Assembly: GCA_963555995.3 (NCBI GenBank)
Contig: OY821641.1
Location: 480,001-544,000, forward strand
Direction: 5' to 3'
DNA length: 64,000 bases
From: Vicinamibacteria bacterium
Lineage (GTDB): Bacteria > Acidobacteriota > Vicinamibacteria > Marinacidobacterales > Marinacidobacteraceae
In this document: in pieces, positions 1 through 64,000 of the stretch
Layout: each line of letters opens with the position of its first letter
Numbering within the stretch: the stretch's first letter is position 1
Made by a program: the position numbers and the translations under genes
The notes under the pieces: generated by a model
What the model was told of the DNA's origin: nothing
The model's database searches: none
The model's input: the letters and a program-made list of their open reading frames with translations, nothing else

Positions 1-2121
1 AACCACGACGTCTGGGTGGACCCCTGGATGCCGGAGCGCATCCTGGTCGGCCACGACGGGGGCGGGAGCATCTCCGAGAACCGCGGGGAGAGCTGGCGCC
101 GGGTGGTGCCGCCGGTGGCCCAGATGTACCACGTCACCGTGGACGACCGGATCCCCTACCGGGTCTATGGGAACCGGCAGGACGGCTACTCGTACCGGGG
201 ACCCAGCCGCACCCCGGGCGGCGGGATTCCGCTCGGGCTCTGGGAGGGGGTCGGGGGCTGCGAGAGCGGCTGGGCCACCCCGGAACCCCACGACGACAAC
301 GTGGTCTGGTCGGGGTGCTACGACGGCGGGCTGGAGATCTACGACGACCGCACCGGACACGTCCGCGACGTGCGGGTCTGGCCGGAAGCGGGGTATGGCT
401 GGGCGCCCGCGGACCTGAAGGTGCGCTGGCACTGGAACTTCCCGATGGTCCTGTCGCGCCACGAACCGGGGACCACCTGGGTCGGCAGCCAGTTCGTCCA
501 CCGGAGCCGGAACCGCGGCCAGTCCTGGGAGACCATCAGCCCCGACCTGACGACGGACGACAAGTCGCGCCAGCAGGACTCGGGCGGCATCACCGTGGAC
601 AACCTCTACACCTTCGACGGCTCGGTGCTGTTCGCGCTCGCCGAGTCGCCGCTCCGGGCCGGACAGCTCTGGGCCGGGAGCGTGGACGGGAAGGTCCACG
701 TCACCACCGACGGCGGGGAGACCTGGCTCGACCGGAGCGGGAACGTGCCGGGACTCGACCGGGACGCGTGGATCAAGTTCATCGAGCCCTCGCACCACGA
801 CCCGGAGACCGCCTACCTGGCGGTGAGCTGGCACCAGTCGGGCGACTTCCGGCCGCACATCTACCGCACCCGGGACCTCGGGGAGAGCTGGGAGCGGATC
901 GGTGGCGGGATCCCCGAGTCTCCGTTCTCGTTCGTCCACGTGGTCCGGGAGGATCCCGGCCGCGCCGGCATCCTCTTCGCCGGGACCGATAACCGCGTCT
1001 GGGCGAGCCTCGACGACGGCGGCTCCTGGTTCTCTTTGCAGCTCGACATGCCGCCGGCGCCGATCTACGGGATCGTGATCCAGGAGCGGTTCGAGGACCT
1101 GGTGGTCGCGACCTACGGCCGCGGCTTCTACATTCTGGACGGCATCGGCCCGCTCCGGGATCTTGCCGACGCGTCGGACGATCCGCTGCGGGTCTTCGAT
1201 TCCCCGACCGCCTGGAGGTTCCTGCCGCGGCAGACCATCAAGTCGGAGCCGGGCAGCCTGGTGACCGGGCAGAACGCCCCCTACGGCGCCCCCGTCTCCT
1301 GGTGGTTCGACGGGGATGCCGCCGCCGAGCGCGCCGAAATCGCCATCGTGAACGCGGACGGGGAGACCGTGCGCACCCTTCGCGGACCGGGAACCGCCGG
1401 ACTCTCGCGCGTCCACTGGGACCTTCGCGGCGAGACGCCGGACCGGGCCGTCCTCCGCACCCGGCCCCCCGACCGGGACTGGGTGGAAATGGGCGAGGAC
1501 GGGGAGCGCCGCATCCGCACCTGGGACCTCGACATCTTCCCCGGCTACCGCGGGCTGCTCCAGCCCCCGGGGGACTACACCGCCCGGGTCACGGTGGGGG
1601 AACACACCGCGGAAACCATCCTGCGCGTGGAAGTGGATCCCTCATCCGCCGCCACCGCCGACGACATCCGGGAGAAGTACGCGTTCCTGAACGCCATCCA
1701 CGCGCAGCTCGACGAGCTGGCGGCGATGGTGGACGAGCTCGAATGGGTGCGCCGGGAGATCGAGGGGCTCCGGGAGCGCCACGCCGGGGACGAGCGGTTC
1801 GCGGCGCTGCTCGAGAGCGCCGGCGAGATCGCGGGGACGGCGATCGCCATCGAGGGGCGCTTCTTCGATGTGGGGCTCACCGGAGCCCGCGAGGACGCCT
1901 TCCGGGCGCCGATGCGGCTCTACGGCCGGCTCGGCGCGCTCGCGAACGACGCCGGCTGGGACGGCGCCGACTTCGCGCCCACCGACCAGCAGCGCGAGGT
2001 CCACGGGATTCTCACGGAGCGCTTCGAGGCGGCCCGCGGGGAATACCGCCGGTTGATGGACGAGCAGCTCCCGCCCTTCTGGAGGGCGCTCGCCGACGTG
2101 CGCTCGGGCGGCGGAGAATGA
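1..2121 (+). CDS. BNR/Asp-box repeat (VPS10/sortilin-like) glycosyl hydrolase-like protein, 5'-truncated by the window edge
   Basis: Repeated Asp-box motifs (SENRGESW, SRNRGQSWE, TTDGGETW, TRDLGESWE, SLDDGGSW), ATYGRGFYILD motif and coiled-coil C-terminus; the frame is open from base 1. Confidence 0.85.
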   Translation, partial: NHDVWVDPWMPERILVGHDGGGSISENRGESWRRVVPPVAQMYHVTVDDRIPYRVYGNRQDGYSYRGPSRTPGGGIPLGLWEGVGGCESGWATPEPHDDNVVWSGCYDGGLEIYDDRTGHVRDVRVWPEAGYGWAPADLKVRWHWNFPMVLSRHEPGTTWVGSQFVHRSRNRGQSWETISPDLTTDDKSRQQDSGGITVDNLYTFDGSVLFALAESPLRAGQLWAGSVDGKVHVTTDGGETWLDRSGNVPGLDRDAWIKFIEPSHHDPETAYLAVSWHQSGDFRPHIYRTRDLGESWERIGGGIPESPFSFVHVVREDPGRAGILFAGTDNRVWASLDDGGSWFSLQLDMPPAPIYGIVIQERFEDLVVATYGRGFYILDGIGPLRDLADASDDPLRVFDSPTAWRFLPRQTIKSEPGSLVTGQNAPYGAPVSWWFDGDAAAERAEIAIVNADGETVRTLRGPGTAGLSRVHWDLRGETPDRAVLRTRPPDRDWVEMGEDGERRIRTWDLDIFPGYRGLLQPPGDYTARVTVGEHTAETILRVEVDPSSAATADDIREKYAFLNAIHAQLDELAAMVDELEWVRREIEGLRERHAGDERFAALLESAGEIAGTAIAIEGRFFDVGLTGAREDAFRAPMRLYGRLGALANDAGWDGADFAPTDQQREVHGILTERFEAARGEYRRLMDEQLPPFWRALADVRSGGGE

Positions 2122-2140
2122 CTCGTACCCGGGGTTCCCG

Positions 2141-3877
2141 ATGAGCGAAGAGCACTCCCGTTTCGGGTCCCGGAACCTGCTGGCCGCCGCCGCGCTCGCG
2201 GCCTACGGCTGGTTCGCCGCCGCCTACGGGCCCGACGGTTCGTTCCCCGGATCGGACTTCGGATCGCTCGCCTACGGGCTGTCCCGGCAGGGACTCTGGT
2301 TCGTGCCGGTCGGGATCCTGATCCCGCAGGTGCTTCCCCGGATGCGGGGCGTCCTCACCGGTTTCTTCCTGGTGCTGTTCCCCTCGCTGCTGATCGGCGC
2401 CGTGGTGACCGCGCTCGTGATCGCGGCGCCGGACGCCGCTCCCTGGCGGGTGCTGGAGAGCTTCGTCTTTCCCGAGGTGGCCACCCTGCTCGCGCCGTGG
2501 ACCGGGACGTTCGTCGGGGCGCTGTTCGGCGCCGTCATCGCGCGGGGACCCGGTTCGGCGCTGGTCCTCATTCCGGTGCTGGTCGCCATTGCCGCGGTCC
2601 TCCTCGCGAGCGTCGCCGTGCTGCTCCTGCTGATCACCGACCGGGTTGCGGTGGTGGACCCCATCGGCCCGCCCGGATCGCCGGACGGCCAGTACCGCGA
2701 CGCCTTCGCCGACTTCTATCGGGACGGAGCGCCCGGTTCGCAGGCGGCGCTGAACGCGGCCACCTTCGCCGCCGGTTTCCGGCTGGCGCTCGCCGCCGCG
2801 GGCGCGGACCCGGGAGTGCGGCTCCACGCGGCCCCGGCGGGCGATGCGATGGAGATCGCCGGTTCGCTGCCGGTGGCGCTTCCCGCGTTCGGCGCGCGTT
2901 TCCTGAACCTCGCGGCGACCGCGCGGCCGACCGTCGAGGACGGCGAGTTCCGGGCGGCGTTCCGGTCCGTCCGGATCGGAGGCATCGAGGCGCCGCCGGT
3001 CCTCGTCCGGTCCTCGTCCCGGGTCCTCTCACGCTGGCTGCGCCGGAACGCCGCGGTGGCGGCGCTCCTCGCGCCCTTCGACGAGGTCCGGGTCGCGGAT
3101 TCCACCATCGTGGTGCGCTGGCGGGAGAGGGAGGACACCGGCGCCGGCATCCATTCGCGGGTGGGCGGCTACCTGACGCTGCTCGTCCGGGACGCCGACC
3201 TCCTCCGGCAGCAGCCGGACCGGACCTCGGCGGTGCTGCGGCGCACGTTCGCGCTCGCCGCCGTCCGTTCGGCGGGAGGCGACGCGCTGGCCGAGAACCG
3301 GGCCGCCCTGCTCGCCCTCGGGGGCGCGTTCGGACATCCCTCGCTGCTGGACCTGGCGCGCGTCCCCGGCGGCGGGGAGGAAGCGCGTGGACTCCTGGAG
3401 CGCCTTCCGCTGAGCCTGCACGGGCGCCGCGACTGGGCGCGCCATTTCTTCCTGAGCGCCGGCATCGTCCAGGTGGCGCCCGACCGCGTCTCGGGCGGAG
3501 CCGGGCTCCTGAAAGAGCAACTCGACGCCGCGGAGGGCGGGACCGGATTCTCGTTCGCCGACCTGTTGATGGACGAGGCGGGAGCCCGCTTCGGGCGTAC
3601 GGCGACCCGCGACGTGGCGCGGGCGCGCTGGATGCAGGTGCGGCTCGCGGGCGGCGTCCGGGAAGACGACCTCGCGCCGCGCGATGCGGGCCTCCCCGAA
3701 GGGCTGAGCGCCGCCCGGCTGGAGGCCGAATTCGGCGGAGTGGGCGGCGAGGGTTTCCGGGACGTCGAGGCCGAGATCGTGCGCCGGGTGAACGCCCTGC
3801 CGCTCTACCGGATGCGGCTTCCCCAAGCGCCGGCCGGCATCGCTCCCCCTTCGGGTACATTGCCCGGAACGCCATGA
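2141..3877 (+). CDS. Hypothetical membrane protein (N-terminal TM helices; conserved C-terminal 'HFFLSA...KEQLDA..GGTGFSFADL' domain)
   Basis: 578-aa ORF with a hydrophobic N-terminal third and codon usage typical of the genome; operonic position. Confidence 0.65.
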   Translation: MSEEHSRFGSRNLLAAAALAAYGWFAAAYGPDGSFPGSDFGSLAYGLSRQGLWFVPVGILIPQVLPRMRGVLTGFFLVLFPSLLIGAVVTALVIAAPDAAPWRVLESFVFPEVATLLAPWTGTFVGALFGAVIARGPGSALVLIPVLVAIAAVLLASVAVLLLLITDRVAVVDPIGPPGSPDGQYRDAFADFYRDGAPGSQAALNAATFAAGFRLALAAAGADPGVRLHAAPAGDAMEIAGSLPVALPAFGARFLNLAATARPTVEDGEFRAAFRSVRIGGIEAPPVLVRSSSRVLSRWLRRNAAVAALLAPFDEVRVADSTIVVRWREREDTGAGIHSRVGGYLTLLVRDADLLRQQPDRTSAVLRRTFALAAVRSAGGDALAENRAALLALGGAFGHPSLLDLARVPGGGEEARGLLERLPLSLHGRRDWARHFFLSAGIVQVAPDRVSGGAGLLKEQLDAAEGGTGFSFADLLMDEAGARFGRTATRDVARARWMQVRLAGGVREDDLAPRDAGLPEGLSAARLEAEFGGVGGEGFRDVEAEIVRRVNALPLYRMRLPQAPAGIAPPSGTLPGTP

Positions 3878-3920
3878 GGCCCATTCGTCGAGCGCACCTC
3901 CCCGAGGAGGCGAGCCGCTG

Positions 3921-5024
3921 ATGGCGGACACGGCCTCGCTGCTCGACAGTTGGGAGAGCGAAGTCCAGGCGGCCTGGCTCTACCTGGTGCTGGCCGAGGT
4001 GGAGAGCGGCGAGAACAAGCGCCTCTTCGCAGCGCTCTCGGCGGACGCGCTGGAGCAGAGCAAGGCGTGGGTCAAGGCGATCGAGGAGGCGGGCGGCCCG
4101 GCCCCGGGTCCCTACGAGGCGCCCTTCCGGGTGCGGCTCGTGGGAACGCTGATCCGGCGGATCGGCCCGCGCTCGCTGCTGCCCGCGCTCGCCGCGCTGA
4201 AGGTGCGCGGCCTCTCGGTGTACCGGGCGGCGCCGTCGAGCCTCGAGGTGCTCATCGCGCAGGAGGCCGGTTCGACCGCCCGGGCGGAGTCCCGCGATCA
4301 CCTGCTGGGCGAGGAGCAGCGCCACCTCTACACCCGGGGGGCGGTCGCGCTCCACGCCGCGATCTTCGGGGCGAACGACGGGCTGGTGTCGAACACCGCC
4401 CTCATCCTGGCGGCGAGCGGCGCCGGCGCCTCTCCGGGCACGGCGCTCCTCATCGGCGCCGCCGGAATGGTGGCGGGCGCCGTTTCGATGGCCACCGGGG
4501 AGTACCTCGGGGTACGCTCGCGAATCGAACTCTACGAGCGGCAGATCGCGCTCGAGGAGGAGGAACTGCGGCTCTACCCGGACGACGAGGCCGAGGAGCT
4601 GGCGATGATCTTCGAGGCGCGCGGTCTCGAGCGCGAAGCCGCCCGCGACCTCGGCAAGCGCCTGATCAGCGAGCCCGCCCGGGCGCTCGACGTGCTGACG
4701 CGCGAAGAGCTCGGCCTGAACCCGGACGATCTCGGTTCGCCCTGGGCCTCGGCGCTGGCGTCGCTGCTGAGTTTCGGCGGCGGAGCGCTGGTTCCGTTGC
4801 TTCCGCTGGCGGTGCTGCCGGCGGCCGGCGTGGGCAGCGGCGCCGCGCTGGTCGGGGCGGTGGCCCTGAGCGGCGCGGCGCTCTTCGTGTCGGGGGCGGC
4901 GACGAGCCTCTTCACCGGGCGTTCCGGCATCCGCAGCGGCCTCCGGCTGGCCTCCGTCGGGCTCGCGCTCTCCGGTGTCCTCTACGGTCTTGGACTCGCC
5001 GTCGGGGCAAGCCTCGGCGGCTGA
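3921..5024 (+). CDS. VIT1/CCC1 family metal transporter with N-terminal ferritin/rubrerythrin-like domain
   Basis: AAIFGANDGLVS, AGAVSMATGEY and REELGLNPDDLGSPW VIT motifs; helical N-terminus (ESEVQAAWLY...LFAALS); GAGGAGG RBS upstream. Confidence 0.9.
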   Translation: MADTASLLDSWESEVQAAWLYLVLAEVESGENKRLFAALSADALEQSKAWVKAIEEAGGPAPGPYEAPFRVRLVGTLIRRIGPRSLLPALAALKVRGLSVYRAAPSSLEVLIAQEAGSTARAESRDHLLGEEQRHLYTRGAVALHAAIFGANDGLVSNTALILAASGAGASPGTALLIGAAGMVAGAVSMATGEYLGVRSRIELYERQIALEEEELRLYPDDEAEELAMIFEARGLEREAARDLGKRLISEPARALDVLTREELGLNPDDLGSPWASALASLLSFGGGALVPLLPLAVLPAAGVGSGAALVGAVALSGAALFVSGAATSLFTGRSGIRSGLRLASVGLALSGVLYGLGLAVGASLGG

Positions 5025-5030
5025 GCGGTC

Positions 5031-5903
5031 ATGTTCCGCGGACGGGCGCCGGGTTGGGCGTTCGCGGTCCTGTTGGCGTTCGCCGGGGGGTGCGGATCGG
5101 ACGACGCTCCGGCTCCCACCGCCCCGCCGCCTCCGGACCCGCCCCCGGTCGGCCCGCCGCCGGAAACGCTCGATCTTCCCGACGATCCCGGGCACTTCTT
5201 CCTGGAGATCTGGGACGGCCCGGGCTTCGTTCCCGTCGAATACTCGCTGGGACGGCCGCCCCGCTACGCGCTGACCGTCGGAGGCGAGCTCTACTACGAG
5301 GGGCCGACGATCACCATCTTTCCGGGTCCGCTCCTCCCGAACATCCAGCGCGGGGCGATCGCGGAGGAGAGCGTCGCCTCGATCATCGGGGCGACCGCCG
5401 CGACGCGCGTTTCCCAGGTGGATGGCGAGGAGGACATTCCCCAGCCGGCCAGCGGCCCGATCCTCGCCGATGCGCCGACCCTGGAGGTCTTGTTGCGTGA
5501 TCGGCAGGGTTCCCACCGGCTCCGTGTCGAGGCGTTCGCTTCCGTCGCGCACACCGACCCGCGGGTCGCCCTGATCCGCGACCTGATGGACCTGCTCGAC
5601 CAGGCCGCCGCCGGCCCCGGATTCGAACGCTACGCGGGGGACCGGGTCCAGGTGTACTGGAAGGCGAACGCCTCGCTTCCCGATGCGGCAGTGCTGAACG
5701 AGCACCGCTGGCCCCTGCCCGAACCACCGGACCCCGACGCCGGAGACCGCTTCCACTGCCGGGTGTACGAAGGACGGACGGCGGCCGACCTGCTCCAGAC
5801 CTTCGAGACCGCCGACCACGGCGCCCGCTGGGACCACGGCGGCACCCTGCACCAGATCCTGGCGCGGTCGCTGCTCCCGCACGAAAAGGGCTGCGAGCGG
5901 TGA
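5031..5903 (+). CDS. Hypothetical lipoprotein
   Basis: Signal peptide with lipobox (FAGGC) followed by a Pro-rich linker; operonic with the upstream gene. Confidence 0.7.
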   Translation: MFRGRAPGWAFAVLLAFAGGCGSDDAPAPTAPPPPDPPPVGPPPETLDLPDDPGHFFLEIWDGPGFVPVEYSLGRPPRYALTVGGELYYEGPTITIFPGPLLPNIQRGAIAEESVASIIGATAATRVSQVDGEEDIPQPASGPILADAPTLEVLLRDRQGSHRLRVEAFASVAHTDPRVALIRDLMDLLDQAAAGPGFERYAGDRVQVYWKANASLPDAAVLNEHRWPLPEPPDPDAGDRFHCRVYEGRTAADLLQTFETADHGARWDHGGTLHQILARSLLPHEKGCER

Positions 5904-6005
5904 CCCGTTTCCGCGGACCTGCCGGGACGCGCGCCGCGCGCTCGTTCGGCGACACGCGATTCCGCTGGACCCCCGAGTAGGCTTGGCGCCGGAGTCGCTC
6001 CTCCG

Positions 6006-6158
6006 ATGAAGTCCGAACCCACCTTCTGGCAGCGGTTGCCCGGGTCCGGACATCCGGTAGTGAAGAAGTTGGCCGGCGCGGCCTTTCTCTTCTTCCTCAT
6101 CAAGGGGCTGATCTGGCTCGGGGTGGCGGCCGCCGCTGCCTGGGCCATCCTGCGTTAG
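6006..6158 (+). CDS. Small (50 aa) single-TM membrane protein, not in the ORF track
   Basis: My translation: MKSEPTFWQRLPGSGHPVVKKLAGAAFLFFLIKGLIWLGVAAAAAWAILR*. It fills the gap and ends 10 bp before cutA. Confidence 0.7.
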   Translation: MKSEPTFWQRLPGSGHPVVKKLAGAAFLFFLIKGLIWLGVAAAAAWAILR

Positions 6159-6168
6159 CCGGGGCGAC

Positions 6169-6522
6169 ATGGCCGACTGCTGGATCGCCCTGACTACGCT
6201 GTCGAGCCGGGAGGAGGCCGAGCAACTGGCCGAGGCGCTGGTGGCGGAACGCCTCGCCGCCTGCGTCAACATCCTCGGTCCGGTGGCCTCCATCTACCGG
6301 TGGGAGGGCAGGGTGGAGCGGGACGAGGAATTCCTCCTCTTCATCAAGACCACGAGGGCGGGCATCGCCCCGCTGCAGACGCGGGTGCTCGAACTCCACC
6401 CCTACGACACCCCCGAATTCCTCGCGTTCGAGGTCGGCGCCGGCGCCCCGGACTATCTCGCGTGGGTGGGCGCTGCGGTCGCCTCGGAACGCCGGCCTCC
6501 GGCCGGCGCCGCTCCGCGATAG
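6169..6522 (+). CDS. cutA: Divalent-cation tolerance protein CutA
   Basis: LVAERLAACVNI, SIYRWEG and LHPYDTPE motifs. Confidence 0.95.
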   Translation: MADCWIALTTLSSREEAEQLAEALVAERLAACVNILGPVASIYRWEGRVERDEEFLLFIKTTRAGIAPLQTRVLELHPYDTPEFLAFEVGAGAPDYLAWVGAAVASERRPPAGAAPR

Positions 6523-6595
6523 GGGAGCGAAACCGCGCATTCGGCCAGGGACGTCCGTCATCCGGCCCGGAGCGCGGTGACCGCGCGGCCCGGCG

Positions 6596-7561
6596 CTACT
6601 CCGCGATCCGTACCGCCGCGAGCTGGGCGAGCAGTCTCTCGTTCCCCGGCGCCTCCACGAACGTGTCGAACTCCAGGAAGTAGTTGCCCGGGTCATAGCC
6701 CACGAAGACGGTCACGCGGTCGCTCTCGCTGGTGATTCCGGTGCGGGAGCGGTAGCCCTCGGCCCCTTCGAGGTGCTCGTGCCAGGGCGTCACGTCCTCC
6801 ACGAAGAAGCTCACGGTCACCGCCTTGTCCTCGGTGAAGGAGTGCATGCCGCGGGTCGAGTCCACGAGGCCGATGAATCCGGCGTAGGAGGTGCGGAGCC
6901 CCTTCACCCAACCCTGGTCCAGGCTCTCGGGGAAGCCGAACGTGGTCTGGTACCAGTCGAGCATCTCGGGGATGTTCGGGTAGTAGAGCCAGACGATCAT
7001 GGCCTCGAAACCCATTCCCGGACCCGCGGCCGCTTCATCGCCGCCGAGCGGCTCGGTGGTGTCCAGGATGGGCATCAGGTCCACGTTCTCGGCGTGCGGG
7101 AGGAAGCGCTCGAACTCCAGGATGTAGCCGCCCGGATCGAACACCGTGAAGCCGTGATGCGGGGCCTCGGGGTCGGCGGCGTCGGGATCGAAGCGGCTGC
7201 GGAAGTTCGCGCCCGCTGCGTCGAGCCGCGCCTGCCAGTCCGCGAGCCGCTCGGTGATGAGGGCGAAGGCGACCGTCTTCGGCTCGTCGGCGCTGTGCAT
7301 CCCCTCGGCCTCGTCCACGAGCGTCAGGTACGCGGACTCGGCGACCTGGAAGATCTTTGCGAACCCGAAATCGGAGGCGAGCGGGAGTCCGAGCGTGTCG
7401 CGATAGAACGCCTCGGCCTCGGCCAGGTCCGCGTAGTAGAGGAAGGCGTTCTGGGCGAGGACCGGGGGCAGGGGCTCCGTCGGGTCGACCGGCGGATCGG
7501 CCGTTTCCGGGGGCGTCGAGCAGGCGGCGGCGAAGATCAGGGCGGGGAGGAGGCGATGCAT
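6596..7561 (-). CDS. Two-domain VOC/glyoxalase-family lipoprotein
   Basis: Lipobox (AAAC); duplicated VOC modules (FYRDTLGL...FDPGGYILEF; WYQTTFGF...YDPGNYFLEF). Confidence 0.85.
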   Translation of the reverse strand: MHRLLPALIFAAACSTPPETADPPVDPTEPLPPVLAQNAFLYYADLAEAEAFYRDTLGLPLASDFGFAKIFQVAESAYLTLVDEAEGMHSADEPKTVAFALITERLADWQARLDAAGANFRSRFDPDAADPEAPHHGFTVFDPGGYILEFERFLPHAENVDLMPILDTTEPLGGDEAAAGPGMGFEAMIVWLYYPNIPEMLDWYQTTFGFPESLDQGWVKGLRTSYAGFIGLVDSTRGMHSFTEDKAVTVSFFVEDVTPWHEHLEGAEGYRSRTGITSESDRVTVFVGYDPGNYFLEFDTFVEAPGNERLLAQLAAVRIAE

Positions 7562-7617
7562 GGCCCGGAAGGTAGCAGCCTGTAGGCAGAGTTGCGCGGC
7601 ATCCGCTGTCGCACGGG

Positions 7618-7804
7618 TTGACAGCCGGTGGTGAAACCCACGTGAGCGCCGAGACGGGCGAGGCGCCCGGCTGACAAGGCGCGTGCGGGAGGAATACCGG
7701 GTGTATTCCGACCGAAACGCAACACAGAGCGCCTCGTAGAGACGCGGTTCAGACGGGATGCATCGCCCGTCGAACGCCGCGTGGGTTTTGCCACCGGCTG
7801 TTAA
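7618..7804 (+). repeat. 187-bp structured dispersed element (MITE-like/ncRNA), copy 1
   Basis: Terminal inverted repeats ttgacagccggtgg...ccaccggctgttaa; collinear with copies at 21045, 34169, 50175 and 52612. Confidence 0.9.
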
Positions 7805-9507
7805 TGTGGCGCCGTGCGCGGCGCGGAGCGCCGCGCGTGCCGGTCCGGAGACCGGCGTTCCCAGAGGACCCGGCCGCCGACGATCGTCAGGCCCACCTCG
7901 ATCCCGAGGATCGCGTCCGGTTCGGCGGCGCGCGGATCTTCGGAGAGCACCACCACGTCGGCGAGCATGCCCGGCGCCAGGGTCCCCTTGATGTCCTCCT
8001 CCCGGGTCACGAAGGCCCCGTTCCGGGTGTAGCCGATCAGCGCCTCTTCCATCGAGATGGCCTCGTCCGGTCCATAGACCTCACCGGACATCCCCTTGCG
8101 GGTGGTGGCGGCGTAGAGCCCCACCATCGGACCGATCGGTAGGATGTCGCTGGAGAGGACCAGGAACACCCCCCGGTCCATCGCCGAGCGGACCGGGTTG
8201 TTCCGCTCGACGCGGTAGCCGTCCAGGTACTCGCGGTAACGGCCCTCCAGCGTGTAGGTGAAGTTGGGCTGCTGGATGACCAGGATCCCGAGGTCCGCCA
8301 TCCGGTCCATGGTCTCGTCGGACGGCGGCACCGTGAAGTGGTTCAGGGCGTGACGGTGGTCCGGCCGGGGCTCCTCCGCGAGTACGTCGGCGAAGGCGTC
8401 CACCGCCAGCTCGATCGCCGCGTCCCCGATGGCGTGGAACGCGAACTGCCACCCCATCGCGTGCGCTTCGCGGACGATCTCGCGGAACTCCTCCTCCGGG
8501 CGCACCAGGCTGCCGCGGTAGGTCTCCTCGCCCCGGTACGGCTCCTTGGTGTAGGCCGCCGGTCCGGTGAAGCCCCCGTCCACGAAGACCTTGAGCGGAC
8601 CCACCCGCAGCCGCTCGTCGCCCTCGCCGCTCAGCCGGCCGAACGCCTCCATCGCCTCGGTCCCCGCCCACCGGATCTGGACGGCGGCGCGGGGCAGTTC
8701 CTCCCCGAACTCGGCATAGACCGACTCCCACGCCCCGAAGCCCGACGGCGCCACCCCCGCGTGCACGATGCTCGTGATTCCGAGGCGCAGCAGGTCGCGG
8801 AGCGCGGCGACGAAGCTCTCCCGGAGTTCCTCGGGCGTCGCGTCGGGGACGAGGCGGGAGACGAGGTCCTGCCGTTCCCGGATGACGCCGTTCAGCTCGC
8901 CGTCCGGTCCGCGCTCGATGACCCCGCCGTCCGGCTGCGGCGTGCTCCGGTCCACGCCGGCGAGGGACAGCGCGAGGCTCGACGCCACCGCGCTGTGGCC
9001 GCCCGCCCGGGTCAGGATGACCGGGTTCTCCGGAGCGGCGGCGTCGAGGTCGGCCCGGAGCGGCCGGCGCTGCTCGCGCACCTCGTCCTCCGACCAGCCG
9101 TAGCCGGTGATCCATTCGCCCGGCCCGAGTTCGTCGGCCTTGGCCGCCACCAGGTCCTGGAGTTCCTCGATCGAGGAGAGGCCGCCGAGCGGGATGTGCC
9201 GCCGCGCGCGGCCGCGGATGTGGATGTGCGCGTCGTTGAAGCCGGGCATGGCGGTCCGTCCGGCGAGGTCCACCTCGCGTTCGGCCGCGTACCGGTCGCG
9301 GAGCTCGTCGCCGCCCACCGCCAGCACCCTGCCGTCCCGGACGGCGAGCGCGGTCCCGGTCGTTCCCGCCTCGTCGAGCACCAGGACGGTCCCGGAGTGG
9401 AGCAGCAGGTCCACGGGCTCCGGGGCGGTGCAGGCCGCCGGTACGGCGGCGGTCACGCACAGCAGACCGATCAGCCGTAACGGCGTCCGTCCGGCTGCTG
9501 ATTTCAC
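7801..9507 (-). CDS. Amidohydrolase 3 family (YtcJ-like) metal-dependent hydrolase, lipoprotein
   Basis: PGFNDAHIH, KVFVDG, FHAIGDAA and KGTLAPGMLAD motifs; GTG start at 9507 overlaps the upstream stop (GTGA); the stop codon lies in the TTAA end of the 187-bp element. Confidence 0.9.
   Translation of the reverse strand: MKSAAGRTPLRLIGLLCVTAAVPAACTAPEPVDLLLHSGTVLVLDEAGTTGTALAVRDGRVLAVGGDELRDRYAAEREVDLAGRTAMPGFNDAHIHIRGRARRHIPLGGLSSIEELQDLVAAKADELGPGEWITGYGWSEDEVREQRRPLRADLDAAAPENPVILTRAGGHSAVASSLALSLAGVDRSTPQPDGGVIERGPDGELNGVIRERQDLVSRLVPDATPEELRESFVAALRDLLRLGITSIVHAGVAPSGFGAWESVYAEFGEELPRAAVQIRWAGTEAMEAFGRLSGEGDERLRVGPLKVFVDGGFTGPAAYTKEPYRGEETYRGSLVRPEEEFREIVREAHAMGWQFAFHAIGDAAIELAVDAFADVLAEEPRPDHRHALNHFTVPPSDETMDRMADLGILVIQQPNFTYTLEGRYREYLDGYRVERNNPVRSAMDRGVFLVLSSDILPIGPMVGLYAATTRKGMSGEVYGPDEAISMEEALIGYTRNGAFVTREEDIKGTLAPGMLADVVVLSEDPRAAEPDAILGIEVGLTIVGGRVLWERRSPDRHARRSAPRTAPH
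7810..7864. repeat. REP-like palindrome (variant B) within the 3' end of the amidohydrolase gene
   Basis: gccgtgcgcggcgcggagcgccgcgcgtgccggtccggagaccggcgttccc matches 46117-46169 and the reverse complement of 33298-33349. Confidence 0.75.
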
Positions 9508-10085
9508 CGCTGGATTTCCACCTCGGCGGCTTCCCCGAGCCCGAGGTAGATCCGGACGCGGACCAGCGCACTCCCCCGGACCCGGAAGAACGCCGCCCCC
9601 GGGATGTACCACCGGGTCTCGTCGTCGCGGCGGGTGGCGGCGATCGTGAACTGGGCCGCGATCAGCGGCCCTCCCCACGGCCCTTCCGCCTCGGCCCAGA
9701 CGGTTTCGGAAACCTCGGCGGCGGTCGCCACCTCGGGACGGATGGAGTGGTCCTTCCACGCTTCCAGGAGGCGATCCACCAGCAGCCCGACCTTCTCGCG
9801 CCCCCAGTAGGTCGCGGACCCCCGCTGGTAGTCGCCCGCCGGACCCTGGATGTGGAGCGCGTCCTCGGCGTAGAGGGCGAGAAAGGCCGCCCGGCTCTCC
9901 TCGCTACCGTCCAGCGCGTCCACCAGCCGGAACCAGCGTTCCGCGAGCTCCCGCCCGCCGGGTTCGGCTTCCCCGTCCTGCGCGATGCCGGCTGCCGCGG
10001 GCAGCGCCCACCCCAGGGTCAGCAGCAGGATTCCGGCCGCCAATCTCGGGTAAACGCGGGGCCGGCGACTCACGAATCGGAGCAT
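9504..10085 (-). CDS. SnoaL/NTF2-like secreted protein
   Basis: Signal peptide; 'FLALYAEDA...YWGREKV' NTF2-fold pattern; C-terminal beta strands. Confidence 0.7.
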   Translation of the reverse strand: MLRFVSRRPRVYPRLAAGILLLTLGWALPAAAGIAQDGEAEPGGRELAERWFRLVDALDGSEESRAAFLALYAEDALHIQGPAGDYQRGSATYWGREKVGLLVDRLLEAWKDHSIRPEVATAAEVSETVWAEAEGPWGGPLIAAQFTIAATRRDDETRWYIPGAAFFRVRGSALVRVRIYLGLGEAAEVEIQR

Positions 10086-10096
10086 ACCGCCGCGTA

Positions 10097-10308
10097 CCGG
10101 CTTGGAACGCCGGCTTCAGCCGGCACAGCCCGCCGAAGGCGGGCGGCGGGAAGGACCTCATCGGCCGGGATGGCACGAAGGCCGGCACGCTGGCCGCCAG
10201 TTCTTTCGCGGTGCCTCGCCTGCCCACGCGCCATGCGGGCAGGAGGCGTACGTCGTTCCGCTGCGCTTCGCGCAGCGGGTGCCGGCTGAAGCCGGCGTTC
10301 CAAGCCGG
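10097..10308. repeat. REPIN-like element (variant A), 30-bp perfect terminal inverted repeats
   Basis: ccggcttggaacgccggcttcagccggcac...gtgccggctgaagccggcgttccaagccgg; interior homologous (inverted) to 23783-23991. Confidence 0.9.
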
Positions 10309-10401
10309 GGGCGTCCTCACGACTGTCGGCGGACCCGCGGGAACCGCATTTCAAAGCCATTGGCTCGCCTCGGCGCTGACGCGAGTTTCCCCGCAGCCTC
10401 C

Positions 10402-13344
10402 CTACCGGGCCGCGGCGCAGCGGGCGATGAAGTGCTCCTGCTCGTCGCTCAGCGGCGGGTCTTCGGCGCACCGCGCGAGGGTGACCGCCGCCTCGTCGAA
10501 ACGGTCGAGCGCGGAGAGGGCCTCGGCGCGGAACCAGAGGGCCCGCGCCTCCTGCGCCCGATGCGGACGGCCGACGCCGAGGTTCTCCGGGTAAGTGAGC
10601 GCCCGGTCGAAGTGGGCGAGGGCCGTTGCGGCATCCCCGGCGTCGAGCGCCCGGCGGCCGAGGGCGATTTCGGCTCGCGAGAAGAGTTGCCAGACGGTGG
10701 CGTCGCCCTCCCGGAAGTTGATCCGGGTCGCTTCCAGCATGGCGATCGTCTCCTCGAACCGGCCGGTGGCGTTCAGCGCCCGGGCCAGTTCGATGGTCAC
10801 GTCGTGGCGGCGGCGGGCGTCCGCCGGGACCATCGCCAATGCCTCCACCGCGTCCGCCGGCCGTCCCTCGGCAAGGAGGAGCCGCGCCAAGTCCCGGTAG
10901 AGGGTCTGGTCCGCCGGGCGGGCCGCGACCGCCTGCCAGAGGCGGCTCTCGGCCTCCGCCGTCCGGCCCGCGATCTTCCAGTGGACCATCCCGAGGGCCC
11001 GGTGGGCGGTGGAGAGGCCCGGATCGAGCGCCGTCGCCGCCTCCCACGCCGCGGTCGCTTCCTCGTAGCGGCCGAGACCCCCGAGCAGGTGGCCCAGCAG
11101 CAGCCGTGGCGCCGCCGACGCCGGGAGCCGCTCCGCCGCCGACCGCAGCACCGGGACGGACTCGGGACGCGAAGGGAAGGCGTAGTCGAGCGGGGCGGCG
11201 AGCGCCTCGTCCCGGTAGCCCGCGGCCCGTTCGCCCCCGGCCCACTCCGCGGCGTGGAACAGCAGCACCGGTCCCGGCTCGAAGCCGCCGTGTTCCCGCA
11301 GCGCTTCCAGCACGTCGAGCGCCATCCCGGAGAGTCCCAGTTCGGCCGCCGTCACCAGGAGTTCGGTGAACGCGAACTCCGGTTCCCCCGCCAGCCCCGT
11401 CATGGCCCGCGCCGCCTCGGCGCGCCCGGCGCCGTCGGCGGTGTGGAGGCGCACCGCCCAGGGAATCAGCTCGACGGTGCCCCGTTCGATCATCCGTCCC
11501 GCCAGTCCCGCGGCCCGGTCCCGGTCGCCGGCGCGAAGGTGCGCGAGCGGCAGCAGGTCCCGGCCGCCCCGCCGGAGCGCCGGGATGGCGTCCTCGGCGT
11601 CGCCCTGCCGGACCTTCACCCGGCCGATGAGGCGCCAGGCCGGGGCTTCGACGCCGGCCAGCTTGGTGGCGAGGTAGGCCGAGTCCAGCGCGCCCTCCGC
11701 GTCCCCGAGCCGGTAGCGGGCGACCGCGTGGAAGAAGCGCGCGAAACCGTGCTCGGGGTCGGCGGCGGCGACCCCGGCGAGCCGGTCCGCCGCCCGCTCG
11801 TAGAGCCCGGCCTTCAGGTCCAGCGCGGCGAGTCCCACCGCGGCGTCCGGGTGGCCCGGCGCCAGCGCGAGCGCCCGCTCGTAGAGCCGGCGGGCCTCGG
11901 CGCGGTTCAGGTCCTTGTCGGCGCGTTCGGCGGCCCCGAACGCTGCCTCGGCGTTCGCCGGTTCGGCCGCCTCGAGGAGCGGCGGGGGTTCCTCCACCGG
12001 GATCTCGAGCGGAGACCGGTAGGCGAGGACGTTCCCGCCGCCGGCGGTCACCGCGACCTCGATCGGCGCCTCCGCCGGCCCCGGCCATTCGACGGCCGCG
12101 ACCGCCTCCGGCGCCAGGTCGAGGGTCGTGGAGTGTTCCGTGCCGCCGCCGCTCAGCCGGACGGTCGCCCCGGGCAGGGCTCTCGTGGCGAGGAACAGGA
12201 AGCGCGTCCCCGCCTCATCCTCGACCCGCTCGACCACCAGGTCGGGCGTCGCGTATTCGAATCCCTCGCCGAGCCCGAACACCGGCGTCCACTGTTCGCG
12301 CCAGAACACCCGCTGGCCCGGATAGACCCAGGCGTAGTCCGACTGGGTGGGCAGCGGACCGCTCTGCACCTCGATGTAGGGGCCGTCCTCGTCCGTGAGC
12401 GCCCGCTGGTTCATCATGCCGTCGTCGCCCTGGCCCCAGGTCCAGCCCTTCTTGCCGGGGAGTTCGCGATGGTCCGCGGTCTGGACGATGCCCCGGTCGT
12501 CCCCCGCGTCGTAGGCGCCGAAGAAGTCGTGGACTGCCCGGTAGGCGAAGATCGAGGTCGGTTCGGGATAGTTGGGGAGCCGCGTCATGTCCACCCCGTC
12601 GTCTTCCGGGAAGCGGTAGAAGGTGGTCCCGAAGTGGTCGCTGGCGAGCGACATCGGGTAGATGAACCGGGTGCCGTCCCGCTGGGGGAAGGCGGTGTTG
12701 TTCCAGAAGTAGTAGGGATAGGGGAGGTCGGTCGGGTTGAAGATGGTGATCTCCTGGTCGAGCTGCGCCGCGCCCGGGCGGAGCGTGAGGCGCACCTCCC
12801 AGCCGGTGCGGAAGCTCTGCTCGATCTCGCCGATCACGAGCGTTGCCGACCCGTCCTCGTTCTGTACCCCGGTGACGTTCACGGGCGAATAGCTGGTCAC
12901 CGTGTGTCCCTGGGGGCCGCGGTTCCACTCGATCCCGCCGGAGACCCACGCGCCCCGCAGCGCGATCAGGCCGGGCCGGATGACCCGGTTGTTGTAGAAC
13001 ATCTGCTCGTTCTCGCGCTTGTCGAGGACCCACTGGATGCGGCCCCCGATCTCGGGAAGACAGGCCACCTTCAGGTACTCGTTCTCGAGGAAGAAGGCCC
13101 GCCAGGTGTGGTCGGCCCGTTCCGTGCCGAGGTTGTCCTGCATCGTGTAGGGGTAGACGATGGAGCCGTCGGTTTCGCGGAACTGCGGGTTCGGGTCGTC
13201 GGGCAGCAGGGCGTAGGTGGGGAGGGTGAGTTCCCCCTCCCAGACGCGGACGGGTTCCTGTCCGGTCGCGGGAACGGAAACGGCGGCAGCGAGAGACAGC
13301 GCCGTCAGCAGGGTCGGGGGGCGTGGAGAGAGCATGCGCGTCAC
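10402..13344 (-). CDS. DUF5107-domain TPR-repeat protein (secreted)
   Basis: LENEYLKVACLPEIGGRI, PGLIALRGAWVSGGIEWN, PGKKGWTWG and YIEVQSG motifs; C-terminal TPR repeats; signal peptide. Confidence 0.85.
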   Translation of the reverse strand: MTRMLSPRPPTLLTALSLAAAVSVPATGQEPVRVWEGELTLPTYALLPDDPNPQFRETDGSIVYPYTMQDNLGTERADHTWRAFFLENEYLKVACLPEIGGRIQWVLDKRENEQMFYNNRVIRPGLIALRGAWVSGGIEWNRGPQGHTVTSYSPVNVTGVQNEDGSATLVIGEIEQSFRTGWEVRLTLRPGAAQLDQEITIFNPTDLPYPYYFWNNTAFPQRDGTRFIYPMSLASDHFGTTFYRFPEDDGVDMTRLPNYPEPTSIFAYRAVHDFFGAYDAGDDRGIVQTADHRELPGKKGWTWGQGDDGMMNQRALTDEDGPYIEVQSGPLPTQSDYAWVYPGQRVFWREQWTPVFGLGEGFEYATPDLVVERVEDEAGTRFLFLATRALPGATVRLSGGGTEHSTTLDLAPEAVAAVEWPGPAEAPIEVAVTAGGGNVLAYRSPLEIPVEEPPPLLEAAEPANAEAAFGAAERADKDLNRAEARRLYERALALAPGHPDAAVGLAALDLKAGLYERAADRLAGVAAADPEHGFARFFHAVARYRLGDAEGALDSAYLATKLAGVEAPAWRLIGRVKVRQGDAEDAIPALRRGGRDLLPLAHLRAGDRDRAAGLAGRMIERGTVELIPWAVRLHTADGAGRAEAARAMTGLAGEPEFAFTELLVTAAELGLSGMALDVLEALREHGGFEPGPVLLFHAAEWAGGERAAGYRDEALAAPLDYAFPSRPESVPVLRSAAERLPASAAPRLLLGHLLGGLGRYEEATAAWEAATALDPGLSTAHRALGMVHWKIAGRTAEAESRLWQAVAARPADQTLYRDLARLLLAEGRPADAVEALAMVPADARRRHDVTIELARALNATGRFEETIAMLEATRINFREGDATVWQLFSRAEIALGRRALDAGDAATALAHFDRALTYPENLGVGRPHRAQEARALWFRAEALSALDRFDEAAVTLARCAEDPPLSDEQEHFIARCAAAR

Positions 13345-13459
13345 CTTGTCTGGCCGGGAGAGGCTAACCCCACGACAGCTATTCGGAACCCGGCGACCGA
13401 CCGGTCGTCGCGGAAGAACGGGCGAGCTGCCCCGGCCCGTCCCGCAGAGCCGGCCGGAA

Positions 13460-14083
13460 TCAATTCCCTGGTGCGCCTGGGTCTGTCAGACGGTTCTGGC
13501 GCCGAAGCTCCATGGCGACGAAAGGGGATTCCCTCACCAGCACGTCGAAACAGATCCGCCCCGTCCAGAAGTCCGCAGCGTGGCTCTCCCGCGTGGTGCG
13601 AAACGCGTAGTCGTTGAGTTTCAATCGGCAGATCGTCGCCTCTACCTGGGCCCGAATCTCCGCCGACAACCGCCTGCCCGGACAAACCTGGAAACCGCTC
13701 AGCTCGATACGAAACCAGCCATCCTCAAGCTCGAAGGGATCGAGGACATCCAGCCAGTTGTTCTTCCGGGAGTTCATACGCGAGGAGGCGAGTCGGAAAT
13801 TGCTCCACTCGTAGATGAGATGCCACTCCCGCGACTTGGGGGCCATGTGATCCACGGAGGCGGCGCCGGTTACAGCATGGATGCGGAAACAGGAATACGC
13901 GCAGATCTCGTTGTATGCCTTCATGAGATCCGGTATGGCCTTTCTCCAAAGACTCGGCAAGCGGTCGACCAGTTCATCGGGAGGCGTCGCCTCGGCCTTC
14001 AACCGCTCGATGGCCCTTTTCCCCGGTTTGCGCACCTTCGTGTCGAAACCCGGAGGCTCGGGTGCCGGCGTAACGGGAATCAT
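13460..14083 (-). CDS. HNH endonuclease (PtuB/retron-effector-like)
   Basis: Starts MIPVTPAPEP at 14083 (ATGA overlap with the ATPase stop); CAYSC...VDHMAPK...WSNFRLASSRMNSRK HNH motif. Confidence 0.85.
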   Translation of the reverse strand: MIPVTPAPEPPGFDTKVRKPGKRAIERLKAEATPPDELVDRLPSLWRKAIPDLMKAYNEICAYSCFRIHAVTGAASVDHMAPKSREWHLIYEWSNFRLASSRMNSRKNNWLDVLDPFELEDGWFRIELSGFQVCPGRRLSAEIRAQVEATICRLKLNDYAFRTTRESHAADFWTGRICFDVLVRESPFVAMELRRQNRLTDPGAPGN

Positions 14084-15327
14084 CGTCCCATCGAATGCCG
14101 ATACTGAGTCCAGCGGACCCAGAAGCGATCCACGTCGCTCAGGGCAGCCCGAAGTGCACCCTCCACCTGATCCAGTTCGTCGCCGGACGCTGTGCCGTCC
14201 CTGCGGAAGAGCGCCAAAGCATCGGTAATCGCGTTCTCCGCCTCGATAGAGCGCGGTTCCGTCAGATCGAACACGGAAGACGTGAGCCAAGCGTTGGCGT
14301 CGCCGTGTCGGCTCCAGGAATGTTCGAGAAGCGTGACGCTTCTTTCTTCGAGTTTCAGTTCCCACACGGCGTCGGAGTCTTTGTCGAACTGCGCTTCGAC
14401 GGACGCCAGAATCAGCGGTGAGTGCGTGGCCGCCACCAGTTGCACCGGAATCCCGGCTTCGCCCGTGAGTGCCTCCATCACGTCCAGCAAAGCCGGCACG
14501 ATCCGACGCTGCCACTCCGGGTGAAGGTGCGCTTCGATCTCGTCGATCAGGAAGATGATCTCACGGGCAGGCGCATCGCCGCGCAATTCTGCGGACGCCA
14601 CATGTTCCTGCCAAGTCCACACCAGCAAATAGGCTAGGGAGACGATGCGGCGAATTCCGGCCGAAGCGTGCACCAGCGGCACTTCCAGCCCGTACGGGGA
14701 CCTAATGGTGGGATGTTTCCGCGCGTCGCTGAGCGATAGCTTGATGAGTTCTCCCGGTTCCAGAGGTTCGGCTGGAGACGGCGAGAGCGCCACGAGGACG
14801 CTTTTTAGCTGCCGCATGGCGTCGCCGTCCTCGAGCTGCCAGTTCGCCCAATCCGCAATCAGCCCGTTGCAGTATTTGGTGGACCCTCCGAGGGGCAGGC
14901 CGTCCCAGACTTCCCGGCCCGAGAACAGGTACGCCGCCTGCCTTTCGCTGTCCTGCTCCTTCCAGTAGTTTCGGGCTGGGTCCCAGACCGAGAAGCCGCC
15001 GTCGACCTGGGCATAAAGCACGAGACCGGGAATCGGCGGGCGGCCCCGCCGCAGCTTCCACTGTTCTTCGCCACGGTCGAAGTTACTCTCGTACTCATGG
15101 GGTTTCGATTTGGCTCCGTAGCGGTAGAGAATTCTCGGAACGGCAGGGGGCCGATGCGGCACGAGCATCGTCCGCGCCCAGGTTCGAGTAAGAGCCCACC
15201 AAGCGGCTTCGAGAAGAAAGGATTTGCCGAGCCCGTTGTCGCCAGTCAGGAAGTTCATCCGACGTCGGAAATCGAGCGTCAAGCGCGGCGCCGGGCCGAC
15301 GCCCTCGAAGCTCAACCGTTCGATCAT
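14080..15327 (-). CDS. ABC/AAA_21-type ATPase (PtuA-like defence ATPase)
   Basis: Walker A GDNGLGKS, signature ASAG, Walker B LIDEIEAHLHPEWQ, ATHSPLI. Confidence 0.9.
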   Translation of the reverse strand: MIERLSFEGVGPAPRLTLDFRRRMNFLTGDNGLGKSFLLEAAWWALTRTWARTMLVPHRPPAVPRILYRYGAKSKPHEYESNFDRGEEQWKLRRGRPPIPGLVLYAQVDGGFSVWDPARNYWKEQDSERQAAYLFSGREVWDGLPLGGSTKYCNGLIADWANWQLEDGDAMRQLKSVLVALSPSPAEPLEPGELIKLSLSDARKHPTIRSPYGLEVPLVHASAGIRRIVSLAYLLVWTWQEHVASAELRGDAPAREIIFLIDEIEAHLHPEWQRRIVPALLDVMEALTGEAGIPVQLVAATHSPLILASVEAQFDKDSDAVWELKLEERSVTLLEHSWSRHGDANAWLTSSVFDLTEPRSIEAENAITDALALFRRDGTASGDELDQVEGALRAALSDVDRFWVRWTQYRHSMGR

Positions 15328-15379
15328 CTGGACGAGGACGGTGGTGTCGGCGATGCGCTCCGGGCCCGTGCTCGCAACC

Positions 15380-15607
15380 TCATGGTGGCGAGAGGCTCTC
15401 CCAGTGGGCCTCCGGGAGCACCGGACCCACGATGTCGCCGGTCACCTTGGCCGTGCCCCGCAACCGCGACTGGGGGTACTCGACACGCTCTCCGGTCCCG
15501 GGGGAGGATTTGTTCTCCGGCTGGCTGCGACTCGGAATCCGTGGCGGCTCAACGGCGGGCTGCGCGGGGCCTGGAACGGTTCGATCGCGGGTCTTCAGGT
15601 CTGGCAT
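15380..15607 (-). CDS. Small antitoxin-like protein (Phd/VapB-type C-terminus), possibly degenerate
   Basis: C-terminus LRGTAKVTGDIVGPVLPEAHWES resembles type II antitoxin tails; no recognisable DNA-binding N-terminus. Confidence 0.45.
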   Translation of the reverse strand: MPDLKTRDRTVPGPAQPAVEPPRIPSRSQPENKSSPGTGERVEYPQSRLRGTAKVTGDIVGPVLPEAHWESLSPP

Positions 15608-15709
15608 TTCGGTTCGTCCCAAGGAAGAGTATGCGCGAAGACGGACGCGCGTGGCCCGCGTTCGCTGGGTGGAGAGAGAGCTTCGCGCCCGGCCCTGCCT
15701 CTTGCCACG

Positions 15710-16390
15710 CTACGGAACCAGCCGGAGCGGGCGGAAGGCTTCGGGGACGTGGAAGCTGGGGCCGCCGGTGGGGGACCAGGCCGCAAAGATGGCGCCTTCC
15801 TCCGGCGCCTCGGGACCGCCGGGCCGCTTGATGCGGAAGACGTTGAACGGGATCTCCACGCCGGGCGCCGGAGGACCGGACAGGCCCAGACCGTCCCACG
15901 GCAAGAACAGCGTGCCGATCCAGCCCTCGCCGGTGACGGCGGTGGCCGTCTCCATCCCGGCCACCGAAAAGCCCCGGTCCATGGGCCCGATGGGATCCGA
16001 AGCGCTCTCGCCCGGCCCGAGCCGCCGCAGGTCGCAGACCACGTTCGCCGGGTTCAGCTCCACCTCGACGTAGCGGCCGTCCGCCAGCGGGTCGAGAAAG
16101 ATCTCGACCACTTCCTCCTCCCAGAGCCGGTCGTCGCGCCCGGTCATGGTGAACCACGGGGCGTCGTCCTCGGAATCGAAGCGCAGGTGGAGTCCGCGCT
16201 CGTTCCAGAGCGCCCGGAACCGGGTGCGGTAGGGCTCGGAGCCCCAGACCACTTCCGCCGCCCCGTCCCACGCCGCGGCGGTCGCCGCGAGCGGGGCCGC
16301 CGCGCCGGCCGAGGTCCGGCGGGCCTCGTAGGCGGCCGGGGTCTGGAGCACGACCGCGAAGAGCAGCAGCGAGGACATCCTGGCGGGCAA
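15710..16390 (-). CDS. Carbohydrate-binding family 9-like (DOMON/CBM9) secreted protein
   Basis: TRFRALWNERGL, RDDRLWEEEVVEIFLDP, YVEVELNPAN and WSPTGGPSFHVPEAF motifs; signal peptide. Confidence 0.85.
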   Translation of the reverse strand: MPARMSSLLLFAVVLQTPAAYEARRTSAGAAAPLAATAAAWDGAAEVVWGSEPYRTRFRALWNERGLHLRFDSEDDAPWFTMTGRDDRLWEEEVVEIFLDPLADGRYVEVELNPANVVCDLRRLGPGESASDPIGPMDRGFSVAGMETATAVTGEGWIGTLFLPWDGLGLSGPPAPGVEIPFNVFRIKRPGGPEAPEEGAIFAAWSPTGGPSFHVPEAFRPLRLVP

Positions 16391-16478
16391 TCCTGTCGCA
16401 TTGCGCGCGATTGCTTATGATGAAACCGGTTCCAGCCGGGGAGTTCCCGGCCGGTTCTCCGGACCGGGAGGCGGAAAG

Positions 16479-18191
16479 ATGCGCGGGAAACGGCGAATTG
16501 CCCTGATCGGGATGGCCCCCCTGCTGGGTCTTCCCCTGCTGCTCGCACCCTCGCTGGACGGGCCCGCCGAAGGCGCCGGGATGAGCGTCAACGGGATGGT
16601 GGTGACCTCCCACCCGCTCGCGGCGCAGGCCGGGCTGCGGATGCTGCAGGCGGGCGGGAACGCGTTCGACGCGGCGGTGGCGAGCGCGGCCGTGAAGGCC
16701 GTCGTGGAACCGCTCATGTCCGGGCTGGGCGGGGTGGGCGGCTACGCGCTGATCCACGACGCCAAAACGGGAGACATCCGTTCGGTGGACTTCATCGGCG
16801 CGGCCCCGGCCGCCGCGGACCCCGAAGCGTTCACCGCCGGCAGCCGGCTCTGGGACCGGACCCATCCGGCCCGCGACAGTTTCCTGGCGCCGCTGGTGCC
16901 CGGCAACCTGGCCGGCTGGGCGGCGCTCCTCGAGGAGTACGGCTCGATGTCCTGGGCGGAAGTGCTGGCGCCCGCCATCGAGTACGCCGAAGACGGTTTC
17001 GCGGTGACCCCCGCGGTCAGCGGGCCGTTCGGGACGAGCGGCTTCGGCGCCGACGTGGCCCGCTACCCCTACGGCGCCGGCATCTTCTTCAAGGGCGGGA
17101 AGCCCTGGCCGGTGGGCGAGGTCCTGAAGCAGCCCGACCTGGCGAAGACCCTCCGGGCCATCGCGGCCGATGGGCCGGGGGTCCTCTACGGCGGGGCGAT
17201 GGCGGAGACGGTCGTGGACTTCTTCCGGCAGAACGGCGGCATCCTCACCGTGGAGGACTTCGCGAACTACCGGGCGCGCTGGAGCGAGCCGCTCTCGACG
17301 ACCTACCGCGGCTACACGGTGTACAGCCAGCCCCCCGGCGGTTCCGGGATGACGATCCTGCAGACCCTGAACATCCTCGAGCAGTTCGACGTGCCGGCGC
17401 TGGAGCACAACTCCGAGGAGTTCGTCCATCTGGTGGCGGAGGCGATGAAGCTGGCGTTCGTGGACGAGGACATCTGGAACACCGGCAAGGACTACGCCGA
17501 CATTCCGCTCGACCGGCTGCTCTCGAAGGAATATGCGGCGCAGCAGGCGGCGCGGATTGATCTTTCCCGGGCGCAGTTCCACGCCGCGGTCCGCGACGGG
17601 AGCGACCTGCCCACCGCGGTGGAGCACACCACGCACCACACGGTGGTGGACAAGGACCACAACGTGGTGACCATCACCCAGACGCTCATGCTCCCGGCGG
17701 GGGTGGTGGTCCCCGAGACCGGGGTCATCTTCAACAACGGGATGTCCTATTTCAGCCTGGACCCCGAGGACGTGAACCTCATCGAGGGCGGGCAGCGGCC
17801 CCGCTTCGTGATGAGCCCCACCATCGTGACCCGCTACGACAAGCCCTACTTCGCCCTCGGATCGGCGGGAGGCTGGACCATCCCGCAGACGATCCTGCAG
17901 GTGCTGGTGCGGGCGCTCGACTACGAGATGGACGCCCCGGCGGCGGTGGACGCGCCGCGTTTCGTGGTCCGCTACCTGGCGAACTCGATTCCCTACATGG
18001 ATGGGACCGATCTGGTGCTGGAGAAGGACTTCCCGGATGAGGTGCGGGAGGCGCTGAACGCCAGGGGGCATCGCCTGCGCGAGCCCCCCAACCGGATCGG
18101 GATGCTGAACGCGATCCGGATCGTTCCGGGCTCGGGAGTGCTTTCCGGGGGGCCGGACAAGCGCCGCGAGGGCGCCGCGGCGGGCTGGTGA
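16479..18191 (+). CDS. ggt: Gamma-glutamyltransferase (Ntn hydrolase)
   Basis: GGNAFDAAVA, SGLGG, HTTH catalytic Thr, TGVIFNNGM and MSPTIV motifs; signal peptide. Confidence 0.92.
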   Translation: MRGKRRIALIGMAPLLGLPLLLAPSLDGPAEGAGMSVNGMVVTSHPLAAQAGLRMLQAGGNAFDAAVASAAVKAVVEPLMSGLGGVGGYALIHDAKTGDIRSVDFIGAAPAAADPEAFTAGSRLWDRTHPARDSFLAPLVPGNLAGWAALLEEYGSMSWAEVLAPAIEYAEDGFAVTPAVSGPFGTSGFGADVARYPYGAGIFFKGGKPWPVGEVLKQPDLAKTLRAIAADGPGVLYGGAMAETVVDFFRQNGGILTVEDFANYRARWSEPLSTTYRGYTVYSQPPGGSGMTILQTLNILEQFDVPALEHNSEEFVHLVAEAMKLAFVDEDIWNTGKDYADIPLDRLLSKEYAAQQAARIDLSRAQFHAAVRDGSDLPTAVEHTTHHTVVDKDHNVVTITQTLMLPAGVVVPETGVIFNNGMSYFSLDPEDVNLIEGGQRPRFVMSPTIVTRYDKPYFALGSAGGWTIPQTILQVLVRALDYEMDAPAAVDAPRFVVRYLANSIPYMDGTDLVLEKDFPDEVREALNARGHRLREPPNRIGMLNAIRIVPGSGVLSGGPDKRREGAAAGW

Positions 18192-19798
18192 CCTGCCTGC
18201 CCCGGCGTTCGTGGCTTCCGTTTCGGGACCCGTCGCCGCTGGAATACACTGGGCTCATGGGGTTCGGGAAAGTCTCTCGCAGCGTTCGGAACCTGCCTGT
18301 CCCGGTGGCATTGGCGCTGGGCTGCGGACTCGTGTCCGTCGCGGGCGGCGGGTGCGCGCTCAGGGCCGCATCCCCCGCCCGGGAGGCGGCTCCCGAGCTA
18401 CCCGCCGACTTCGTCGAGAGCCCGGCAGCTGGCGCCCCTGAGGCGCAGGAGTGGTGGCGGGCGTTCAACGACCCGGCGCTCGACCAGGTGGTCGCATCGG
18501 TACTGGACTCCAACTTCTCCGTGGCGGAAGCGGTCGCGCGCGTCGAGCAGGCCAGAACGCGGGCCCGGCTGGCCGACGCGGCGATCCTCCCCAGTGTCGG
18601 CGCGAGCCTCACCGCGGAAACCTTCGACCTGCCCACGAATGCCGCGATCGGCGCGCAGCTCGAGGACCTGGGCCTCGATTTCCCTCTGCCCGACCGGTTG
18701 GGCTTCCCGACCTATACCCTGGGCGCGGACTTCGCCTACGAAGCCGATTTCTGGGGCCGCGTCCGGCACACCGCCCTCGCGGCGGGATCCGAGCTGCTGG
18801 CCTCGGAGTTCGACCTGCGGGTCGCCCGCATCGGGATCCTCGCCGAGACGATTTCGGTCTACTTCGAGATCGGCCACCTGCGGCAGCAACGCGCCATCGC
18901 CGGGCGGCAGGTGGAACTGCTCGAGGAACGCGAGCGGTTCGTCGCGAGCCGCTACGAACGCGGGCTCACGGCTTCCCTCGAGCTGCACGGCGTCCGCGAG
19001 GCCCTCTCCAGCGCGCGGGCCGGCGTGCCGCAGGTCGAGAACCAGCTCGCCGAGACGGAGTCCCGGCTCGCCGTACTGCTGGGAGGCTACCGGGAGGACG
19101 TCGCGGCGATCCTTCCCGACTCCCGGTCGCCGGAAACCCCGGCCGAACCCGTGCCGGCCGGCATTCCGGCCGACCTCCTTTCGCAGCGGCCGGACGTGCA
19201 GGCCGCAGGTCACCGGCTGGAAGCCGCCGGACACACCGTCGAAGCGCGGCGCGCGGCCCTGATGCCCCAGCTCTCGCTCTCCGGATCCATTGGACTGCGG
19301 AGCACGGACGCCGGAGGCCTTTTCGACGTCAAGCAGTGGTTCACGAACCTTGCCGGCAACCTGCTCCGGCCGGTGTTCGACGGCGGCCGGCTGGCGAGCG
19401 GCGTGGAACTTGCCGAAGCGCGCTTCGATGAGCTGGCGGCAGCCTACGGCCGGACCATCGTTACCGCGGTCAACGAGGTGGAAGCGGCCCTGGCAACCCT
19501 GAGGAACGAAGGCCGCCGGCAGGAATCTCTTGCCGCCCGCCACGAAGAGGCCCGGACGTCCGTGGAAGTGCAGGCCAGACGTTACGAGTCGGGCATCAGC
19601 GGCTATGGCGATCTGCTCGACGCCACCGCCGGACTGCTGGACGCGGAATTGGCGCTTGCGGGTTCGGAGCGGAACCTGGCCCTCGCCCGGCTGGCCATCC
19701 ACCGGGCCCTGGGGGGCGCGTGGGCCGGCCCGGACGCGATGGCCGGCGCTCCGGCGGGCGCACCGGACACCCGTGCGAAAGGACCGGCGGACCGATGA
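18188..19798 (+). CDS. RND efflux outer membrane factor (TolC/OprM/NodT family lipoprotein)
   Basis: WWRAFNDPALDQ, YEADFWGRVR, PAGIPADLLSQRPDV, LHR/IHRALGG motifs; the true start may be ATG 18257. Confidence 0.92.
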   Translation: MTCLPRRSWLPFRDPSPLEYTGLMGFGKVSRSVRNLPVPVALALGCGLVSVAGGGCALRAASPAREAAPELPADFVESPAAGAPEAQEWWRAFNDPALDQVVASVLDSNFSVAEAVARVEQARTRARLADAAILPSVGASLTAETFDLPTNAAIGAQLEDLGLDFPLPDRLGFPTYTLGADFAYEADFWGRVRHTALAAGSELLASEFDLRVARIGILAETISVYFEIGHLRQQRAIAGRQVELLEERERFVASRYERGLTASLELHGVREALSSARAGVPQVENQLAETESRLAVLLGGYREDVAAILPDSRSPETPAEPVPAGIPADLLSQRPDVQAAGHRLEAAGHTVEARRAALMPQLSLSGSIGLRSTDAGGLFDVKQWFTNLAGNLLRPVFDGGRLASGVELAEARFDELAAAYGRTIVTAVNEVEAALATLRNEGRRQESLAARHEEARTSVEVQARRYESGISGYGDLLDATAGLLDAELALAGSERNLALARLAIHRALGGAWAGPDAMAGAPAGAPDTRAKGPADR

Positions 19799-21015
19799 AT
19801 CGAACCAGGGGGTACGTCCTGGCGGCGATCATCCTGCTCGGATCGTTCGGGATCGCCACCCTGCTGATCGCGCAGCGGCCCGAGCCCGAGCGGCGCGAGC
19901 CTCCCTCCCCGATTCCGTTCGTCGTCACCTCCCCGGCGGCGGCGGGTTCCGGGTCGATTCCGGTCCATGGCGCCGGCACGGTCCGGCCACGCGAGCAGGT
20001 GGACGTGGCCGCCGGGGTGAGCGGACGGGTCGTGTGGGTGGATCCGGCTTTCGAGAGCGGCGGGCGGGTCAGCGAGGGCCAGGTGCTTTTCCGCCTCGAC
20101 GACAGCGACTACCGCCACCGGACCGAGCAGGCGCGATCCGGCGTCGCCGGGCAGCAGTTGGAGTTGCTGCGGGTCGAGGAGGAGGCCCGGATCGCCCGCG
20201 AGCAGTACGAAGCGTTCCAGAGCCGCCGCGGCGCCGCCGCCGGAGGTGCGAACGCGAGTCCGCTCGCGCACTGGGAGCCGCAACTCGAGGCGGCGCGGGC
20301 CGGCGTGGAACGGGCCGACGCCCTCCTGGCGGAAGCCGAACTCCTGCTCGCGCGGACGGCGGTGCTGGCGCCCTTCGACGCGGTGGTGCGTTCCGAGACC
20401 GTCGGCGTGGGGCAATTCGTGACCGCCGGAGTGGGGGTGGCGCAGATCTACGCGTCCGATGCGGTCGAGATCGTCGTCCCGCTGTCGGACGCCGAAGCGG
20501 CGCTCGTCCCGGGCCTGTGGGACCTGAGGCCGGGAGTCGCGGACCGCCGGGCGGCGGCCCGGGTCACTGCGGAATACGGCGCCGGCGCCTACGCCTGGGA
20601 GGGATATGTGGACCGGGTCGAGGCCGCGCTGGACGAAACGACGCGGACCCTCGACGTGATCGTGCGGGTTCCGAACCCTTTCGAGGGCGGCTCCCGGGTG
20701 GAAACCGGCGAGGCGGACGCAGACCCCGGATCTTCCGCCGGGTCCCCGCCACCGCTCCTGATCGGCCAGTTCGCGAACGTCGAGATAGCGGGGATCGCGC
20801 CGCAGGAGTACTTCCGGATAAGGCGGCTGGGGCTCCGACCGGGAAACGAGGTCTGGGCGGTGGACGGCGAGGCGGTGACCATCGTTCCGGTGCGCGTGTT
20901 GCAGCGCTTCGACGACACCGTGTACGTCACGGGTGGGTTGCGGGAAGGCCAGGACGTGGTGCTGACCGGGATCCAGTTCGCGACCGAGGGAATGAGGGTG
21001 CGCACGGCGGAGTAG
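19795..21015 (+). CDS. RND efflux periplasmic adaptor (membrane fusion protein)
   Basis: ATGA overlap with the OMF stop; VSGRVVWV, RTAVLAPFDAVV, LDETTRTL and GLREGQDVV MFP motifs. Confidence 0.92.
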   Translation: MNRTRGYVLAAIILLGSFGIATLLIAQRPEPERREPPSPIPFVVTSPAAAGSGSIPVHGAGTVRPREQVDVAAGVSGRVVWVDPAFESGGRVSEGQVLFRLDDSDYRHRTEQARSGVAGQQLELLRVEEEARIAREQYEAFQSRRGAAAGGANASPLAHWEPQLEAARAGVERADALLAEAELLLARTAVLAPFDAVVRSETVGVGQFVTAGVGVAQIYASDAVEIVVPLSDAEAALVPGLWDLRPGVADRRAAARVTAEYGAGAYAWEGYVDRVEAALDETTRTLDVIVRVPNPFEGGSRVETGEADADPGSSAGSPPPLLIGQFANVEIAGIAPQEYFRIRRLGLRPGNEVWAVDGEAVTIVPVRVLQRFDDTVYVTGGLREGQDVVLTGIQFATEGMRVRTAE

Positions 21016-21044
21016 CGCTCCGACGCCGTTCGATCGCCTGCAAG

Positions 21045-21231
21045 TTAACAGCCCGTGGTGAAACCCACGCGAGCGCCGAGAGCGGTGAGGCGCCCGGCTG
21101 ACAAGGCGCGTGAGGGAGGAATACCGGGTGTATTCCGACCGAAACGCAACGATGAGCGCCTCGTAGAGGCGCGGTTCAGGCGGGATGCATCGCCGCTCGA
21201 ACGCCGCGTGGGTTTTGCCACAGGCTGTTGA
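21045..21231 (+). repeat. 187-bp structured dispersed element, copy 2
   Basis: ttaacagcccgtgg...ccacaggctgttga; collinear with copy 1. Confidence 0.9.
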
Positions 21232-21291
21232 ATCCGTCGGGGTGGGACGGGAGCATCCGCGAGCCTTCCGCGAGAATGCCGCTCGGTACGC

Positions 21292-22320
21292 ATGAGTGAA
21301 GGCGCGCTCCCCCCGTTCCCGGAGGGTTGGTATTTCGTCGCCACCCGAGCGTCCCTGGAGAAGGCGAAGCTCATCCAGAAGACGTGGATGGGACAGGACA
21401 TCGTTGCCTGGTGCGACGACGCCGGCAGGGTCTCCGTGGCCGAGTCGGTCTGTCCGCACCTCGGGTCCGAACTGGGACCCGTCGCCGGCGGCCGGGTGCG
21501 CGACGGCCGTCTCGTCTGTCCCTTCCACGGCTACGAGTTCGACGCCAGCGGCCAATGCGTCGCCACTCCCTTTGCCCCGCCGCCGAAGACCGCGAAGCTG
21601 AAGTCCTTCGAGACCCGGGAGGTTCTCGGCATCGTCTTCGCCTGGTGGGGCGCCGGTGGACGGCCCCCGCGGTGGCGCCTCCCGGAAGACCCGCCGGCCG
21701 GAGCCGACTGGTGCCGACCGGCGTTCCGGACTCTCCGGTTTCGGGGGCACCCTCAGGAAACGAGCGAGAACGCCGTGGACATGGCGCACCTGCGGTACGT
21801 GCACGGCTACGGCAACGTCGGCCGGGTCGGAAAGGTGACCGTGGACGGCGCGCAGCTCGTGAGTTCCTTTGACTTCAAGCGCACCCAGAGCGTCGTCGGG
21901 ATCGCGAATCTCACTTTCGACGTTTCCGCGACCGCCCACGTCGTCGGGCTCGGGTATTCCTTCGTGGAGTTCCGCGAACGCTCCATTGGCATGGACGGGC
22001 GTCTGTGGGTGCTTGCGACGCCCGTGGACGGCACCCTCATTGACCTGGTGCTGGTCAGCCAGTTTCGGCAACTGCGGAAGCCGAAACGGCCGATCGTCGG
22101 CTTGCGGTTCCTCCCGCTGACGCTTCGCACGCGGGTCATGAACGCGTTGATGCTGACTTTTCAGAAACACGACGTCCTGCAGGACGTGGAGATCTGGAGC
22201 CGGAAACGGTACCGGTCGCGGCCGAGCCTCTCCCGGTCCGACGGTGAGATCGGAATGTACCGGCGCTGGTGCAAGCAGTTCTACGCAGAACCGGGAACAC
22301 CCGAGCTCACGCCGTCCTGA
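21292..22320 (+). CDS. Rieske non-heme iron oxygenase, Neverland/DAF-36 (sterol C7-desaturase)/KshA-like
   Basis: PPFPEGWY start; Rieske CPHLG...CPFHG; Fe-binding ENAVDMAHLRYVH; C-terminal DVEIWSRKRY...DGEIGMYRRWCKQFY. Confidence 0.85.
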   Translation: MSEGALPPFPEGWYFVATRASLEKAKLIQKTWMGQDIVAWCDDAGRVSVAESVCPHLGSELGPVAGGRVRDGRLVCPFHGYEFDASGQCVATPFAPPPKTAKLKSFETREVLGIVFAWWGAGGRPPRWRLPEDPPAGADWCRPAFRTLRFRGHPQETSENAVDMAHLRYVHGYGNVGRVGKVTVDGAQLVSSFDFKRTQSVVGIANLTFDVSATAHVVGLGYSFVEFRERSIGMDGRLWVLATPVDGTLIDLVLVSQFRQLRKPKRPIVGLRFLPLTLRTRVMNALMLTFQKHDVLQDVEIWSRKRYRSRPSLSRSDGEIGMYRRWCKQFYAEPGTPELTPS

Positions 22321-23677
22321 AGCGCCAGCCGTACATCACCCGTCCGTAGAAGTTGAACCACTTCCTGGCCTCGGGGTCGTCGAACGGGTATTCCGCGCCG
22401 AGCTGCCTCGCCGTAACGAGGCCGGACACGAAACAGGTCTCCTGGCTGTTGATCAGGGTGTGCGCGCCGCAGTGCCAGGTCCGCCGCTTTCCCTGGACGA
22501 AGCGAAAGATCTGCGTCAGAAAGGCCACGTGACGCACGTCGTGGACGATGTGCTGAAACCACCACTTGCTGACGATCTTGTTGTCGGCGATCCGACTGAT
22601 CGGGTTGTAGGTCACGAGACACGGCTTGTCCGACTTCTTCGCCCACGGCTGCTGGTTGTGCATGATGTAGGTGATTTCGTAGTTGTCCGGCCGCGCGCCG
22701 TACTGCTGGATGTGGTTGCTCCGGGTGGCGAGGGGCCTGACTTCGCTGTCGGGGAGGACCGAGGCGTCCGAATGGACGACCGTGTGGTTGTGCAGTTCGC
22801 TCTCGTAGCGGACCTGTGAGAGGAGCCAACCCTCCAGCCGGGTCGGCCGGTCGAGGAGCATCAGCGTCTGGTTCGCGTTGCACGCGAAAACGACGTCATC
22901 GAACGTCTCCGCCGTTCCGTTCTCATCTTCCACGACGACGTCGTACCGGCGCCGGTGAACCTTTCGCACCGGCCGGTTCAGGTAGATCCTGTCGCGAAAC
23001 GACGCCGACAGCTCCCGATAGATCCGTCGGGTTCCCTGGTCCCACGTCTGCATCGGCGTCGCGGTCTCGATGTCGAAGAAGTCCAGGTAGCGGGAAAACA
23101 GCGACGCCGGCATGTCGAACACGTTCGTCGCCATCAGGAAGTTGACGAACATGGGTTTCAGGATCTTGTAGCGGAAGTCTCCCGAGTACCGGCCCAGGTT
23201 CAGCAGGGCGCCCATGCTGACGTAGTTGAACGGATTGAGGGCGCCGAGCAGTTTGGACCGGGACAGGTTGAGGCGGCCGAACCATTGAAGGCGCCGCAGC
23301 AGCCGCTGGAACCTCCGGATTTCCGGTTGCAACTGCCTCCGGATGTCGGAGTCGAAGTCGTGGGCATAGATTTCGCCCCGATACTTCACGCTGTAGTTGA
23401 ACCGGGTGGCGACCAGTTCGATCCCGTGCTGCTGCATGAACAGGACGAAGTGGTGGTATGCCGACGGAATGCACGCGGTCACTGAAATGTCGAACGGGAT
23501 CGCGCCGCCGCCGTCCTGGGGCATTTCGGCGGTGATCGCATTGCCGCCGAGCTGGGCCTGCGCTTCGAACAGTCGGAAATCGAAGCGGTCCGGATGCTGG
23601 TTGAGCGCCCACGCCACTCCGAGTCCCGAAACGCCCCCGCCGACGATGGCGATCCGCCGCGGCTTCGCTGCACCCAT
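22307..23677 (-). CDS. FAD-dependent oxidoreductase (COG2907/amine-oxidase-like)
   Basis: Start MGAAKPRRIAIVGGGVSGL (Rossmann GxGxxG); FEAQAQLGGNA, VVHSDASVLP and QGKRRTWHCGA motifs. The longer upstream frame runs through a REPIN and is unlikely to be coding. Confidence 0.88.
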   Translation of the reverse strand: MGAAKPRRIAIVGGGVSGLGVAWALNQHPDRFDFRLFEAQAQLGGNAITAEMPQDGGGAIPFDISVTACIPSAYHHFVLFMQQHGIELVATRFNYSVKYRGEIYAHDFDSDIRRQLQPEIRRFQRLLRRLQWFGRLNLSRSKLLGALNPFNYVSMGALLNLGRYSGDFRYKILKPMFVNFLMATNVFDMPASLFSRYLDFFDIETATPMQTWDQGTRRIYRELSASFRDRIYLNRPVRKVHRRRYDVVVEDENGTAETFDDVVFACNANQTLMLLDRPTRLEGWLLSQVRYESELHNHTVVHSDASVLPDSEVRPLATRSNHIQQYGARPDNYEITYIMHNQQPWAKKSDKPCLVTYNPISRIADNKIVSKWWFQHIVHDVRHVAFLTQIFRFVQGKRRTWHCGAHTLINSQETCFVSGLVTARQLGAEYPFDDPEARKWFNFYGRVMYGWRFRTA

Positions 23678-23782
23678 GTTTTCTACTCTACCGTCGCGGG
23701 CGGCCGCCTCGTCCCCACCGGAAGAAGACCCCCATGATCGGGTCCTCCCGCACACCCCGCCGGTCATGAGAATTGCGGAAAC

Positions 23783-23991
23783 GGCTTGGAGCGCCGGCTT
23801 CAGCCGGCACCCGCTGCGCGGAGCGCAGCGGAACGGCGTACGGCTCCTGCCCGCATGGCGCGTGGGCAGGCGAGGCGGCTCCAAAGAACTGGTGGCCGGC
23901 GTTCCCGGCCTTTGCGCCATCCGGGCGGATGAGGTCCTTCCCGCCGCCCGCCTGCGGCGGGCTGTGCCGGCTGAAGCCGGCGTTCCCAGCC
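23783..23991. repeat. REPIN-like element (variant A)
   Basis: ggcttggagcgccggcttcagccggcac...gtgccggctgaagccggcgttcccagcc; interior is the reverse complement of the 10097 copy. Confidence 0.9.
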
Positions 23992-24181
23992 GTTGGACCC
24001 TCACGGCTGTTGGCGGACCCGCACGGGACTGCATCTTCACAGCAACCGGGCCGGCGGCGCCATCACGGCTCCGAGGTGGACCCCCGAAGTAGCACTTTGG
24101 CGACGACTCGCCGCGCTCGGCGCTCGTGGAGGTTTCCCCGCCGGCTGGTAGAATTCCCGCCGGACAATCCGGAGGGGGCCG

Positions 24182-26245
24182 GTGGGCATGGCCTCAAGCC
24201 GCTCGATCCGGATGTCGAAGACCATGAGCGAGGCCACCCGGTTCCCGATCCGAATCGCCGAGGAGTTGATCCTCCTCATGCTGGACGAGAAGAGCGGCTA
24301 CCTGGAGATGGTTCCGAACTGGGACTTTTCCTGTGTCATGGCCGGGGCCGTGCTCGCCGATCTGGCCCTGGAGCGTCGCATCGAGACCGACCTGGAGCGG
24401 TTGTACCTGGTCGATCCCACACCGACCGGAGACGAGTTGCTCGACCCGACGCTCAAGGACATCGCCGAATCCGATGAAAAATCGGACGCTCAGTTCTGGA
24501 TCGAACGGAACACCCGCCACGCCGACGAAATCGTCGCGACCGCCCTCGACCGCCTGGTGGAGCGGAACATCCTCACCCACGAGCACGGCGGATTCTGGGG
24601 GCTCTCGCGCTCCGTCGCCCGTTCGGGGACTTTCCCGACCCAGGCTGTCGAGACCCGCAGGGAATCCAAGGCGAGGATCCTGAGCGTCATCCTGCACGAC
24701 GAGATCCCGGACCCGCGGGACGCCATCCTGGTCGCCCTGATGCACACCTGCGGCGGCTTCAAGCTGCGGCTGGAGCAAGAAGACTACGAAGAGCGGCTCG
24801 CCCGGATCGAGCTCGTGGCCAGGCTGGACCTCATCGGACGGACGGTCGCGGCCGCCGTGCAGGACAGCACGGCGAAGCCCAAGACCCGTCGCGTGGTTCA
24901 GACCAAGCCCATTCCCAAGCTTGGGTATCTCAACGTACTGCTACAGCGTGATTTCCTCTCGGGCAACATCCCGAAGGCGATGTACGGCATTTACCGAAGA
25001 CACGGGCCGGTCGTCAGAATGCCCTTCAAGATCCGCGGCGCGCCCGTGGTTTCGGTGATGGGTCCCGATGTCAATCACTGGGTCAACCGGCACGGGCGGT
25101 TCTATCTCCGCTCGAAGGACTACATCGAAGGGCTGGAGCACGCGTTTGGCGCGTCCCGGAGCATGCCCGGCATGGATGGCGCGGAACACTATCGAATGCG
25201 CAAGGAACTCCAGTCTGCGTATTCCCGCGCCACGCTGGCGCAGCGGTTGCCGGAACTGATCCACGACTGCCGGAAATCACTGAGTCGTTGGAAGGAAGGA
25301 GATGTCTTCCGCGCCACCGAGAGCTTTCAGAACCACATCAGCAGTCAGATCTCGCATTTCGCGATGGGAGTGGATTGCAGCAGCTATGTGGACGAACTGT
25401 TGACTTTCGAACACCGGGCTCTGGTAACGCAGGTCCAGGGCGCATTGCCGGGTTTCATGCTGTCCACCCCAAGAATGAAACGGTACGGGAAGCGAGTCAG
25501 GGAACTCCAGGAGGCGATCACCGCGGCGCATACCACAGCGCAACGTAAGGGAAAGCCCAGGGATCTGGCCGACGCGATTCTCGATCTCCACAAGAGGGAT
25601 CCGCAGTTCCTTCCCGAAACGGACCTCACGTTTCCCTTCGTGGCGTCCATGGTCGCCAGCATCTATATGGGCAGTGCGTTGGCCTTCGCCATTTACAACA
25701 TGGTTCGAAACCCGGACGTGTACGCGAGGGTCCGGAGCGAAGCCGAGTCGCTCTTCGGCAACGGCCGTGGACTGGGAGGAGATGACTTCAATCACGAGAG
25801 CGTTGATGTCACGGTGCGTCTCTGCATGGAATCCTCGCGCATATACCCGGTGATTCCCTGGCAGTTGAGAACGGTCATGAACGAGTGCATCGTCAGTGGT
25901 TACGAGATACCGCCGAAGACGATGTTGCTGATCTGCCAGACGGCGCCGCACTATGCCGGGGACCTGTACCGGGATCCGTTGAAGTTCGATATAGACCGGT
26001 ACCTGCCGGACCGGGCCGAACATCTGCAACCGGGCGCCTACGCGCCCTACGGCCTCGGTACGCACATGTGCCTCGGCCACCGGTGGGTGGAACTTCAGAT
26101 GGCCGTCAACGTCCTGCTCATCGCGCGCCACCTGGAGCTCGAAGTGGTGCCCGGCAACTACCGGATGGGAATCAATCCGTTCCCGACCCTGGCCCCCAAC
26201 AGGAAACTGAAGTTCCGCGTCGCCCAGATCCCGAATCCCTTGTGA
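24182..26245 (+). CDS. GPP34 (GOLPH3/Vps74-like) domain fused to cytochrome P450
   Basis: N-terminal IAEELILLMLDEKSG...AGAVLADLALERRI...PTGDELLD (GPP34-like); C-terminal P450 with ESSR (ExxR), FDIDRY and the heme motif YGLGTHMCLG. Confidence 0.88.
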   Translation: MGMASSRSIRMSKTMSEATRFPIRIAEELILLMLDEKSGYLEMVPNWDFSCVMAGAVLADLALERRIETDLERLYLVDPTPTGDELLDPTLKDIAESDEKSDAQFWIERNTRHADEIVATALDRLVERNILTHEHGGFWGLSRSVARSGTFPTQAVETRRESKARILSVILHDEIPDPRDAILVALMHTCGGFKLRLEQEDYEERLARIELVARLDLIGRTVAAAVQDSTAKPKTRRVVQTKPIPKLGYLNVLLQRDFLSGNIPKAMYGIYRRHGPVVRMPFKIRGAPVVSVMGPDVNHWVNRHGRFYLRSKDYIEGLEHAFGASRSMPGMDGAEHYRMRKELQSAYSRATLAQRLPELIHDCRKSLSRWKEGDVFRATESFQNHISSQISHFAMGVDCSSYVDELLTFEHRALVTQVQGALPGFMLSTPRMKRYGKRVRELQEAITAAHTTAQRKGKPRDLADAILDLHKRDPQFLPETDLTFPFVASMVASIYMGSALAFAIYNMVRNPDVYARVRSEAESLFGNGRGLGGDDFNHESVDVTVRLCMESSRIYPVIPWQLRTVMNECIVSGYEIPPKTMLLICQTAPHYAGDLYRDPLKFDIDRYLPDRAEHLQPGAYAPYGLGTHMCLGHRWVELQMAVNVLLIARHLELEVVPGNYRMGINPFPTLAPNRKLKFRVAQIPNPL

Positions 26246-26312
26246 GCGCGGGAGCGTGTAGCGGCGCGGCCGACCCCGGGGTGCTTCTCAGGACTCGCTC
26301 CCACACGTACCG

Positions 26313-29300
26313 ATGAGTTCCGATCCAGGCAGCCACGCCGAGCCCGGCGGACCGATCGCCTACATGGCGAGTAACGGCGTCGCTTCCAATCTCCTGATGT
26401 TCAGCATCCTCGCGGTGGGCCTCGTGTCGCTGACCGGCCTCGAGCAGGAAGGGTGGCCCACGGTTCCCTTCAACCAGTTCGAGGTCTCGGTGCCGTTCCC
26501 CGGCGCCACGCCCGAGGAGGTCGAGGAGGCCATCGTCGTCAAGATCGAGGACGAGGTCAGGGGGCTGGCGGACGTGAAGACGGTCCGGTCCATAGCGGCC
26601 CCGGGGATGGCGTCCGTCAGGGTCGAAGTCAACTCGGGTACGGACATGGGCGCCAAGAAGGATGAAATCGAGGCGGCGGTCGGGCGGATCCAGACGTTCC
26701 CGGGCGGGGCCGAACGGCCCCAGATCCGGGAAATGACGAACGCGCAGAGCATGATGCGCCTCGTCCTCTACGGCGACGTTCCCGAGCGCTCGCTGAAGGA
26801 GCTCGCCTACCGGATCGAGGACGATCTCGCCGCGCTTCCGAACGTGTCCCAGGTCGAGATCAGCGGCGTGCGCAACTACGAGATCTCGATCGAAGTGCCG
26901 CTCGAGCGCCTGCGGGCCCTCGGGCTCACGTTGGCCGACATCGCCAACACGGTTCGCCGCGGTTCCCTGGACCTGTCCGCGGGCAGCATTGATACCGACC
27001 GGTCCCAGGTGCGGATTCGGACCCTGGGTCAGAGCCACGACCAGCAGGACTTCGAGGACATCATCATCCTCGGCCGCGCCGACGGCACGGCGGTCCGCCT
27101 GGGCGACATTGCCGAGGTGCGCGACGGCTTTCAGGACTCCGGTCTGATCGTCCGGCACGAGGGCCACCCCGCCGTGTTCGTCGAGGTCTCGCGCGCCGAT
27201 GGCGAGAGGGTGATGGATGTGGCGCGCGCTGTTCGCGACTACGTCACGAGCGAACTGGCCCCCTCGCTCCCGGACGGCGTGGGCATCAGCATCTGGAACG
27301 ACGACTCCTCGGCCTTTGTGGAGCGCGGCGTCCTTCTCCTCAAGAATGGAGCTCTGGGGTTGTTGCTGGTCCTGCTCGCGCTGGGTCTGTTTCTCCAGCT
27401 CCGGCTGGCGTTCTGGGTCGCCGTCGGTCTTGGCGTTTCCGGGATCGGCGCGCTCGCCGCCATGCTGGTGTTCGACATCCCGCTCCATGCGGTGTCGCTC
27501 TTCTCCTTCGTGCTCGCCATCGGCATCGTCGTGGACGATGCGATCGTGGTGTCCGAGCACATCCACCTGGAACGAAAGCGCGGCACGCCGGGGGTCGTTG
27601 CGGCGATCCGGGGGGCGCGGCGCATCAGGGTGCCGCTGATCTTCGCGGTGCTGACGACGATGGTGGCGTTCCTTCCACTGCTCTTCATACCTGCGGGGTT
27701 CGGCGAGGTCTGGAAGGCGCTGCCGATCATCGTCATCGCCATGCTGCTGATTTCGCTGGTCGAATCGCTGCTGGTGCTGCCGAACCATCTGTCCCATCAT
27801 CTGCATGGCCCGGACTGGGCGCCCCGGACGGGCGTGGAACGATTCGTCGCGCGGATCCAGAATCGTGTCGATTCCCTGTTGAACCGCTTCATCCAGGGAC
27901 CCCTGGACCGCGGGATCCAGTTCGCGGCGGACTGGCCCGGAGTGACGGTTTCGGGGGCCGTCGCGCTGCTTGTCCTGAGCATTTCCCTCCTGCCGGCCGG
28001 CATCGTCCCCGCCACCTTCGCCACGGAAGTCGAAGGTGACTTCGCCATCGCCACCCTCGAAATGCCGGACGGAACGACCGCGCCGCAGACGTACGCCGTG
28101 GCGGAGCAACTCGAAGCGGCCGGCCGCCGGGCGGTGGAGCGGCTTTCCGAGGAACGACCGGCCGATGCGCCTCCGCTACTTTCCGGGGTTACCGTCGTCA
28201 TCGGCCAGCGGTCGCGCGTCGAGACTGGGGGTCTCAACCCCTCGCCCACCCTGAACCCGGAGGCCAACGTCGCGACCATCGAGTTCAAGCTCCTGAGCGC
28301 GCAGCAGCGGCGCATCACTTCGGGAGAGGTCGTGCAGGCATGGCGCGAGGAGGCGGGCGAACTGCCTCAGGCGCGCGCGGTCACCTACATCAGCCAGATC
28401 TACACGCTGGGCAACCCGGTCGAGGCGGCGCTGTCCCACCCGGATCCGGAGCGCCTCAACGAGATCGCGAACTCCACCGTCGCCGGGCTCGGCGGAGTCG
28501 GGGGCGTCTTCGACATCCGCTCGGACCACACGCCCGGGGTGCCGGAAATCCAGGTGGGAATGCTCCCCGAAGCGCGCACGCTCGGTCTCACGCTGGACGA
28601 TCTGGCCCGGCAGACGCGAGCCGCCTTCTTCGGCGCCGAGGCCGTCCGGGTACAGCGAGGACGCGACGAGGTTCGGGTTTACGTGCGGCTACCCGAGGAG
28701 CAGCGCGACTCGATTACCGATATCGAGGGCTACCGGCTCTCGACGCCCGCCGGCGCCGACGTGCCGGTCAGCCGTGTGGCCGCGCTGCGTTCCGGCACCT
28801 CCCCACCGGCCATCCGGCGCCAGGACGGCCAGCGCGTCGTCACGGTGAGCGCCGATGTGGATCCCGGGGTGGTTTCCGCCGGGACCGCCAACGACATTCT
28901 GGAGAACACCATCCTGGCGGGACTCGTCGCCCAGAACCCGGAACTCACGTACACGTTCGGAGGGGAGCAGCAGCAGCAGCTCGACTCCCTGGGCGGTCTC
29001 TATCGCGGATTCGCGATCGCGCTGCTCCTGATCTTCGCGCTGCTGGCCATTCCCCTGCGCTCCTACACCAAGCCGTTCATCGTCATGGCCATCATCCCGT
29101 TCGGGTTTGTCGGCGTGATCCTGGGTCACTGGATGCTGGGGGTCGCCGTCAGCGCGGAGTCCTTCGTCGGGATCTTCGGGCTCGCCGGGGTGGTCGTCAA
29201 CGATTCCCTGGTGATGATTGATTTCACCGACCGGAAGCTCCGCGATGGAGTCCCCGTGCGAACGGCGATCATCGAGGGCGCGAAGGGACGCTTCCGTCCG

Positions 29301-29501
29301 ATCATGCTGACTTCCCTGACGACCTTCCTGGGCTTCACCCCCCTGATTCTCGAGGACGCGATTCAGGCGCAGTTCTTCGTTCCCTTCTCCGCCTCGATCG
29401 GCTGCGGCATCCTTTTCACCACGGCGCTCATCATGTTCCTGGTGCCCGCGCTCTCCTCGATCCACCTGCGGCTGACTTCGGCGCAGGGCCGCGCGGGTTA
29501 G
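26313..29501 (+). CDS. RND efflux permease (AcrB/AcrD/AcrF family)
   Basis: 1062 aa; FPGATPEEVE, GIVVDDAIVVSE (TM4), GVVVNDSLV and RFRPIMLTSLTT motifs. Confidence 0.95.
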   Translation: MSSDPGSHAEPGGPIAYMASNGVASNLLMFSILAVGLVSLTGLEQEGWPTVPFNQFEVSVPFPGATPEEVEEAIVVKIEDEVRGLADVKTVRSIAAPGMASVRVEVNSGTDMGAKKDEIEAAVGRIQTFPGGAERPQIREMTNAQSMMRLVLYGDVPERSLKELAYRIEDDLAALPNVSQVEISGVRNYEISIEVPLERLRALGLTLADIANTVRRGSLDLSAGSIDTDRSQVRIRTLGQSHDQQDFEDIIILGRADGTAVRLGDIAEVRDGFQDSGLIVRHEGHPAVFVEVSRADGERVMDVARAVRDYVTSELAPSLPDGVGISIWNDDSSAFVERGVLLLKNGALGLLLVLLALGLFLQLRLAFWVAVGLGVSGIGALAAMLVFDIPLHAVSLFSFVLAIGIVVDDAIVVSEHIHLERKRGTPGVVAAIRGARRIRVPLIFAVLTTMVAFLPLLFIPAGFGEVWKALPIIVIAMLLISLVESLLVLPNHLSHHLHGPDWAPRTGVERFVARIQNRVDSLLNRFIQGPLDRGIQFAADWPGVTVSGAVALLVLSISLLPAGIVPATFATEVEGDFAIATLEMPDGTTAPQTYAVAEQLEAAGRRAVERLSEERPADAPPLLSGVTVVIGQRSRVETGGLNPSPTLNPEANVATIEFKLLSAQQRRITSGEVVQAWREEAGELPQARAVTYISQIYTLGNPVEAALSHPDPERLNEIANSTVAGLGGVGGVFDIRSDHTPGVPEIQVGMLPEARTLGLTLDDLARQTRAAFFGAEAVRVQRGRDEVRVYVRLPEEQRDSITDIEGYRLSTPAGADVPVSRVAALRSGTSPPAIRRQDGQRVVTVSADVDPGVVSAGTANDILENTILAGLVAQNPELTYTFGGEQQQQLDSLGGLYRGFAIALLLIFALLAIPLRSYTKPFIVMAIIPFGFVGVILGHWMLGVAVSAESFVGIFGLAGVVVNDSLVMIDFTDRKLRDGVPVRTAIIEGAKGRFRPIMLTSLTTFLGFTPLILEDAIQAQFFVPFSASIGCGILFTTALIMFLVPALSSIHLRLTSAQGRAG

Positions 29502-30556
29502 TCCTGATCGGCAGGCCGGCGCGCCACGAAACAGTAGAGCGGCGTGAAGATCCCCGTCCTGCCCCCCGCGACGTAGGCGTTCGCGGTCCGGTCCAGGAGC
29601 GCGACCACCTCCGCCGAACCCTTCGGGAACATGCCGAGGAACTCGGCGATCCGGATCCCCCACCGCAGCGCCTTGCGGCCCAGCGGAATCCGGCGGAAAG
29701 CGCTGCCGGGCAGCCCGCGCTGCGTTTCCATGGGCTGATACCACGGCGTCTCCGCACTGCCCTCGTGGACGGCGAGGTCCGTACCCTCCACGACTTCGAA
29801 TCCCGCGGTTTCGAGCGCCCGGTTCACCTCCCCGAACGTTGCGATGTCCTTGAGCGCGATGCCGTGCCTGAGCTCCCGTTCGATGGCGCGGTGCCGGCCG
29901 TTCCCGGGGTCGTACAGCTCCGTCATGCACATTTCCTGACCCCAGAGGAGGGCTCCGGGTTTCAGGACCCGGTAGATCTCGGCGAACGCGCCCGCCTTGT
30001 CGGCCGCGTGGCAGGTTGATTCGATCGCGTAGCCGCGGTCGAAGGTCCGGCCCGCGATCTCGCCCATGTCCATGAAGCTGCACCGGAGCAGATCGGTCCG
30101 GGCATCGAGCCCCGCGGCGGCGTTCAGCCGCCTGGCCTTGTTGCACTGGACCTCACTGGCGTTGATCCCGACAACCCGGACTCCGGCCTCCCGGGCGACG
30201 CGGCGCATCGGACCGCCGATCCCGCAGCCGACATCAACCACCGTCATCCCCGGCCGCAGTTCGAGCTTGGAGATCATGAGTCGCTGGTGCCGGATCTTGG
30301 AGTCCTCCAGACTCTCGCCGGGCGACAGCGGCGCGAAGTGCAGGGATTCTCCCCAACCCCAGACCATGAACGCGGTACAGAGGTCGTAGTACTCCTGGAC
30401 CGTCCGTGCGTGGTCGTACCCCTCGTCGGCGCCATCCTCCCGGGATGCCCTGCCGGTCCATCCTTCGAGGTCCCGTACCCGGCTCGGGACGTCCGATCCT
30501 GCGAACGCGGTCTTGAGCCCATCGGACAGTTCACGAATGTCCCGCGTGAGCTTCAT
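29498..30556 (-). CDS. Sterol 24-C-methyltransferase-like (ERG6/SMT family) SAM-dependent methyltransferase
   Basis: YYD....WGWGESLHFA (SMT region I), VDVGCGIGGP (SAM-binding), YAIESTCHA (region III), RVLKPG, and a Sterol_MT_C-like tail PWYQP...FRRIPLGR...PKGSAEV...GGRTGIFTPLYCFVARRP. Confidence 0.88.
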   Translation of the reverse strand: MKLTRDIRELSDGLKTAFAGSDVPSRVRDLEGWTGRASREDGADEGYDHARTVQEYYDLCTAFMVWGWGESLHFAPLSPGESLEDSKIRHQRLMISKLELRPGMTVVDVGCGIGGPMRRVAREAGVRVVGINASEVQCNKARRLNAAAGLDARTDLLRCSFMDMGEIAGRTFDRGYAIESTCHAADKAGAFAEIYRVLKPGALLWGQEMCMTELYDPGNGRHRAIERELRHGIALKDIATFGEVNRALETAGFEVVEGTDLAVHEGSAETPWYQPMETQRGLPGSAFRRIPLGRKALRWGIRIAEFLGMFPKGSAEVVALLDRTANAYVAGGRTGIFTPLYCFVARRPADQD

Positions 30557-31010
30557 GGCGAGTGCTGGCCCGCTTCCGGGTCTCGGCCAGCCGGACTTGC
30601 GAGACCGGCGGTTCGCGGCGGGGGCGGATGAAGACGGGGACCAGCGCGTCGCGTGTCCGTAGGCGGTCGCGGGAATGGAGGGCGCATAGCCACCACGTCA
30701 GCCGGAACCCGGATTTCCCATCCCCCCAAGGCAGTGGCTAGTGTACTGGAGGGATTGCGGTTCGCGCGCCGAAGGAGATGGACGGATGCCCAGGAAACGC
30801 CGGGTCTCGCCGTTTCCGGCAGTATCCGAGGTGCTCTCCGGAGGCCCGGATCACCGGCGTCAAGGAGCCGCCGCCGGCCGATGACGTCGGCGGCGCACCG
30901 GACGCGGAACGCGCCGCCGGGCGCCGACACCCGCGGCTGGAAGTACTGACAGGCGGTCGTACGCCGTCCGGGTTGAGAAGTGCGGCTCCCGAGAGAGTCG
31001 GATCAAAAGC

Positions 31011-32279
31011 ATGCCTGACGACGGACCGGGCCGGGTCTTCCGGCGGTCGCGGCCGTTCCTGACGGCGCTTCTGTTCGCCGGCTACGCGGGCTACTACCTC
31101 GGCCGGGTCACCGTTCCGGTCGCGCTGCCGCTCATCGGCGAAGCCTTCGACTACTCGAACACCCAGACCGGCCTGATCCTCTCCGTGTACTTCGCGGTGT
31201 ACGCGGCCTCGAAGCTCGTGAACGGTTTCCTGGGCGACCGGATCGGCGGCAAGGCGATGTTCTTCATCGGGCTCTTCGGGTCCGTCCTGATGAACGCGGC
31301 CTTCGGGTTCGGCCGGGAACTCTTCCTTTTCGTGGCGATCTGGGGGGTCAACGCCTACTTCCAGACGATGGGCTGGCTCGCGGTGATGCCGATCATGGCC
31401 CGCTGGTACCCCAGCCGGGAGAGCGGCCGCGTGATGGGCTTCATGTCCATCAGCTATCAACTCGGCGACTTCCTCGCCCGCGCGTTGGCGTCGGTGCTGA
31501 TCGTGGCGCTCGGGTGGTCGGGCCTGTTCTGGGCGCACGCCGTCCTGCTCGCCCTGTTCGGTTTGGCGCTCTACCGTTTCATCAAACCCGAGCCGCCGCC
31601 GGCAATCCGTCCGGCCGCCGGGCGGGAGGCGCAGCCGGAGCCGGCGGCTCCGGGAGCCGAACGGAGGCGATCGCGCCGCCGGATGCTCACGAGTCCGGCC
31701 TTCTGGATCCTGTGCGCGAGCTACGTCCTGCTTTCCGTCGTCCGTTACAGCTTCTGGGGCTGGTCCGTGGACTATCTGGTGCAGGCCGGCGCCGGGATCG
31801 GCGCGGCGGCCGCGACCTCCGCGCTCTTCCCGCTGCTCGGCTCGGCCGGCTCGATCACCGCGGGGTGGGTCTCCGACCGGCTGGACGCGCGCCGGGGGCC
31901 GGTGCTCGCCGTCATGTGCGCGGTGCTGACCCTTTCCATCGTCGTCTTCAGCCGCCTGCCGGCCACCGAAGGGCCGTGGCTCGCGGCCGCCCTCGGACTC
32001 GTGGGTTTCACGCTCTACGGCCCCTATTCGCTGATGTCGGGGGCCATGGTCATGGATTTCGGGGGAAAGGAGGCCTCGGCTTCCGCTTCGGGGATCGTGG
32101 ACGGGATCGGGGCGGCGGGCGCCATCTTCGCGGGCGTCGGGATGGGGTACCTGATAGACGCCCATGGCTGGGACGGCGCGTTTGGCATCATCGTGGCGAT
32201 GGCTTCGCTGGCGACCGTCCTCAACGCGCTGCTCTGGCGCCACCGGCCGCTGCGCGCGGCAACGGATCAGGAGGACTGA
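31011..32279 (+). CDS. MFS transporter (organophosphate:Pi antiporter, GlpT/UhpC-like)
   Basis: YYLGR, GFLGDRIG, RWYPSRESG and GWVSDRL motifs; about 12 TM segments. Confidence 0.88.
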   Translation: MPDDGPGRVFRRSRPFLTALLFAGYAGYYLGRVTVPVALPLIGEAFDYSNTQTGLILSVYFAVYAASKLVNGFLGDRIGGKAMFFIGLFGSVLMNAAFGFGRELFLFVAIWGVNAYFQTMGWLAVMPIMARWYPSRESGRVMGFMSISYQLGDFLARALASVLIVALGWSGLFWAHAVLLALFGLALYRFIKPEPPPAIRPAAGREAQPEPAAPGAERRRSRRRMLTSPAFWILCASYVLLSVVRYSFWGWSVDYLVQAGAGIGAAAATSALFPLLGSAGSITAGWVSDRLDARRGPVLAVMCAVLTLSIVVFSRLPATEGPWLAAALGLVGFTLYGPYSLMSGAMVMDFGGKEASASASGIVDGIGAAGAIFAGVGMGYLIDAHGWDGAFGIIVAMASLATVLNALLWRHRPLRAATDQED

Positions 32280-32280
32280 C

Positions 32281-33294
32281 ATGCAGGCGTCCCGCTGGCT
32301 CAATGCCGTGGACACCCACACCGAGGGGGAACCCACCCGGATCATCACCGGCGGGGTCGGCCATCTGGCCGGCGCGACCATCTCCGAAAAGCGGGACTCC
32401 TTCCGGCGCCGCCTGGACCACCTCCGTACCGCGCTCCTCCACGAGCCGCGGGGCCACCGGGACATGTTCGGCTGCATGTTGACCGAGCCGGCGGGAAGCG
32501 ACGCCGAATTCGGCATGTTCTTCATGGACGGCGGCGGCTACCAGGACATGTGCGGCCACGCGACCATCGGGGTTTCGACGGCGCTCGTCGAACTGGGGAT
32601 GGCTCCCGGCGAGGGGCCGCGCCGCCGCATCCGGTTCGAGACCCCGGCCGGACCCGTCGAATCGGTCGTGGCGGTCGAAGACGGCCGGGCCGTCTCGGTC
32701 ACCTTCCGCGGCGTCCCTTCGTTCGCGGCGCACCTGAACGCCTCCCTGCCGGTGCCCGGGATCGGCGACCTGGAGGTGGACGTCGCCTACGGTGGCAACT
32801 GGTTCGTCTATGTGGACGCCAGCGAGCTGGGACTCGAGGTGTCGCTCCGGAACATCCGCGAGGTCGTGGACCTGGGGATGCGGGTGCGGGAAGCCGCGAA
32901 CCGGACCCTGCCCGTCCGCCATCCGGAGATCCCCGGGAGCGACCACATCAACATCGCCACTGTGCTGGCGCGCCCCGAGGACCCCGCGGCCACCTATCGG
33001 AACGTACACGTCTTCGGACCGGGTCAGTTCGACCGCTCGCCCGGCGGCACCGGCAACTGCGCCCGCCTGGCGGTGCTGCACCGGAAGGGGGAGCTGGGCC
33101 CGGACCGCTCGGTGCGCATCGAGAGCGTGACCGGCGGGATGTTCGTGGCGCGGATGCTTGGGGAGACCCGGGTTGGGGACCGGCAAGCCGTCGTGCCGGA
33201 AATCACGGGTTCCGCGCACGTCACCGGGTTCCACCAGTTCCCGCTGGATCCCCGCGACCGCCTGATCCACGGCTTCTCGACGGAGTCGGCATAA
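32281..33294 (+). CDS. Proline racemase/hydroxyproline epimerase family protein
   Basis: DTHTEGEPTR, EPRGHRDM, MCGH, DVAYGGN and DRSP(G)GTG motifs; GGAGGA RBS before ATG 32281. Confidence 0.92.
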   Translation: MQASRWLNAVDTHTEGEPTRIITGGVGHLAGATISEKRDSFRRRLDHLRTALLHEPRGHRDMFGCMLTEPAGSDAEFGMFFMDGGGYQDMCGHATIGVSTALVELGMAPGEGPRRRIRFETPAGPVESVVAVEDGRAVSVTFRGVPSFAAHLNASLPVPGIGDLEVDVAYGGNWFVYVDASELGLEVSLRNIREVVDLGMRVREAANRTLPVRHPEIPGSDHINIATVLARPEDPAATYRNVHVFGPGQFDRSPGGTGNCARLAVLHRKGELGPDRSVRIESVTGGMFVARMLGETRVGDRQAVVPEITGSAHVTGFHQFPLDPRDRLIHGFSTESA

Positions 33295-33297
33295 CCG

Positions 33298-33349
33298 CTT
33301 GGAACGCCGGTCTCCAGACCGGCACGCCCGGTGCTCCGCACCGCGCACG
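33298..33349. repeat. REP-like palindrome (variant B) between convergent genes
   Basis: ttggaacgccggtctccagaccggcacgcccggtgctccgcaccgcgcacg. Confidence 0.75.
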
Positions 33350-33374
33350 TCCCGCCCCCACCCGGACAAGGCGG

Positions 33375-34157
33375 CTATCCCGGTTCTTCGCGGAGCGTCA
33401 GCGTCAGGGTCGCGAACGGCGCCTCCCGAACCGAAGCGGGAAGTTCCCGGATGGGGCCGATCGGCTCGTGGGGGGTCACGTCGGCGTCCGGGGCGGTGAA
33501 TGTCACCCCGCTGTCGGTTCCCGCGTCGTAGCCGACCAGATCCATCTCGATCCGTTCCTTCCAGCAACCGTCTTCCATCAGGGGCATCCCGCTAACCCCG
33601 ACGAACCAGTCGGGGCTGGGCGCGATCATCGAGACCAGGGTCACGAGCGGGTGTTCGTCCGCCGCCTCGAAAGACAGCCCGGCCGATCCCGGCGACGGGA
33701 AGGAAGGCTCCGCGCCTCGCACGCAGGTGGTGCTCCCGCCGCGATCCGCTTCCTCGGCGATTTCCCGGCAGAGCGAGGACACGCTGCCGGTCTCGGCCAT
33801 GCTCTCGATGCCCGGAGTGGCAGTGCCGCCGGAACTCCAGAACGAGACCTCGGGCGCATGGGCGGCCCCCACGACCCGCGAGAAGTGCGGGTTGGACGGG
33901 AAGGGCGGCCGGCTGCCGTGCGAGGACGCATTCCAGACCGCCCGGAAGGTCACCGCGTAGGTCGCTGCATCGGGGCACTCGGGTTCCGGCATCGGCTCCG
34001 GAGGCGGCGGAGCCGGCGCCGGGGGTGCGGGCGCCGGAGCCGGCGCCGGCGTGGAGGGTGCATCGGACCCGCAGGCGAGCGCGAACAAGGCGAGAACGAG
34101 GCAGGCCAATATCCCGCGGAGCGGGGTGCTGGTTGTTGCTTGAGGGGGTACGAACAT
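33375..34157 (-). CDS. Spondin_N domain lipoprotein
   Basis: Lipobox LALAC; Pro-rich linker; YAVTFRAVW, HFSRVVGAAH, SMIAPSPDWFVG and YDAGTDSG spondin/mindin motifs. Confidence 0.9.
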   Translation of the reverse strand: MFVPPQATTSTPLRGILACLVLALFALACGSDAPSTPAPAPAPAPPAPAPPPPEPMPEPECPDAATYAVTFRAVWNASSHGSRPPFPSNPHFSRVVGAAHAPEVSFWSSGGTATPGIESMAETGSVSSLCREIAEEADRGGSTTCVRGAEPSFPSPGSAGLSFEAADEHPLVTLVSMIAPSPDWFVGVSGMPLMEDGCWKERIEMDLVGYDAGTDSGVTFTAPDADVTPHEPIGPIRELPASVREAPFATLTLTLREEPG

Positions 34158-34168
34158 TTGACGCCAAG

Positions 34169-34355
34169 TTAGCAGCCTGTGGCAAAACCCTCGTGGCGTT
34201 CAAGCGTTGATGCATCCCCGCTGAACCGCGCCGCTGTGCGGCGCTCGGCGTTGCGTTTCGGTCGGAATACACTCGGTATTCCTCCCTCACGCGCCTTGTC
34301 AGCGGGGCGCTTCACCGCTCTCGGCGCTCACGGGGGTTTCACCACAGGCTGTTAA
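34169..34355 (-). repeat. 187-bp structured dispersed element, copy 3 (opposite orientation)
   Basis: ttagcagcctgtggcaaaacc...ggtttcaccacaggctgttaa. Confidence 0.9.
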
Positions 34356-34442
34356 CACCCGGTGGAGAGAGTGGCGTGAGCACCGGGCCGGGAGAAACGA
34401 CGGCACCGAACTTTGTTCGCTGCCCGCGTGATCGGGGGAAAG

Positions 34443-34467
34443 TGTGAAAGGGGATCTCCCCTTTCAC
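34443..34467. promoter_or_regulatory. Perfect 10-bp inverted repeat (possible operator or hairpin)
   Basis: tgtgaaaggg-atctc-ccctttcaca in an AT-richer intergenic stretch upstream of the spondin gene. Confidence 0.4.
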
Positions 34468-34671
34468 AAGAAGGCAACGACGAATCGGAACTCGCCGCCG
34501 CCCGGGAGGTGAGGTTGGTGCAATGGGACTGGACTCCGGGGTGCGCGGCGGGAGTTTCGGTTCGCGGCGCGAAGCGCCGGGCGGTCCCCGGGCAGGGCCT
34601 CGAGAAACCTGGGTGGATGGGGCCCCGTCCGGTTTTTCGCCGCGGCCCTGTACGGGGATCGCTCGTGGGTT

Positions 34672-36675
34672 TCAGCGGATCAGGAAGGGGAGTTCTCCGA
34701 CTGCCGAGCGGTTGCGGCGGTCGTCGGTGACCCGGATTACCGCGGTGTACCTCCCGGCCCGGAGGGGCCCGGTCTGGAGCGGCAGCATGATCGGCGTCCC
34801 CTCCAGGCGACCCGGATCGAGATCGAAGCGTCCCGGCCGTTCGGCCTCGACCGCCACTTCGCCGATGGCGTTCCGGATCTCGTAGGCCACCCGCACCTGG
34901 GAGACCGGGTCGTCGCGCCCCGGAAAGATGAAGAAGGCCACCCGGGCGTCCTCCGCCTGCGCAAACGTGGCGACGGGCCTCACCGGCGGGCCGGTGACTT
35001 CCGGTCCGTGCGCCTCGGCGACGAACGGGAAGACGCTCGAGAGCGAGAAGCTCTCGCCGAGTCCCGTCGGGATGATCAGTTGCGAGGATGCGGCGTGAAC
35101 GTTCCGGCCGCCCCGCTCGACCACCAGCTCGAGCTGATGCTCCCCGGAGGGCAGTTCCGCCGGTGTCGAAATCCAGAAGCGGCGGATGTCCACCGCGCCG
35201 GCCGCCTCGGTCAGGACCGTCCCGCCGGGCCCCACCACGCGCAGCCGCGCCTCGGCGGGCTCTTCCACGTACGACTCCGGCAACGCCGCGGCGAGCACCC
35301 CGAAGGCGCCGTGGGGACTGGGATTCAGCAGGTAGGCGTAGGTGCTGAGGTCCTCCGGGAACGCGTAGTCGTAATCGCCGCGCGCGGCCGCTTCGACCAC
35401 GTCTCCGCGCCGCCGCGCGTAGTACCCCGGACGGGCGATCACCCGCAGTCCGGGCCGGCCGCGAACCCGGACCTCGATCTGCCGGTACTCGCCGTCCAGT
35501 TCCGTCTTCGTTGGCGAGAACGACAGGAGGTAGTAGAGCTGGTTCTGGATGCCGATGCGGTTGAGCGCGACCGCGAAGTTCGTCTGGTTCGGGAAGTAGG
35601 TTCCCCCGGTCGCCACCGCGAGGGAGGCGGTGCCGCCCTCCATCGGAACGTTGGCCGCCGCATCCATGCGCGTCAAGGGGTGGTCGTCGGGTTCGACCGG
35701 CAGCGGGTTCCCCATCACGTCGAAGGCGTTCAGCGCAGGGTTCAGGATGTTGTTCTCGTTGCCGTACACCCCGGCGAGATTCACCGCGTAGAGCGTCGCG
35801 TTCGCGTGGTTCAACTGGAGGATCGCATCCCGGAGCGAGTTCGTCTCGTCCAGGGCGCGCCGTCCGGGGAACTCGTCCACTTCCGTGCCGGCGATCTCGC
35901 CGACGACCTGGCGGGGGTCCGCGAAGGTCTGGAGGTCCATGGACAGGAACACCACGATCTTGCGGCCTTCCACCCGCTCGAGCGCCTCCGCGAGCGCGAA
36001 GAGCATGCGGAAGGAGTCGCGGGCGTCGATTTCGGGACCGACCGGGCTCTGGTAGGTGCCCGGCACGATTCGCCGAACGTTGGCGAGCGTCTGCTCCTTG
36101 CCGGAATAGAACTCCTGGAGGACCCGGACGGTGTGCGCGAACTCCAGGATCATCGTCTCGTCCCCGTCCACCATGTGCTCGGTGACGAACTCCTCGAGTC
36201 CGCGCTTCGCCCGCCGCAGGTTCACCGGGTCGGCGCCGCGACGATTGAAGACGATCACGAACCGGCGGGGCGACGCGTTGCCGGCGCCGGCCGTTTCAAG
36301 CTCGGGCGCGGCCGGCTCGACCGCTTCCGGGATCGCCTCTCCCAGCTCGTAGCGCTCCCAGTCCACCACGTCGAGGCTCGCGACCCGCTGCGGTTCTCCG
36401 TCCTCAGCGAGTTCGAAGTCGTCGGGCGTGAGGCCGGGCACGGGCCGTCCGTCACCATCGAGCACCAGCACGTCCACGATGACCCGGGTGGCGGCGGCGC
36501 GGAAGCGGAAGGTCTGGGCCTGCGCTGCGGTAGCCGGCAGGACCATCCCGATCGCCGCCGCCAGCACCAGCCCGAACGCCCTCCGGGACGCCAGGCTGCT
36601 CACGATCCGCACATCGAACCTCCGAGCCATCGTACCGCGAAACGCGAGGCCGGAGCGACGGGGCAGCTTCCGCAT
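34672..36675 (-). CDS. VWA domain protein, acidobacterial VWFA-related type
   Basis: FRAAATRVIVDVLVLDGDGRPVPGLTPDDFELAEDG, GRKIVVFLS, LAVATGG and YYLLSFSP...RPGYYA motifs; the start may be slightly downstream. Confidence 0.88.
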   Translation of the reverse strand: MRKLPRRSGLAFRGTMARRFDVRIVSSLASRRAFGLVLAAAIGMVLPATAAQAQTFRFRAAATRVIVDVLVLDGDGRPVPGLTPDDFELAEDGEPQRVASLDVVDWERYELGEAIPEAVEPAAPELETAGAGNASPRRFVIVFNRRGADPVNLRRAKRGLEEFVTEHMVDGDETMILEFAHTVRVLQEFYSGKEQTLANVRRIVPGTYQSPVGPEIDARDSFRMLFALAEALERVEGRKIVVFLSMDLQTFADPRQVVGEIAGTEVDEFPGRRALDETNSLRDAILQLNHANATLYAVNLAGVYGNENNILNPALNAFDVMGNPLPVEPDDHPLTRMDAAANVPMEGGTASLAVATGGTYFPNQTNFAVALNRIGIQNQLYYLLSFSPTKTELDGEYRQIEVRVRGRPGLRVIARPGYYARRRGDVVEAAARGDYDYAFPEDLSTYAYLLNPSPHGAFGVLAAALPESYVEEPAEARLRVVGPGGTVLTEAAGAVDIRRFWISTPAELPSGEHQLELVVERGGRNVHAASSQLIIPTGLGESFSLSSVFPFVAEAHGPEVTGPPVRPVATFAQAEDARVAFFIFPGRDDPVSQVRVAYEIRNAIGEVAVEAERPGRFDLDPGRLEGTPIMLPLQTGPLRAGRYTAVIRVTDDRRNRSAVGELPFLIR

Positions 36676-36690
36676 TCGGCCAGGGCCGGA

Positions 36691-37860
36691 TCACTCCGGG
36701 ATGACGTGACCCGGACGGACGACCACCCGCAGACCGGGAATCCTGCGCACCCGGATTTCGTGGGGTTGGTAGCGGCCGGGGATGTTGGTCCCGAAGGGCG
36801 CGAAGCTGATTTCGTACCAGAGCCGGTTCGCGTGTTCGATGTCCTCCAGGATCCGGGCGAAGTCGGTCGCCTGGGCGGTGTAGGCGCCGCCGGTCTCGGA
36901 CGCGAGGGAGGAAAGGAAGTCGTCCGTGGGACGGCTGAAGGCATCCGTCCTGCGGCCCGAGAGGGATGCGGACGAGTTCCTGACCCGAAGCGTGGTGGTT
37001 CCCCGGCTGTCGCCGTAGGTCCTGACCGGCCCGGAGTACTCGTCCCGGCTGGCCGTCAGGATGCCCTCTTCCTGGCGTCCCGCGCCTTCGAGATGCACGG
37101 CGTAGATGGAGGCGTTGGCGGCGTTGAAGGCGTGGGCGAGCGCGCCCAGGGCGTCATCCGCGCCCGGCTTCGCTGAAGGCAGGTCGGCCCAGCCCCAGGG
37201 GGCCACCGGTTCGAGATAACCGCCCGGCGCCCCGGCGAACGTGCTGAGGCTTCCGGAGAAGAGCATGACCACCTTCCGTCCCGGGAGTTCACGGAGACGC
37301 TCGGCGAGCGCCTGGAGCATGAACGCGGTGTCGGCGGCGTCTTCGGCCGGGCCAACGGGACTCTGGAAGCCCATCGCGGTGATGTTGTGCACCTCGGGAA
37401 GCGTCTCGGCGCGTCCCGTCCGCCAACCGCGGGTGACGCGCGGCACCTCGGCGAAGTCCACGAAGAGGGCTTCGTCGTGGTTGTTGAAACGGCTGGAGAC
37501 GAAGTCCTCGAGTCCGTCCTTCATTCGGCGGAGTTGGGCCGGCAGGGCGCCCCGCCGGTTGACGACGAAGACGAAACGGCGTGGGGCAACGTCGGCCGCG
37601 ACCATCCGCGCGTCGGAGACCGGACGGACCCGCTCGCCGATGATGACTTCGAAGTCCCCGCGGTTCAGTCCGCGAACCGGGTTCCCGTCCTGGTCGAGTA
37701 CGAGCGCGTCCACCATGACCCGCGCCTCCTCGCCCGGTGGGGCGGCGAGAGAAAGTGACGCCGCCAGCAGAACCGCCAGGGAACACAGTGCGACAAGGGG
37801 CGGCGACGCGTTGCGGGCTCGCGCGTGAGCGTTGACAAGCGCCGGCAGTTGTTTCGACAT
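36691..37860 (-). CDS. VWA domain protein, acidobacterial VWFA-related type (paralogue)
   Basis: VDALVLDQDGNPVRGLNRGDFEV, LPGRKVVMLFS, LASETGG and WYEISFAP motifs; ATG at 37860. Confidence 0.85.
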   Translation of the reverse strand: MSKQLPALVNAHARARNASPPLVALCSLAVLLAASLSLAAPPGEEARVMVDALVLDQDGNPVRGLNRGDFEVIIGERVRPVSDARMVAADVAPRRFVFVVNRRGALPAQLRRMKDGLEDFVSSRFNNHDEALFVDFAEVPRVTRGWRTGRAETLPEVHNITAMGFQSPVGPAEDAADTAFMLQALAERLRELPGRKVVMLFSGSLSTFAGAPGGYLEPVAPWGWADLPSAKPGADDALGALAHAFNAANASIYAVHLEGAGRQEEGILTASRDEYSGPVRTYGDSRGTTTLRVRNSSASLSGRRTDAFSRPTDDFLSSLASETGGAYTAQATDFARILEDIEHANRLWYEISFAPFGTNIPGRYQPHEIRVRRIPGLRVVVRPGHVIPE

Positions 37861-38019
37861 GGGAGCGACCTCCGTCCGGATCACGATGCGAAGAGCACGT
37901 CCGGACCCGGAGGTCCGGGCGTCATGCGATGTCACGTCCGTGCAATTTCGTTGCCAGCACCGCCGGCCCGCGGGCGGTTCGTCGCTCCTTCGGGCGCGTT
38001 GGCGCGCGCCGCGGAGCCA

Positions 38020-38195
38020 TCCCGGCGAATGAGGCCCGTCCGGCCGCCCGCCTTCGGCGGGCGGTGCCGGCTGAAGCCGGCGTTCCAGGCCGTTTCCGCC
38101 GTTTTCATGCCCGGCGGGGTGCGCCGTAGGACACGCGTATGTGCGTGTCGCCTCCCTGCGGTCGCGGCGATGCCGGCCGGAGGCCGGCGCTCCGG
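38020..38195. repeat. Partial REPIN-like element (variant A arm plus flanking module) and a REP palindrome
   Basis: gcccgccttcggcgggcggtgccggctgaagccggcgttccaggccgtttccgccgttttcatgcccggcggggtg; second palindrome tgccggccggaggccggcgctcc near 38171. Confidence 0.75.
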
Positions 38196-38210
38196 GCCGG
38201 CGCTTCGAGC

Positions 38211-40550
38211 TCAGATCCGGAAGAGGTAGTTCAGCTTGACCGAGAGGCTGCGGTTGCGGACGAAGAACACGTCGGACCACTCGTCAACTTCCGTGTAGAC
38301 CAGGAAGAAGTCGGTGCCCGGTTTCGGGATCCAGTTGAAGCGGACGTTCGAGGCCAGGTCGCCGGTGGTGTTGTTGTACTGGAAGAGGCCGAGGAGGATC
38401 AGGTCGTTACGGAAGGCGAGCTGCATCCGGGTGGAGACCAGGTGGGTGTCCAGGTCCCCCCGCGGCAGCCGGATCCGGTTGTAGGCGTAGTTGCCGCGGA
38501 GGCCGAAGTTCTTGTTGATCCGGTAGTTGCCCATGAGTTGCCACAGGTCCCGCGTCCCGCCCCAGAAGCCGCCGAATTCGTAGCTGGCGCGGACCGAGGC
38601 GTAGCGGCGTCGGTAGGTGTTCAGCGACACCTGCATCCGCCGGAAGGGGTACTCCCCCGCCGGGATCACCACCCCGCTGATCGCGTAGTCGTAGGTGGTG
38701 AACTCGTACTGGTCGGCGAGTTCGACGGAGACCTCGTCGCCGCTCTCGAAGGTCGCGCGGCCGGTCAGGGTGGCCCGGCGCGTCTCCAGGACGTTCTCGA
38801 GGTTCAGGGTGTTGTTCAGGTTCGCCTGCAGGTGGAACTGCCGGAGCCCGGGGATCGCCGGACGGGGCGAGACCCGCGCCTGGAGGTACGTCTTGCGCAT
38901 CCCCTTCCGCTGCACGAAGCCGATTCCGGGGTCGAAGTTCTCTCCGATCTCGATGAACTTGACGGTGCCGCCGAGCAGGTCGTCGTTGTAGTCCAGCCGC
39001 CCGGTGGCGAGCCCCGTGCTGCCCTGCCCGGTCTCCTCGAACACCCGCGCCCAGATGCCCTCGAAGCGCCACGCATCGCGAAAGTGGAGGCTCGTATCCA
39101 CCCCGGCCACCCGGTTGAAGGCGCCGTCGCTGCTCCGGTCGGTGAAGACCGCGCCGATGGTGGAGCGGGAGAAGATGTCCCGCCGCACCCTGGCGACGGT
39201 GAAACGCTCGGCGACGGAGTCCTCGGTGGCGCCGGTCGCCATGCCCATCAGGCCCACGGTGTAGGCGCCCTGGCGTCCGGAGAGCCGGGCGCCGCCCGTG
39301 ATCGGGACCGCGTGGCCGTCATCGGAGAGCCCGATCCGGCGGGTGAAGACGATGTCCGCGTCGCGCCGTTCGGCGAAGGTGAAGTTCCGCTGGCCTTCCA
39401 GGAAGATCTGCCGTTTCTCGGGAAAGCGAAGCGAGAACCGGGTGAAGTTGATCTGGAGGTCGTCCACTTCCTCCTGGGCGAAGTCGGTGTTCCAAGTGAA
39501 GTCCGCGGTGAGGCCGGGGGTCACGCCCCACTTGAGATCGAGCCCGCCGTCGCCGCGCCCCCGCTCGCCGGTCCACTCCCCGCCTCCGTTCACTTGGCCG
39601 AGCGCGTAGGGCCGGACCTCGATGTGGCGGCCCGGCTGGATCCCTTCGAGTCCCCGGAGCTTGCCGAGTTCGGCGGGCCGGTACCAGGTGGAGTCGTTGG
39701 GGACGAAGGGCCAGTAGACCTCCTCGGTCTTCACGGGGATGTTCCGCTTGAAACCGACTCCGAACACCACCTCCTGGCCCGGCAGGTGCCGCCGGAAGCG
39801 AAGCGACTTGAACGGGATCCTCACCTCCGCCGTCCAGCCGCCGGGGAGCATCTGCCCGCGCGACTCCCAGACCGCGTCCCAGTTCATGTTGCGGGTCTCC
39901 GGCCCCTGGCCGTTCTGGCTCATGTCGAACAGGATGCCGTTCGCGTTGGTCGCCAGGAAGATGGCGCTGCGCTGGTCGTTGTAGGCGTCCAGCATGATGG
40001 CCACCGCGTCGTCGCTGCCGATGTTCTCGTCGCGGAACATGGTGCGCGGTCGGCTGTCGTCGGCGGAGCGGTGCGCGTGCGTCGTCTCGTGCCCTTCGTC
40101 CAGGTTCTCGCCGAGCGTGCAGTAGAACCCGAAGTAGAGGTTCTCGTTGTCGTAGGCGACCCGCACGATGGTCCGTTCCGTGGAGGGCAGCCCCTCGTCG
40201 GTCTCCTGCTCGTAGAAGTCGCCGATCGGACGGGCGCGTTCCCAGACCGCCTCGTCCAGCCAGCCGTCCATCTGGATGGGTTCCCGGACCCGCTCGGCGT
40301 GGATCTCCCACGTTCGGGCCCTGAGCGCCCGCACCCGCTCTTCGCGGGTCATGCGGCGGAGTTCGGCGGCGCTCGGCGAGGTTGCCGGAGGCGCCGGCAG
40401 GCGGGCGGCCGCCGACGAACGGCCCGCGGCCGCTCCGCCCTGCAACGGGTCGGCCGGCGGGCGGTCGCGGCCGTCCTGGCCGGCGGCGGCCGCGGCCAGT
40501 CCGAGCGCCACGATGGCCGGCGCGCCAACACGCCGCGCGCGCATCGTCAC
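38211..40550 (-). CDS. DUF5916 / CBM9-like domain outer-membrane protein
   Basis: DGWLDEAVW, GWTAEVRIPFKSLRF, NTDFAQEEVDDLQINFTRFSLRFPEKRQIFLEG and FTRRIGL motifs; beta-barrel-type C-terminus. Confidence 0.85.
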   Translation of the reverse strand: MTMRARRVGAPAIVALGLAAAAAGQDGRDRPPADPLQGGAAAGRSSAAARLPAPPATSPSAAELRRMTREERVRALRARTWEIHAERVREPIQMDGWLDEAVWERARPIGDFYEQETDEGLPSTERTIVRVAYDNENLYFGFYCTLGENLDEGHETTHAHRSADDSRPRTMFRDENIGSDDAVAIMLDAYNDQRSAIFLATNANGILFDMSQNGQGPETRNMNWDAVWESRGQMLPGGWTAEVRIPFKSLRFRRHLPGQEVVFGVGFKRNIPVKTEEVYWPFVPNDSTWYRPAELGKLRGLEGIQPGRHIEVRPYALGQVNGGGEWTGERGRGDGGLDLKWGVTPGLTADFTWNTDFAQEEVDDLQINFTRFSLRFPEKRQIFLEGQRNFTFAERRDADIVFTRRIGLSDDGHAVPITGGARLSGRQGAYTVGLMGMATGATEDSVAERFTVARVRRDIFSRSTIGAVFTDRSSDGAFNRVAGVDTSLHFRDAWRFEGIWARVFEETGQGSTGLATGRLDYNDDLLGGTVKFIEIGENFDPGIGFVQRKGMRKTYLQARVSPRPAIPGLRQFHLQANLNNTLNLENVLETRRATLTGRATFESGDEVSVELADQYEFTTYDYAISGVVIPAGEYPFRRMQVSLNTYRRRYASVRASYEFGGFWGGTRDLWQLMGNYRINKNFGLRGNYAYNRIRLPRGDLDTHLVSTRMQLAFRNDLILLGLFQYNNTTGDLASNVRFNWIPKPGTDFFLVYTEVDEWSDVFFVRNRSLSVKLNYLFRI

Positions 40551-40566
40551 CAGTCCTTGCCGAACG

Positions 40567-41562
40567 CTAGTCGTCGGGACCGGCGCTCACGCCCGGAGTG
40601 CTGCTCGCGAACCGGGTGGCGATCTCGGCGAGCCAGGGCTCGATGGCGCGGTAGAGGCTGTTGCGGCAGTGGAAGCGGTACAGGTAGGTCTTGCCGTCCA
40701 CCAGGTTGTAGATCACCCACTCCAGGTAGTCGGCGAGCTGGGTCTCCACCGAGTAGAGCACCGCGATCCCGCGGCCGTCCTCGAGGATGTCGTGGCGGAG
40801 CATCCGGTAGTTCTCGCCGAGACTCTCGGCGGCGGCGCTGTAGAAGCCCTCGAGCGTCGTCCCCGGTTCCGCGTTGGCCACGGTGACCTCGAGGGTCGCG
40901 TGCACGGTGGCGCCGTCGGTATCCACCGCGAGCGGCCCGCTGCGGAAGCCGACGAAGAGCGTTTCGCCGGGTTCGCGAAGGAAATGCGACCGCGTCCAGC
41001 TCTGTGGATACCGCAGGGCGAGATCGAACTCCGGGTCCTCGTACACGTCGAAATAGTCGGCGGACTCGATGGAGAACCCCTCGTACATGCGGTCCAGCGT
41101 CGGCCCGTAGGCCTGGACGCTCCGCGCCTCGCCGGTGGCGAAGACCCCGTAGAGGAGCCCCTCCCGCTCGATGAGGAGCAGGCGGCCGGATTGCGGCCGG
41201 CGTTCCCACTCGAAGGTCCAGAGGAAGCCTTCTTCCGAACCGATCCGGACCGGCTCCTCCGAGAGCACGATCTGTTCGCCGATATAGAAGCGGTCCGCGA
41301 CCTCCCGGAGCGTCTGGTCCGCCGGAGCCGGTCCGGCCATGACCTGCACCTGGATGCCGTCGCGCTCGGGGACGTCCACCGAGGGGCCGCTGAAGGTGGT
41401 CATCCGGTAGCCCCCCTGCTGGTTGGCGGCCGAGGTCCATCCCTGCGGCAGCGGCAGGGACACGGCGATGTCCGGCACGTACACCGTGATGAGCCGCGGC
41501 TGGCCGGTCGGCAGGCAGGAGAGTGAAAGGACTCCGAGCGCCGGGATCAGGAGACGTCTCAA
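40567..41562 (-). CDS. Hypothetical lipoprotein with two PsbP-like domains
   Basis: Lipobox (LSLSC); duplicated LPLPQGW / LRYPQSW modules. Confidence 0.6.
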   Translation of the reverse strand: MRRLLIPALGVLSLSCLPTGQPRLITVYVPDIAVSLPLPQGWTSAANQQGGYRMTTFSGPSVDVPERDGIQVQVMAGPAPADQTLREVADRFYIGEQIVLSEEPVRIGSEEGFLWTFEWERRPQSGRLLLIEREGLLYGVFATGEARSVQAYGPTLDRMYEGFSIESADYFDVYEDPEFDLALRYPQSWTRSHFLREPGETLFVGFRSGPLAVDTDGATVHATLEVTVANAEPGTTLEGFYSAAAESLGENYRMLRHDILEDGRGIAVLYSVETQLADYLEWVIYNLVDGKTYLYRFHCRNSLYRAIEPWLAEIATRFASSTPGVSAGPDD

Positions 41563-41586
41563 GCCACCACTCCGATTCTCGCGTCG

Positions 41587-43046
41587 CTACTCCAGGCGGT
41601 AGTTCGGGGCTTCCTTGGTCACCACGATGTCGTGCGCGTGGCTCTCCCGGTGCCCGGCGCCGGTCACCTGGACGAAGTCCTCATACTGCATCAGTTCCCG
41701 GATGTTGCGGCAGCCGGTGTAACCCATGCCGGACCGCAGACCCCCGATGAGCTGCTCCACCACCCCGGCGAGCGGTCCCTTGGTCGGCACCCGGCCCTCG
41801 ATGCCCTCCGGCACCAGCTTCGACGCCGGCCGGCCGGCCTGGTAGTAGCGGTCGGCCGACTCGCCGCTCATGGCGCCGAGCGATCCCATCCCGCGATAGC
41901 TCTTGAAGGTGCGCCCCTGGTAGAGGATCGTCTCGCCGGGGCTCTCGTCGCTGCCGGCCAGCAGGTTGCCGGCCATGACGCACTCCGCCCCGGCGGCGAT
42001 CGCCTTCACGATGTCCCCGCTGAAACGGATCCCGCCGTCGGCGATGACCGGCACCTCGGCGGCGGTGCGTACCTGCCGGATGGCCGAGAACTGGGGCATC
42101 CCGGTCCCCGCCACCACCCGCGTGGTGCAGATCGAGCCGGGACCCATGCCGACCTTGACCCCGTCGGCGCCCGCTTCCGCGAGGTCGCGCGCCGCTTCGG
42201 GGGTGGCGATGTTCCCGGCCACCACGTCCACCGAATCGGGAAGCGCGGCCTTGAGCCGCCGCACGGTCTCAAGCCCGCTCTCGGTGTGGCCGTGGGCGGT
42301 GTCCATCACGATCGCGTCCACCTGGCGCTCGGCCAGCAGCTCGGCGCGGGCGATCGCGGCGTCCCCGACCCCCACCGCGGCGGCGCAGCGGAGCCTGCCC
42401 AGTTCGTCCTTGGTGGCGTGCGGATACGCCATCGCCTTCTGGATGTCCTTGACGGTCAGGAGTCCGGCCAGCGCTCCCTCGTCGTCCAGCACCGGGAGCT
42501 TCTCCACCCGGTGCTCGTGGAGAATGGCCTTGGCCTCCTCGAGCGTGGTGCCGAGCGGCGCGGTGTGGAGCGGCGCCCGGGTCATGAGTTCGTGGACCCG
42601 GAGGTCGTAGCGGGACTCGAAACGCAGATCGCGGCTGGTCAGGATGCCCACCAGCCGGCCGTCCTCGATCACCGGGAGCCCGGAGATCTGGTGCCGCTCC
42701 ATCAACTCGAGGGCGGCGGAGATGGGCGCGTCGGGAGGGACGGTCACCGGGTCCACGACCATCCCGCTCTCCGAGCGCTTCACCTTGGCCACCTCGGCGG
42801 CCTGCGCCTCGGCCGAGAGGTTGCGGTGGATGACCCCGATGCCGCCGAGCTGGGCGATGGCGATCGCGAGACGGGCTTCGGTCACCGTGTCCATCGCGGC
42901 GCTCACCAGCGGGATCGCGAGGCCGATGTGGCGACTGAACCGGGTGCCGAGGTCGGCTTCGGCGGGGAGCACGTCCGAATAGCGCGGGCGCAGCAGGACG
43001 TCGTCGAAGGTCAGCGCCGGGCGCGGCAGGTTCGGCAACTCGGTCA

Positions 43047-43047
<1 letters not shown>
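41587..43047 (-). CDS. guaB: IMP dehydrogenase
   Basis: [20 protein letters not shown] pair, GPGSICTTR catalytic Cys, YRGMGS and EAPNY; ATG at 43047 overlaps the secA stop. Confidence 0.98.
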
Positions 43048-45833
<2,786 letters not shown>

Positions 45834-45879
45834 GCGTCGGAGCCGGGTAAACCGGATGAATTTAGCAGCAGCGGGGAGC

Positions 45880-46169
45880 GAGGAGCGCCGGTCTTCAGAC
45901 CGGCATCGCGGTCGGAGCCCGCGAAACGCCCCCCGCTAGCGACCCACACGGCGTGAGCCTCGGAGCGCCGGCCTCCGGCCGGCATCGCGCGGGAGCGCGA
46001 AACCCGCGGTGAGGGCGCTGCCAGCATCCATTGGGGATCCCGCTCGGCTGTCGTGGGGGGCGCGCGCCGTCCCGCTGGCACCAAGCGACCTCGGCCGTGA
46101 GGATTGGTGGGGTTACGCCGTGCGCGGCGCGGAGCGCCGCGGGTGCAGGTGTGGAGACCGGCGTTCCAG
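45880..46169. repeat. Cluster of REP-like palindromes (variant B) in the M23-secA intergenic region
   Basis: ggagcgccggtcttcagaccggcatcg; ggagcgccggcctccggccggcatcg; gtgcaggtgtggagaccggcgttccag. Confidence 0.75.
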
Positions 46170-46173
46170 CGCG

Positions 46174-47112
46174 CTACGGGGTGTAGTCGACGATGTAGTT
46201 CAGGGGGTCCTGGGCGCGTTCGTTGATCCAGACCTCGTAGTGGAGGTGGGGCGCGCGGCTGCGTCCGGTGTTCCCCACGAGGCCGAGGACCTGGCCGCGG
46301 CGGAGCCGCTGGCTTCGTCGAACGTCAATCCGGGACAGGTGCGCGTACCGGGTCACGGCGCCGAAGCCGTGAGACACCACCACGTACTTGCCGTAGGTCG
46401 GCGAAGTGGCCGTCTCGACGACGAGTCCGTCCGCGGTCACGCGAACCGGGGTTCCGGTCCGCGCGTTGAGGTCGAGGCCGTAGTGCCGCTCGATCTCTCC
46501 GGTGAACGGGTCGCTGCGCATCCCGAACCCGGACGACAGGTACCCGCGAATCGGCCAGATGGAAGGGGTCGAAGCGAGCAGTCGGCTCTTCTCCCGCATC
46601 GTCCGTTCGAGCGCCACGCTCTGCTGGTTCAGGGTGGCGATCCGGCCGGACAAATCTTCCAGGCGGTCGCTCACGTAGTCGTATCCGGCGGGTGAACTCA
46701 CCGCGCCGCCGATGCCGCCGATCGGCGTCGGAATCGGCTCGGCGCCGGCGATCACCGCCAGCTTGCGCATCTGTATCTCGAGGGACTCGATCCTGCCGGC
46801 CATGCGCTCCGTGTCCTCGGCGTAGCCCCGATTCAACTGCCGGAGCGCGTCGCGCTCCTCGACCAGCGCCACCGAAGCCGGCCCGGGCGTCACGAGCAGC
46901 CAGCCGTAGTGCCCGGCCAGCCCGAGTGCGGCCAGCGCCGCGAAGCCGGCGATCCGCCGGAATCCCGGCGTGATCCGGACCTCGCGCGGCGTGTGGCTCC
47001 GCGCCCCGAAGACGATGATCCTGGTGGGGACCCGGTTCGAATCCGCGTCCGATGCGCGGGATGCAGCCGGGCCGCGAAACCGTCGGAGCGAGCGCAGAGT
47101 CCGTCCAAACAT
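46174..47112 (-). CDS. M23 family metallopeptidase (peptidoglycan DD-endopeptidase)
   Basis: TM helix and coiled coil; PSIWP, HYGLD, YAHL and HLHYEV motifs. Confidence 0.93.
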   Translation of the reverse strand: MFGRTLRSLRRFRGPAASRASDADSNRVPTRIIVFGARSHTPREVRITPGFRRIAGFAALAALGLAGHYGWLLVTPGPASVALVEERDALRQLNRGYAEDTERMAGRIESLEIQMRKLAVIAGAEPIPTPIGGIGGAVSSPAGYDYVSDRLEDLSGRIATLNQQSVALERTMREKSRLLASTPSIWPIRGYLSSGFGMRSDPFTGEIERHYGLDLNARTGTPVRVTADGLVVETATSPTYGKYVVVSHGFGAVTRYAHLSRIDVRRSQRLRRGQVLGLVGNTGRSRAPHLHYEVWINERAQDPLNYIVDYTP

Positions 47113-47151
47113 GGAATAACTAGCGGATTCTGACCCACTTGACGCGGTATT

Positions 47152-47589
47152 TCAACTTCGCTCCAGGGGAGGAGGGGGTGCGCCACCCGCGCCCTCGCCG
47201 GGCAGCAGGCGGAGTCGCGGCAGGTCGTCTTCGGCCCACTCGACCGCCCCGCCGGACTCCAGAAGGGCGAGCTTCCCGAGGCAGCGCGCGACCGGGTCCC
47301 GCAGGGGCGGGACTTCGAAGAACACCGCATCGGCCGGCAGGGCATCGAGCGCCGCCAGCCCGCTCGACAGCAGGCTCGCGGCCCCCCGGTATCCGGAGGT
47401 CTGGAGGTGGTACATCCCGGCCGCCAGTTTCACCAGCGCCTTCAGCGTCTCCCGCCGCACGCCGCGGGCGCCGGCCCATTCCTCTTCGAGAACGTCGTGG
47501 CTCTCGTAGTAGGCCCGCTCGTTGAACAGCCTGGCCGCTTCGAGCACGGCGGAGTCACCTCCGGGGGCGAGCCCGGCGTTTTCGCTCAC
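47152..47589 (-). CDS. DUF309 domain protein
   Basis: LFNERAYYESHDVLEEEW...KALVKLAAGMYH; GTG start overlaps the comM stop. Confidence 0.85.
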   Translation of the reverse strand: MSENAGLAPGGDSAVLEAARLFNERAYYESHDVLEEEWAGARGVRRETLKALVKLAAGMYHLQTSGYRGAASLLSSGLAALDALPADAVFFEVPPLRDPVARCLGKLALLESGGAVEWAEDDLPRLRLLPGEGAGGAPPPPLERS

Positions 47590-49157
47590 CGGCCGCCCCC
47601 GGTCGTTCGGGCGTCGGAAGCCCGGCCGAAGCGCCCGCTGGGCGCCGGTTCGCCGAGGTCGCTGGCGGCCCGGAACTGGATCGCCTCCTCGAAGTGCAGG
47701 GGCTCGATCCGGCCGCTCCCCGCGAGATCGGCGATCGTGCGCGCCACCCGGAACGCGCGGGTCACGCCGCGCGCCGACATGCCGAGCCCGTCCATCGCCC
47801 AGGCCACCAGCGAGCGGAAGGGGCCCGAGGCCGACGCCGCCTTCACTTCGGCGATGGTCATGCGGTGACGCGTCTTCGCGGTGCGGAACCGCTCCGCCCC
47901 CGCCTCGCGCGCCCGGCGCACCCGCTCCCGGACGACGGCGGTGGTCTCTCCGGAAGCCGGTCCCAGGACATCGCCGGAGGTTACCGGCCGCACCGTGAGG
48001 TGGATGTCCACCCGGTCGAGCAGGGGGCCGGAGATCCGCGAGCGGTAGCGCGCCACGAACGCGGGGGGACAGCGGCAGGGCCTCCCGCCCTCGCCGTGAA
48101 AGCCGCAGGGACAGGGGTTCATGGCCGCGGCCAGTTGGAACGACGCGGGGAAACGGACGGAGTGCCGGACCCGGCCCACGTGGATGTCGCCGCTCTCGAG
48201 CGGCTGGCGGAGGCACTCCAGGACCGGCCGCTGGAACTCGGCGAGCTCGTCGAGGAACAGCACCCCGTGGTGCGCGAGGGTCACTTCTCCCGGCCGGGGT
48301 CCCGACCCCCCGCCCGCCATCCCGGCATACGAGATGGTGTGGTGCGGGGCCCGGAACGGAGGCCGGGTCGGGGGCGCGGCGAGCGGCTGGCCGATCGCCG
48401 AGCGGATGCGGGCCACGTCCATCGCCTGCTCCGGCGAGAGCCGAGGCAGCAGGTCCGGCAGGATGCCGACCAGCAGCGTCTTCCCGCTCCCCGGGGGGCC
48501 CGTGAAGAGGAGGTTGTGGGCCCCGGCCGCGGCGATCTCGAGCGCCCGCCGGGCGCGCGGCTGTCCCCGGACCTGGGCCAGGTCCACTCCGGTGCGGGAA
48601 ACGGGCCGCGCTTCGGCCGCGGGCCGGAAAGGCGGGGGCAGCTCGGGGAGGGCGAGCAGGTCCGCCGCGGCGTGCAGGCTGGCGGCCGGGTACACCCGAA
48701 TCCCGGGGACCATGGCGGCCTCGGCGGCGTTCTCGGGGTGGACGATGGCCGCGTGCATCCCGGCCGCCGCCGCTTCCCAGGCGATCGGCAGTCCGCCCGG
48801 GACGGGCCGCAGCGCGCCGTCGAGGGCCAGCTCGGCGAGCAGCAGGGTGTCCGCCAGCCGGTGGCGGGGCGCCACGCCGGTCGCCGCCAGGATCCCGAGC
48901 GCCACCGCGAGGTCGAATCCCGCCCCTTCCTTGCGGACCCCCGCGGGCGCCAGGTTGATCACCACGTGCCCCGGGGGGACGTGGAAGCCGCTGTTGCGCA
49001 GCGCGGCCTTGACCCGCAACTGGGCTTCGCGGATCACCGCGTCCGGGAGGCCGACGGTGCGGAAGGAGCTCTGGTCGGCGCGCTGCAGGTCCACCTCGAC
49101 CCGGATCAGCAGTCCCTCCACGCCGCGGACCGTCCCCGTGCGGGTGACCGCGAGCAA
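47586..49157 (-). CDS. comM: YifB/ComM family Mg-chelatase-like AAA+ ATPase
   Basis: VGLPD, INLAPA, GPPGSGKT, PFRAPHHT, PGEVTLAHHGVLFLDE and AAMNPCPCG motifs; probable TTG start at 49157. Confidence 0.93.
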   Translation of the reverse strand: MLAVTRTGTVRGVEGLLIRVEVDLQRADQSSFRTVGLPDAVIREAQLRVKAALRNSGFHVPPGHVVINLAPAGVRKEGAGFDLAVALGILAATGVAPRHRLADTLLLAELALDGALRPVPGGLPIAWEAAAAGMHAAIVHPENAAEAAMVPGIRVYPAASLHAAADLLALPELPPPFRPAAEARPVSRTGVDLAQVRGQPRARRALEIAAAGAHNLLFTGPPGSGKTLLVGILPDLLPRLSPEQAMDVARIRSAIGQPLAAPPTRPPFRAPHHTISYAGMAGGGSGPRPGEVTLAHHGVLFLDELAEFQRPVLECLRQPLESGDIHVGRVRHSVRFPASFQLAAAMNPCPCGFHGEGGRPCRCPPAFVARYRSRISGPLLDRVDIHLTVRPVTSGDVLGPASGETTAVVRERVRRAREAGAERFRTAKTRHRMTIAEVKAASASGPFRSLVAWAMDGLGMSARGVTRAFRVARTIADLAGSGRIEPLHFEEAIQFRAASDLGEPAPSGRFGRASDARTTGGGR

Positions 49158-49446
49158 TCGTCCCCGGCGGGGGTTCCGCCCCGCCTCGGCGTTCTCGATC
49201 TGTGGCACGAGAACATAGACGTAAATCGGCCGATTTTTTCCCGCCGGAGCGCGAATTGTGGAAAAGTCGAAGCGAAGCGGCACTTTGGAGGCCCGTTTTC
49301 GGCCTCGGGGAGCCCCACGGGATACGATTCAGGGCCGCCGAGCGCTTCGCCGGGCGGCCCATCCGGGCGGATCCCCCGGCCCGGAGGCCCGACCCGGAGG
49401 GCGGGCTCGAGGCCGGCGCTCCGCCCGCTCCCCACTCCGTCAACTC

Positions 49447-50178
49447 ATGGACCCAGTCACCCTGCTCTACGCCGTCGGAGCCGGCGTGCTGTCCTTCCTG
49501 TCGCCCTGCGTGCTGCCCCTCGTGCCCGGCTACATCTCGTTCGTTTCGGGAACCTCGCTCAGCGAACTCGCGGACGGCGCGTCCACCGGGGACGCGGCGG
49601 TCCGCCGGCGCCGGGTGATCGTGAACACCGTCGCCTTCGTGCTGGGCTTCTCCATCGTCTTCGTGGCCATGGGAGCGTCGGCGACCTACGCCGGCCAGTG
49701 GCTCGCCGGGAACCGGGTCTTCCTCGGGCGCATCGCGGGAACGATCATCGTGCTGTTCGGCCTGCACGTGATGGGCGTGCTGAAGATCCCCTTCCTGAAC
49801 GTGGAGAAGCGCTTCCACGCGAACCGGGAGCCGGTGAGCCTCCTCGGCTCCTTCGTGATCGGCCTCGCCTTCGCCTTCGGCTGGTCCCCCTGCATCGGGC
49901 CGATCCTCGCGACCGTCCTGGTGGTCGCGGCGAACTACGAGACCGTGAACCAGGGCATCATCCTGCTCAGCGGCTATTCGCTGGGGCTCGGGGTGCCCTT
50001 CCTGCTCACCGGGATCGCGGTGGACCGGTTCTTCGCCATATCGAAGAAAATCAAGCGCCACATGCGGGTGGTGGAAGTGGTCGCCGGCGTGCTCCTGGTC
50101 GTCATCGGAGTGCTGGTGTTCACCGACAGCCTGCAGGCGCTCTCGCAATACCTCACCTTCCTTCCGGTACTCGGTTAA
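49447..50178 (+). CDS. ccdA: Cytochrome c biogenesis protein CcdA (DsbD TM domain)
   Basis: GVLSFLSPCVLPLVP and FGWSPCIGPIL redox Cys motifs; the TAA stop lies in the end of the 187-bp element. Confidence 0.93.
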   Translation: MDPVTLLYAVGAGVLSFLSPCVLPLVPGYISFVSGTSLSELADGASTGDAAVRRRRVIVNTVAFVLGFSIVFVAMGASATYAGQWLAGNRVFLGRIAGTIIVLFGLHVMGVLKIPFLNVEKRFHANREPVSLLGSFVIGLAFAFGWSPCIGPILATVLVVAANYETVNQGIILLSGYSLGLGVPFLLTGIAVDRFFAISKKIKRHMRVVEVVAGVLLVVIGVLVFTDSLQALSQYLTFLPVLG

Positions 50179-50361
50179 CAGCCTGTGGCAAAACCCACGC
50201 GGCGTTCGAGCGGCGATGCATCCCGTCTGAACCGCGCCTCTACGAGGCGCTCTGCGTTGCGTTTCGGTCGGAATACACTCGGTATTCCTCCCTCATGCGC
50301 CTTGTCAGCCGGGCGCCTCACCGCTCTCGGCGCTCACGTGGGTTTCACCACAGGCTGTTAG
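50175..50361 (-). repeat. 187-bp structured dispersed element, copy 4 (opposite orientation)
   Basis: ttaacagcctgtggcaaaaccc...gggtttcaccacaggctgttag. Confidence 0.9.
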
Positions 50362-50379
50362 ACCTCGGCGGAGTCCTCC

Positions 50380-50766
50380 ATGCCAACCCTGCTCTTCGTT
50401 TCCCTGATGTTCGTCTCCGGCGCGCCGGCCCAGGAGGTCTGGACGGTTCCGGACGAGGCCCGGGCGGTCGAGAACCCGGTCGCGCTCACCGACGAGGCGC
50501 TGGCTGCCGGCGAGAACGCCTACGGCGCCCGCTGCGCCTCCTGCCACGGCGACGCCGGGAAGGGCGACGGCCCGGCCACCCGGTTCATCAAGCCGGCGCC
50601 CGCGGACTTCGCGACCGTCGAAGCGCGCGACCGGATGACCGACGGCGAGATCTTCTACAAGATCACCGAGGGCAAGAAACCCATGCCGGGCATGGCCCGG
50701 ACGCTCAGCGACGAGGAACGCTGGCAGGTCGTCCACTACGTGCGGACGCTGCAGCCGCCGCGCTGA
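50380..50766 (+). CDS. Monoheme cytochrome c
   Basis: Signal peptide, CASCH heme motif, distal Met (KPMPG), WQVVHYVR. Confidence 0.92.
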   Translation: MPTLLFVSLMFVSGAPAQEVWTVPDEARAVENPVALTDEALAAGENAYGARCASCHGDAGKGDGPATRFIKPAPADFATVEARDRMTDGEIFYKITEGKKPMPGMARTLSDEERWQVVHYVRTLQPPR

Positions 50767-50786
50767 CCAGACGGAGGATCAGAACC

Positions 50787-51359
50787 ATGACCGCTCCCCA
50801 GAACCCGCCCGCAGGCCGGGTCGCCTTCGCTCTCGCAATCCTGCTCGCCGGTCTGCTCGCGTTTTCGGCGTGCGGCCCGCCCCCACCGGGCGCCGGCGGC
50901 GGCGCCGGAGGGATGGCGGCCACCGCCCCCGACGTCACGCTGCCGCTCGTGGACGGGAGCGGTGACGTGAGCCTCCGGGGCGACGGCGCCGGCAAGGTCG
51001 TCCTGGTGGATCTGTGGGCGACCTGGTGCGTCCCCTGCGTCGCCGAGCTTCCCCATCTGCAGGAACTGTCGGAGGAGCTGTCCGACGACGACTTCCTGAT
51101 GCTCGGGATCCTGCTCGAGTCGGGCGATGCGGACGACGTGGCCCCGTTCATCGCGGAAAGGGGCCTCACCTACCCCAACGTGATGGGGTCCGGCGAGGTG
51201 CGCGATTCGTTCGGCCCGTTCCTCGGCTATCCGACCAAGTACCTCATTGACCGCGACGGCAACCTCGTGAAGCGCTACCTCGGCGCGGTCGGCGAGATCC
51301 TCAACGAGGAAATCGGCAAGCTCATCGAAACCGGCTCGCGACCGCCGAGGCGACCGTGA
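50787..51359 (+). CDS. TlpA/ResA-like thiol:disulfide oxidoreductase lipoprotein
   Basis: GGAGG RBS; lipobox FSAC; LWATWCVPC and YPTKYLIDRDG motifs. Confidence 0.92.
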   Translation: MTAPQNPPAGRVAFALAILLAGLLAFSACGPPPPGAGGGAGGMAATAPDVTLPLVDGSGDVSLRGDGAGKVVLVDLWATWCVPCVAELPHLQELSEELSDDDFLMLGILLESGDADDVAPFIAERGLTYPNVMGSGEVRDSFGPFLGYPTKYLIDRDGNLVKRYLGAVGEILNEEIGKLIETGSRPPRRP

Positions 51360-52608
51360 GGTCGCCGGTGACGTTCGTCGCCGTGCGGATCATGTCCAGG
51401 AGCCGGTCCACTCCGAGGATCAGGGCCACGCCCTCGGCGGGCACCCCGATCGCCTGCAGGATGATGACGAGCATGATGATCCCGGCGCCGGGGACGGCGG
51501 CGGTCCCGATGGAGACGAGCACGGCCGTCAGCACGATGGCGAGCTGTCCCTCGAGTCCGATGGACATGCCGAGCGACTGGGCGATGAAGAGCGCCGCGAC
51601 CGCCTGGTAGAGCGCCGTCCCGTCCATGTTGATCGTCGCGCCGAGCGGCAGCACGAACGAGGAGACCTCCTCGGAGACCCCGAGGTCGCGCTGGGCGCGG
51701 TCCATGGTCACCGGCAGGGTGGCGCCGCTGGAGCTGGTGGAGAAGGCCACGAGCTGCACCTGGGCGGCGGCGGGGAAGAAGCGCCGCCAGCGGATGGGCG
51801 TCAGGAGCTTGAGGACCAGCGGATAGACCACCAGCATCTGGGTGGCGAGACCCGCGATCACGACCACGCAGTAGAAGCCGAGCGCTCCGAGGAGCTGGGT
51901 CACCTGTTGCGGGTCGTCCCCGGCCATTCCCGTGATCGCGCGGGCGATCAGCGCGAACACGCCGAGCGGCGCCATCTTCATCACGATCCCGACGAACTCG
52001 ACGACGACTGCTTCGAGCCCCTGGAAGAAGGCGAGCAGCGGCGCGCTCTTCTCCTTCGGGATCCGGAGCAGCGCGATCCCGAAGATGAGCGCCAGGAAGA
52101 CCACCTGGAGCATGTTGCGGTTGCTCGACGTCGAGGAGACGACGTTGTCCGGCACGATGTCCTGGAGGATGCTGAGCGGCCCCCGCTCCTCCATCATCGC
52201 CTCCGCCGCGCCCTGGCGGCTGGCGGCGGCCTCCTCGTACTGGTCCGCCAACTCCCGTTGCAGGCCCTCCGGCACGTAGTCGCCGGGCCGCACCAGGTTG
52301 GCGTAGCCGAGGCCGATGCACACGGCGAGCGCGGTCGTGGCCACGTAGATGACGATGGTCTTCCCGCCGATCCGGCTGACCTTGCGCATGTCGCTGAGCG
52401 AGGCCACGCCGATGACCAGCGAGGCGATGACCAGCGGCACCGCGATCAACTGGAGCCCGTTGAAGAACACGTCCCCGAACGGCGAGATCCAGTCGTCGGT
52501 GAACTCGCCCCAGCCGTTGGCCGCGGCCACGACCCCGTAGATGACGCCGAGGGCGAGGCCGAGGACGATCTGCACCCAGAGCTTGCGGTACCAGGGAGTG
52601 TTCTTCAT
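51322..52608 (-). CDS. Dicarboxylate/amino acid:cation symporter (DAACS, GltP/DctA family)
   Basis: AFSTSSSGATLP, LPLGATINMDGTA and DRLLDMIRTATNVTGD motifs. Confidence 0.95.
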   Translation of the reverse strand: MKNTPWYRKLWVQIVLGLALGVIYGVVAAANGWGEFTDDWISPFGDVFFNGLQLIAVPLVIASLVIGVASLSDMRKVSRIGGKTIVIYVATTALAVCIGLGYANLVRPGDYVPEGLQRELADQYEEAAASRQGAAEAMMEERGPLSILQDIVPDNVVSSTSSNRNMLQVVFLALIFGIALLRIPKEKSAPLLAFFQGLEAVVVEFVGIVMKMAPLGVFALIARAITGMAGDDPQQVTQLLGALGFYCVVVIAGLATQMLVVYPLVLKLLTPIRWRRFFPAAAQVQLVAFSTSSSGATLPVTMDRAQRDLGVSEEVSSFVLPLGATINMDGTALYQAVAALFIAQSLGMSIGLEGQLAIVLTAVLVSIGTAAVPGAGIIMLVIILQAIGVPAEGVALILGVDRLLDMIRTATNVTGDLTVASAVASRFR

Positions 52609-52611
52609 GTG

Positions 52612-52798
52612 TTAGCAGCCTGTGGATAAAGTGACGTGAGTACCGAGGCCGGTGAGGCGCCCGGCTGACAAGGCGCGCGAGGGAGGAATACCGAGTGTAT
52701 TTCGACCGAAGCGCAACGATGAGCGACGCGGAGCGGCGCGGTTCAGCCGGGATGGATCGCCGGCCGAATACCGCGTGACTTTGTTCACAGGCTGCTGA
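52612..52798 (+). repeat. 187-bp structured dispersed element, copy 5 (most divergent)
   Basis: ttagcagcctgtggataaagtgacg...cgtgactttgttcacaggctgctga; same length, with many compensatory changes. Confidence 0.88.
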
Positions 52799-52838
52799 CG
52801 TCCTTTCGTGGCGCGGGAGACTCTACCCGGACGATCGG

Positions 52839-54332
52839 TCAGCCCTTCGAGTCGCGGAGGACGAACCGTCCCAGCCGGCCGAGGCGCGCGAGCCGGATGG
52901 GTGGCTGGCCGCCGCTCGCCTGCCCGCTCGCCCCGACCTGGATCACCGCCTCACCCGAGAGGATGAGCAGCAGGTCCTCGCCCAGGATGCGCCGGCGATA
53001 CCCCTGGAGGGGCCGGGCGCCTTCCGCTTCCCGCGGGTAGGCGGCGACGATGGCGCGCAGTTCCTCCTGGGTGGCCAGCAGTTCGGGCGCCACTCCGTGC
53101 TCGCTGGCGCGGAGCTTGAGCCAGGTCTCCAGCAGCAGCGCCAGGGATTCGGGCGCCGGCCGCCGTTCCCTCTTTCCCTTGCCGGTGAAGGGAATCGGCT
53201 TCCGGGCGCCGGCGACGAGCAGCCGGAGGATCGCGTCCGGGTTCTTCAGCAGCACCGCGCGGGTCGCCTGGATGGTCTTCGGGTCCCCCTTCGGGGGGCG
53301 GCCGGCGACCGATTCGTAGGGGGCGAGCAACTGTTCCCGGTTCCGGGGTTGGCGCCGCGCGAGGTCGCGCACCGCGCCGTCCTTCAGGATCCAGCCGCGG
53401 GGACGGTTCGAGGCCCGGGCCCGCCGCTCTCTCCAGGCGGCCAGCTCCCGGAGCGACCCGCGCTGCGACGGCGTGAGGCCCGGGCTGTCGAGGCCGCGAT
53501 AGCACTCCTCGGCGGGAGGCAGGCGGTAGGAGCCCTCCTCGGTCAGCGGAACCATCTCCTCGCGGAGCCACTCCAGCCGCCCGAGCGCCTTCGCGCGCTC
53601 GGTCAGCTTGTTCCGCAGCGGGAGCAGATAGCGGACGTCCGCGATCGCGTACTCCACCTGGCGGGGGGTGAGCGGCCGCCGCAGCCAGTTGGACATCTGC
53701 TCCTGCTTGGACAGTTCGCGCCCCACGAAGCCCGCGACCAGGGTGCGGAGGGCGATCTGGACCTTCTTCCCGTGGCCGATGACGGCGGCGGCGATCTGGG
53801 TGTCGAAGACGTTCTGCGGCACCACCGAGGCGAGCCCGTAGAAGATGTCGAAGTCGTGCTTGCCGGAGTGGACGACCTTGAGGACGGCGGGATCGGAGAT
53901 GAGCGCGAAGAGCGGATCGAGCTGCTTCACCTCGAGCGGGTCCACCACCGCTTCCACCCCCGGAGCGGCCACCTGGATCAGTCCGAGTTCGGGGAACAGC
54001 CGGTTCTCCGGGATGAACTCGGTGTCGAGGGCGAACTCCCCGGCGGTGCGCAGGTCCGCGACCAGCCCGTCGAGCCCCGGTTGGTCCCGGACGATCCGGA
54101 CCCCGCCGATCTGGTCGGGCGAGGCGGCTCTCGCTCCGGAGGTCCCGCGGGAGTCCCGGCGCGAAGGCGGCCTGGCGCCGTCCCCCGCCGGTCGCTCGCG
54201 GACGGCCACCGCCGCCGAGCCCCGGGCGCCGGACCCGTCGTGCCCGGTTCGCTTCCGGGACTTGCTGTGTTCTTCCAAGGCTCTCCGCAGATTGTCCTTC
54301 CCCACGGGCGCCGGGCGGGCGCCCGGGATCAC
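52839..54332 (-). CDS. rnd: Ribonuclease D (DEDDy exonuclease + HRDC)
   Basis: LDTEF, HSGKHD, FDTQIAA, WLRRPL..QVEYAIADV and LAAWRERRARASNRPRGWIL motifs; start uncertain (low-complexity N-terminus). Confidence 0.9.
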   Translation of the reverse strand: MIPGARPAPVGKDNLRRALEEHSKSRKRTGHDGSGARGSAAVAVRERPAGDGARPPSRRDSRGTSGARAASPDQIGGVRIVRDQPGLDGLVADLRTAGEFALDTEFIPENRLFPELGLIQVAAPGVEAVVDPLEVKQLDPLFALISDPAVLKVVHSGKHDFDIFYGLASVVPQNVFDTQIAAAVIGHGKKVQIALRTLVAGFVGRELSKQEQMSNWLRRPLTPRQVEYAIADVRYLLPLRNKLTERAKALGRLEWLREEMVPLTEEGSYRLPPAEECYRGLDSPGLTPSQRGSLRELAAWRERRARASNRPRGWILKDGAVRDLARRQPRNREQLLAPYESVAGRPPKGDPKTIQATRAVLLKNPDAILRLLVAGARKPIPFTGKGKRERRPAPESLALLLETWLKLRASEHGVAPELLATQEELRAIVAAYPREAEGARPLQGYRRRILGEDLLLILSGEAVIQVGASGQASGGQPPIRLARLGRLGRFVLRDSKG

Positions 54333-54363
54333 CCGGCCGGAAGTCTACCGCCCGCATGAGAAC

Positions 54364-54546
54364 GGCTGGGAGCGCCGGTCTTCAGACCGGCATCGCCCGT
54401 CCGGGGGACGGGCGAAACTCCCCTGATCACGCTGCCGCATGGCGTAACGCCATCTCGTGTGACGCTCTGCCATACGGCAAACGGAGTATGGGAGTTTCGT
54501 CCCCCTGCGGGGGACGATGCCGGTCTGAAGACCGGCGCTCCCAGCC
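54364..54546. repeat. REPIN-like element (variant B), 32-bp perfect terminal inverted repeats
   Basis: ggctgggagcgccggtcttcagaccggcatcg...cgatgccggtctgaagaccggcgctcccagcc, with internal hairpins. Confidence 0.9.
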
Positions 54547-54598
54547 AGCGAAGCCCCCGGATGTGCAACGATAGGGGCCGCCCGCACGGTCCACGAGC

Positions 54599-56008
54599 TT
54601 GGAAGACCCCGGTTTCCTCAGCGTCCTCCCCCCGATCCTCGCGATCCTGGTCGCTCTGGCGACCCGCCAGGCGGTGCTCGCCCTGCTCGCCGGGGTCCTG
54701 TTCGGCGAGCTGGTCCTCGGGGGCGGCAACGTCTTCGCCGCGCTCGCCGGCACGGTGACGCGGATCACCGACGCCTTTGCGGGCAACCCGTCCATCCTGC
54801 TGTTCAGCACCCTGGTCGGGAGCGTTCTCGCGCTGATCGGGTTCACGGGCGGGGTCACCGGCTTCGTGCGATGGGTCACGGAGCGGCGGATGGTCGCGGG
54901 TCCGCGGGGAGCGCAGGCGCTCGCCCTCCTGCTCGGGCTGGGCATCTTCGTCGAGTCGAGCATCACCTGCCTGGTGAGTGGCACCGTGGCGCGCCCGCTC
55001 TTCGACCGCTTCCGGCTCTCGCGCGAGAAGCTGGCCTACCTGACCGATTCGACCTCGGCGCCGGTCTGCATCCTGCTGCCGATGAACGGCTGGGGGGCGC
55101 TGATCATCACCATCCTGGGGACCCTCGGCATCGAGAGCGGGGTCTCGGTGCTGGTCGCGAGCATCCCCCTCAACTTCTACTCGCTGGCCGCGCTGGGCCT
55201 GGCCTTCTTCTTCGGCCTCTCGGGACGGGACTTCGGCCCCATGGCGCGCGCCGAACGGCGGGCGCGCGAGACGGGGCAGGTCATCCGGGAGGGCGCCCGC
55301 CCGCTCGTCTCCACGGAAGTCCTCGCCCTTCCTCCCGGGCCGGGAGTGCCCGACCGGGCCCGGAACATGGTCGTGCCCCTCGCCGTGCTGCTGATCATGA
55401 TCTTCGTGGGGCTCTGGATCACCGGGGAGGGGAACCTGCTGGAGGGAAGCGGCGGCACGTCCGTCCTCTGGGCGGTGCTGGCGGCGGTGGTCGCCGCGGC
55501 GCTCCTGGGGATCTTCCAGCGCGTTCTCCGGGTATCGAAAACGATGGATCTGGTGATGCAGGGCGCGGGCGGGATGGTGCCGGTGGTCACCGTTCTGCTG
55601 GTCTCTTTCGCCATTTCGGCGGTGGCGCGCGACCTGGGGACGGGGGTCTACCTGGCGGGCGTCGCCGAGGCCGCCATGCCGGCCTGGCTCGTGCCCGCGG
55701 TCCTGTTCCTCGTGACCTCGGTGGTGGCGTTCTCCACCGGGACGTCGTGGGGGACGTTCGCCATCATGCTCCCGATCGCGGTTCCGGCCGCCGCGGTCCT
55801 CGGCCTCGACCTTCCGCTGGTGGTGGGAGCGGTCCTCTCGGGCGGCATCTTCGGCGACCACTGCTCCCCGATCTCCGACACCACGATCATCGCTTCCATG
55901 GCGTCCGGTTCCGACCTCGTGGACCACGTGAACACCCAGCTTCCCTACGCGGTGCTGGGCGGGGTCGCCGCGACGGTCCTGTTCGTGGCCGCCGGCCTGG
56001 CGTCCTGA
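54599..56008 (+). CDS. Na+/H+ antiporter NhaC family protein
   Basis: SVLPPILAI, SREKLAYLTDSTSAP, FSTGTSWGTF, GDHCSPISDTT and HVNTQLPYA motifs. Confidence 0.92.
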   Translation: MEDPGFLSVLPPILAILVALATRQAVLALLAGVLFGELVLGGGNVFAALAGTVTRITDAFAGNPSILLFSTLVGSVLALIGFTGGVTGFVRWVTERRMVAGPRGAQALALLLGLGIFVESSITCLVSGTVARPLFDRFRLSREKLAYLTDSTSAPVCILLPMNGWGALIITILGTLGIESGVSVLVASIPLNFYSLAALGLAFFFGLSGRDFGPMARAERRARETGQVIREGARPLVSTEVLALPPGPGVPDRARNMVVPLAVLLIMIFVGLWITGEGNLLEGSGGTSVLWAVLAAVVAAALLGIFQRVLRVSKTMDLVMQGAGGMVPVVTVLLVSFAISAVARDLGTGVYLAGVAEAAMPAWLVPAVLFLVTSVVAFSTGTSWGTFAIMLPIAVPAAAVLGLDLPLVVGAVLSGGIFGDHCSPISDTTIIASMASGSDLVDHVNTQLPYAVLGGVAATVLFVAAGLAS

Positions 56009-56040
56009 CGGCTCGGAGAGCCTTAGAATCGCCGGCCCTC

Positions 56041-56904
56041 ATGTCCGATAGCGCCCTCCTCGACGCGCTGGCCGACGAGGCGCGGCCGGGCGCCGGCGGC
56101 AGCCCCGAACTCGTTCCGCTCGACCCCGACCATCCCGGCTTCCGGGACCCCCGGTACCGCGCCCGCCGGAACGCCATCGCCAAACTCGCCTTCGACTACG
56201 TCACGGGCGACCCGGCCCCGACCGTCACCTACACCGACGAGGAGCACGCCGTCTGGAACCACGTCCGGGACCTTCTCGACCCGCGGCACCGGGACTTCGC
56301 CTGCGCCGAGTACCTCGAGTGCGTGGATGCCGTGGCGCTCGACCGCGCCCGGATCCCCCAGCTCGAGGACGTGAACGCCCGCATCCGGCCGCTCACCGGG
56401 TTCCGCATGCTCCCGGTGGCGGGACTCGTCACCGCGCGGGCGTTCCTGTCGTTCCTCGCCGACCGCATCTTCCTCGCCACCCAGTACATCCGGCACCCGA
56501 GCCGGCCGCTCTACACCCCCGAACCGGACGTGATCCACGAACTCGTCGGCCACGCGGCCTCCTTCGCCCACCCGCTCTACTGCCGACTGAGTTCCCATTT
56601 CGGCCGCGCCGCCCGGGTGGCGAGCGACGAAGACGTCGAGCGGATCGCCCGCCTCTACTGGTTCACCCTCGAGTTCGGGGCGGCCATCGAGGACGGGATC
56701 CCGAAGGCGTACGGAGCGGGCCTCCTCTCCTCGGTCGGCGAGATGGACCGGCTCCGGGACGCCGAGCTCCGGCGGTTCGACTGCCGCACGATGGCCGACA
56801 CCCCCTACGACCCCACCGACTTCCAGCCGTACTACTTCGTCGCGCCCAGCTTCGGCGCCATGCACGAAGCGGTCACCGAGTTCCTGGGCGACTTCTCCGA
56901 CTGA
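56041..56904 (+). CDS. phhA: Phenylalanine 4-monooxygenase (biopterin-dependent aromatic amino acid hydroxylase)
   Basis: HPGFRDPRYRARR, TQYIRH, YTPEPDVIHELVGH, YWFTLEFG and YGAGLLSS motifs. Confidence 0.93.
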   Translation: MSDSALLDALADEARPGAGGSPELVPLDPDHPGFRDPRYRARRNAIAKLAFDYVTGDPAPTVTYTDEEHAVWNHVRDLLDPRHRDFACAEYLECVDAVALDRARIPQLEDVNARIRPLTGFRMLPVAGLVTARAFLSFLADRIFLATQYIRHPSRPLYTPEPDVIHELVGHAASFAHPLYCRLSSHFGRAARVASDEDVERIARLYWFTLEFGAAIEDGIPKAYGAGLLSSVGEMDRLRDAELRRFDCRTMADTPYDPTDFQPYYFVAPSFGAMHEAVTEFLGDFSD

Positions 56905-56913
56905 CGGCCGGAC

Positions 56914-58176
56914 TCAGCCGGCCTTGATGACGACCATCGTCTGGTCGTCGTCGGGGGCGCCGCCGCGGAACCGGCGCACCGCCTTCAGGACGCTGTCGCA
57001 GACCTCGGCGGCGGGGGTTCCGCGGTCCCGTTCGCGCCGGAGCACCTCGGCAAGCCGGTCGCGCCCGAAGAGGTCCCCGTCCCGGTTCGCGCTCTCGGTG
57101 ATGCCGTCGGTGTAGAAGGCGAGCAGGTCTCCGTCCCCGAGCTGGATGACCTCCTCGAAGTAGCGTGGGGCGGGGAACAGCCCCACCGGCAGCCCGCTCG
57201 CGTGGATCCATTCGATCTCGCCGCCGGCCCGCACCAGGATCGGGGGCGGATGTCCCGCGTTGATGTGGATCAGCCGGCGCAGGGGGACGTCGAGGAGTCC
57301 GAAGAAGAACGTGGCGTAGCGGGTCTCTCCGACGCTCTCGTAGAGCAACTGGTTCGTGCGGCCCACGATCATCCGCAGCGTGAGACTCGACTTGGCGAGC
57401 GAGAAGACCGAAGCGTGGAGTGCGGCCACCAGCAGCGCCGCGGGAATGCCCTTGCCCGCTACGTCGGCCATCGCGAAGCCCCAGCGATCCTCGCCGAGCG
57501 GGATCAGGTCGTAGTAGTCGCCGCCGACCTGCGAACAGGGCTCATAGACCGCCGCCACCTCCATCCCGTCGAGGACCGGACACTCGTGCGGGAGCAGGTC
57601 GTGCAGTACCCGGCCCGCGACTTCCATCTCGGAGACGAGTTGCCGCCCCTCGACCGCCTTCTCGTAGAAGAGGATGCGCTCGATGGCCGGCGCCGCCCCG
57701 CCGGCGTAGGCGCGGAGCGCGGTCTGGTCGCGCTCCGCGAACGCCCCGGGAATCGGAGACTCGGCCACCAGCGTCCCGATGCGCCGGCCGCCAGCGCCGA
57801 GGAGCGGCGCTGCAACGGCCGCGCCCGAGCCCGCGCTCAGGTCCGGGTCGGAGGCGGCGCCCTCCGGCGTGACCGCGACCAGCTCGGGCCGGCCGCTGTC
57901 GAGCACCCTGCGGGCGATCCCGCCGTCGGGAAGGGTTTCCGCGGGCGCCGGCGGCTCCGGAAGCACGCTGTCCCGGCCGCGCGCCCGCCGGCAGATCACG
58001 GTCTGCCCATCGAGCCCCACGGCGCACAGGGTGGCCCGGTCGCACGCCGGCAGCACGTGCCGGAGACCGGCGAGGACGGTGTCCGCGGTGCGTCCGATCT
58101 CGAGGCTCCGCCCGATCTCCTGGAACGCCTCGAGCAGGTGCTCGGGGCCGGTCGTGGGCGGGGCGAGGGCAGGCAT
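56914..58176 (-). CDS. GAF-domain PP2C/SpoIIE (RsbU-like) serine phosphatase
   Basis: N-terminal GAF; VGGDYYD, ADVAGKG, NAGHPPP, YTDGITE and DDQT motifs. Confidence 0.93.
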   Translation of the reverse strand: MPALAPPTTGPEHLLEAFQEIGRSLEIGRTADTVLAGLRHVLPACDRATLCAVGLDGQTVICRRARGRDSVLPEPPAPAETLPDGGIARRVLDSGRPELVAVTPEGAASDPDLSAGSGAAVAAPLLGAGGRRIGTLVAESPIPGAFAERDQTALRAYAGGAAPAIERILFYEKAVEGRQLVSEMEVAGRVLHDLLPHECPVLDGMEVAAVYEPCSQVGGDYYDLIPLGEDRWGFAMADVAGKGIPAALLVAALHASVFSLAKSSLTLRMIVGRTNQLLYESVGETRYATFFFGLLDVPLRRLIHINAGHPPPILVRAGGEIEWIHASGLPVGLFPAPRYFEEVIQLGDGDLLAFYTDGITESANRDGDLFGRDRLAEVLRRERDRGTPAAEVCDSVLKAVRRFRGGAPDDDQTMVVIKAG

Positions 58177-58222
58177 GGACGGCGGCGCGCAAGTTAGCGC
58201 GCCGCGCAGCCGGCCGCCGCGA

Positions 58223-58888
58223 CTACCGCGTCGCGAAGCAGTAGAAGAGGCCGTCCCCTCCCGTGCCCCGCAGGTCCTCCTGCCCGCAGCCCCGCGAGCC
58301 GTGGGACGCGTTCCAGGACGTGGGGTTGGCGCCGCCGCCCACCCGGTCGTGGTGGCCCACGAGAGCGCTGCCGTCCGCGGAGTTGCTCGTCCAGTTGGAG
58401 CAGGTGGTGTCGCCGTCTTCCGTGGACGCCATCCCGTCCGGGGTGGAGCCGGTGATGATGTCGTGGCGGTTCACGTCGTCGCCCCGGCCGCTGATGACCT
58501 CGCCCGTCTCGGTGATCGAGTTCTCCTTGCTCAGCATGTTGTTCTCGCTGTGCAGGTCGGCGACGTCGCTCGCCACCAGGACGCCGTTCGCGTTGTGCCA
58601 GGGTCCGGCGCCGATGCGGTCCTTCGCGTTCACCCCGCCGTCCCCGGTGGTGCTCAGGTAGGCGCGCCAGGTGAGGCCGCTCGCGGCGCCGGCCGCTTCG
58701 GCCAGCATGGCGCAGTGGGCGTCGGCGCCGTCGAGTCCGCCGAGGTTCGCGCCGTCACCCGGCCCCCGGCTGGTGAGGAAGAAGGTCATGTCCGACTGGG
58801 CGGCGGGAACTGCTGCGGGGGCGGACGAAAGGGCGACGAGCGCCGGGATCGCTGCGGCCGTCAACAGGAAGAAGCGAGCGCGTGTCAT
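58223..58888 (-). CDS. Secreted lectin-like (C-type lectin/endostatin-fold-like) protein
   Basis: Signal peptide; FFLTS..GDGANLGGLDGADAHC, WRAYLS, DRIGAGPW and GLFYCFA motifs. Confidence 0.75.
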   Translation of the reverse strand: MTRARFFLLTAAAIPALVALSSAPAAVPAAQSDMTFFLTSRGPGDGANLGGLDGADAHCAMLAEAAGAASGLTWRAYLSTTGDGGVNAKDRIGAGPWHNANGVLVASDVADLHSENNMLSKENSITETGEVISGRGDDVNRHDIITGSTPDGMASTEDGDTTCSNWTSNSADGSALVGHHDRVGGGANPTSWNASHGSRGCGQEDLRGTGGDGLFYCFATR

Positions 58889-58949
58889 GGGAACTCCTTT
58901 CCGGCCGAAGTGGCCGGACCCCTGATTGTAGGAAACGCGGCAGCCCGGC

Positions 58950-60038
58950 CTACCGGAGCCGCCGGGCGCCGTACCAAAGGAGCGGGATGATGAAGATGAC
59001 CCAGAACCCGTAGGTGAGGATCCGGTAGCCGATTCCGATCAGGTCCTCGAGTCCCGCCTGGGCCAGCACGATGGCTGCCAGCAGCACCACCGTCGAGGTC
59101 GCGGGCCGCAGCCACGACTTCAGCTCGCGGCCTCCCTCCTCCATCGCGCGCGCCGCCCGCTCGTTGACCGCGTGGATCAGGCTGGTGGCGGTTTCGATCA
59201 GGGTGCCGAACAGGACCACCTGGAAGCCGAACAGGAGGAGGGGGGAACCGATCTCCGCCAGCAGGGTGAGGGAGGGGACCGTCTCCTCGATCATCCCGGA
59301 ACCGAGCCCGGCGATCGCGATGAAGAAGAGGACGGCCGGGATGATCCCGATGGGGCCGGCGAGGACCCCGGCGACGAGCGCGTCGCGCCGGGTCCGCAGG
59401 TGGTGCGCGCAGAACAGGACCGCCGGGAGCGTGCCCACGTTGTAGGCCATGTACTCCGCGCCGCCGAGCGCCCAGTCGCGCGTCACCTCGCCCGCGCCGA
59501 GCGCGGTCCGGATCTCCGGGCCGAAGGCGCGGAAAGCGGCGATGAGCACCACCACATAGACCGCATAGAGGGCGAGCGACCAGAAGGACAGGAAGTTCTC
59601 GACCGTGCTGGTCCCCTTCAGGACGAGATAGCCCACGGCGACCATGATGGCGAGCACGCCCGCGGCGTAGGGGAGGCCGACCGAGCGCGAGACGATCTCG
59701 CCGCCGGCCGCCGCCACCACCGAAACGATGACCAGCAGGGCCGCGAGGTAGAGGACCTCGTAGAGCCAGTTCCACCGGCCCAGCAGGACGCGGGTCATGG
59801 TCCGGTAGTCGTACGACCCCGCCCGCCGGGCCACCTCGAAGGTGAGCGCGCAGACGATGGACCAGAGCGGCATCGTCACGAGCAGCATCCCCAGCAGCCC
59901 GCCGGCGACGCCCTTGGTGAGGAAGAAGTCCACCAGCTCGCGGCCGGTGCCGTAGCCGCCGGCGATGATCATGGACTGGAAGCAGAAACCGGGCAGCAGG
60001 TAGCGCCGGAACCAGTCGGAGCGGAGCGGATTCTTCAT
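58950..60038 (-). CDS. YkvI-like membrane protein (putative amino acid transporter)
   Basis: IIAGGYGTGRELVDFF motif; about 10 TM segments. Confidence 0.8.
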   Translation of the reverse strand: MKNPLRSDWFRRYLLPGFCFQSMIIAGGYGTGRELVDFFLTKGVAGGLLGMLLVTMPLWSIVCALTFEVARRAGSYDYRTMTRVLLGRWNWLYEVLYLAALLVIVSVVAAAGGEIVSRSVGLPYAAGVLAIMVAVGYLVLKGTSTVENFLSFWSLALYAVYVVVLIAAFRAFGPEIRTALGAGEVTRDWALGGAEYMAYNVGTLPAVLFCAHHLRTRRDALVAGVLAGPIGIIPAVLFFIAIAGLGSGMIEETVPSLTLLAEIGSPLLLFGFQVVLFGTLIETATSLIHAVNERAARAMEEGGRELKSWLRPATSTVVLLAAIVLAQAGLEDLIGIGYRILTYGFWVIFIIPLLWYGARRLR

Positions 60039-60084
60039 GGGGCCTTCCGGGGGTAGGGGCGGCCGAACCGGGTTCGGCAGCGGC

Positions 60085-60458
60085 GAGCTCCTGTCACTAA
60101 TGGCATCTCGCGGGGGGAGCTACCGTCACTAACGGCATCTCGCAGGGGGAGCTACCGTCACTAACGGCGTCTCACGGGGTAGAGCTACCGTCACTAACGG
60201 CATCTCGCGGGGGGAGCTACCGTCACTAACGGCATCTCGCAGGGGGAGCTACCGTCACTAACGGCATCTCGCGGGGGGAGCTATCGTCATTAGCGGCATC
60301 TCGCGGGGTGGAGCTACCGTCACTAACGGCATCTCGCAGGGGAAGCTACCGTCACTAACGGCATTTCGCAGGGGGGGAGCTACCGTCATTAGCGGCATCT
60401 CGCGGAGGGAGCTACCGTCACTAACGGCATCTGCGGGGGTGGAGCTACCGTCATTAGC
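60085..60458. repeat. Tandem array of ~32-bp units (11 full copies + 1 partial), no spacers
   Basis: Unit gagctaccgtcactaacggcatctcgc(g/a)gggg starting at 60085, 60117, 60149, 60182, 60214, 60246, 60278, 60311, 60343, 60377, 60409 and 60442 (partial). Confidence 0.95.
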
Positions 60459-60494
60459 AGCCTGTGGTGAAACCCCCGTAAGCGCCGGGAGCGG
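60454..60494 (+). repeat. Truncated 5' end of the 187-bp element (copy 6)
   Basis: ttagcagcctgtggtgaaacccccgtaagcgccgggagcgg matches the first ~40 nt of the family. Confidence 0.75.
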
Positions 60495-60551
60495 CCGGTT
60501 GCCGTGAAAATCCAGTTCCGGCGAACCGCTGTCCGTCGAGATGGCGCCGCC

Positions 60552-60720
60552 GGCTTGGAGCGCCGGCTTCAGCCGGCACCGCGAGCCGAAGGCTCGCGGA
60601 TGTCGCGCCGCGGTGCGCGGCGAAGGACAAAGAGCCGAACGCCGTCCGCTGCGCTCCGCGCAGCGGGTGCCGGCTGAACCCGGCGCTCCAAGCCATTTCC
60701 GCCATTCTCATGACCGGCGG
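60552..60720. repeat. REPIN-like element (variant A, different interior) plus flanking module
   Basis: ggcttggagcgccggcttcagccggcac...gtgccggctgaacccggcgctccaagcc followed by atttccgccattctcatgaccggcgg. Confidence 0.85.
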
Positions 60721-60730
60721 GGAGCTCCGG

Positions 60731-63709
60731 TCATTCCCGCTTGCCTCCGTGGACGGTGGGTTCGGCGCACCATTTCTCGCGGATGAGGGCGACCTGGTCC
60801 ATCGCTTCGGCGTCGAAGCCCAGAGCCTCTTCCAGCACCAGGCGGTCGAGTTCCCGGCGCGCGGGGTCTTCGTGGGCTCGGTGCGCGGGCAGGAAGTCGG
60901 TCTGCGAGAGCGCGGTGAACGCGTCGCGGAGCTTCGTGATCTGCTCGTCCGGGAGCGCCCGCAGGTCCAGCACCGGCAGGTCGGGCAGGCGGCTGACGGT
61001 GAGCACCGCGCGTCCCGCCTGCTGGGAGGATCCGATCCACCAGAACAGCAAGAGGCCGAGCGTGGTGTTCGACCACGCCACCAGCGCCTCCTCCCACGAC
61101 GGCTCGTGGGTCCGGAAAGAAGGCCAGGCCCGGCCGCCGATGGCGAGCGCCGGGGTGAGGCAGGCGGCGAGGCTCTGCGCGTTGACCCGCCAGTCGCGGT
61201 TGAAGTGGAGCCGGGTCGCGGTGCGCCAGATCGCGGCGGCGTCCTGGTCGCGACCGGGACGGGTCTGCCCCATGGACTCCGGCACCACGAAGAACCTGCG
61301 TTCCTTCGCGGTGTCGTGGCGCCACAGCACCGGAAACGTCGGGATACCGGCGGCAGGAACGATCTCGAACGGACCGCGCGCGGTGATGGCGGCGTCGTGG
61401 CGCCCGCCCACGTCGCGGTCCAGCGGTCCGCGCCGACCGAGGTAGGCGAGGCGCGTCATCGGCAGGGACACGATCCGGTCGCTGCGCGACTGCGGCAGCG
61501 CGCCCCGTTCCAGACTGCGCGCCGCATTCGCCAGCGCGAGATCGCTGACCCCGGCGCATCCGCCGTCGGCCAGGGTGGCCCGGACGCCGCTCCCGACCCG
61601 TTGGCCGCCGAGCCGGATGTCGAAGACGGACCCGGAGGTTCGCGGGCTCGCCGCTGTTCGCCGCCGGACCGCGGCCGCCGTCTGGTGCGCCTCGACCGCG
61701 CTCGCGGGCCGTTGCCTCAGCGTGATCCAGGTTGCCTCCGCGTCCGCCGGGCGGGCTGGCCCCGGAGTGCTTCTCTTCCTTCCCAGCACCAGGATCTCCG
61801 CCATGGCGGTGTCGGCGGAAAACGCCTTGTCCTTGCCGCCGGCACCGGCCAACGACACGACCAGCAACTCCTCGTAGTGCCGGGCGAGCAGGGTGCGGCT
61901 CGCGCCCCACGCCCGGCCGAGCGCCAGCGCCGCCGGCACGACGAGCGCGAGCGTACCCCCGGGACGCAGCTTGACGTGCGCCAGGTCGAGGAAGTTCGAG
62001 GCGAGGCCGGCGTTTCCGTCGCCCGCGGGCGAGGCGTGCCGCGGTGCCTCCTTTCCCTTGCGGACAAGACGGGTTCGGAGCCGTTTCAACTCCGCGCTCA
62101 TGGCCTCCTGCTCGGCTTCCGTCGTGCCGAACCCGGCGAACGACGGCACGTTTTCCCCGGTGATCTCGTGGTTCGTGGGCCGCGTGAACGGCGGGTTCAT
62201 GATGACCAGATCGAGCGAATCGTCGGCGATCGCGAACGAGGCGTCCTGCATCTCCTGCTCGGACACCGACTCCGCCTGTCTCCCGCCGAGTCCCTCGACC
62301 CCGGCGGCGAGTCCGGTGCCGAAGAGCGTCATCATCTCGCCCGGCTCGAGCAGGCTGAGCGAGCCGAGGCAGGGGCGCGCCACCCGGGGGTGGTCGCCGT
62401 AGGGAAGGGTGTACACCTGTGTGCGGGCGTAGGGAACCGCGGGATGGACGCTCGACAGCATGGAGGCCGTGAGATGGGTGGCCGCGGGCATGATGTCCGC
62501 CGCGATCAGGCACCGCTCCAGCATGTTGTCGTGGACCTCGCGGTCGTCCCACCCGGCCCGGCGATAGCGGCGGATCAGGGCGTGGTAGGCGGCGGCGATG
62601 AGCGTCCCGGTGCCGCAGGCAAGATCGGCCACCCGCAGGCGGTACATCCCGTCGGGCTCCGACCAGTCCGCCGGCGTTATCGCGACTCCAAGCTCCGCCA
62701 GCAGGGTGGCCGCTTCCGGTCGGGTGTAGAACGTGGCGAGGAACTTCCGGTCCTGGATGAGTTGCTGGAACATGCGGCCCGTCAGGTCGTGCGACCGGGT
62801 CGCCCCCTCGGCCGCCAGCCGCTCGGCGGCATCCGCCAGCAGTTCCAGCACCCGCGCCGCAGTGGCGGACGGGATGATCCGCAGAATGTCGCTCGCGGTA
62901 CGGAAGATGGGCCAGAAGTTGACCTCGAGGATAGCGGCCCACGCGCGCAACGCGTCCCGGCGGGAGATCCGTCCGCTGGGCAGACGGATGGATTCCAGGT
63001 CGGGGACCCCGAGCGAACCGGCGAGCGCCGCGTGGAAGGTGCAGGCGTTGGCCACGATGGCCATCGCCATCCGGTTCGTCTGCTCGCCAGGCTCCTGGAC
63101 GAGGTATTCGCCGAGTCGGCGGAGCACGTCCTGCTTGTCTTCGGTCAGGTCCCGCGCCAACCGACCGGCGGCCTGGCGGACCGCCGTCTCCAGGATGTCG
63201 GTGCTCGCCGCGACCGCCCTCTCGGAGACCTCAAGAGTCTCCACCAGTCCCGCGAGGTCGTCCACACCACCCTCGATCCAACCCTCCGCGGGAAACCGGC
63301 TCCCACCAGCGCCGGCTCCATCCGTTTCGGCGTCCGGCGGGTCCGCCGACAGGACCGCGAACGCGTAGGAAGCACGCTCCACCCGATCCGCGAGCTCCTC
63401 CGGCGGAACGTCGCGCAGCGCGGCCGGCAGTTTCACCGCCACGGCGTTCTCGATGCGGCCTCCCCGCACCGTTACCCGCCCGAGGCGGCTCCGGGCATCC
63501 TGCTCGACAGTCCTTGCGGGGAAGAACTCGGTTTCGACCGCCACCGGCGAGCCGCTTCCGGCGTCGGCCAGGATGTCCGGGCGGCCCGAGCCTTCCAGTG
63601 CCCCGAGGTCTTCCGCGCTCAGGGCGTTCGGTTGCCGCCACGCCGGGCTCCGGTTGCGCAGGCACGCCGCGAGCGCCGTGTTCAGGGTGTGCTCGTCGTT
63701 ACGCGCCAT
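60731..63709 (-). CDS. Fused restriction endonuclease / N6-adenine DNA methyltransferase (type IIG/IIL-like)
   Basis: N-terminal PD-(D/E)xK-like RPDIL...VAVETEF; FYTRP; motif I DLACGTG; motif IV IMNPPF; C-terminal target-recognition region; 992 aa. Confidence 0.8.
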   Translation of the reverse strand: MARNDEHTLNTALAACLRNRSPAWRQPNALSAEDLGALEGSGRPDILADAGSGSPVAVETEFFPARTVEQDARSRLGRVTVRGGRIENAVAVKLPAALRDVPPEELADRVERASYAFAVLSADPPDAETDGAGAGGSRFPAEGWIEGGVDDLAGLVETLEVSERAVAASTDILETAVRQAAGRLARDLTEDKQDVLRRLGEYLVQEPGEQTNRMAMAIVANACTFHAALAGSLGVPDLESIRLPSGRISRRDALRAWAAILEVNFWPIFRTASDILRIIPSATAARVLELLADAAERLAAEGATRSHDLTGRMFQQLIQDRKFLATFYTRPEAATLLAELGVAITPADWSEPDGMYRLRVADLACGTGTLIAAAYHALIRRYRRAGWDDREVHDNMLERCLIAADIMPAATHLTASMLSSVHPAVPYARTQVYTLPYGDHPRVARPCLGSLSLLEPGEMMTLFGTGLAAGVEGLGGRQAESVSEQEMQDASFAIADDSLDLVIMNPPFTRPTNHEITGENVPSFAGFGTTEAEQEAMSAELKRLRTRLVRKGKEAPRHASPAGDGNAGLASNFLDLAHVKLRPGGTLALVVPAALALGRAWGASRTLLARHYEELLVVSLAGAGGKDKAFSADTAMAEILVLGRKRSTPGPARPADAEATWITLRQRPASAVEAHQTAAAVRRRTAASPRTSGSVFDIRLGGQRVGSGVRATLADGGCAGVSDLALANAARSLERGALPQSRSDRIVSLPMTRLAYLGRRGPLDRDVGGRHDAAITARGPFEIVPAAGIPTFPVLWRHDTAKERRFFVVPESMGQTRPGRDQDAAAIWRTATRLHFNRDWRVNAQSLAACLTPALAIGGRAWPSFRTHEPSWEEALVAWSNTTLGLLLFWWIGSSQQAGRAVLTVSRLPDLPVLDLRALPDEQITKLRDAFTALSQTDFLPAHRAHEDPARRELDRLVLEEALGFDAEAMDQVALIREKWCAEPTVHGGKRE

Positions 63710-63748
63710 CAGCGGACACTGGAGTGCGAATTGTTCACGGCTAGTCGG

Positions 63749-64000
63749 TCACTGTGGCCGGGCCTCCGGGAACTCGTCCCACACCCTGCCGTCAAGGGTA
63801 CGGCCGGTCCGCTTCTTGAAGACGCCGCCCCACTGCTTGAAGAAGAAGGGAACATCGCTATCCACGCACCGATCGCGGATGTGCCGGACCCAGTCTGCCT
63901 GCATCGGTCGGGCGCCGGGACCGGACTCTCCCCCGGCGATCACCCAGTCCACTCCGTCCAGTGTCAGACCCGGAAGCGGTCCCAGCAGGGGCTCCAGTGA
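63749..64000 (-). CDS. DUF5131 / phage Gp37-Gp68 family protein, 5'-truncated by the window edge
   Basis: SLEPLLGPL...[16 protein letters not shown]...[10 protein letters not shown]...[13 protein letters not shown] motifs. Confidence 0.9.

Follow-up and report, generated by a model that had tools for sequence, protein, structure and literature searches.

The closest described systems are MITEs of other bacteria. In the sections of PMC2229807 that treat them, RUP, whose partner is IS630-Spn1, and the Correia/NEMIS elements are non-coding, intergenic repeats of less than 200 bp that carry terminal inverted repeats (TIRs), duplicate their target, fold into a long 5'-3' stem-loop and have ends in common with a co-resident insertion sequence (IS). 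The repeats analyzed here share these features, but they differ from the elements of those sections in being GC-rich, in having a 4-bp YTAR duplication, and in having an IS1182-like rather than a TA/IS630 partner. Furthermore, their interior is not IS-derived, and families whose ends are unrelated have it in conserved form. ERIC/IRU is likewise a rod-shaped MITE with an orientation bias relative to transcription, but its ends and its length of 127 bp are different. REPINs, and REPs with their RAYT, are hairpin-forming non-autonomous repeats that rely on one folded DNA strand. Identity with REPINs was rejected because our element, unlike them, has IS-type TIRs and duplications, and because it is abundant where RAYT was not found. 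The bcr1 repeat of the Bacillus cereus group is also mobile and measures about 155 bp; its genomic distribution is not conserved, and compensatory changes keep its branched structure, as the part of PMC3184786 devoted to it relates. That same part sets it apart by description: bcr1 has 5-bp duplications and is transcribed, and neither end swapping nor a cross-phylum core is described there. The MITE cores of Neisseria, E. coli and Anabaena show no mutual similarity, according to the passage of PMC3184786 that compares them.

The window, the whole stretch of DNA analyzed, comprises 64,000 nucleotides of the source genome (G000). A sequence-only reading had described in it five copies of a 187-bp repeat and a truncated copy at 60454. 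All five lie where it placed them, on the strands it gave and with 187 bp each, gap-free and 79-95% identical in pairwise comparison, and the truncated copy consists of the first 41 nt only, followed by REP-like sequence (Table 1). The invariant length it claimed holds for the five window copies and not for the genome: when the genomic copies were collected, as it had proposed, the family numbered 80 near-full copies in G000, of which 75 were 187 bp long, with other forms of 186-188, 204 and 275 bp and nested forms of 367-369 bp. The reversed genome, used as control, gave 0 matches, and no match to the element was found in a plasmid collection or by distant blastn. The 187 bp are made of a 179-bp mobile body, within which no gene was called, and a 4-bp target copy at each end. 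Copies are intergenic except at 2 of 86 sites that overlap a called gene, and many share stop codons with neighboring genes; at 7618, for example, an amidohydrolase gene on the minus strand ends in a stop codon provided by the right flank.

Table 1. Copies, fragments and structural parts of the MITE in the window.
Feature	Position	Strand	Remarks
MITE copy	7618..7804	+	body 7622-7800; 4-bp flanks TTGA/TTAA
MITE copy	21045..21231	+	flanks TTAA/TTGA; HlyD-family gene on one side, Rieske oxygenase gene on the other
MITE copy	34169..34355	-	flanks TTAA/CTAA; upstream of spondin-N gene
MITE copy	50175..50361	-	flanks CTAA/TTAA; stop codon in common with DsbD-type gene
MITE copy, AAAGTG subtype	52612..52798	+	flanks TTAG/CTGA
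MITE 5' fragment, 41 nt	60454..60494	+	minisatellite on one side, REP-like doublet on the other
Degenerate MITE 5' fragment	34352..34392	+	back to back with 34169 copy, TTAA common to both
Degenerate MITE 5' fragment	24104..24150	-	adjoins REP-like cluster
Left terminal inverted repeat, 15 nt	50343..50357	-	identical to both ends of IS1182-like element G000:C1:362858-364372
Right terminal inverted repeat	50179..50193	-	typically 2 mismatches to IS end
Conserved core module	50252..50304	-	CAAGGC / AACGC internal loop around hairpin with tandem G·A pairs
Side hairpin	50234..50250	-	closed by C-GNA-G triloop

Short, gene-free, dispersed in 80 copies and missing from orthologous sites, the 187-bp repeats are a non-autonomous MITE. 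Empty sites were sought in related genomes, again as proposed earlier, and 4 of the 5 window sites proved empty in congeners. The 7618 site is empty in G014, with a net difference of 183 bp; the 21045 element is missing from 4/4 congener loci, three of them with clean 4-nt sites, the 50175 element from 5/5, and the 52612 element from 4/4, one of which holds a different 79-nt stretch. For the 34169 copy, clean flanks were found in 0 of the 3 congener loci compared. The 4-mers at empty congener sites (TCAA, TCAG, TGAG and TTGA) differ from the window flanks, and where a sibling element is flanked by CTAA/TTAG, the congeners have an empty site that reads CTAG. In 2 of 4 RNA runs, contigs span the 50175 site without the element. 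Identical 4-mer flanks border 30 of 39 young copies, and the non-palindromic duplications among these (TTAG/TTAG and, in G018 of a related genus, TATT/TATT) exclude a 2-bp TA duplication model for the family. Old copies have identical flanks in just 1/22, the bases adjacent to the stem being still paired in 21/22 and the outer ones diverged. Units of head-to-tail arrays share a single 4-mer, and one trimer has TTAG at its junctions and TTAA as outer flanks. Copies are strongly mosaic (four-gamete violations in 475/903), and of the 52 copies that could be scored, 49 have arm-symmetric haplotypes (in shuffles, 15.6 on average and at most 28).

No transposase occurs among the 40 window proteins scanned, as had been stated earlier. 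G000 does have, outside the window, three intact copies of an IS1182-like element (1515 bp, 99.9-100% identical) that encodes a 475-aa DUF772 + DDE_Tnp_1 protein whose best NCBIfam match is IS1182. Its perfect 15-bp TIR is the consensus left terminus of the MITE. Left ends of the MITE are at most one mismatch away from this TIR in 50/80 copies and right ends at most two in 54/80, and the mismatched bases of the right TIR pair with the left arm as G·T wobbles. All three IS copies have 4-bp target-site duplications (TTAA, TTAG or GTAA). With its DUF772 and DDE domains, length of about 1.5 kb, 15-bp TIR and 4-bp duplication the partner resembles the IS1182 family, in which ISPse1 is entered with 1653 bp, a 16/16 TIR and a 4-bp DR (excerpted in PMC3281130). 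Unlike that family, however, its transposase falls below the NCBIfam cut-off (146.2 bits against 270 for NF033551, IS1182), and we therefore call it IS1182-like; the placement is approximate because that score is sub-cut-off and IS5_4 comes second, at 83 against a cut-off of 140. A 594-aa DDE element (4 copies, CTAG flanks) was rejected as mover because its ends differ, and no IS630 or IS701-type domains were found in G000.

In the related genus (G018), the IS and the MITEs use a common target, AATT, different from the G000 sites. AATT flanks the single IS copy examined there, and the 8 MITEs fetched include four with AATT/AATT, one with AATT/AATG and one with TATT/TATT. This coupling lends indirect support to mobilization by the IS transposase, as far as flanking sequences can indicate it. 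Note that the transposase was not found in 10 of 15 congeners, single-contig G014 among them, though MITE copies are present, nor in G020, which has MITE copies. Judged by ends and target sites, the IS1182-like transposase likely moves the MITE in trans. It would very probably bind the terminal repeats and integrate the 179-bp body into YTAR sites, in many cases where a stop codon lies.

Conservation extends well past the termini, beyond what a plain TIR MITE needs, as the sequence-only reading had held. Every compensatory swap it quoted is present in the sequences; of the four junction motifs it called invariant, three occur in 5/5 copies and ctgacaaggcgcg in 4/5. The 7618 copy has one mismatch in its side hairpin. 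Across the family, 27 of 63 Watson-Crick pairs of the interior covary, and the fold has a z of -11. Loops are more conserved than stems, since 35/45 unpaired positions and 78/134 paired ones are at least 95% conserved. In a 39-sequence alignment the observed pairing was 94%, a level reached by 0/500 shuffles, and slid controls gave 28-42%. The strand preference seen earlier in G-U wobbles was also confirmed: the same strand folds better in 67/67 distinct cores, with RNA and DNA parameters alike, and the four non-Watson-Crick consensus pairs are all G·T. Shared variants favor G·T over A·C by 21 to 4 and private ones by 16:14 (Fisher p=0.02), a contrast that hinges on the classing of variants, given that tree tip branches also favor G·T, 51:16. 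By gene calls made in this analysis, the folding strand is antisense to co-oriented neighbors at 37/56 sites (p=0.02), and with respect to the closest gene whose end is no more than 100 bp away it is antisense in 40 cases and sense in 16; for the 187-bp family by itself the bias (29/46, p=0.10) is not significant.

The C-GNA-G loop occurs in 54/67 cores, with all four bases at N, and its 7-nt GC-GNA-GC form is present in other subfamilies. This minihairpin is particularly stable in DNA, with merely two G-C pairs, as stated in the part of PMC3201870 that deals with it. We infer that C-GNA-G triloops favor folded ssDNA over RNA, so that the earlier suggestion of an ssDNA element appears to fit the loops better than its RNA counterpart. 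The GNA branch is missing from most other families, and the loop is non-GNA in G016 and G020. Tolerance of G·T and tandem G·A pairs are found in RNA and DNA alike. The folding strand has no leading/lagging bias (38/72), which counts against an ssDNA step because a fork-associated step might give one.

The fold is very probably under selection, and the same core lies at a fixed distance within IS630 and other ends. In the 50175 copy the core module starts 56 nt from the outer TA. Within the source genus the same folded core is enclosed by IS630 ends: 6 G000 copies have ends matching an IS630 present in three congeners, whose transposase scores 275 bits against a cut-off of 100 (NF033545) and whose TA termini match the MITE ends. 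An IS630 of this second end type was not found in G000, and the core is not present in either partner IS (IS1182-like or IS630). For the third end type, no match was obtained with the IS630 elements that G026 and G027 carry. One locus, L032, combines IS630 ends with an exact family-A core. The side hairpin is reduced to the 7-nt minihairpin in the IS630-ended family and is missing in other families. TIR-bounded elements from at least five phyla have the CAAGGC/AACGC loop as well, at a distance of about 55 nt from their end. Rows of elements whose ends were misplaced by the automatic end-finder (L029, L077, L094, L106, L137, L181 and others) were left uncounted. In the genome-wide pattern scan 16 of 80 loci (17 matches) reached E<0.01 with model R1, most pattern matches being due to chance. 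Loop invariance in the A2 alignment is partly by construction, since its sequences were partly chosen by pattern. A stem-closed AAGGY...AACGC internal loop was seen by eye in 4 of the 12 E. coli K-12 ERIC matches listed, one with an A-T for a G-C pair; in the other listed K-12 copies and in Photorhabdus copies the loop is degenerate. Model R3 had 0 matches in K-12 and none at the aceF-lpd ERIC locus. ERIC encloses a hairpin of about 60 nt, against about 38 here, and its loop lies about 25 instead of about 55 nt from the end.

How the fold acts admits other explanations. With the same MITE and mover, it could act as RNA, read-through or antisense transcripts providing a structure for protein binding or processing that promotes transposition or alters the stability of neighboring mRNA, a mode of action that has been put forward for ERIC and Correia elements. 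Asymmetry of the G·U type and tandem G·A pairs are typical features of RNA, ERIC effects on mRNA depend on orientation and RNase III acts on Correia elements (both from the sections of PMC2229807 concerned), the transcribed bcr1 shows compensatory changes (PMC3184786, in its bcr1 part), and element-like contigs occur in 4/4 RNA runs, contigs that give no strand, ends, circles or level and to whose depth many copies and organisms contribute together. We nevertheless consider this explanation rather unlikely: the folding strand lies mostly off the mRNA strand, no promoter- or terminator-like site was found in the element, the loops are GNA triloops and not conserved tetraloops of the GNRA or UUCG kind, orthologous sites do not retain the copies, and Rfam gave 0 matches at gathering threshold in the window and in 20 related loci, with chance miRNA/snoRNA matches only when relaxed to E up to 10. 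Several of these results, and the fact that no reverse transcriptase was found in G000, speak against the mobile structured RNA of the sequence-only reading; of its pair, structured RNA or MITE, the MITE stands (IS-matched ends, 4-bp duplications in young copies, empty congener sites), and of the two matches it thought would count against it, Rfam and an IS end, the latter was found, in the IS1182-like copies of G000. It is extremely improbable that the repeats are a mobile RNA in their own right or an HUH-type element (like a retrozyme or a REPIN), spread by reverse transcriptase or a RAYT/TnpA nuclease and merely resembling IS ends. A circular or rolling template could give the head-to-tail arrays with one 4-mer and the TTAG-junction trimer, and G000 has a RAYT gene. 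But RVT_1 was found in just 2/15 congeners and not in G000, G018, G019 or G020, and RAYT was not found in G004, G013, G018, G019 or G020, all rich in copies, a distribution on which both were rejected as movers. In 3/4 runs of unrecorded type the back-joint has the single-copy depth expected of a tandem in the genome, and termini and target sites follow DDE elements. A retrozyme or hammerhead retroelement was rejected: no ribozyme family matched, no reverse transcriptase was found in G000, and the CTGACAA stretch does not agree with the hammerhead core consensus. The likeness to E. coli 4.5S SRP RNA, a shared 9-mer, was equalled by 64/1000 shuffles and discarded.

Two further explanations dispense with a function of the fold in copying. 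Harm avoidance, which we hold to be improbable, supposes that long perfect hairpins are cut or stall replication, so that only purine-rich rods with interruptions survive, and that the core is a scaffold of old date which is tolerated and binds no partner. Intergenic placement, shared stop codons and avoidance of the mRNA strand do point to purifying selection at host level; this account, however, requires neither that the loop be invariant across phyla nor that it keep a set distance, about 55 nt, from the end, and pairing is restored rather than degraded. It is very improbable that covariation arises as a side effect of template switching (hairpin-templated correction) and of gene conversion among copies, acting on an unselected fold. 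The heavy mosaicism, the stem-adjacent flanks that stay paired in old copies despite outer divergence, and the CTAA/TTAG-flanked sibling facing an empty CTAG all agree with it. Yet such correction would turn wobbles into Watson-Crick pairs on both strands alike, while there are 4 positions with a fixed G·T and none with a fixed A·C, and it would erase the asymmetric loops, which are conserved.

On balance we favor, by a modest degree of belief, a MITE moved in trans by the end-sharing IS1182-like DDE transposase, with an interior that is a folded ssDNA module aiding its copying. One strand, when transiently single-stranded, may snap back into a rod; at the foot of the rod a duplex transposon end would form again, and the rod would hold the CAAGGC/AACGC loop about 55 nt off, where a factor that is widely conserved and independent of the transposase might dock. 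Copying would favor the variants in which the fold is kept, and exchange between copies that swaps both arms together would give the core the ends of whichever IS is currently active. More tentatively, and with less confidence than doubt, we suggest that core and exchangeable ends define a bacteria-wide, transposase-agnostic class of parasite: an ancient ssDNA module whose invariant loop, five helical turns from the hairpin foot, might dock a universal host protein to boost copying, which might replace its ends through arm-symmetric exchange and so be carried by transposases of the IS1182, IS630 and IS5 types, and of which ERIC might be the enterobacterial member.

The interior of a MITE is commonly regarded as filler that separates the ends to which transposase binds. 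In this case the interior is conserved and the ends are exchangeable, across phyla and unrelated transposase families, which implies some further step in MITE propagation. G000 offers a test system: a transposase that is intact, was recently active and has ends to match, copies that are young and identical, and variants whose ends have been swapped in nature. Should the core be inert, the repeats would be an ordinary, previously undescribed MITE family with its mover identified; should the link to ERIC be true, the same assay would bear on the purpose of the ERIC structure.

The 187-bp repeat family is a real feature of its host genome (3.8 Mb, 70% GC). On re-examination, the five copies and the truncated copy were recovered at the positions assigned to them by the sequence-only reading, and the compensatory changes it had quoted are present in the copies' sequences. 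A profile of the five copies produced 169 matches in this genome, 80 near full length and 75 of exactly 187 bp, and none in the reversed genome, while the family was present in 33 of the 41 related genomes searched. The Rfam search that the same reading had called for yielded no family matching the repeat.

The repeat is a MITE, and its probable mover is encoded in the same genome. The earlier alternative of a structured RNA or a MITE thus narrows to the second, as the ends and 4-bp sites match those of a 1515-bp IS1182-like element. The product of this element is a 475-aa DUF772/DDE transposase, for which IS1182 is the nearest family model at a score under the family cut-off. The 15 nt at each of its ends are identical to the repeat's consensus left end, and a perfect 4-bp duplication flanks each of its three copies; because of these shared features, the repeat resolves into a 4-bp site and a body of 179 bp. 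Identical flanks were observed at 30 of 39 copies with a near-identical sibling versus 1 of 22 old copies. The empty-site check proposed earlier bore out insertion: congeners (~90% identity) lack the element at four of the five sites in the window, and loci with cleanly aligning flanks show a net difference of 183 bp; at the fifth site (34169), none of three loci gave clean flanks. Two results count against this mover: the 4-mers at these empty sites differ from the flanks in the source genome, and the transposase query found no match in 10 of 15 congeners, all of which still carry the repeat; we infer loss of the IS and drift. In a related genus (g4), AATT flanks the one related IS copy examined and four of eight fetched MITEs. 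Since this target is common to both, target choice follows the resident transposase.

The core, a folded interior with a CAAGGC/AACGC internal loop, changes ends. Six copies in the source genome combine the same interior with different termini, which match an IS630 element of three congeners (G001, G004 and G013), and a further locus (L032) holds the exact core of the 187-bp family enclosed by IS630 ends; the core was found in neither the IS1182-like element nor IS630. Additional end types occur in the same genus and order, and still more among the matches of a covariance model, which in a phylum-wide search of 121 genomes fell in 13 of them. When loci from a GTDB pattern scan were filtered by the covariance model at E<0.01, 16 of 80 passed; they come from Desulfobacterales, Planctomycetota, Gamma- and Betaproteobacteria, Actinomycetota and Bacteroidota. 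The majority of the passing loci have their own TIRs, and of four such genomes checked, three hold the module in multiple copies (9, 38 and 51 matches). What the loci have in common is a stem, the internal loop and an inner hairpin, and the stems covary. With ends placed on the outer TA or full TIR, and several rows with misplaced ends left out of the counts, the distance from the 5' end to the start of the loop is 52-57 nt, and that from the loop's last position to the 3' end is 53-56 nt in elements lacking the side branch, the exceptions being two elements with a longer 5' arm (67 and 70) and one with a shorter arm (50). At L038:1501-1800, a locus of G004, the 5' part of the IS630 element runs straight into the core's right half, a junction that is possibly an intermediate of end swapping.

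The aceF-lpd spacer of E. coli, which we take to be an ERIC-bearing locus, shows the same loop as the core with A-T in place of one G-C pair. The ERIC1-R and ERIC2 primer sites, as quoted in a portion of PMC8151986, are both in this spacer by eye, and the loop is visible in 4 of the 12 matches displayed for E. coli K-12. However, ERIC obtained no score with the covariance model and its geometry differs, so we treat the likeness as a resemblance and not as membership. Long-hairpin MITEs whose ends match those of an IS are a well-documented class (PMC2229807, in part), and sections of PMC3184786 record compensatory changes in the mobile repeat bcr1 and unrelated cores in the MITEs compared there. 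Neither the repeat family nor a MITE core shared across phyla was found described in the literature searched, which takes in a minority of subscription journals; such sequences may be listed in the supplements of a census of 1.4 million MITEs (PMC11602168).

Features of the window and of the source genome (contig C1)
Feature	Location	Remark
187-bp MITE copies	window 7618, 21045, 34169, 50175, 52612; truncated copy 60454	
Minisatellite, ~11 units of 32-33 bp	window 60082-60453	stops exactly at the truncated MITE's left flank
REP-like palindromes	window 10097-10399, 23705-24026, 38016-38169, 60526-60729, 54364-54546	second dispersed family
Outer-membrane efflux, HlyD and RND transporter genes, KshA-like Rieske oxygenase, P450 fused to GPP34 domain, sterol methyltransferase	window 18305-30556	looks like steroid modification or export
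Bacterial gene with spondin-N domain	window 33378-34157	eukaryote-like
IS1182-like element	C1:362858, 2715918, 3789945	three copies, all outside the window
348-bp internal-deletion derivative of IS1182-like element	C1:3647890-3648237	
224-bp element	C1:2852763-2852988	ends of the IS1182-like element, unrelated interior
594-aa DDE element	C1:1699007, 2145923, 3742172, 3792565	four copies, CTAG flanks
MITE-in-MITE insertions	C1:278026-278394, 861648-862014, 2494260-2494627, 2890299-2890666	four places, same core position
Head-to-tail MITE trimers	C1:1754216-1754768, 1812853-1813405	single 4-mers between units
275-288-bp MITE variants	C1:3472551-3472825 and nine similar sites	additional hairpin block in 3' arm
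REP-associated tyrosine transposase gene	C1:751453-751791 (locus L013)	one, above NCBIfam cut-off

The MITE-in-MITE composite seems to have spread as one unit. The second trimer has TTAG at its junctions and TTAA as outer flanks, the hairpin block of the longer variants is also found within IS630-ended copies of congeners, and REP doublets sometimes lie inside MITE ends (e.g., C1:1019101-1019480). YTAG targets are common to several mobile elements of this genome, which pile up at one another's ends; one copy of the 594-aa DDE element sits at a MITE flank. The 224-bp element is present in some congeners and missing from others. Elsewhere on the contig, parA/parB-like genes occur at ~1.62 Mb, near the GC-skew maximum and distant from dnaA (3.47 Mb). 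At 3.2-3.4 Mb the cumulative skew falls steeply.

The MITE interior is under selection. Among 67 distinct cores, 27 of the 63 Watson-Crick pairs display at least two Watson-Crick types. All four consensus pairs that are non-canonical are G·T, and conservation is higher at unpaired (35/45) than at paired positions (78/134). The wobble bias to one strand that the sequence-only reading had described was recovered: G·T to A·C pair types stand at 16:14 when confined to a single core and at 21:4 when shared by several, the tree-based count being less clean in that tips also show a G·T excess (51:16). Left and right arms agree in 49 of 52 scorable copies although copies are mosaic, and linkage between sites weakens as their separation on the folded rod grows, not their separation in the sequence. 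Arm agreement is partly a consequence of pair covariation; surviving recombinants are nonetheless arm-symmetric.

The selected fold could be formed by single-stranded DNA or by RNA, and we consider the former roughly twice as likely. Of the 67 cores, 54 close the side hairpin with a C-GNA-G loop, in which N can be any base, and in the IS630-ended family this hairpin is reduced to a 7-nt GC-GNA-GC, a form particularly stable in DNA according to part of PMC3201870. No promoter-like site was found in the element, and at 37 of 56 sites with co-oriented neighbours the strand that folds is antisense to them. The distribution of RT and RAYT does not track the repeat family in the genomes compared. 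On the other side, the branch is optional among families, no replication-strand bias was detected among MITE copies of the source genome, and the RNA data consist of contigs only.

Movement of the MITE by its ends, on which the transposase would act, is the most likely mechanism and is well supported by inference. The fold, we hypothesize, may aid copying: formed on one strand, it would re-create the duplex end and expose, at a fixed distance, a conserved loop for a putative host factor, and could in this way make copying more likely. Exchange symmetric in both arms would allow the core to take over new ends.

Follow-up and report, generated by a model that had tools for sequence, protein, structure and literature searches.

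The window, as we call the whole 64,000-nucleotide stretch of Vicinamibacteria DNA that was analysed, encodes a protein in which a GPP34 domain is fused to a cytochrome P450 with an altered I-helix. With a probability of roughly 0.55 we regard this fusion as a putative sterol-tailoring and export enzyme with non-canonical oxygen activation and not as a PI4P effector. The P450 probably carries out the oxidation within a mobile cassette, which likely modifies sterol-like lipids from the host or the community and then likely exports the product. The features on which this reading is based are given below; counts of 90 refer to a set consisting of the query and 89 fused proteins from 88 loci, with identities down to 39-40%.

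18188..19798, + strand: outer-membrane efflux factor of the cassette (Pfam)
19798..21015, + strand: RND periplasmic adaptor of the cassette (Pfam)
21292..22320, + strand: Rieske oxygenase with a KshA_C domain; its closest solved structures are the steroid 9-alpha-hydroxylases KshA
22307..23677, - strand: FAD-dependent oxidoreductase; its sole paralogue in the genome adjoins a cyclopropane-synthase-like gene
24224..26245, + strand: GPP34-P450 fusion gene; the frame is open from GTG 24182, and the probable ATG gives 673 aa
24254..24865, + strand: GPP34 domain (Pfam) with the GOLPH3/Vps74 fold; PI4P pocket residues not conserved
24935..26164, + strand: cytochrome P450 domain (Pfam and model); heme-binding residues intact
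25637..25687, + strand: central I-helix (residues 486-502), one residue shorter than in relatives; Tyr495 and Gly497 at the acid-alcohol site
25664-25666, + strand: codon of Tyr495, invariant in 90 of 90
25829..25840, + strand: ExxR motif (E550 and R553; residues 550-553), invariant in 90 of 90
26069..26071, + strand: heme-ligand Cys630, invariant in 90 of 90
26313..29501, + strand: AcrB-type RND permease, directly downstream of the fusion
29498..30556, - strand: sterol C24-methyltransferase homologue (SMT) with Methyltransf_11 and Sterol_MT_C domains, the only one in the genome

Positions 24182-26245 (+) form a single open frame of 687 codons. The ATG at 24224 is probably the true start, since most homologues are 671-675 aa long and a GGAGG ribosome site lies just 5' of the matching ATG in relatives. 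In agreement with the original prediction, Pfam places both domains on the same polypeptide, GPP34 (PF05719) at residues 25-228 (E 3e-33, profile positions 1-200 of 201) and p450 (PF00067) at residues 252-661 (E 3e-33). A homologue search found 712 proteins at E<=0.001 among 7999 scored, with at least 120 listed, and both domains are present in 120 of 120 homologues among the matches listed (68-91% identity). The junction of the two domains is spanned by contigs from the sequencing runs X1 and X3 (both from a single study and perhaps from the source sample), X6 (a second study, a relative) and X23 (a third study, about 90% alike). The related contig from X23, an RNA run, covers the fusion gene and the start of the divergent FAD gene; since it extends over both and is a contig, it is no proof of transcription. 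The window gene is a member of GPP34_L, the group combining GPP34 with a cytochrome P450, so that its architecture was already published in 2025; the main text of that study counts 656 such proteins, found only in sponge symbionts (Ferreira et al., Microbiome 2025;13:4; PMC11706023). The unequal GC content of the two halves might point to an artefact of assembly or gene calling, but the fused homologues, these published proteins and the contigs bridging the junction leave that explanation with next to no probability.

The P450 half had also been described as less GC-rich. This is correct (60.0% with GC3 0.78; the GPP34 half has 65.4% with GC3 0.89, and the window as a whole 69.8%) but uninformative, because the same split occurs in four of four relatives tested. 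As dS is similar in both halves and this pattern is likewise common to the four relatives, the fusion is old and the low GC does not indicate a recent join, which rules out that the P450 half was acquired recently. The dN/dS ratio is 0.13-0.20 in the GPP34 and P450 domains alike, and both are under purifying selection.

The protein belongs to the P450 superfamily by its fold, its Cys ligand, the ExxR motif and the heme-propionate residues, which are invariant in 89-90 of the 90 sequences. Besides Cys630 and ExxR, whose integrity had been read correctly from the letters, Arg563, His628 and Arg340 are found in 90 of 90 and His336 in 89. The AlphaFold model, which had been proposed as a check, shows a normal P450 fold (pLDDT 82, pTM 0.78) with an I-helix that is unbroken over residues 469-495 of the 673-aa protein. 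The unusual feature is the length and composition of this helix. From the start of the I-helix to the Pro of the J-helix the segment measures 33 residues in all 90 members of the query's group and 34 residues in 80 of 81 relatives, which were picked for having a D/E/H-T pair. In the sequence alignment the gap scores best at the Asp or at the Thr position of the pair, two adjacent placements that tie, so one of the two residues is deleted and a Tyr stands at the other; the position of this Tyr at the relay site rests on an alignment with two tied gap placements. Tyr495 and Gly497 are present in every I-helix of the 90-sequence set. At its acid-alcohol site the query has no Thr, Ser, Asp or Glu, and the query group lacks the canonical A/G-G-x-D/E-T helix. 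The absence of the acid-alcohol pair, noticed in the first inspection, is thus explained by a one-residue deletion combined with an invariant Tyr.

The distribution of this helix type was analysed with representatives at 50% identity. Of 150 proteins found, the 118 whose P450 stretch reached 330 residues or more were used. Thr is retained at the usual place in 32 of the 43 GPP34-fused proteins and in 65 of the 75 that are not GPP34-fused, which rules out loss of Thr as a general trait of GPP34-P450 fusions. A midpoint-rooted FastTree phylogeny of 131 P450 domains, calculated with the I-helix columns left out and with SH-like support only, joins the deletion type in one long-branch clade (support 1.0, stem 0.5). 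This clade is nested within a clade of mostly GPP34-fused canonical enzymes (support 0.998), so the odd helix is derived in one branch and is not a property of the fusion as such. Members with Ala-Gly before the gap mostly branch at the base of the deletion clade. In a separate group of related P450s (P0223, P0227 and P0245, of which two are GPP34-fused) the Thr is replaced by Gln, with no residue deleted.

The structural comparison identified CYP51, CYP46A1 and CYP184A1 as top matches, tied within 1 Z unit (Z 32-33) at 16-18% identity. In Foldseek the oleate-bound CYP184A1 ranks first, and the best solved match of the family profile is a bacterial CYP51 (E 4e-26). P450s are by convention assigned to the same family above about 40% identity. 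Because of the low identity and the tie with the fatty-acid enzyme CYP184A1, the matches to CYP51 and CYP46A1 do not name a substrate. The AGHHT motif of CYP51 aligns to ASIYL of the query and the His-Thr pair is absent; together with the 16-18% identity in the structure alignments this rules out orthology to CYP51.

P450s that lack the acid-alcohol pair include CYP74, CYP8A1, CYP7A1 and EryF. The heme loop of CYP74 carries an insertion, whereas that of the query has normal length. Atypical chemistry of the putative enzyme is plausible. In place of the lost Asp-Thr pair, protons would be relayed by the hydroxyl of the Tyr, either by itself or together with a hydroxyl of the substrate; alternatively, the Tyr might steer the heme to peroxide-type chemistry. 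The loss of both proton-relay residues in 90 of 90 sequences, the unbroken I-helix of the model and the position of the fusion next to the permease, seen both in the window and at numerous loci, could also be explained by a P450 that is no longer an oxygenase: the short helix and the Tyr would close the distal pocket, and the protein would feed the pump as a heme-containing lipid carrier or sensor. We consider this improbable, as the heme-binding residues are invariant down to 40% identity, the Tyr is invariant too, and the CYP152 peroxygenases, according to the available text of PMC5818669, catalyse their reaction without the pair. These enzymes resemble the query in the loss of the Asp/Glu-Thr relay and the retention of the Cys ligand; in place of the pair they have Arg-Pro, which the query does not contain; in the query one position of the pair has been deleted and a Tyr occupies the second.

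The N-terminal domain was assigned to GPP34 already in the original prediction, and the isolated domain model (pLDDT 88) agrees with the Pfam match. Among 48,161 chains Vps74 and GOLPH3 are its sole fold matches (Z 16.5 and 16.4; the next Z is 3.8), with an rmsd of 3.0-3.2 over 193-198 residues. The bacterial domain has the fold, the beta-hairpin and the aromatic pair at the hairpin tip in common with GOLPH3/Vps74 (PDB 3KN1 and 2ZIH), whose PI4P pocket consists, in the available text of PMC2806290, of W81, R90, R171 and R174. A profile alignment to 9QPQ/3KN1 maps these residues to Val44, Ala54, Asp115 and Val118. The W81 site is occupied by Val, Ile, Ala or Leu across the sequences, and Lys or Arg was found at the sites of R90, R171 and R174 in none of 90 and none of 121 sequences. 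Unlike GOLPH3/Vps74, the bacterial domain also lacks the 10-residue loop 161-170, is acidic (net charge of the first 214 residues -16) and is fused to an enzyme. Conservation does extend to a Trp that follows the W81 site by three residues and to the aromatic pair of the hairpin; the domain may thus have kept a hydrophobic contact, and its hydrophobic hairpin may reach the membrane. Anchoring of the P450 to membranes by GPP34, as first suggested, is not supported in the PI4P-dependent manner of GOLPH3, because the three Arg and the Trp of the pocket are not conserved. The GPP34 domain would touch the membrane by its hairpin or hold partner enzymes without reading PI4P. A prediction of the complex of GPP34 domain, P450 domain and heme, run without controls, returned a score of 0.00 and a mark of 0.32 and is counted on neither side of the argument. 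Two cysteines are near-invariant in bacterial GPP34, C37 (24332-24334) and C176 (24749-24751) in the 673-aa numbering.

These results bear on the proposal, put forward as a proposal only in the text of PMC11706023, that GPP34_L is a secreted effector which binds host PI4P and blocks phagosome maturation. The retained GOLPH3/Vps74 fold is compatible with it, and the long form is described there as restricted to sponge symbionts and expressed in situ. The pocket, with no basic residue at the three Arg sites, an aliphatic residue for W81 and the loop missing, speaks against such a role, as does the strongly negative net charge of the domain. In addition, neither a signal nor a transmembrane segment is present in the fusion protein, the 93% complete genome yielded no marker of type III/flagellar, type IV or type VI secretion when one family was tested for each, and the neighbours are enzymes and pumps. 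For the window protein we regard this role as very unlikely. In our preferred reading, that of a lipid-modifying enzyme, the absence of a signal or transmembrane segment suggests an intracellular site of action at the inner membrane.

To evaluate the gene context, 88 loci were fetched; the 83 with a whole fusion were merged at 90% identity to 59 groups, and genes within about 7-8 kb were treated as neighbours. A Rieske protein recurs in 39 groups, an SMT in 27, an AcrB-type RND permease in 22, the FAD enzyme in 21 and an MMPL transporter in 15, or in 21 when the clustering is looser. Of the 59 groups, 49 contain one or more of Rieske, SMT and MMPL, and this neighbourhood backs the earlier guess of a sterol or lipid substrate; the other 10 groups, several of them on short contigs, have none of these three steroid-type neighbours. 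The outer flanking genes of the window, which served as controls, recur in 2-4 of the 59 groups. In the 45 groups that are less than 50% identical to the query the counts are 29 for Rieske, 21 for SMT, 15 for MMPL and 0 for the controls. The pump appears to be interchangeable: the 37 groups with a pump have either RND or MMPL and never both. Sterol-sensing and Patched domains were identified in MMPL, which is the pump in both Dehalococcoidia records. By record title the loci come from Acidobacteriota, Gammaproteobacteria, Dehalococcoidia and Ca. Palauibacter. Between loci the genes differ in order and strand, which together with the record titles in four phyla suggests horizontal spread of the cassette.

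Three loci with canonical-type fusions (L106, L111 and L112, from two independent lineages) contain only a distant RND or an unrelated Rieske, and no SMT, FAD enzyme, MMPL or KshA-type Rieske; as there are only three, specificity of the cassette to the deletion clade is not claimed. Selected ORFs scanned at five loci of stand-alone relatives or short GPP34 genes revealed no steroid-type neighbours. No ferredoxin or reductase is found among the annotated recurring neighbour families, and six Fer2-domain matches lie elsewhere in the genome. A KshA-type Rieske needs a redox partner as well, so the missing recurring partner does not prove redox independence of the P450. Short stand-alone GPP34 genes were observed directly upstream of a cNMP-binding, NTE-like patatin phospholipase (L114:7822-10826 and L115); these two loci belong to same-genus genomes and provide a further lipid-enzyme context for GPP34.

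In the window itself the SMT matches Sterol_MT_C with E 9e-17, and the best solved matches of the Rieske protein are KshA (E 7e-27); its look-alikes in the Atlas include clusters auto-named cholesterol 7-desaturase, a lead only. Across 61 related genomes a Sterol_MT_C gene is present in 14, and all 14, which are kin and not independent, also have a long GPP34 frame; in 11 of the 14 the SMT lies within about 7 kb of this frame on one contig. Four same-family genomes have a long GPP34 frame without SMT. Of 27 same-family genomes 20 contain GPP34, and among 33 others it exceeds the cut-off in 1. A relative comes from a run labelled sponge metagenome. Ten symbiont SMTs have been assayed, of which eight methylated desmosterol (available text of PMC10070321). 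One of the ten, which may or may not be among the active eight, is located on contig LXNJ01000389; this is our locus L076, where the fusion lies together with Rieske, FAD enzyme, MMPL and SMT. The L076 SMT is 37% identical to the SMT of the window. No squalene or oxidosqualene cyclase was found in the 93% complete genome, which suggests that the substrate comes from outside. Export would then serve detoxification or supply to the host. A lone gene of the ERG4/ERG24 sterol-reductase family (G000:C1:2816410-2817468, E 2e-37) lies 2.3 Mb from the cassette.

Some of the evidence points to another class of lipid. The only paralogue of the FAD gene in the genome (27% identity) sits with CMAS and DUF1295 genes, a fatty-acyl-modifying cluster type, and the FAD family of the cassette is, as we assume, UfaD-like. 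In window-type SMTs the first conserved motif deviates from that of the canonical type, and these enzymes may take another substrate. The cassette could accordingly modify and export a non-sterol lipid, an unsaturated fatty acyl or another isoprenoid, by methylation, desaturation and oxygenation, with the P450 as the oxygenating or rearranging step; the top rank of oleate-bound CYP184A1 would fit. A like sequence of reactions is followed by UfaM, UfaD and UfaO, which make furan fatty acids by methylate-desaturate-oxygenate logic (available text of PMC7380195). Against this stand the Sterol_MT_C domain of the methyltransferase, the KshA type of the Rieske protein, the sterol-sensing domain of MMPL and the restriction of the FAD gene to 21 of the 59 groups. 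We therefore judge a non-sterol substrate to be unlikely, and less probable than modification of sterol-like lipids.

With regard to published systems, the architecture of the window gene and its spread across symbiont phyla are the same as described for GPP34_L, but PMC11706023 takes the long form as one group, whereas here canonical AGLDT-type enzymes are distinguished from a derived deletion/Tyr clade in a steroid-type cassette. Two genomes in which GPP34 is joined to a Rieske domain, and short GPP34 genes that neighbour P450s, are described in that study as well. The word 'sterol' is absent from its main text, and its spreadsheet supplement contains no mention of sterol, I-helix, MMPL or efflux; the flanking-gene figure in PDF form lies outside this statement. 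De novo steroid gene clusters (CSGs) consist of ERG24, CYP51 and OSC (available text of PMC9531527). CSGs and SMTs of sponge symbionts resemble the cassette in being steroid-type gene sets with SMT homologues from the same hosts and phyla, shared horizontally as the cassette probably is (PMC9531527, PMC10070321). Unlike the CSGs, the cassette has none of ERG24, CYP51 and cyclase; it combines a pump and a KshA-type Rieske with a P450 that has 16-18% identity to CYP51. In the accessible literature, which leaves out most subscription journals, no paper on the I-helix deletion or the cassette was found; the deletion/Tyr clade, the lost PI4P pocket and the steroid-type cassette with interchangeable pumps were not found in print.

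GPP34_L is among the commonest symbiont-specific genes of sponge microbiomes, and its sole published model is phagosome evasion via PI4P (main text of PMC11706023). The missing pocket and the gene context shift the question to lipid chemistry, with a soluble enzyme and a cassette of six to seven genes. The origin of unusual sponge sterols bears on natural-product origins and on sterane biomarkers (available text of PMC10070321). If catalytically active, a P450 that has lost an I-helix residue and carries Tyr in the relay position would be of interest to P450 enzymologists, and close fused relatives keeping AGLDT offer a built-in control within the family. A more far-reaching version, which we put forward tentatively and hold to be rather doubtful as a whole, is that the collapse of the acid-alcohol pair to a single Tyr by the I-helix deletion represents an undescribed activation of O2 or peroxide. 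Together with the KshA-type Rieske, the SMT and an interchangeable pump it would form a cross-phylum cassette with which non-sterol-making bacteria remodel host sterols and export them again. Some unusual sponge sterols would in that case be of bacterial origin, and bacterial GPP34 would serve lipid oxygenases as a targeting module that is independent of PI4P.

Several minor observations were made on the fusion genes and on the window. Tandem paralogous fusions occur at L010:7998-13639, L020:7001-12640, L055 and L079, with a second copy that is 73-75% identical in one example; the copies differ in I-helix and substrate-strand residues, hinting at different substrates or steps. Degenerate second copies were found at L101:9559-11427, L019:1818-2864 and L105:8608-10896, beside second copies of cassette genes, and are damaged by internal deletions, truncation by an IS or a frameshift. 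Between the divergent FAD and fusion genes of the window a repeat of about 200-340 bases is located at 23713-24068. It has 716 blastn matches in the genome, and 19 of the best 24 non-self matches are at least 200 bases long and 71-91% alike. As close relatives have only about 200 bases at this site, the repeat looks like a MITE/REP-like insertion. A Spondin_N lipoprotein-like gene with a eukaryote-like domain lies at 33375-34157 (-; E 1e-42). At 13460-15327 (-) an AAA_21 ATPase, assigned by Pfam, is followed by an ORF for a probable HNH-like nuclease, recognised by eye, a pair resembling a two-gene defence system.

Follow-up and report, generated by a model that had tools for sequence, protein, structure and literature searches.

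The locus described here raises the question of what reaction is catalyzed by a protein that resembles the sterol methyltransferases (SMTs) while several of its substrate-binding motifs are altered. The gene lies in a 64,000-nucleotide stretch of DNA from a Vicinamibacteria bacterium (contig OY821641.1), referred to as the window, and an original prediction had described its product as a eukaryote-type sterol C-24 methyltransferase that may give a non-standard product. The open reading frame and its C-terminal domain were located as follows.

29498..30556, minus strand: SMT-family methyltransferase (sterol methyltransferase, SMT), open reading frame of 352 amino acids
29513..29701, minus strand: Sterol_MT_C domain, residues 286-348, 61.4 bits against a cut-off of 21.7, E 8.7e-17

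A promoter scan gave 0 sites. Pfam analysis showed that the protein has a class I methyltransferase domain as well as Sterol_MT_C, both above cut-off. The BLAST scores were 190-254 bits against five SMTs and only 67-80 bits against four non-SMT methyltransferases, the identity to canonical SMTs was 35-44%, and all ESM Atlas neighbors were SMT-named or methyltransferase clusters. Assignment as a cyclopropane fatty acid or mycolic acid synthase was rejected because the NCBIfam equivalog scores (62, 51, 47 and 38 bits) fell far below the cut-offs (650, 400, 390 and 600). The general Pfam CMAS model was passed, as it likewise was by other SMT clusters.

The alignment and phylogeny foreseen as a check by the original prediction gave a divided answer. 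In the best tree (36 rows), the subfamily containing the window protein and three basal relatives were grouped at 100/100 on a long stem inside the SMT group (93/94). However, trees in which the subfamily is placed with a long-branch outgroup, either a cyanobacterial protein that we take to be a tocopherol-pathway-like methyltransferase (p 0.063) or CFA synthase (p 0.149), passed the AU test without rejection. As judged from the sequences, membership in the SMT family is settled by the domain content, the conserved residues and the BLAST scores, the tree being insufficient by itself. The end-to-end similarity to ERG6/SMT1 that had been claimed does extend through Sterol_MT_C, but the similarity to the eukaryotic proteins starts only at residue 36-48. 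The term "eukaryote-type" is misleading, since bacterial relatives score equally high and bacterial SMTs, including those of sponge symbionts, are already published. The AlphaFold model had a pLDDT of 92.6 (62.5 in an earlier model from 17 sequences) and the fold of RebM, AtmM and TleD; no SMT structure was seen among the PDB matches of the model.

Yeast numbering was set through the fungal homologue P0169, in which 25/25 published positions matched at one constant offset. These are the 25 positions common to functional SMTs listed in the text of Brown & Welander (10.64898/2025.12.19.695621). The motifs of the window protein were located as follows.

30335..30367, minus strand: Region I, MVWGWGESLHF, residues 64-74 (yeast 81-91), with Y81M, E82V and F89L; G84, W85, G86, H90 and F91 kept
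30209..30235, minus strand: Region II SAM-binding motif, residues 108-116, intact
30005..30031, minus strand: Region III, residues 176-184, with E195 kept and A196S
29930..29938, minus strand: end of Region IV, QEM, residues 207-209 (yeast 223-225), with Y223Q and W225M; E224 kept
29852..29863, minus strand: GIAL, residues 232-235 (yeast 248-251), with a bulky Ile at 249

The gene is thus real, and so are the three altered motifs of the original prediction (MVWGWGESLHF, QEM and GIAL), whose positions were confirmed by the numbering; the residues of interest are M81, V82, W83, L89, Q223, E224, M225, I249 and A250. The window protein keeps 24/25 residues of functional SMTs, H90, D125, G129, P133 and E195 included, and the sole departure is the replacement of F89 by Leu. 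As a result, the GWGxxFHF pattern of Region I in functional C-24 SMTs is absent, L89 being found in the window protein and in 120/120 homologues (the best 120 of 2224 matches). The proposal that acidic and aromatic pocket residues are altered was borne out insofar as the pocket is rebuilt and E82 is gone, but E195 and E224 remain.

The protein search gave 2224 matches among 7998 scored candidates, and the homologue set is the best 120 of these, namely the window protein and 119 relatives at 69-84% identity. Within these best 120, M81, L89, M225 and A250 were found in 120/120, I249 in 119/120, Q223 in 118/120 and V82 in 114/120. The comparison set was drawn from 150 listed representatives and comprised 97 other SMT-like proteins of full length, with fragments, the three basal relatives and two subfamily pieces left out. 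The changes at 81, 82, 89, 223, 225 and 249 occurred in 95-100% of the best 120 homologues and in 0-3% of these 97 proteins. Of the 19 positions diagnostic of the subfamily against the 97 others, 8 fall in Region I, at the end of Region IV or at positions 245-249. Furthermore, dN/dS was 0.22-0.43 in 10/10 pairs of the window gene with chosen loci. Because the motif changes are fixed in homologues, rare in other SMTs and accompanied by such ratios, they are due neither to chance nor to decay, and a pseudogene or single-lineage decay was ruled out by the fixed residues and dN/dS below 0.45. On the evidence of these alignments, the altered motifs are fixed marks of a whole SMT subfamily of sponge symbionts. 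Compared with the C-24 SMTs (ERG6/SMT1/SMT2; Ap_sym_SMT, Chl_SMT), with which the window protein shares domain layout, SAM motif, H90 and E195, it differs by these fixed pocket replacements and by an extra unaligned N-terminal helical segment.

If the pocket is rebuilt, the protein might not be an enzyme at all but a sterol-binding or carrier protein serving the adjoining pump and oxidases. One member of the subfamily, discussed below, is probably inactive, and 98% of the subfamily have Ser in place of D177, a residue that presumably adjoins the SAM site; both observations would suit a carrier. However, D125, G127, G129, G132 and P133 of Region II together with H90 and E195 were invariant in 120/120 of the best 120 homologues, a constraint needless for a pure carrier, and this explanation is regarded as highly improbable.

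The original prediction had also raised multiple methylations. In published docking, residues 81 and 249 flank the sterol side chain (10.64898/2025.12.19.695621), and the text on the propylating Chl_SMT reports that its G249I mutant forms C28 sterols only. The Gly249 of propylating SMTs is replaced by Ile in 119/120 and by Val in 1/120 of the best 120 homologues. Their Phe at 81 and/or 83 is absent from the window protein (M81 and W83), although F83 occurs in 75/120 of the same best 120. Repeated methylation is unlikely because G249I limited the propylating enzyme to C28 products, and, with Phe missing at 81 and 83 in addition, multiple methylation or propylation was rejected for the window protein. 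The other outcomes that had been raised, C-26 alkylation, cyclopropane formation or action on another terpenoid, may still apply.

The distribution of the subfamily was examined in species genomes, where at least 574 of 584 matched stretches were relatives, and the best 80 of these, all in metagenome-assembled genomes, were taken as the locus set. The phyla of these best 80 loci were Chloroflexota (43), Acidobacteriota (22), Gemmatimonadota (7), Pseudomonadota (5), Actinomycetota (2) and Rhodothermota (1), and the isolate prefixes of the 80 genomes are presumably those of sponge series. In the JGI metagenomes, 80 loci were kept of 242 relatives; 79 of the 80 had 56-81% identity and came from 11 datasets. 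Of these loci, 36/79 came from datasets that Brown et al. 2023 (PMC10070321) assign to Aplysina aerophoba, Petrosia ficiformis or Sarcotragus foetidus, with 16/79 from the Sarcotragus foetidus datasets alone. The subfamily gene was present in 15/201 genomes of the window's class, and a Rhodothermales homologue of 80% identity fell among Acidobacteria proteins. Horizontal spread is therefore indicated, as far as sequence comparison suggests.

At 85% likeness, contigs of the sponge metatranscriptome X23 covered 30/30 bins of the region, the intergenic stretches among them, and may have originated from DNA. A further 18 runs with shares below 0.2 were left out as habitat evidence.

One locus probably connects the subfamily to published assays. 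This locus, L111 (MKWU01000439.1), is 99.995% identical to a second one, L112, over 19,107 bp, and both have the gene order sdmB, sdmA, ERG24, CYP51, SMO-OSC fusion, canonical SMT, Rieske fragment, subfamily SMT and GPP34-P450. The order in L111 is that of genes 16 to 9 on the published contig JGIcombinedJ30088_10000835 (Brown et al. 2023). The canonical SMT of L111 has F81, F83, 25/25 residues and Gly225 at yeast position 249, and the published mutant of the propylating enzyme is G249D (G225D). The two SMTs of the published contig are reported to be 42% and 35% identical to Erg6p, and the two L111 SMTs were 39% and 32% identical to the fungal proxy P0169. None of the contigs named in the text of PMC10070321 was among the 80 JGI loci kept of 242 relatives, and the link to that paper is made through L111 and L112. 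Because the gene order and the Gly225 of the canonical SMT fit the published contig, the subfamily SMT of L111 is most likely the protein named "Aplysina aerophoba JGIcombinedJ30088_10000835 2 of 2".

The L111 subfamily SMT is 68% identical to the window protein and has S78, M81, L89, Q223, D224, M225 and I249. The text of 10.64898/2025.12.19.695621 states that every functional SMT has T78 and F89, and its list of residues shared by all tested proteins contains neither. Since "2 of 2" has S78 and L89 whereas the functional SMTs all keep T78 and F89, it would belong to the inactive enzymes, and from gene order, numbering and this one statement in the text we infer that the L111 member is inactive on desmosterol and 24-methylenecholesterol. 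The subfamily thus probably differs from the C-24 SMTs in being inactive on these substrates. The "2 of 2" homologue (PMC10070321; 10.64898/2025.12.19.695621) resembles the window protein in M81, L89, Q223, M225 and I249, but it has D224 and S78, and its gene is part of a de novo sterol operon, alongside a propylating SMT, whereas no cyclase was matched in the window's genome.

Negative assays of this kind are weak evidence, because 6/10 further SMTs in one published set were also inactive and only two substrates, both delta-5 sterols, were assayed. An ordinary single C-24 methylation of another ring system (delta-7, delta-8, 4-methyl or 3-oxo), or simple failure in E. coli lysate, would account for the same result. 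This is consistent with the 24/25 conserved residues of the window protein, with the single methylation still carried out by G249I mutants and with the statement of the authors of the bacterial SMT assays that other substrates are possible. However, F89 is kept in every functional SMT described in 10.64898/2025.12.19.695621, the replacements of four pocket aromatics are fixed across phyla, and the subfamily gene is retained beside a canonical SMT at L031, L045, L071, L103 and L111, which suggests a separate job. Ordinary C-24 chemistry is accordingly considered unlikely. Since a member 68% identical to the window protein apparently fails on the two standard substrates, a non-standard substrate is likely, and the expectation of a non-standard reaction in the original prediction was upheld to that extent.

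The neighboring genes form a cassette. They are listed below with their occurrence among the best 80 of at least 574 loci.

26313..29501, plus strand: AcrB-type RND transporter, within 10 kb in 34/80 loci, a few of them distant paralogues
24182..26245, plus strand: GPP34-cytochrome P450 fusion, start codon uncertain, within 10 kb in 66/80 loci
22307..23677, minus strand: FAD oxidoreductase of amine-oxidase fold, start picked by eye, 39/80 loci
21292..22320, plus strand: Rieske oxygenase with KshA-type C-terminal domain, 57/80 loci
19720..21015, plus strand: HlyD-type membrane fusion protein, 13/80 loci
18188..19798, plus strand: outer-membrane efflux channel, taken by resemblance to be TolC-like, 14/80 loci

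The stop codon of the SMT gene shares 4 nt with that of the RND transporter gene. An MMPL/HAE3-type pump was found within 10 kb in 38/80 of the best 80 of at least 574 loci, and the gene order and orientation of the cassette differ among loci. The top solved relative of the GPP34-P450 was cholesterol 24-hydroxylase, a weak match (E 5e-21), and the match of the Rieske protein to KshA covered mostly residues 7-171. By sequence, the steroid link of the neighbors is weak and comes from the P450 and the Rieske oxygenase.

The same GPP34-P450 fusion that adjoins the subfamily gene has been described from sponge symbionts (PMC11706023), where interference with phagocytosis is proposed; the main text of that paper contains neither "methyltransferase" nor "steroid". 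The steroid gene clusters of Ircinia symbionts (Kelly et al. 2022, PMC9531527) are also alike in being found in sponge symbionts of many phyla, in having spread horizontally and in often having an SMT nearby, but their core is ERG24, CYP51 and cyclase, none of which is part of the window cassette. A cyclase motif was found in only 2 of the fetched loci.

A Rieske oxygenase and a P450 are also a feature of nematode sterol metabolism, in the form of the Rieske enzyme DAF-36 and the P450 DAF-9. The subfamily could methylate the ring of a 3-oxo sterol at C-4 through the enol, like STRM-1 (PMC6997595), an SMT relative whose reaction is changed and which shares a pathway with DAF-36, the Rieske oxygenase and P450 of the cassette playing parts like those of DAF-36 and DAF-9. 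The nematode 4-SMT lacks the Region I aromatics and is inert on 3-beta-hydroxy sterols (PMC6997595), which would fit the presumed inactivity of the L111 member. However, STRM-1 acts on 3-oxo sterols and is far more diverged, at only 21% identity to Erg6p (PMC6997595) compared with 35-44% between the window protein and canonical SMTs, and GWG, H90 and E195 are kept in the window protein. When the published nematode trait, loss of the Region I aromatics, was checked in the latter, Y81 and F89 were lost but W83, W85 and F91 were present. Moreover, no 3-hydroxysteroid dehydrogenase was seen among the families common to at least 6 loci, as judged by sequence starts. Methylation at C-4 is thus very unlikely.

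The source of the substrate was evaluated in the window's genome and in other carriers. No match to the triterpene cyclase family PF13243 was found in the window's genome (92.95% complete), and de novo sterol synthesis by this organism was rejected on that ground. The genome has one SMT, an ERG4/ERG24-family sterol reductase located elsewhere, at C1:2816410-2817576, and two squalene/phytoene-synthase-family genes in tandem. The carrier sample comprised the genomes of 50 of the 80 loci and partly overlaps the class sample. A single Sterol_MT_C match was found in 32/50 carriers; cyclase matches were absent in 16, short and weak in 9, intermediate in 5 and strong and full-length, of untyped kind, in 20. 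A sterol reductase was found in 39/50 carriers, 37 of these at 68% identity or more. In the class sample, a reductase of at least 75% identity occurred in 12/15 carriers and 2/186 other genomes, most carriers being of one genus; the co-occurrence counts include kin and hence are not independent. Because the window's genome has one SMT and no cyclase match, and 32/50 carriers have a single Sterol_MT_C, the sterol substrate is likely taken from outside the cell, from the host or its neighbors.

The substrate could also be a non-sterol lipid, such as a linear triterpene like squalene or a hopanoid, or the enzyme could methylate a hydroxyl group introduced by the P450 or Rieske oxygenase. Algal triterpene methyltransferases methylate squalene. 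The fold of the model is common to the O-methyltransferases RebM and AtmM and the terpene C-methyltransferase TleD, and RebM also has Leu at 89. The tandem squalene/phytoene-synthase-family genes of the window's genome point the same way, and, judging by the strong triterpene-cyclase matches in 20/50 carriers, hopanoids are available in many of them. However, 25/50 carriers have no cyclase match or only short weak ones, and a squalene-synthase-like protein was found in 12/50 carriers compared with 39/50 for the sterol reductase, a co-occurrence so weak that squalene methylation was rejected as a general role. The C-terminal domain is sterol-specific, Region III is of the SMT type, and one member lies directly on a de novo sterol operon (L111). 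Methylation of a non-sterol lipid or a hydroxyl group is therefore held to be quite unlikely.

The reading that we favor, with middling confidence, is one C-methylation of a non-standard sterol that is imported or prepared by the cassette. The sterol context comes from the P450 and Rieske genes (66/80 and 57/80 of the best 80 of at least 574 loci) and the reductase of the carriers. SAM would donate a methyl group to a C=C double bond in a sterol that is not one of the standard delta-24 substrates. Loss of the three aromatics at 81, 89 and 225 and of Y223, together with the bulky Ile249, would shift the side chain relative to SAM, and Ile249 and the other changes would permit a single round of methylation. 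As in other SMTs, H90 would then remove the proton; in the text on bacterial SMTs it is the proposed base, and E195 is also given a role. Invariance of the SAM motif, H90 and E195 makes methyl transfer with proton loss plausible. Saturation of the product could follow through the ERG4/ERG24-family reductase, and its transport through the RND pump.

Two alkenes are the leading candidates. One is a double bond first installed by the Rieske oxygenase, the P450 or the flavoenzyme of the cassette. The other is the terminal delta-25 methylene of (epi)codisterol-type sterols, which chemically resembles the exocyclic methylene of the second SMT step and would be methylated at C-26. In that case the subfamily would be the missing sterol C-26 methyltransferase, with symbionts extending (epi)codisterol-type delta-25 sterols made by SMTs of the host or its neighbors and passing the product on through reductase and pump. 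(Epi)codisterol is reported as a product of both sponge and bacterial SMTs and is named by the authors as the substrate of an undiscovered 26-SMT, and aplysterol and petrosterol are reported as major sterols of A. aerophoba and P. ficiformis. However, the C-26 proposal is weakened because the 16 loci from S. foetidus show the subfamily to be just as common there, and no 26-methyl compound is among the ten sterols listed for the related Ircinia mutans. It is put forward tentatively and is, on balance, unlikely.

A description of the subfamily, the cassette or a C-26 enzyme was not found in full-text literature that covers few of the subscription journals. As of 2023 the enzyme of C-26 methylation was described as undiscovered, and a 2025 paper treats the ownership of such enzymes, sponge or bacterial, as still unsettled. 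The matter is of wider interest in that side-chain-extended sterols are chemical evidence for the earliest animals and serve as fossil markers. The subfamily is abundant in sponge microbiomes, keeps the catalytic residues and probably fails on the usual substrates. If the C-26 proposal is true, "sponge" skeletons of the aplysterol, petrosterol and 26-methylstigmastane types would be partly bacterial. Even without C-26 chemistry, a sterol-type enzyme in symbionts of at least 6 phyla, often cyclase-free, would tie the GPP34-P450 "symbiosis factor" to lipid chemistry.

The P450 of the cassette (GPP34-P450, window 24182-26245) contains the heme cysteine motif. Its I-helix (residues 492-500) carries the sequence A-S-x-Y-x-G, which is conserved in 66-67 of 67 homologues, and does not have the acid-threonine pair that is included in the usual P450 I-helix motif. 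Furthermore, no ferredoxin or reductase family was found among the recurrent families of the cassette. Together, these observations indicate that the cassette P450 is possibly not an ordinary monooxygenase. The cassette flavoenzyme has a 27%-identical paralogue at locus L174 of the same genome (G000:C1:3086805-3094300). The neighbors of this paralogue, labeled by eye, are presumably desaturase-like, DUF1365-like and CFA-synthase-like. By analogy, the methylate-desaturate-oxygenate layout of L174, for fatty acids, may serve as a model of the logic of the cassette.

Short repeat elements were found in the window.

21046-21229 and 34168-34356, partial copy 24104-24150: miniature inverted-repeat element, about 185 nt
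23780-23994: second short element, upstream of the flavoenzyme

The miniature element has terminal inverted repeats of 25-28 nt. One copy separates the HlyD gene from the Rieske gene; contigs of two other runs lack this copy and skip 186 nt, indicating that it is polymorphic. The arms of the second element are 31 nt long and 94% complementary, and its very high contig depth suggests that there are many copies elsewhere. Outside the cassette, a pair of genes resembles, by eye, a two-gene defense system.

14080-15327 and about 13460-14080 (-): AAA-type ATPase, then HNH-like gene (labels by eye)

Sterol- and squalene-related genes were located elsewhere in the genome.

G000:C1:2816410-2817576 (L081): ERG4/ERG24-family sterol reductase
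G000:C1:813017-814926 (L175): squalene/phytoene-synthase-family genes, two in tandem

The reductase is 68-93% conserved across phyla and its occurrence tracks the SMT subfamily; at locus L147 and in genome G031 it lies no more than 10 kb from the subfamily gene. No match to a cyclase was found in this genome, which carries the tandem pair.

Five loci (L031, L045, L071, L103 and L111) carry a second SMT, of the canonical type, no more than 8 kb away from the subfamily gene. A very divergent relative was also found.

L093:571-1584, plasmid of Legionella lytica: full-length SMT-like protein

This protein is 23% identical, is devoid of the Region I motif and is placed in the tree between the SMTs and the outgroups. 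Three basal relatives (P0122, P0124 and P0125; 41-52% identity) resemble the subfamily in having L89, Q223 and a bulky residue 249. Position 248 differs in all three, and one of them also differs at positions 81 and 225. These proteins are helpful for tracing the change of the pocket.
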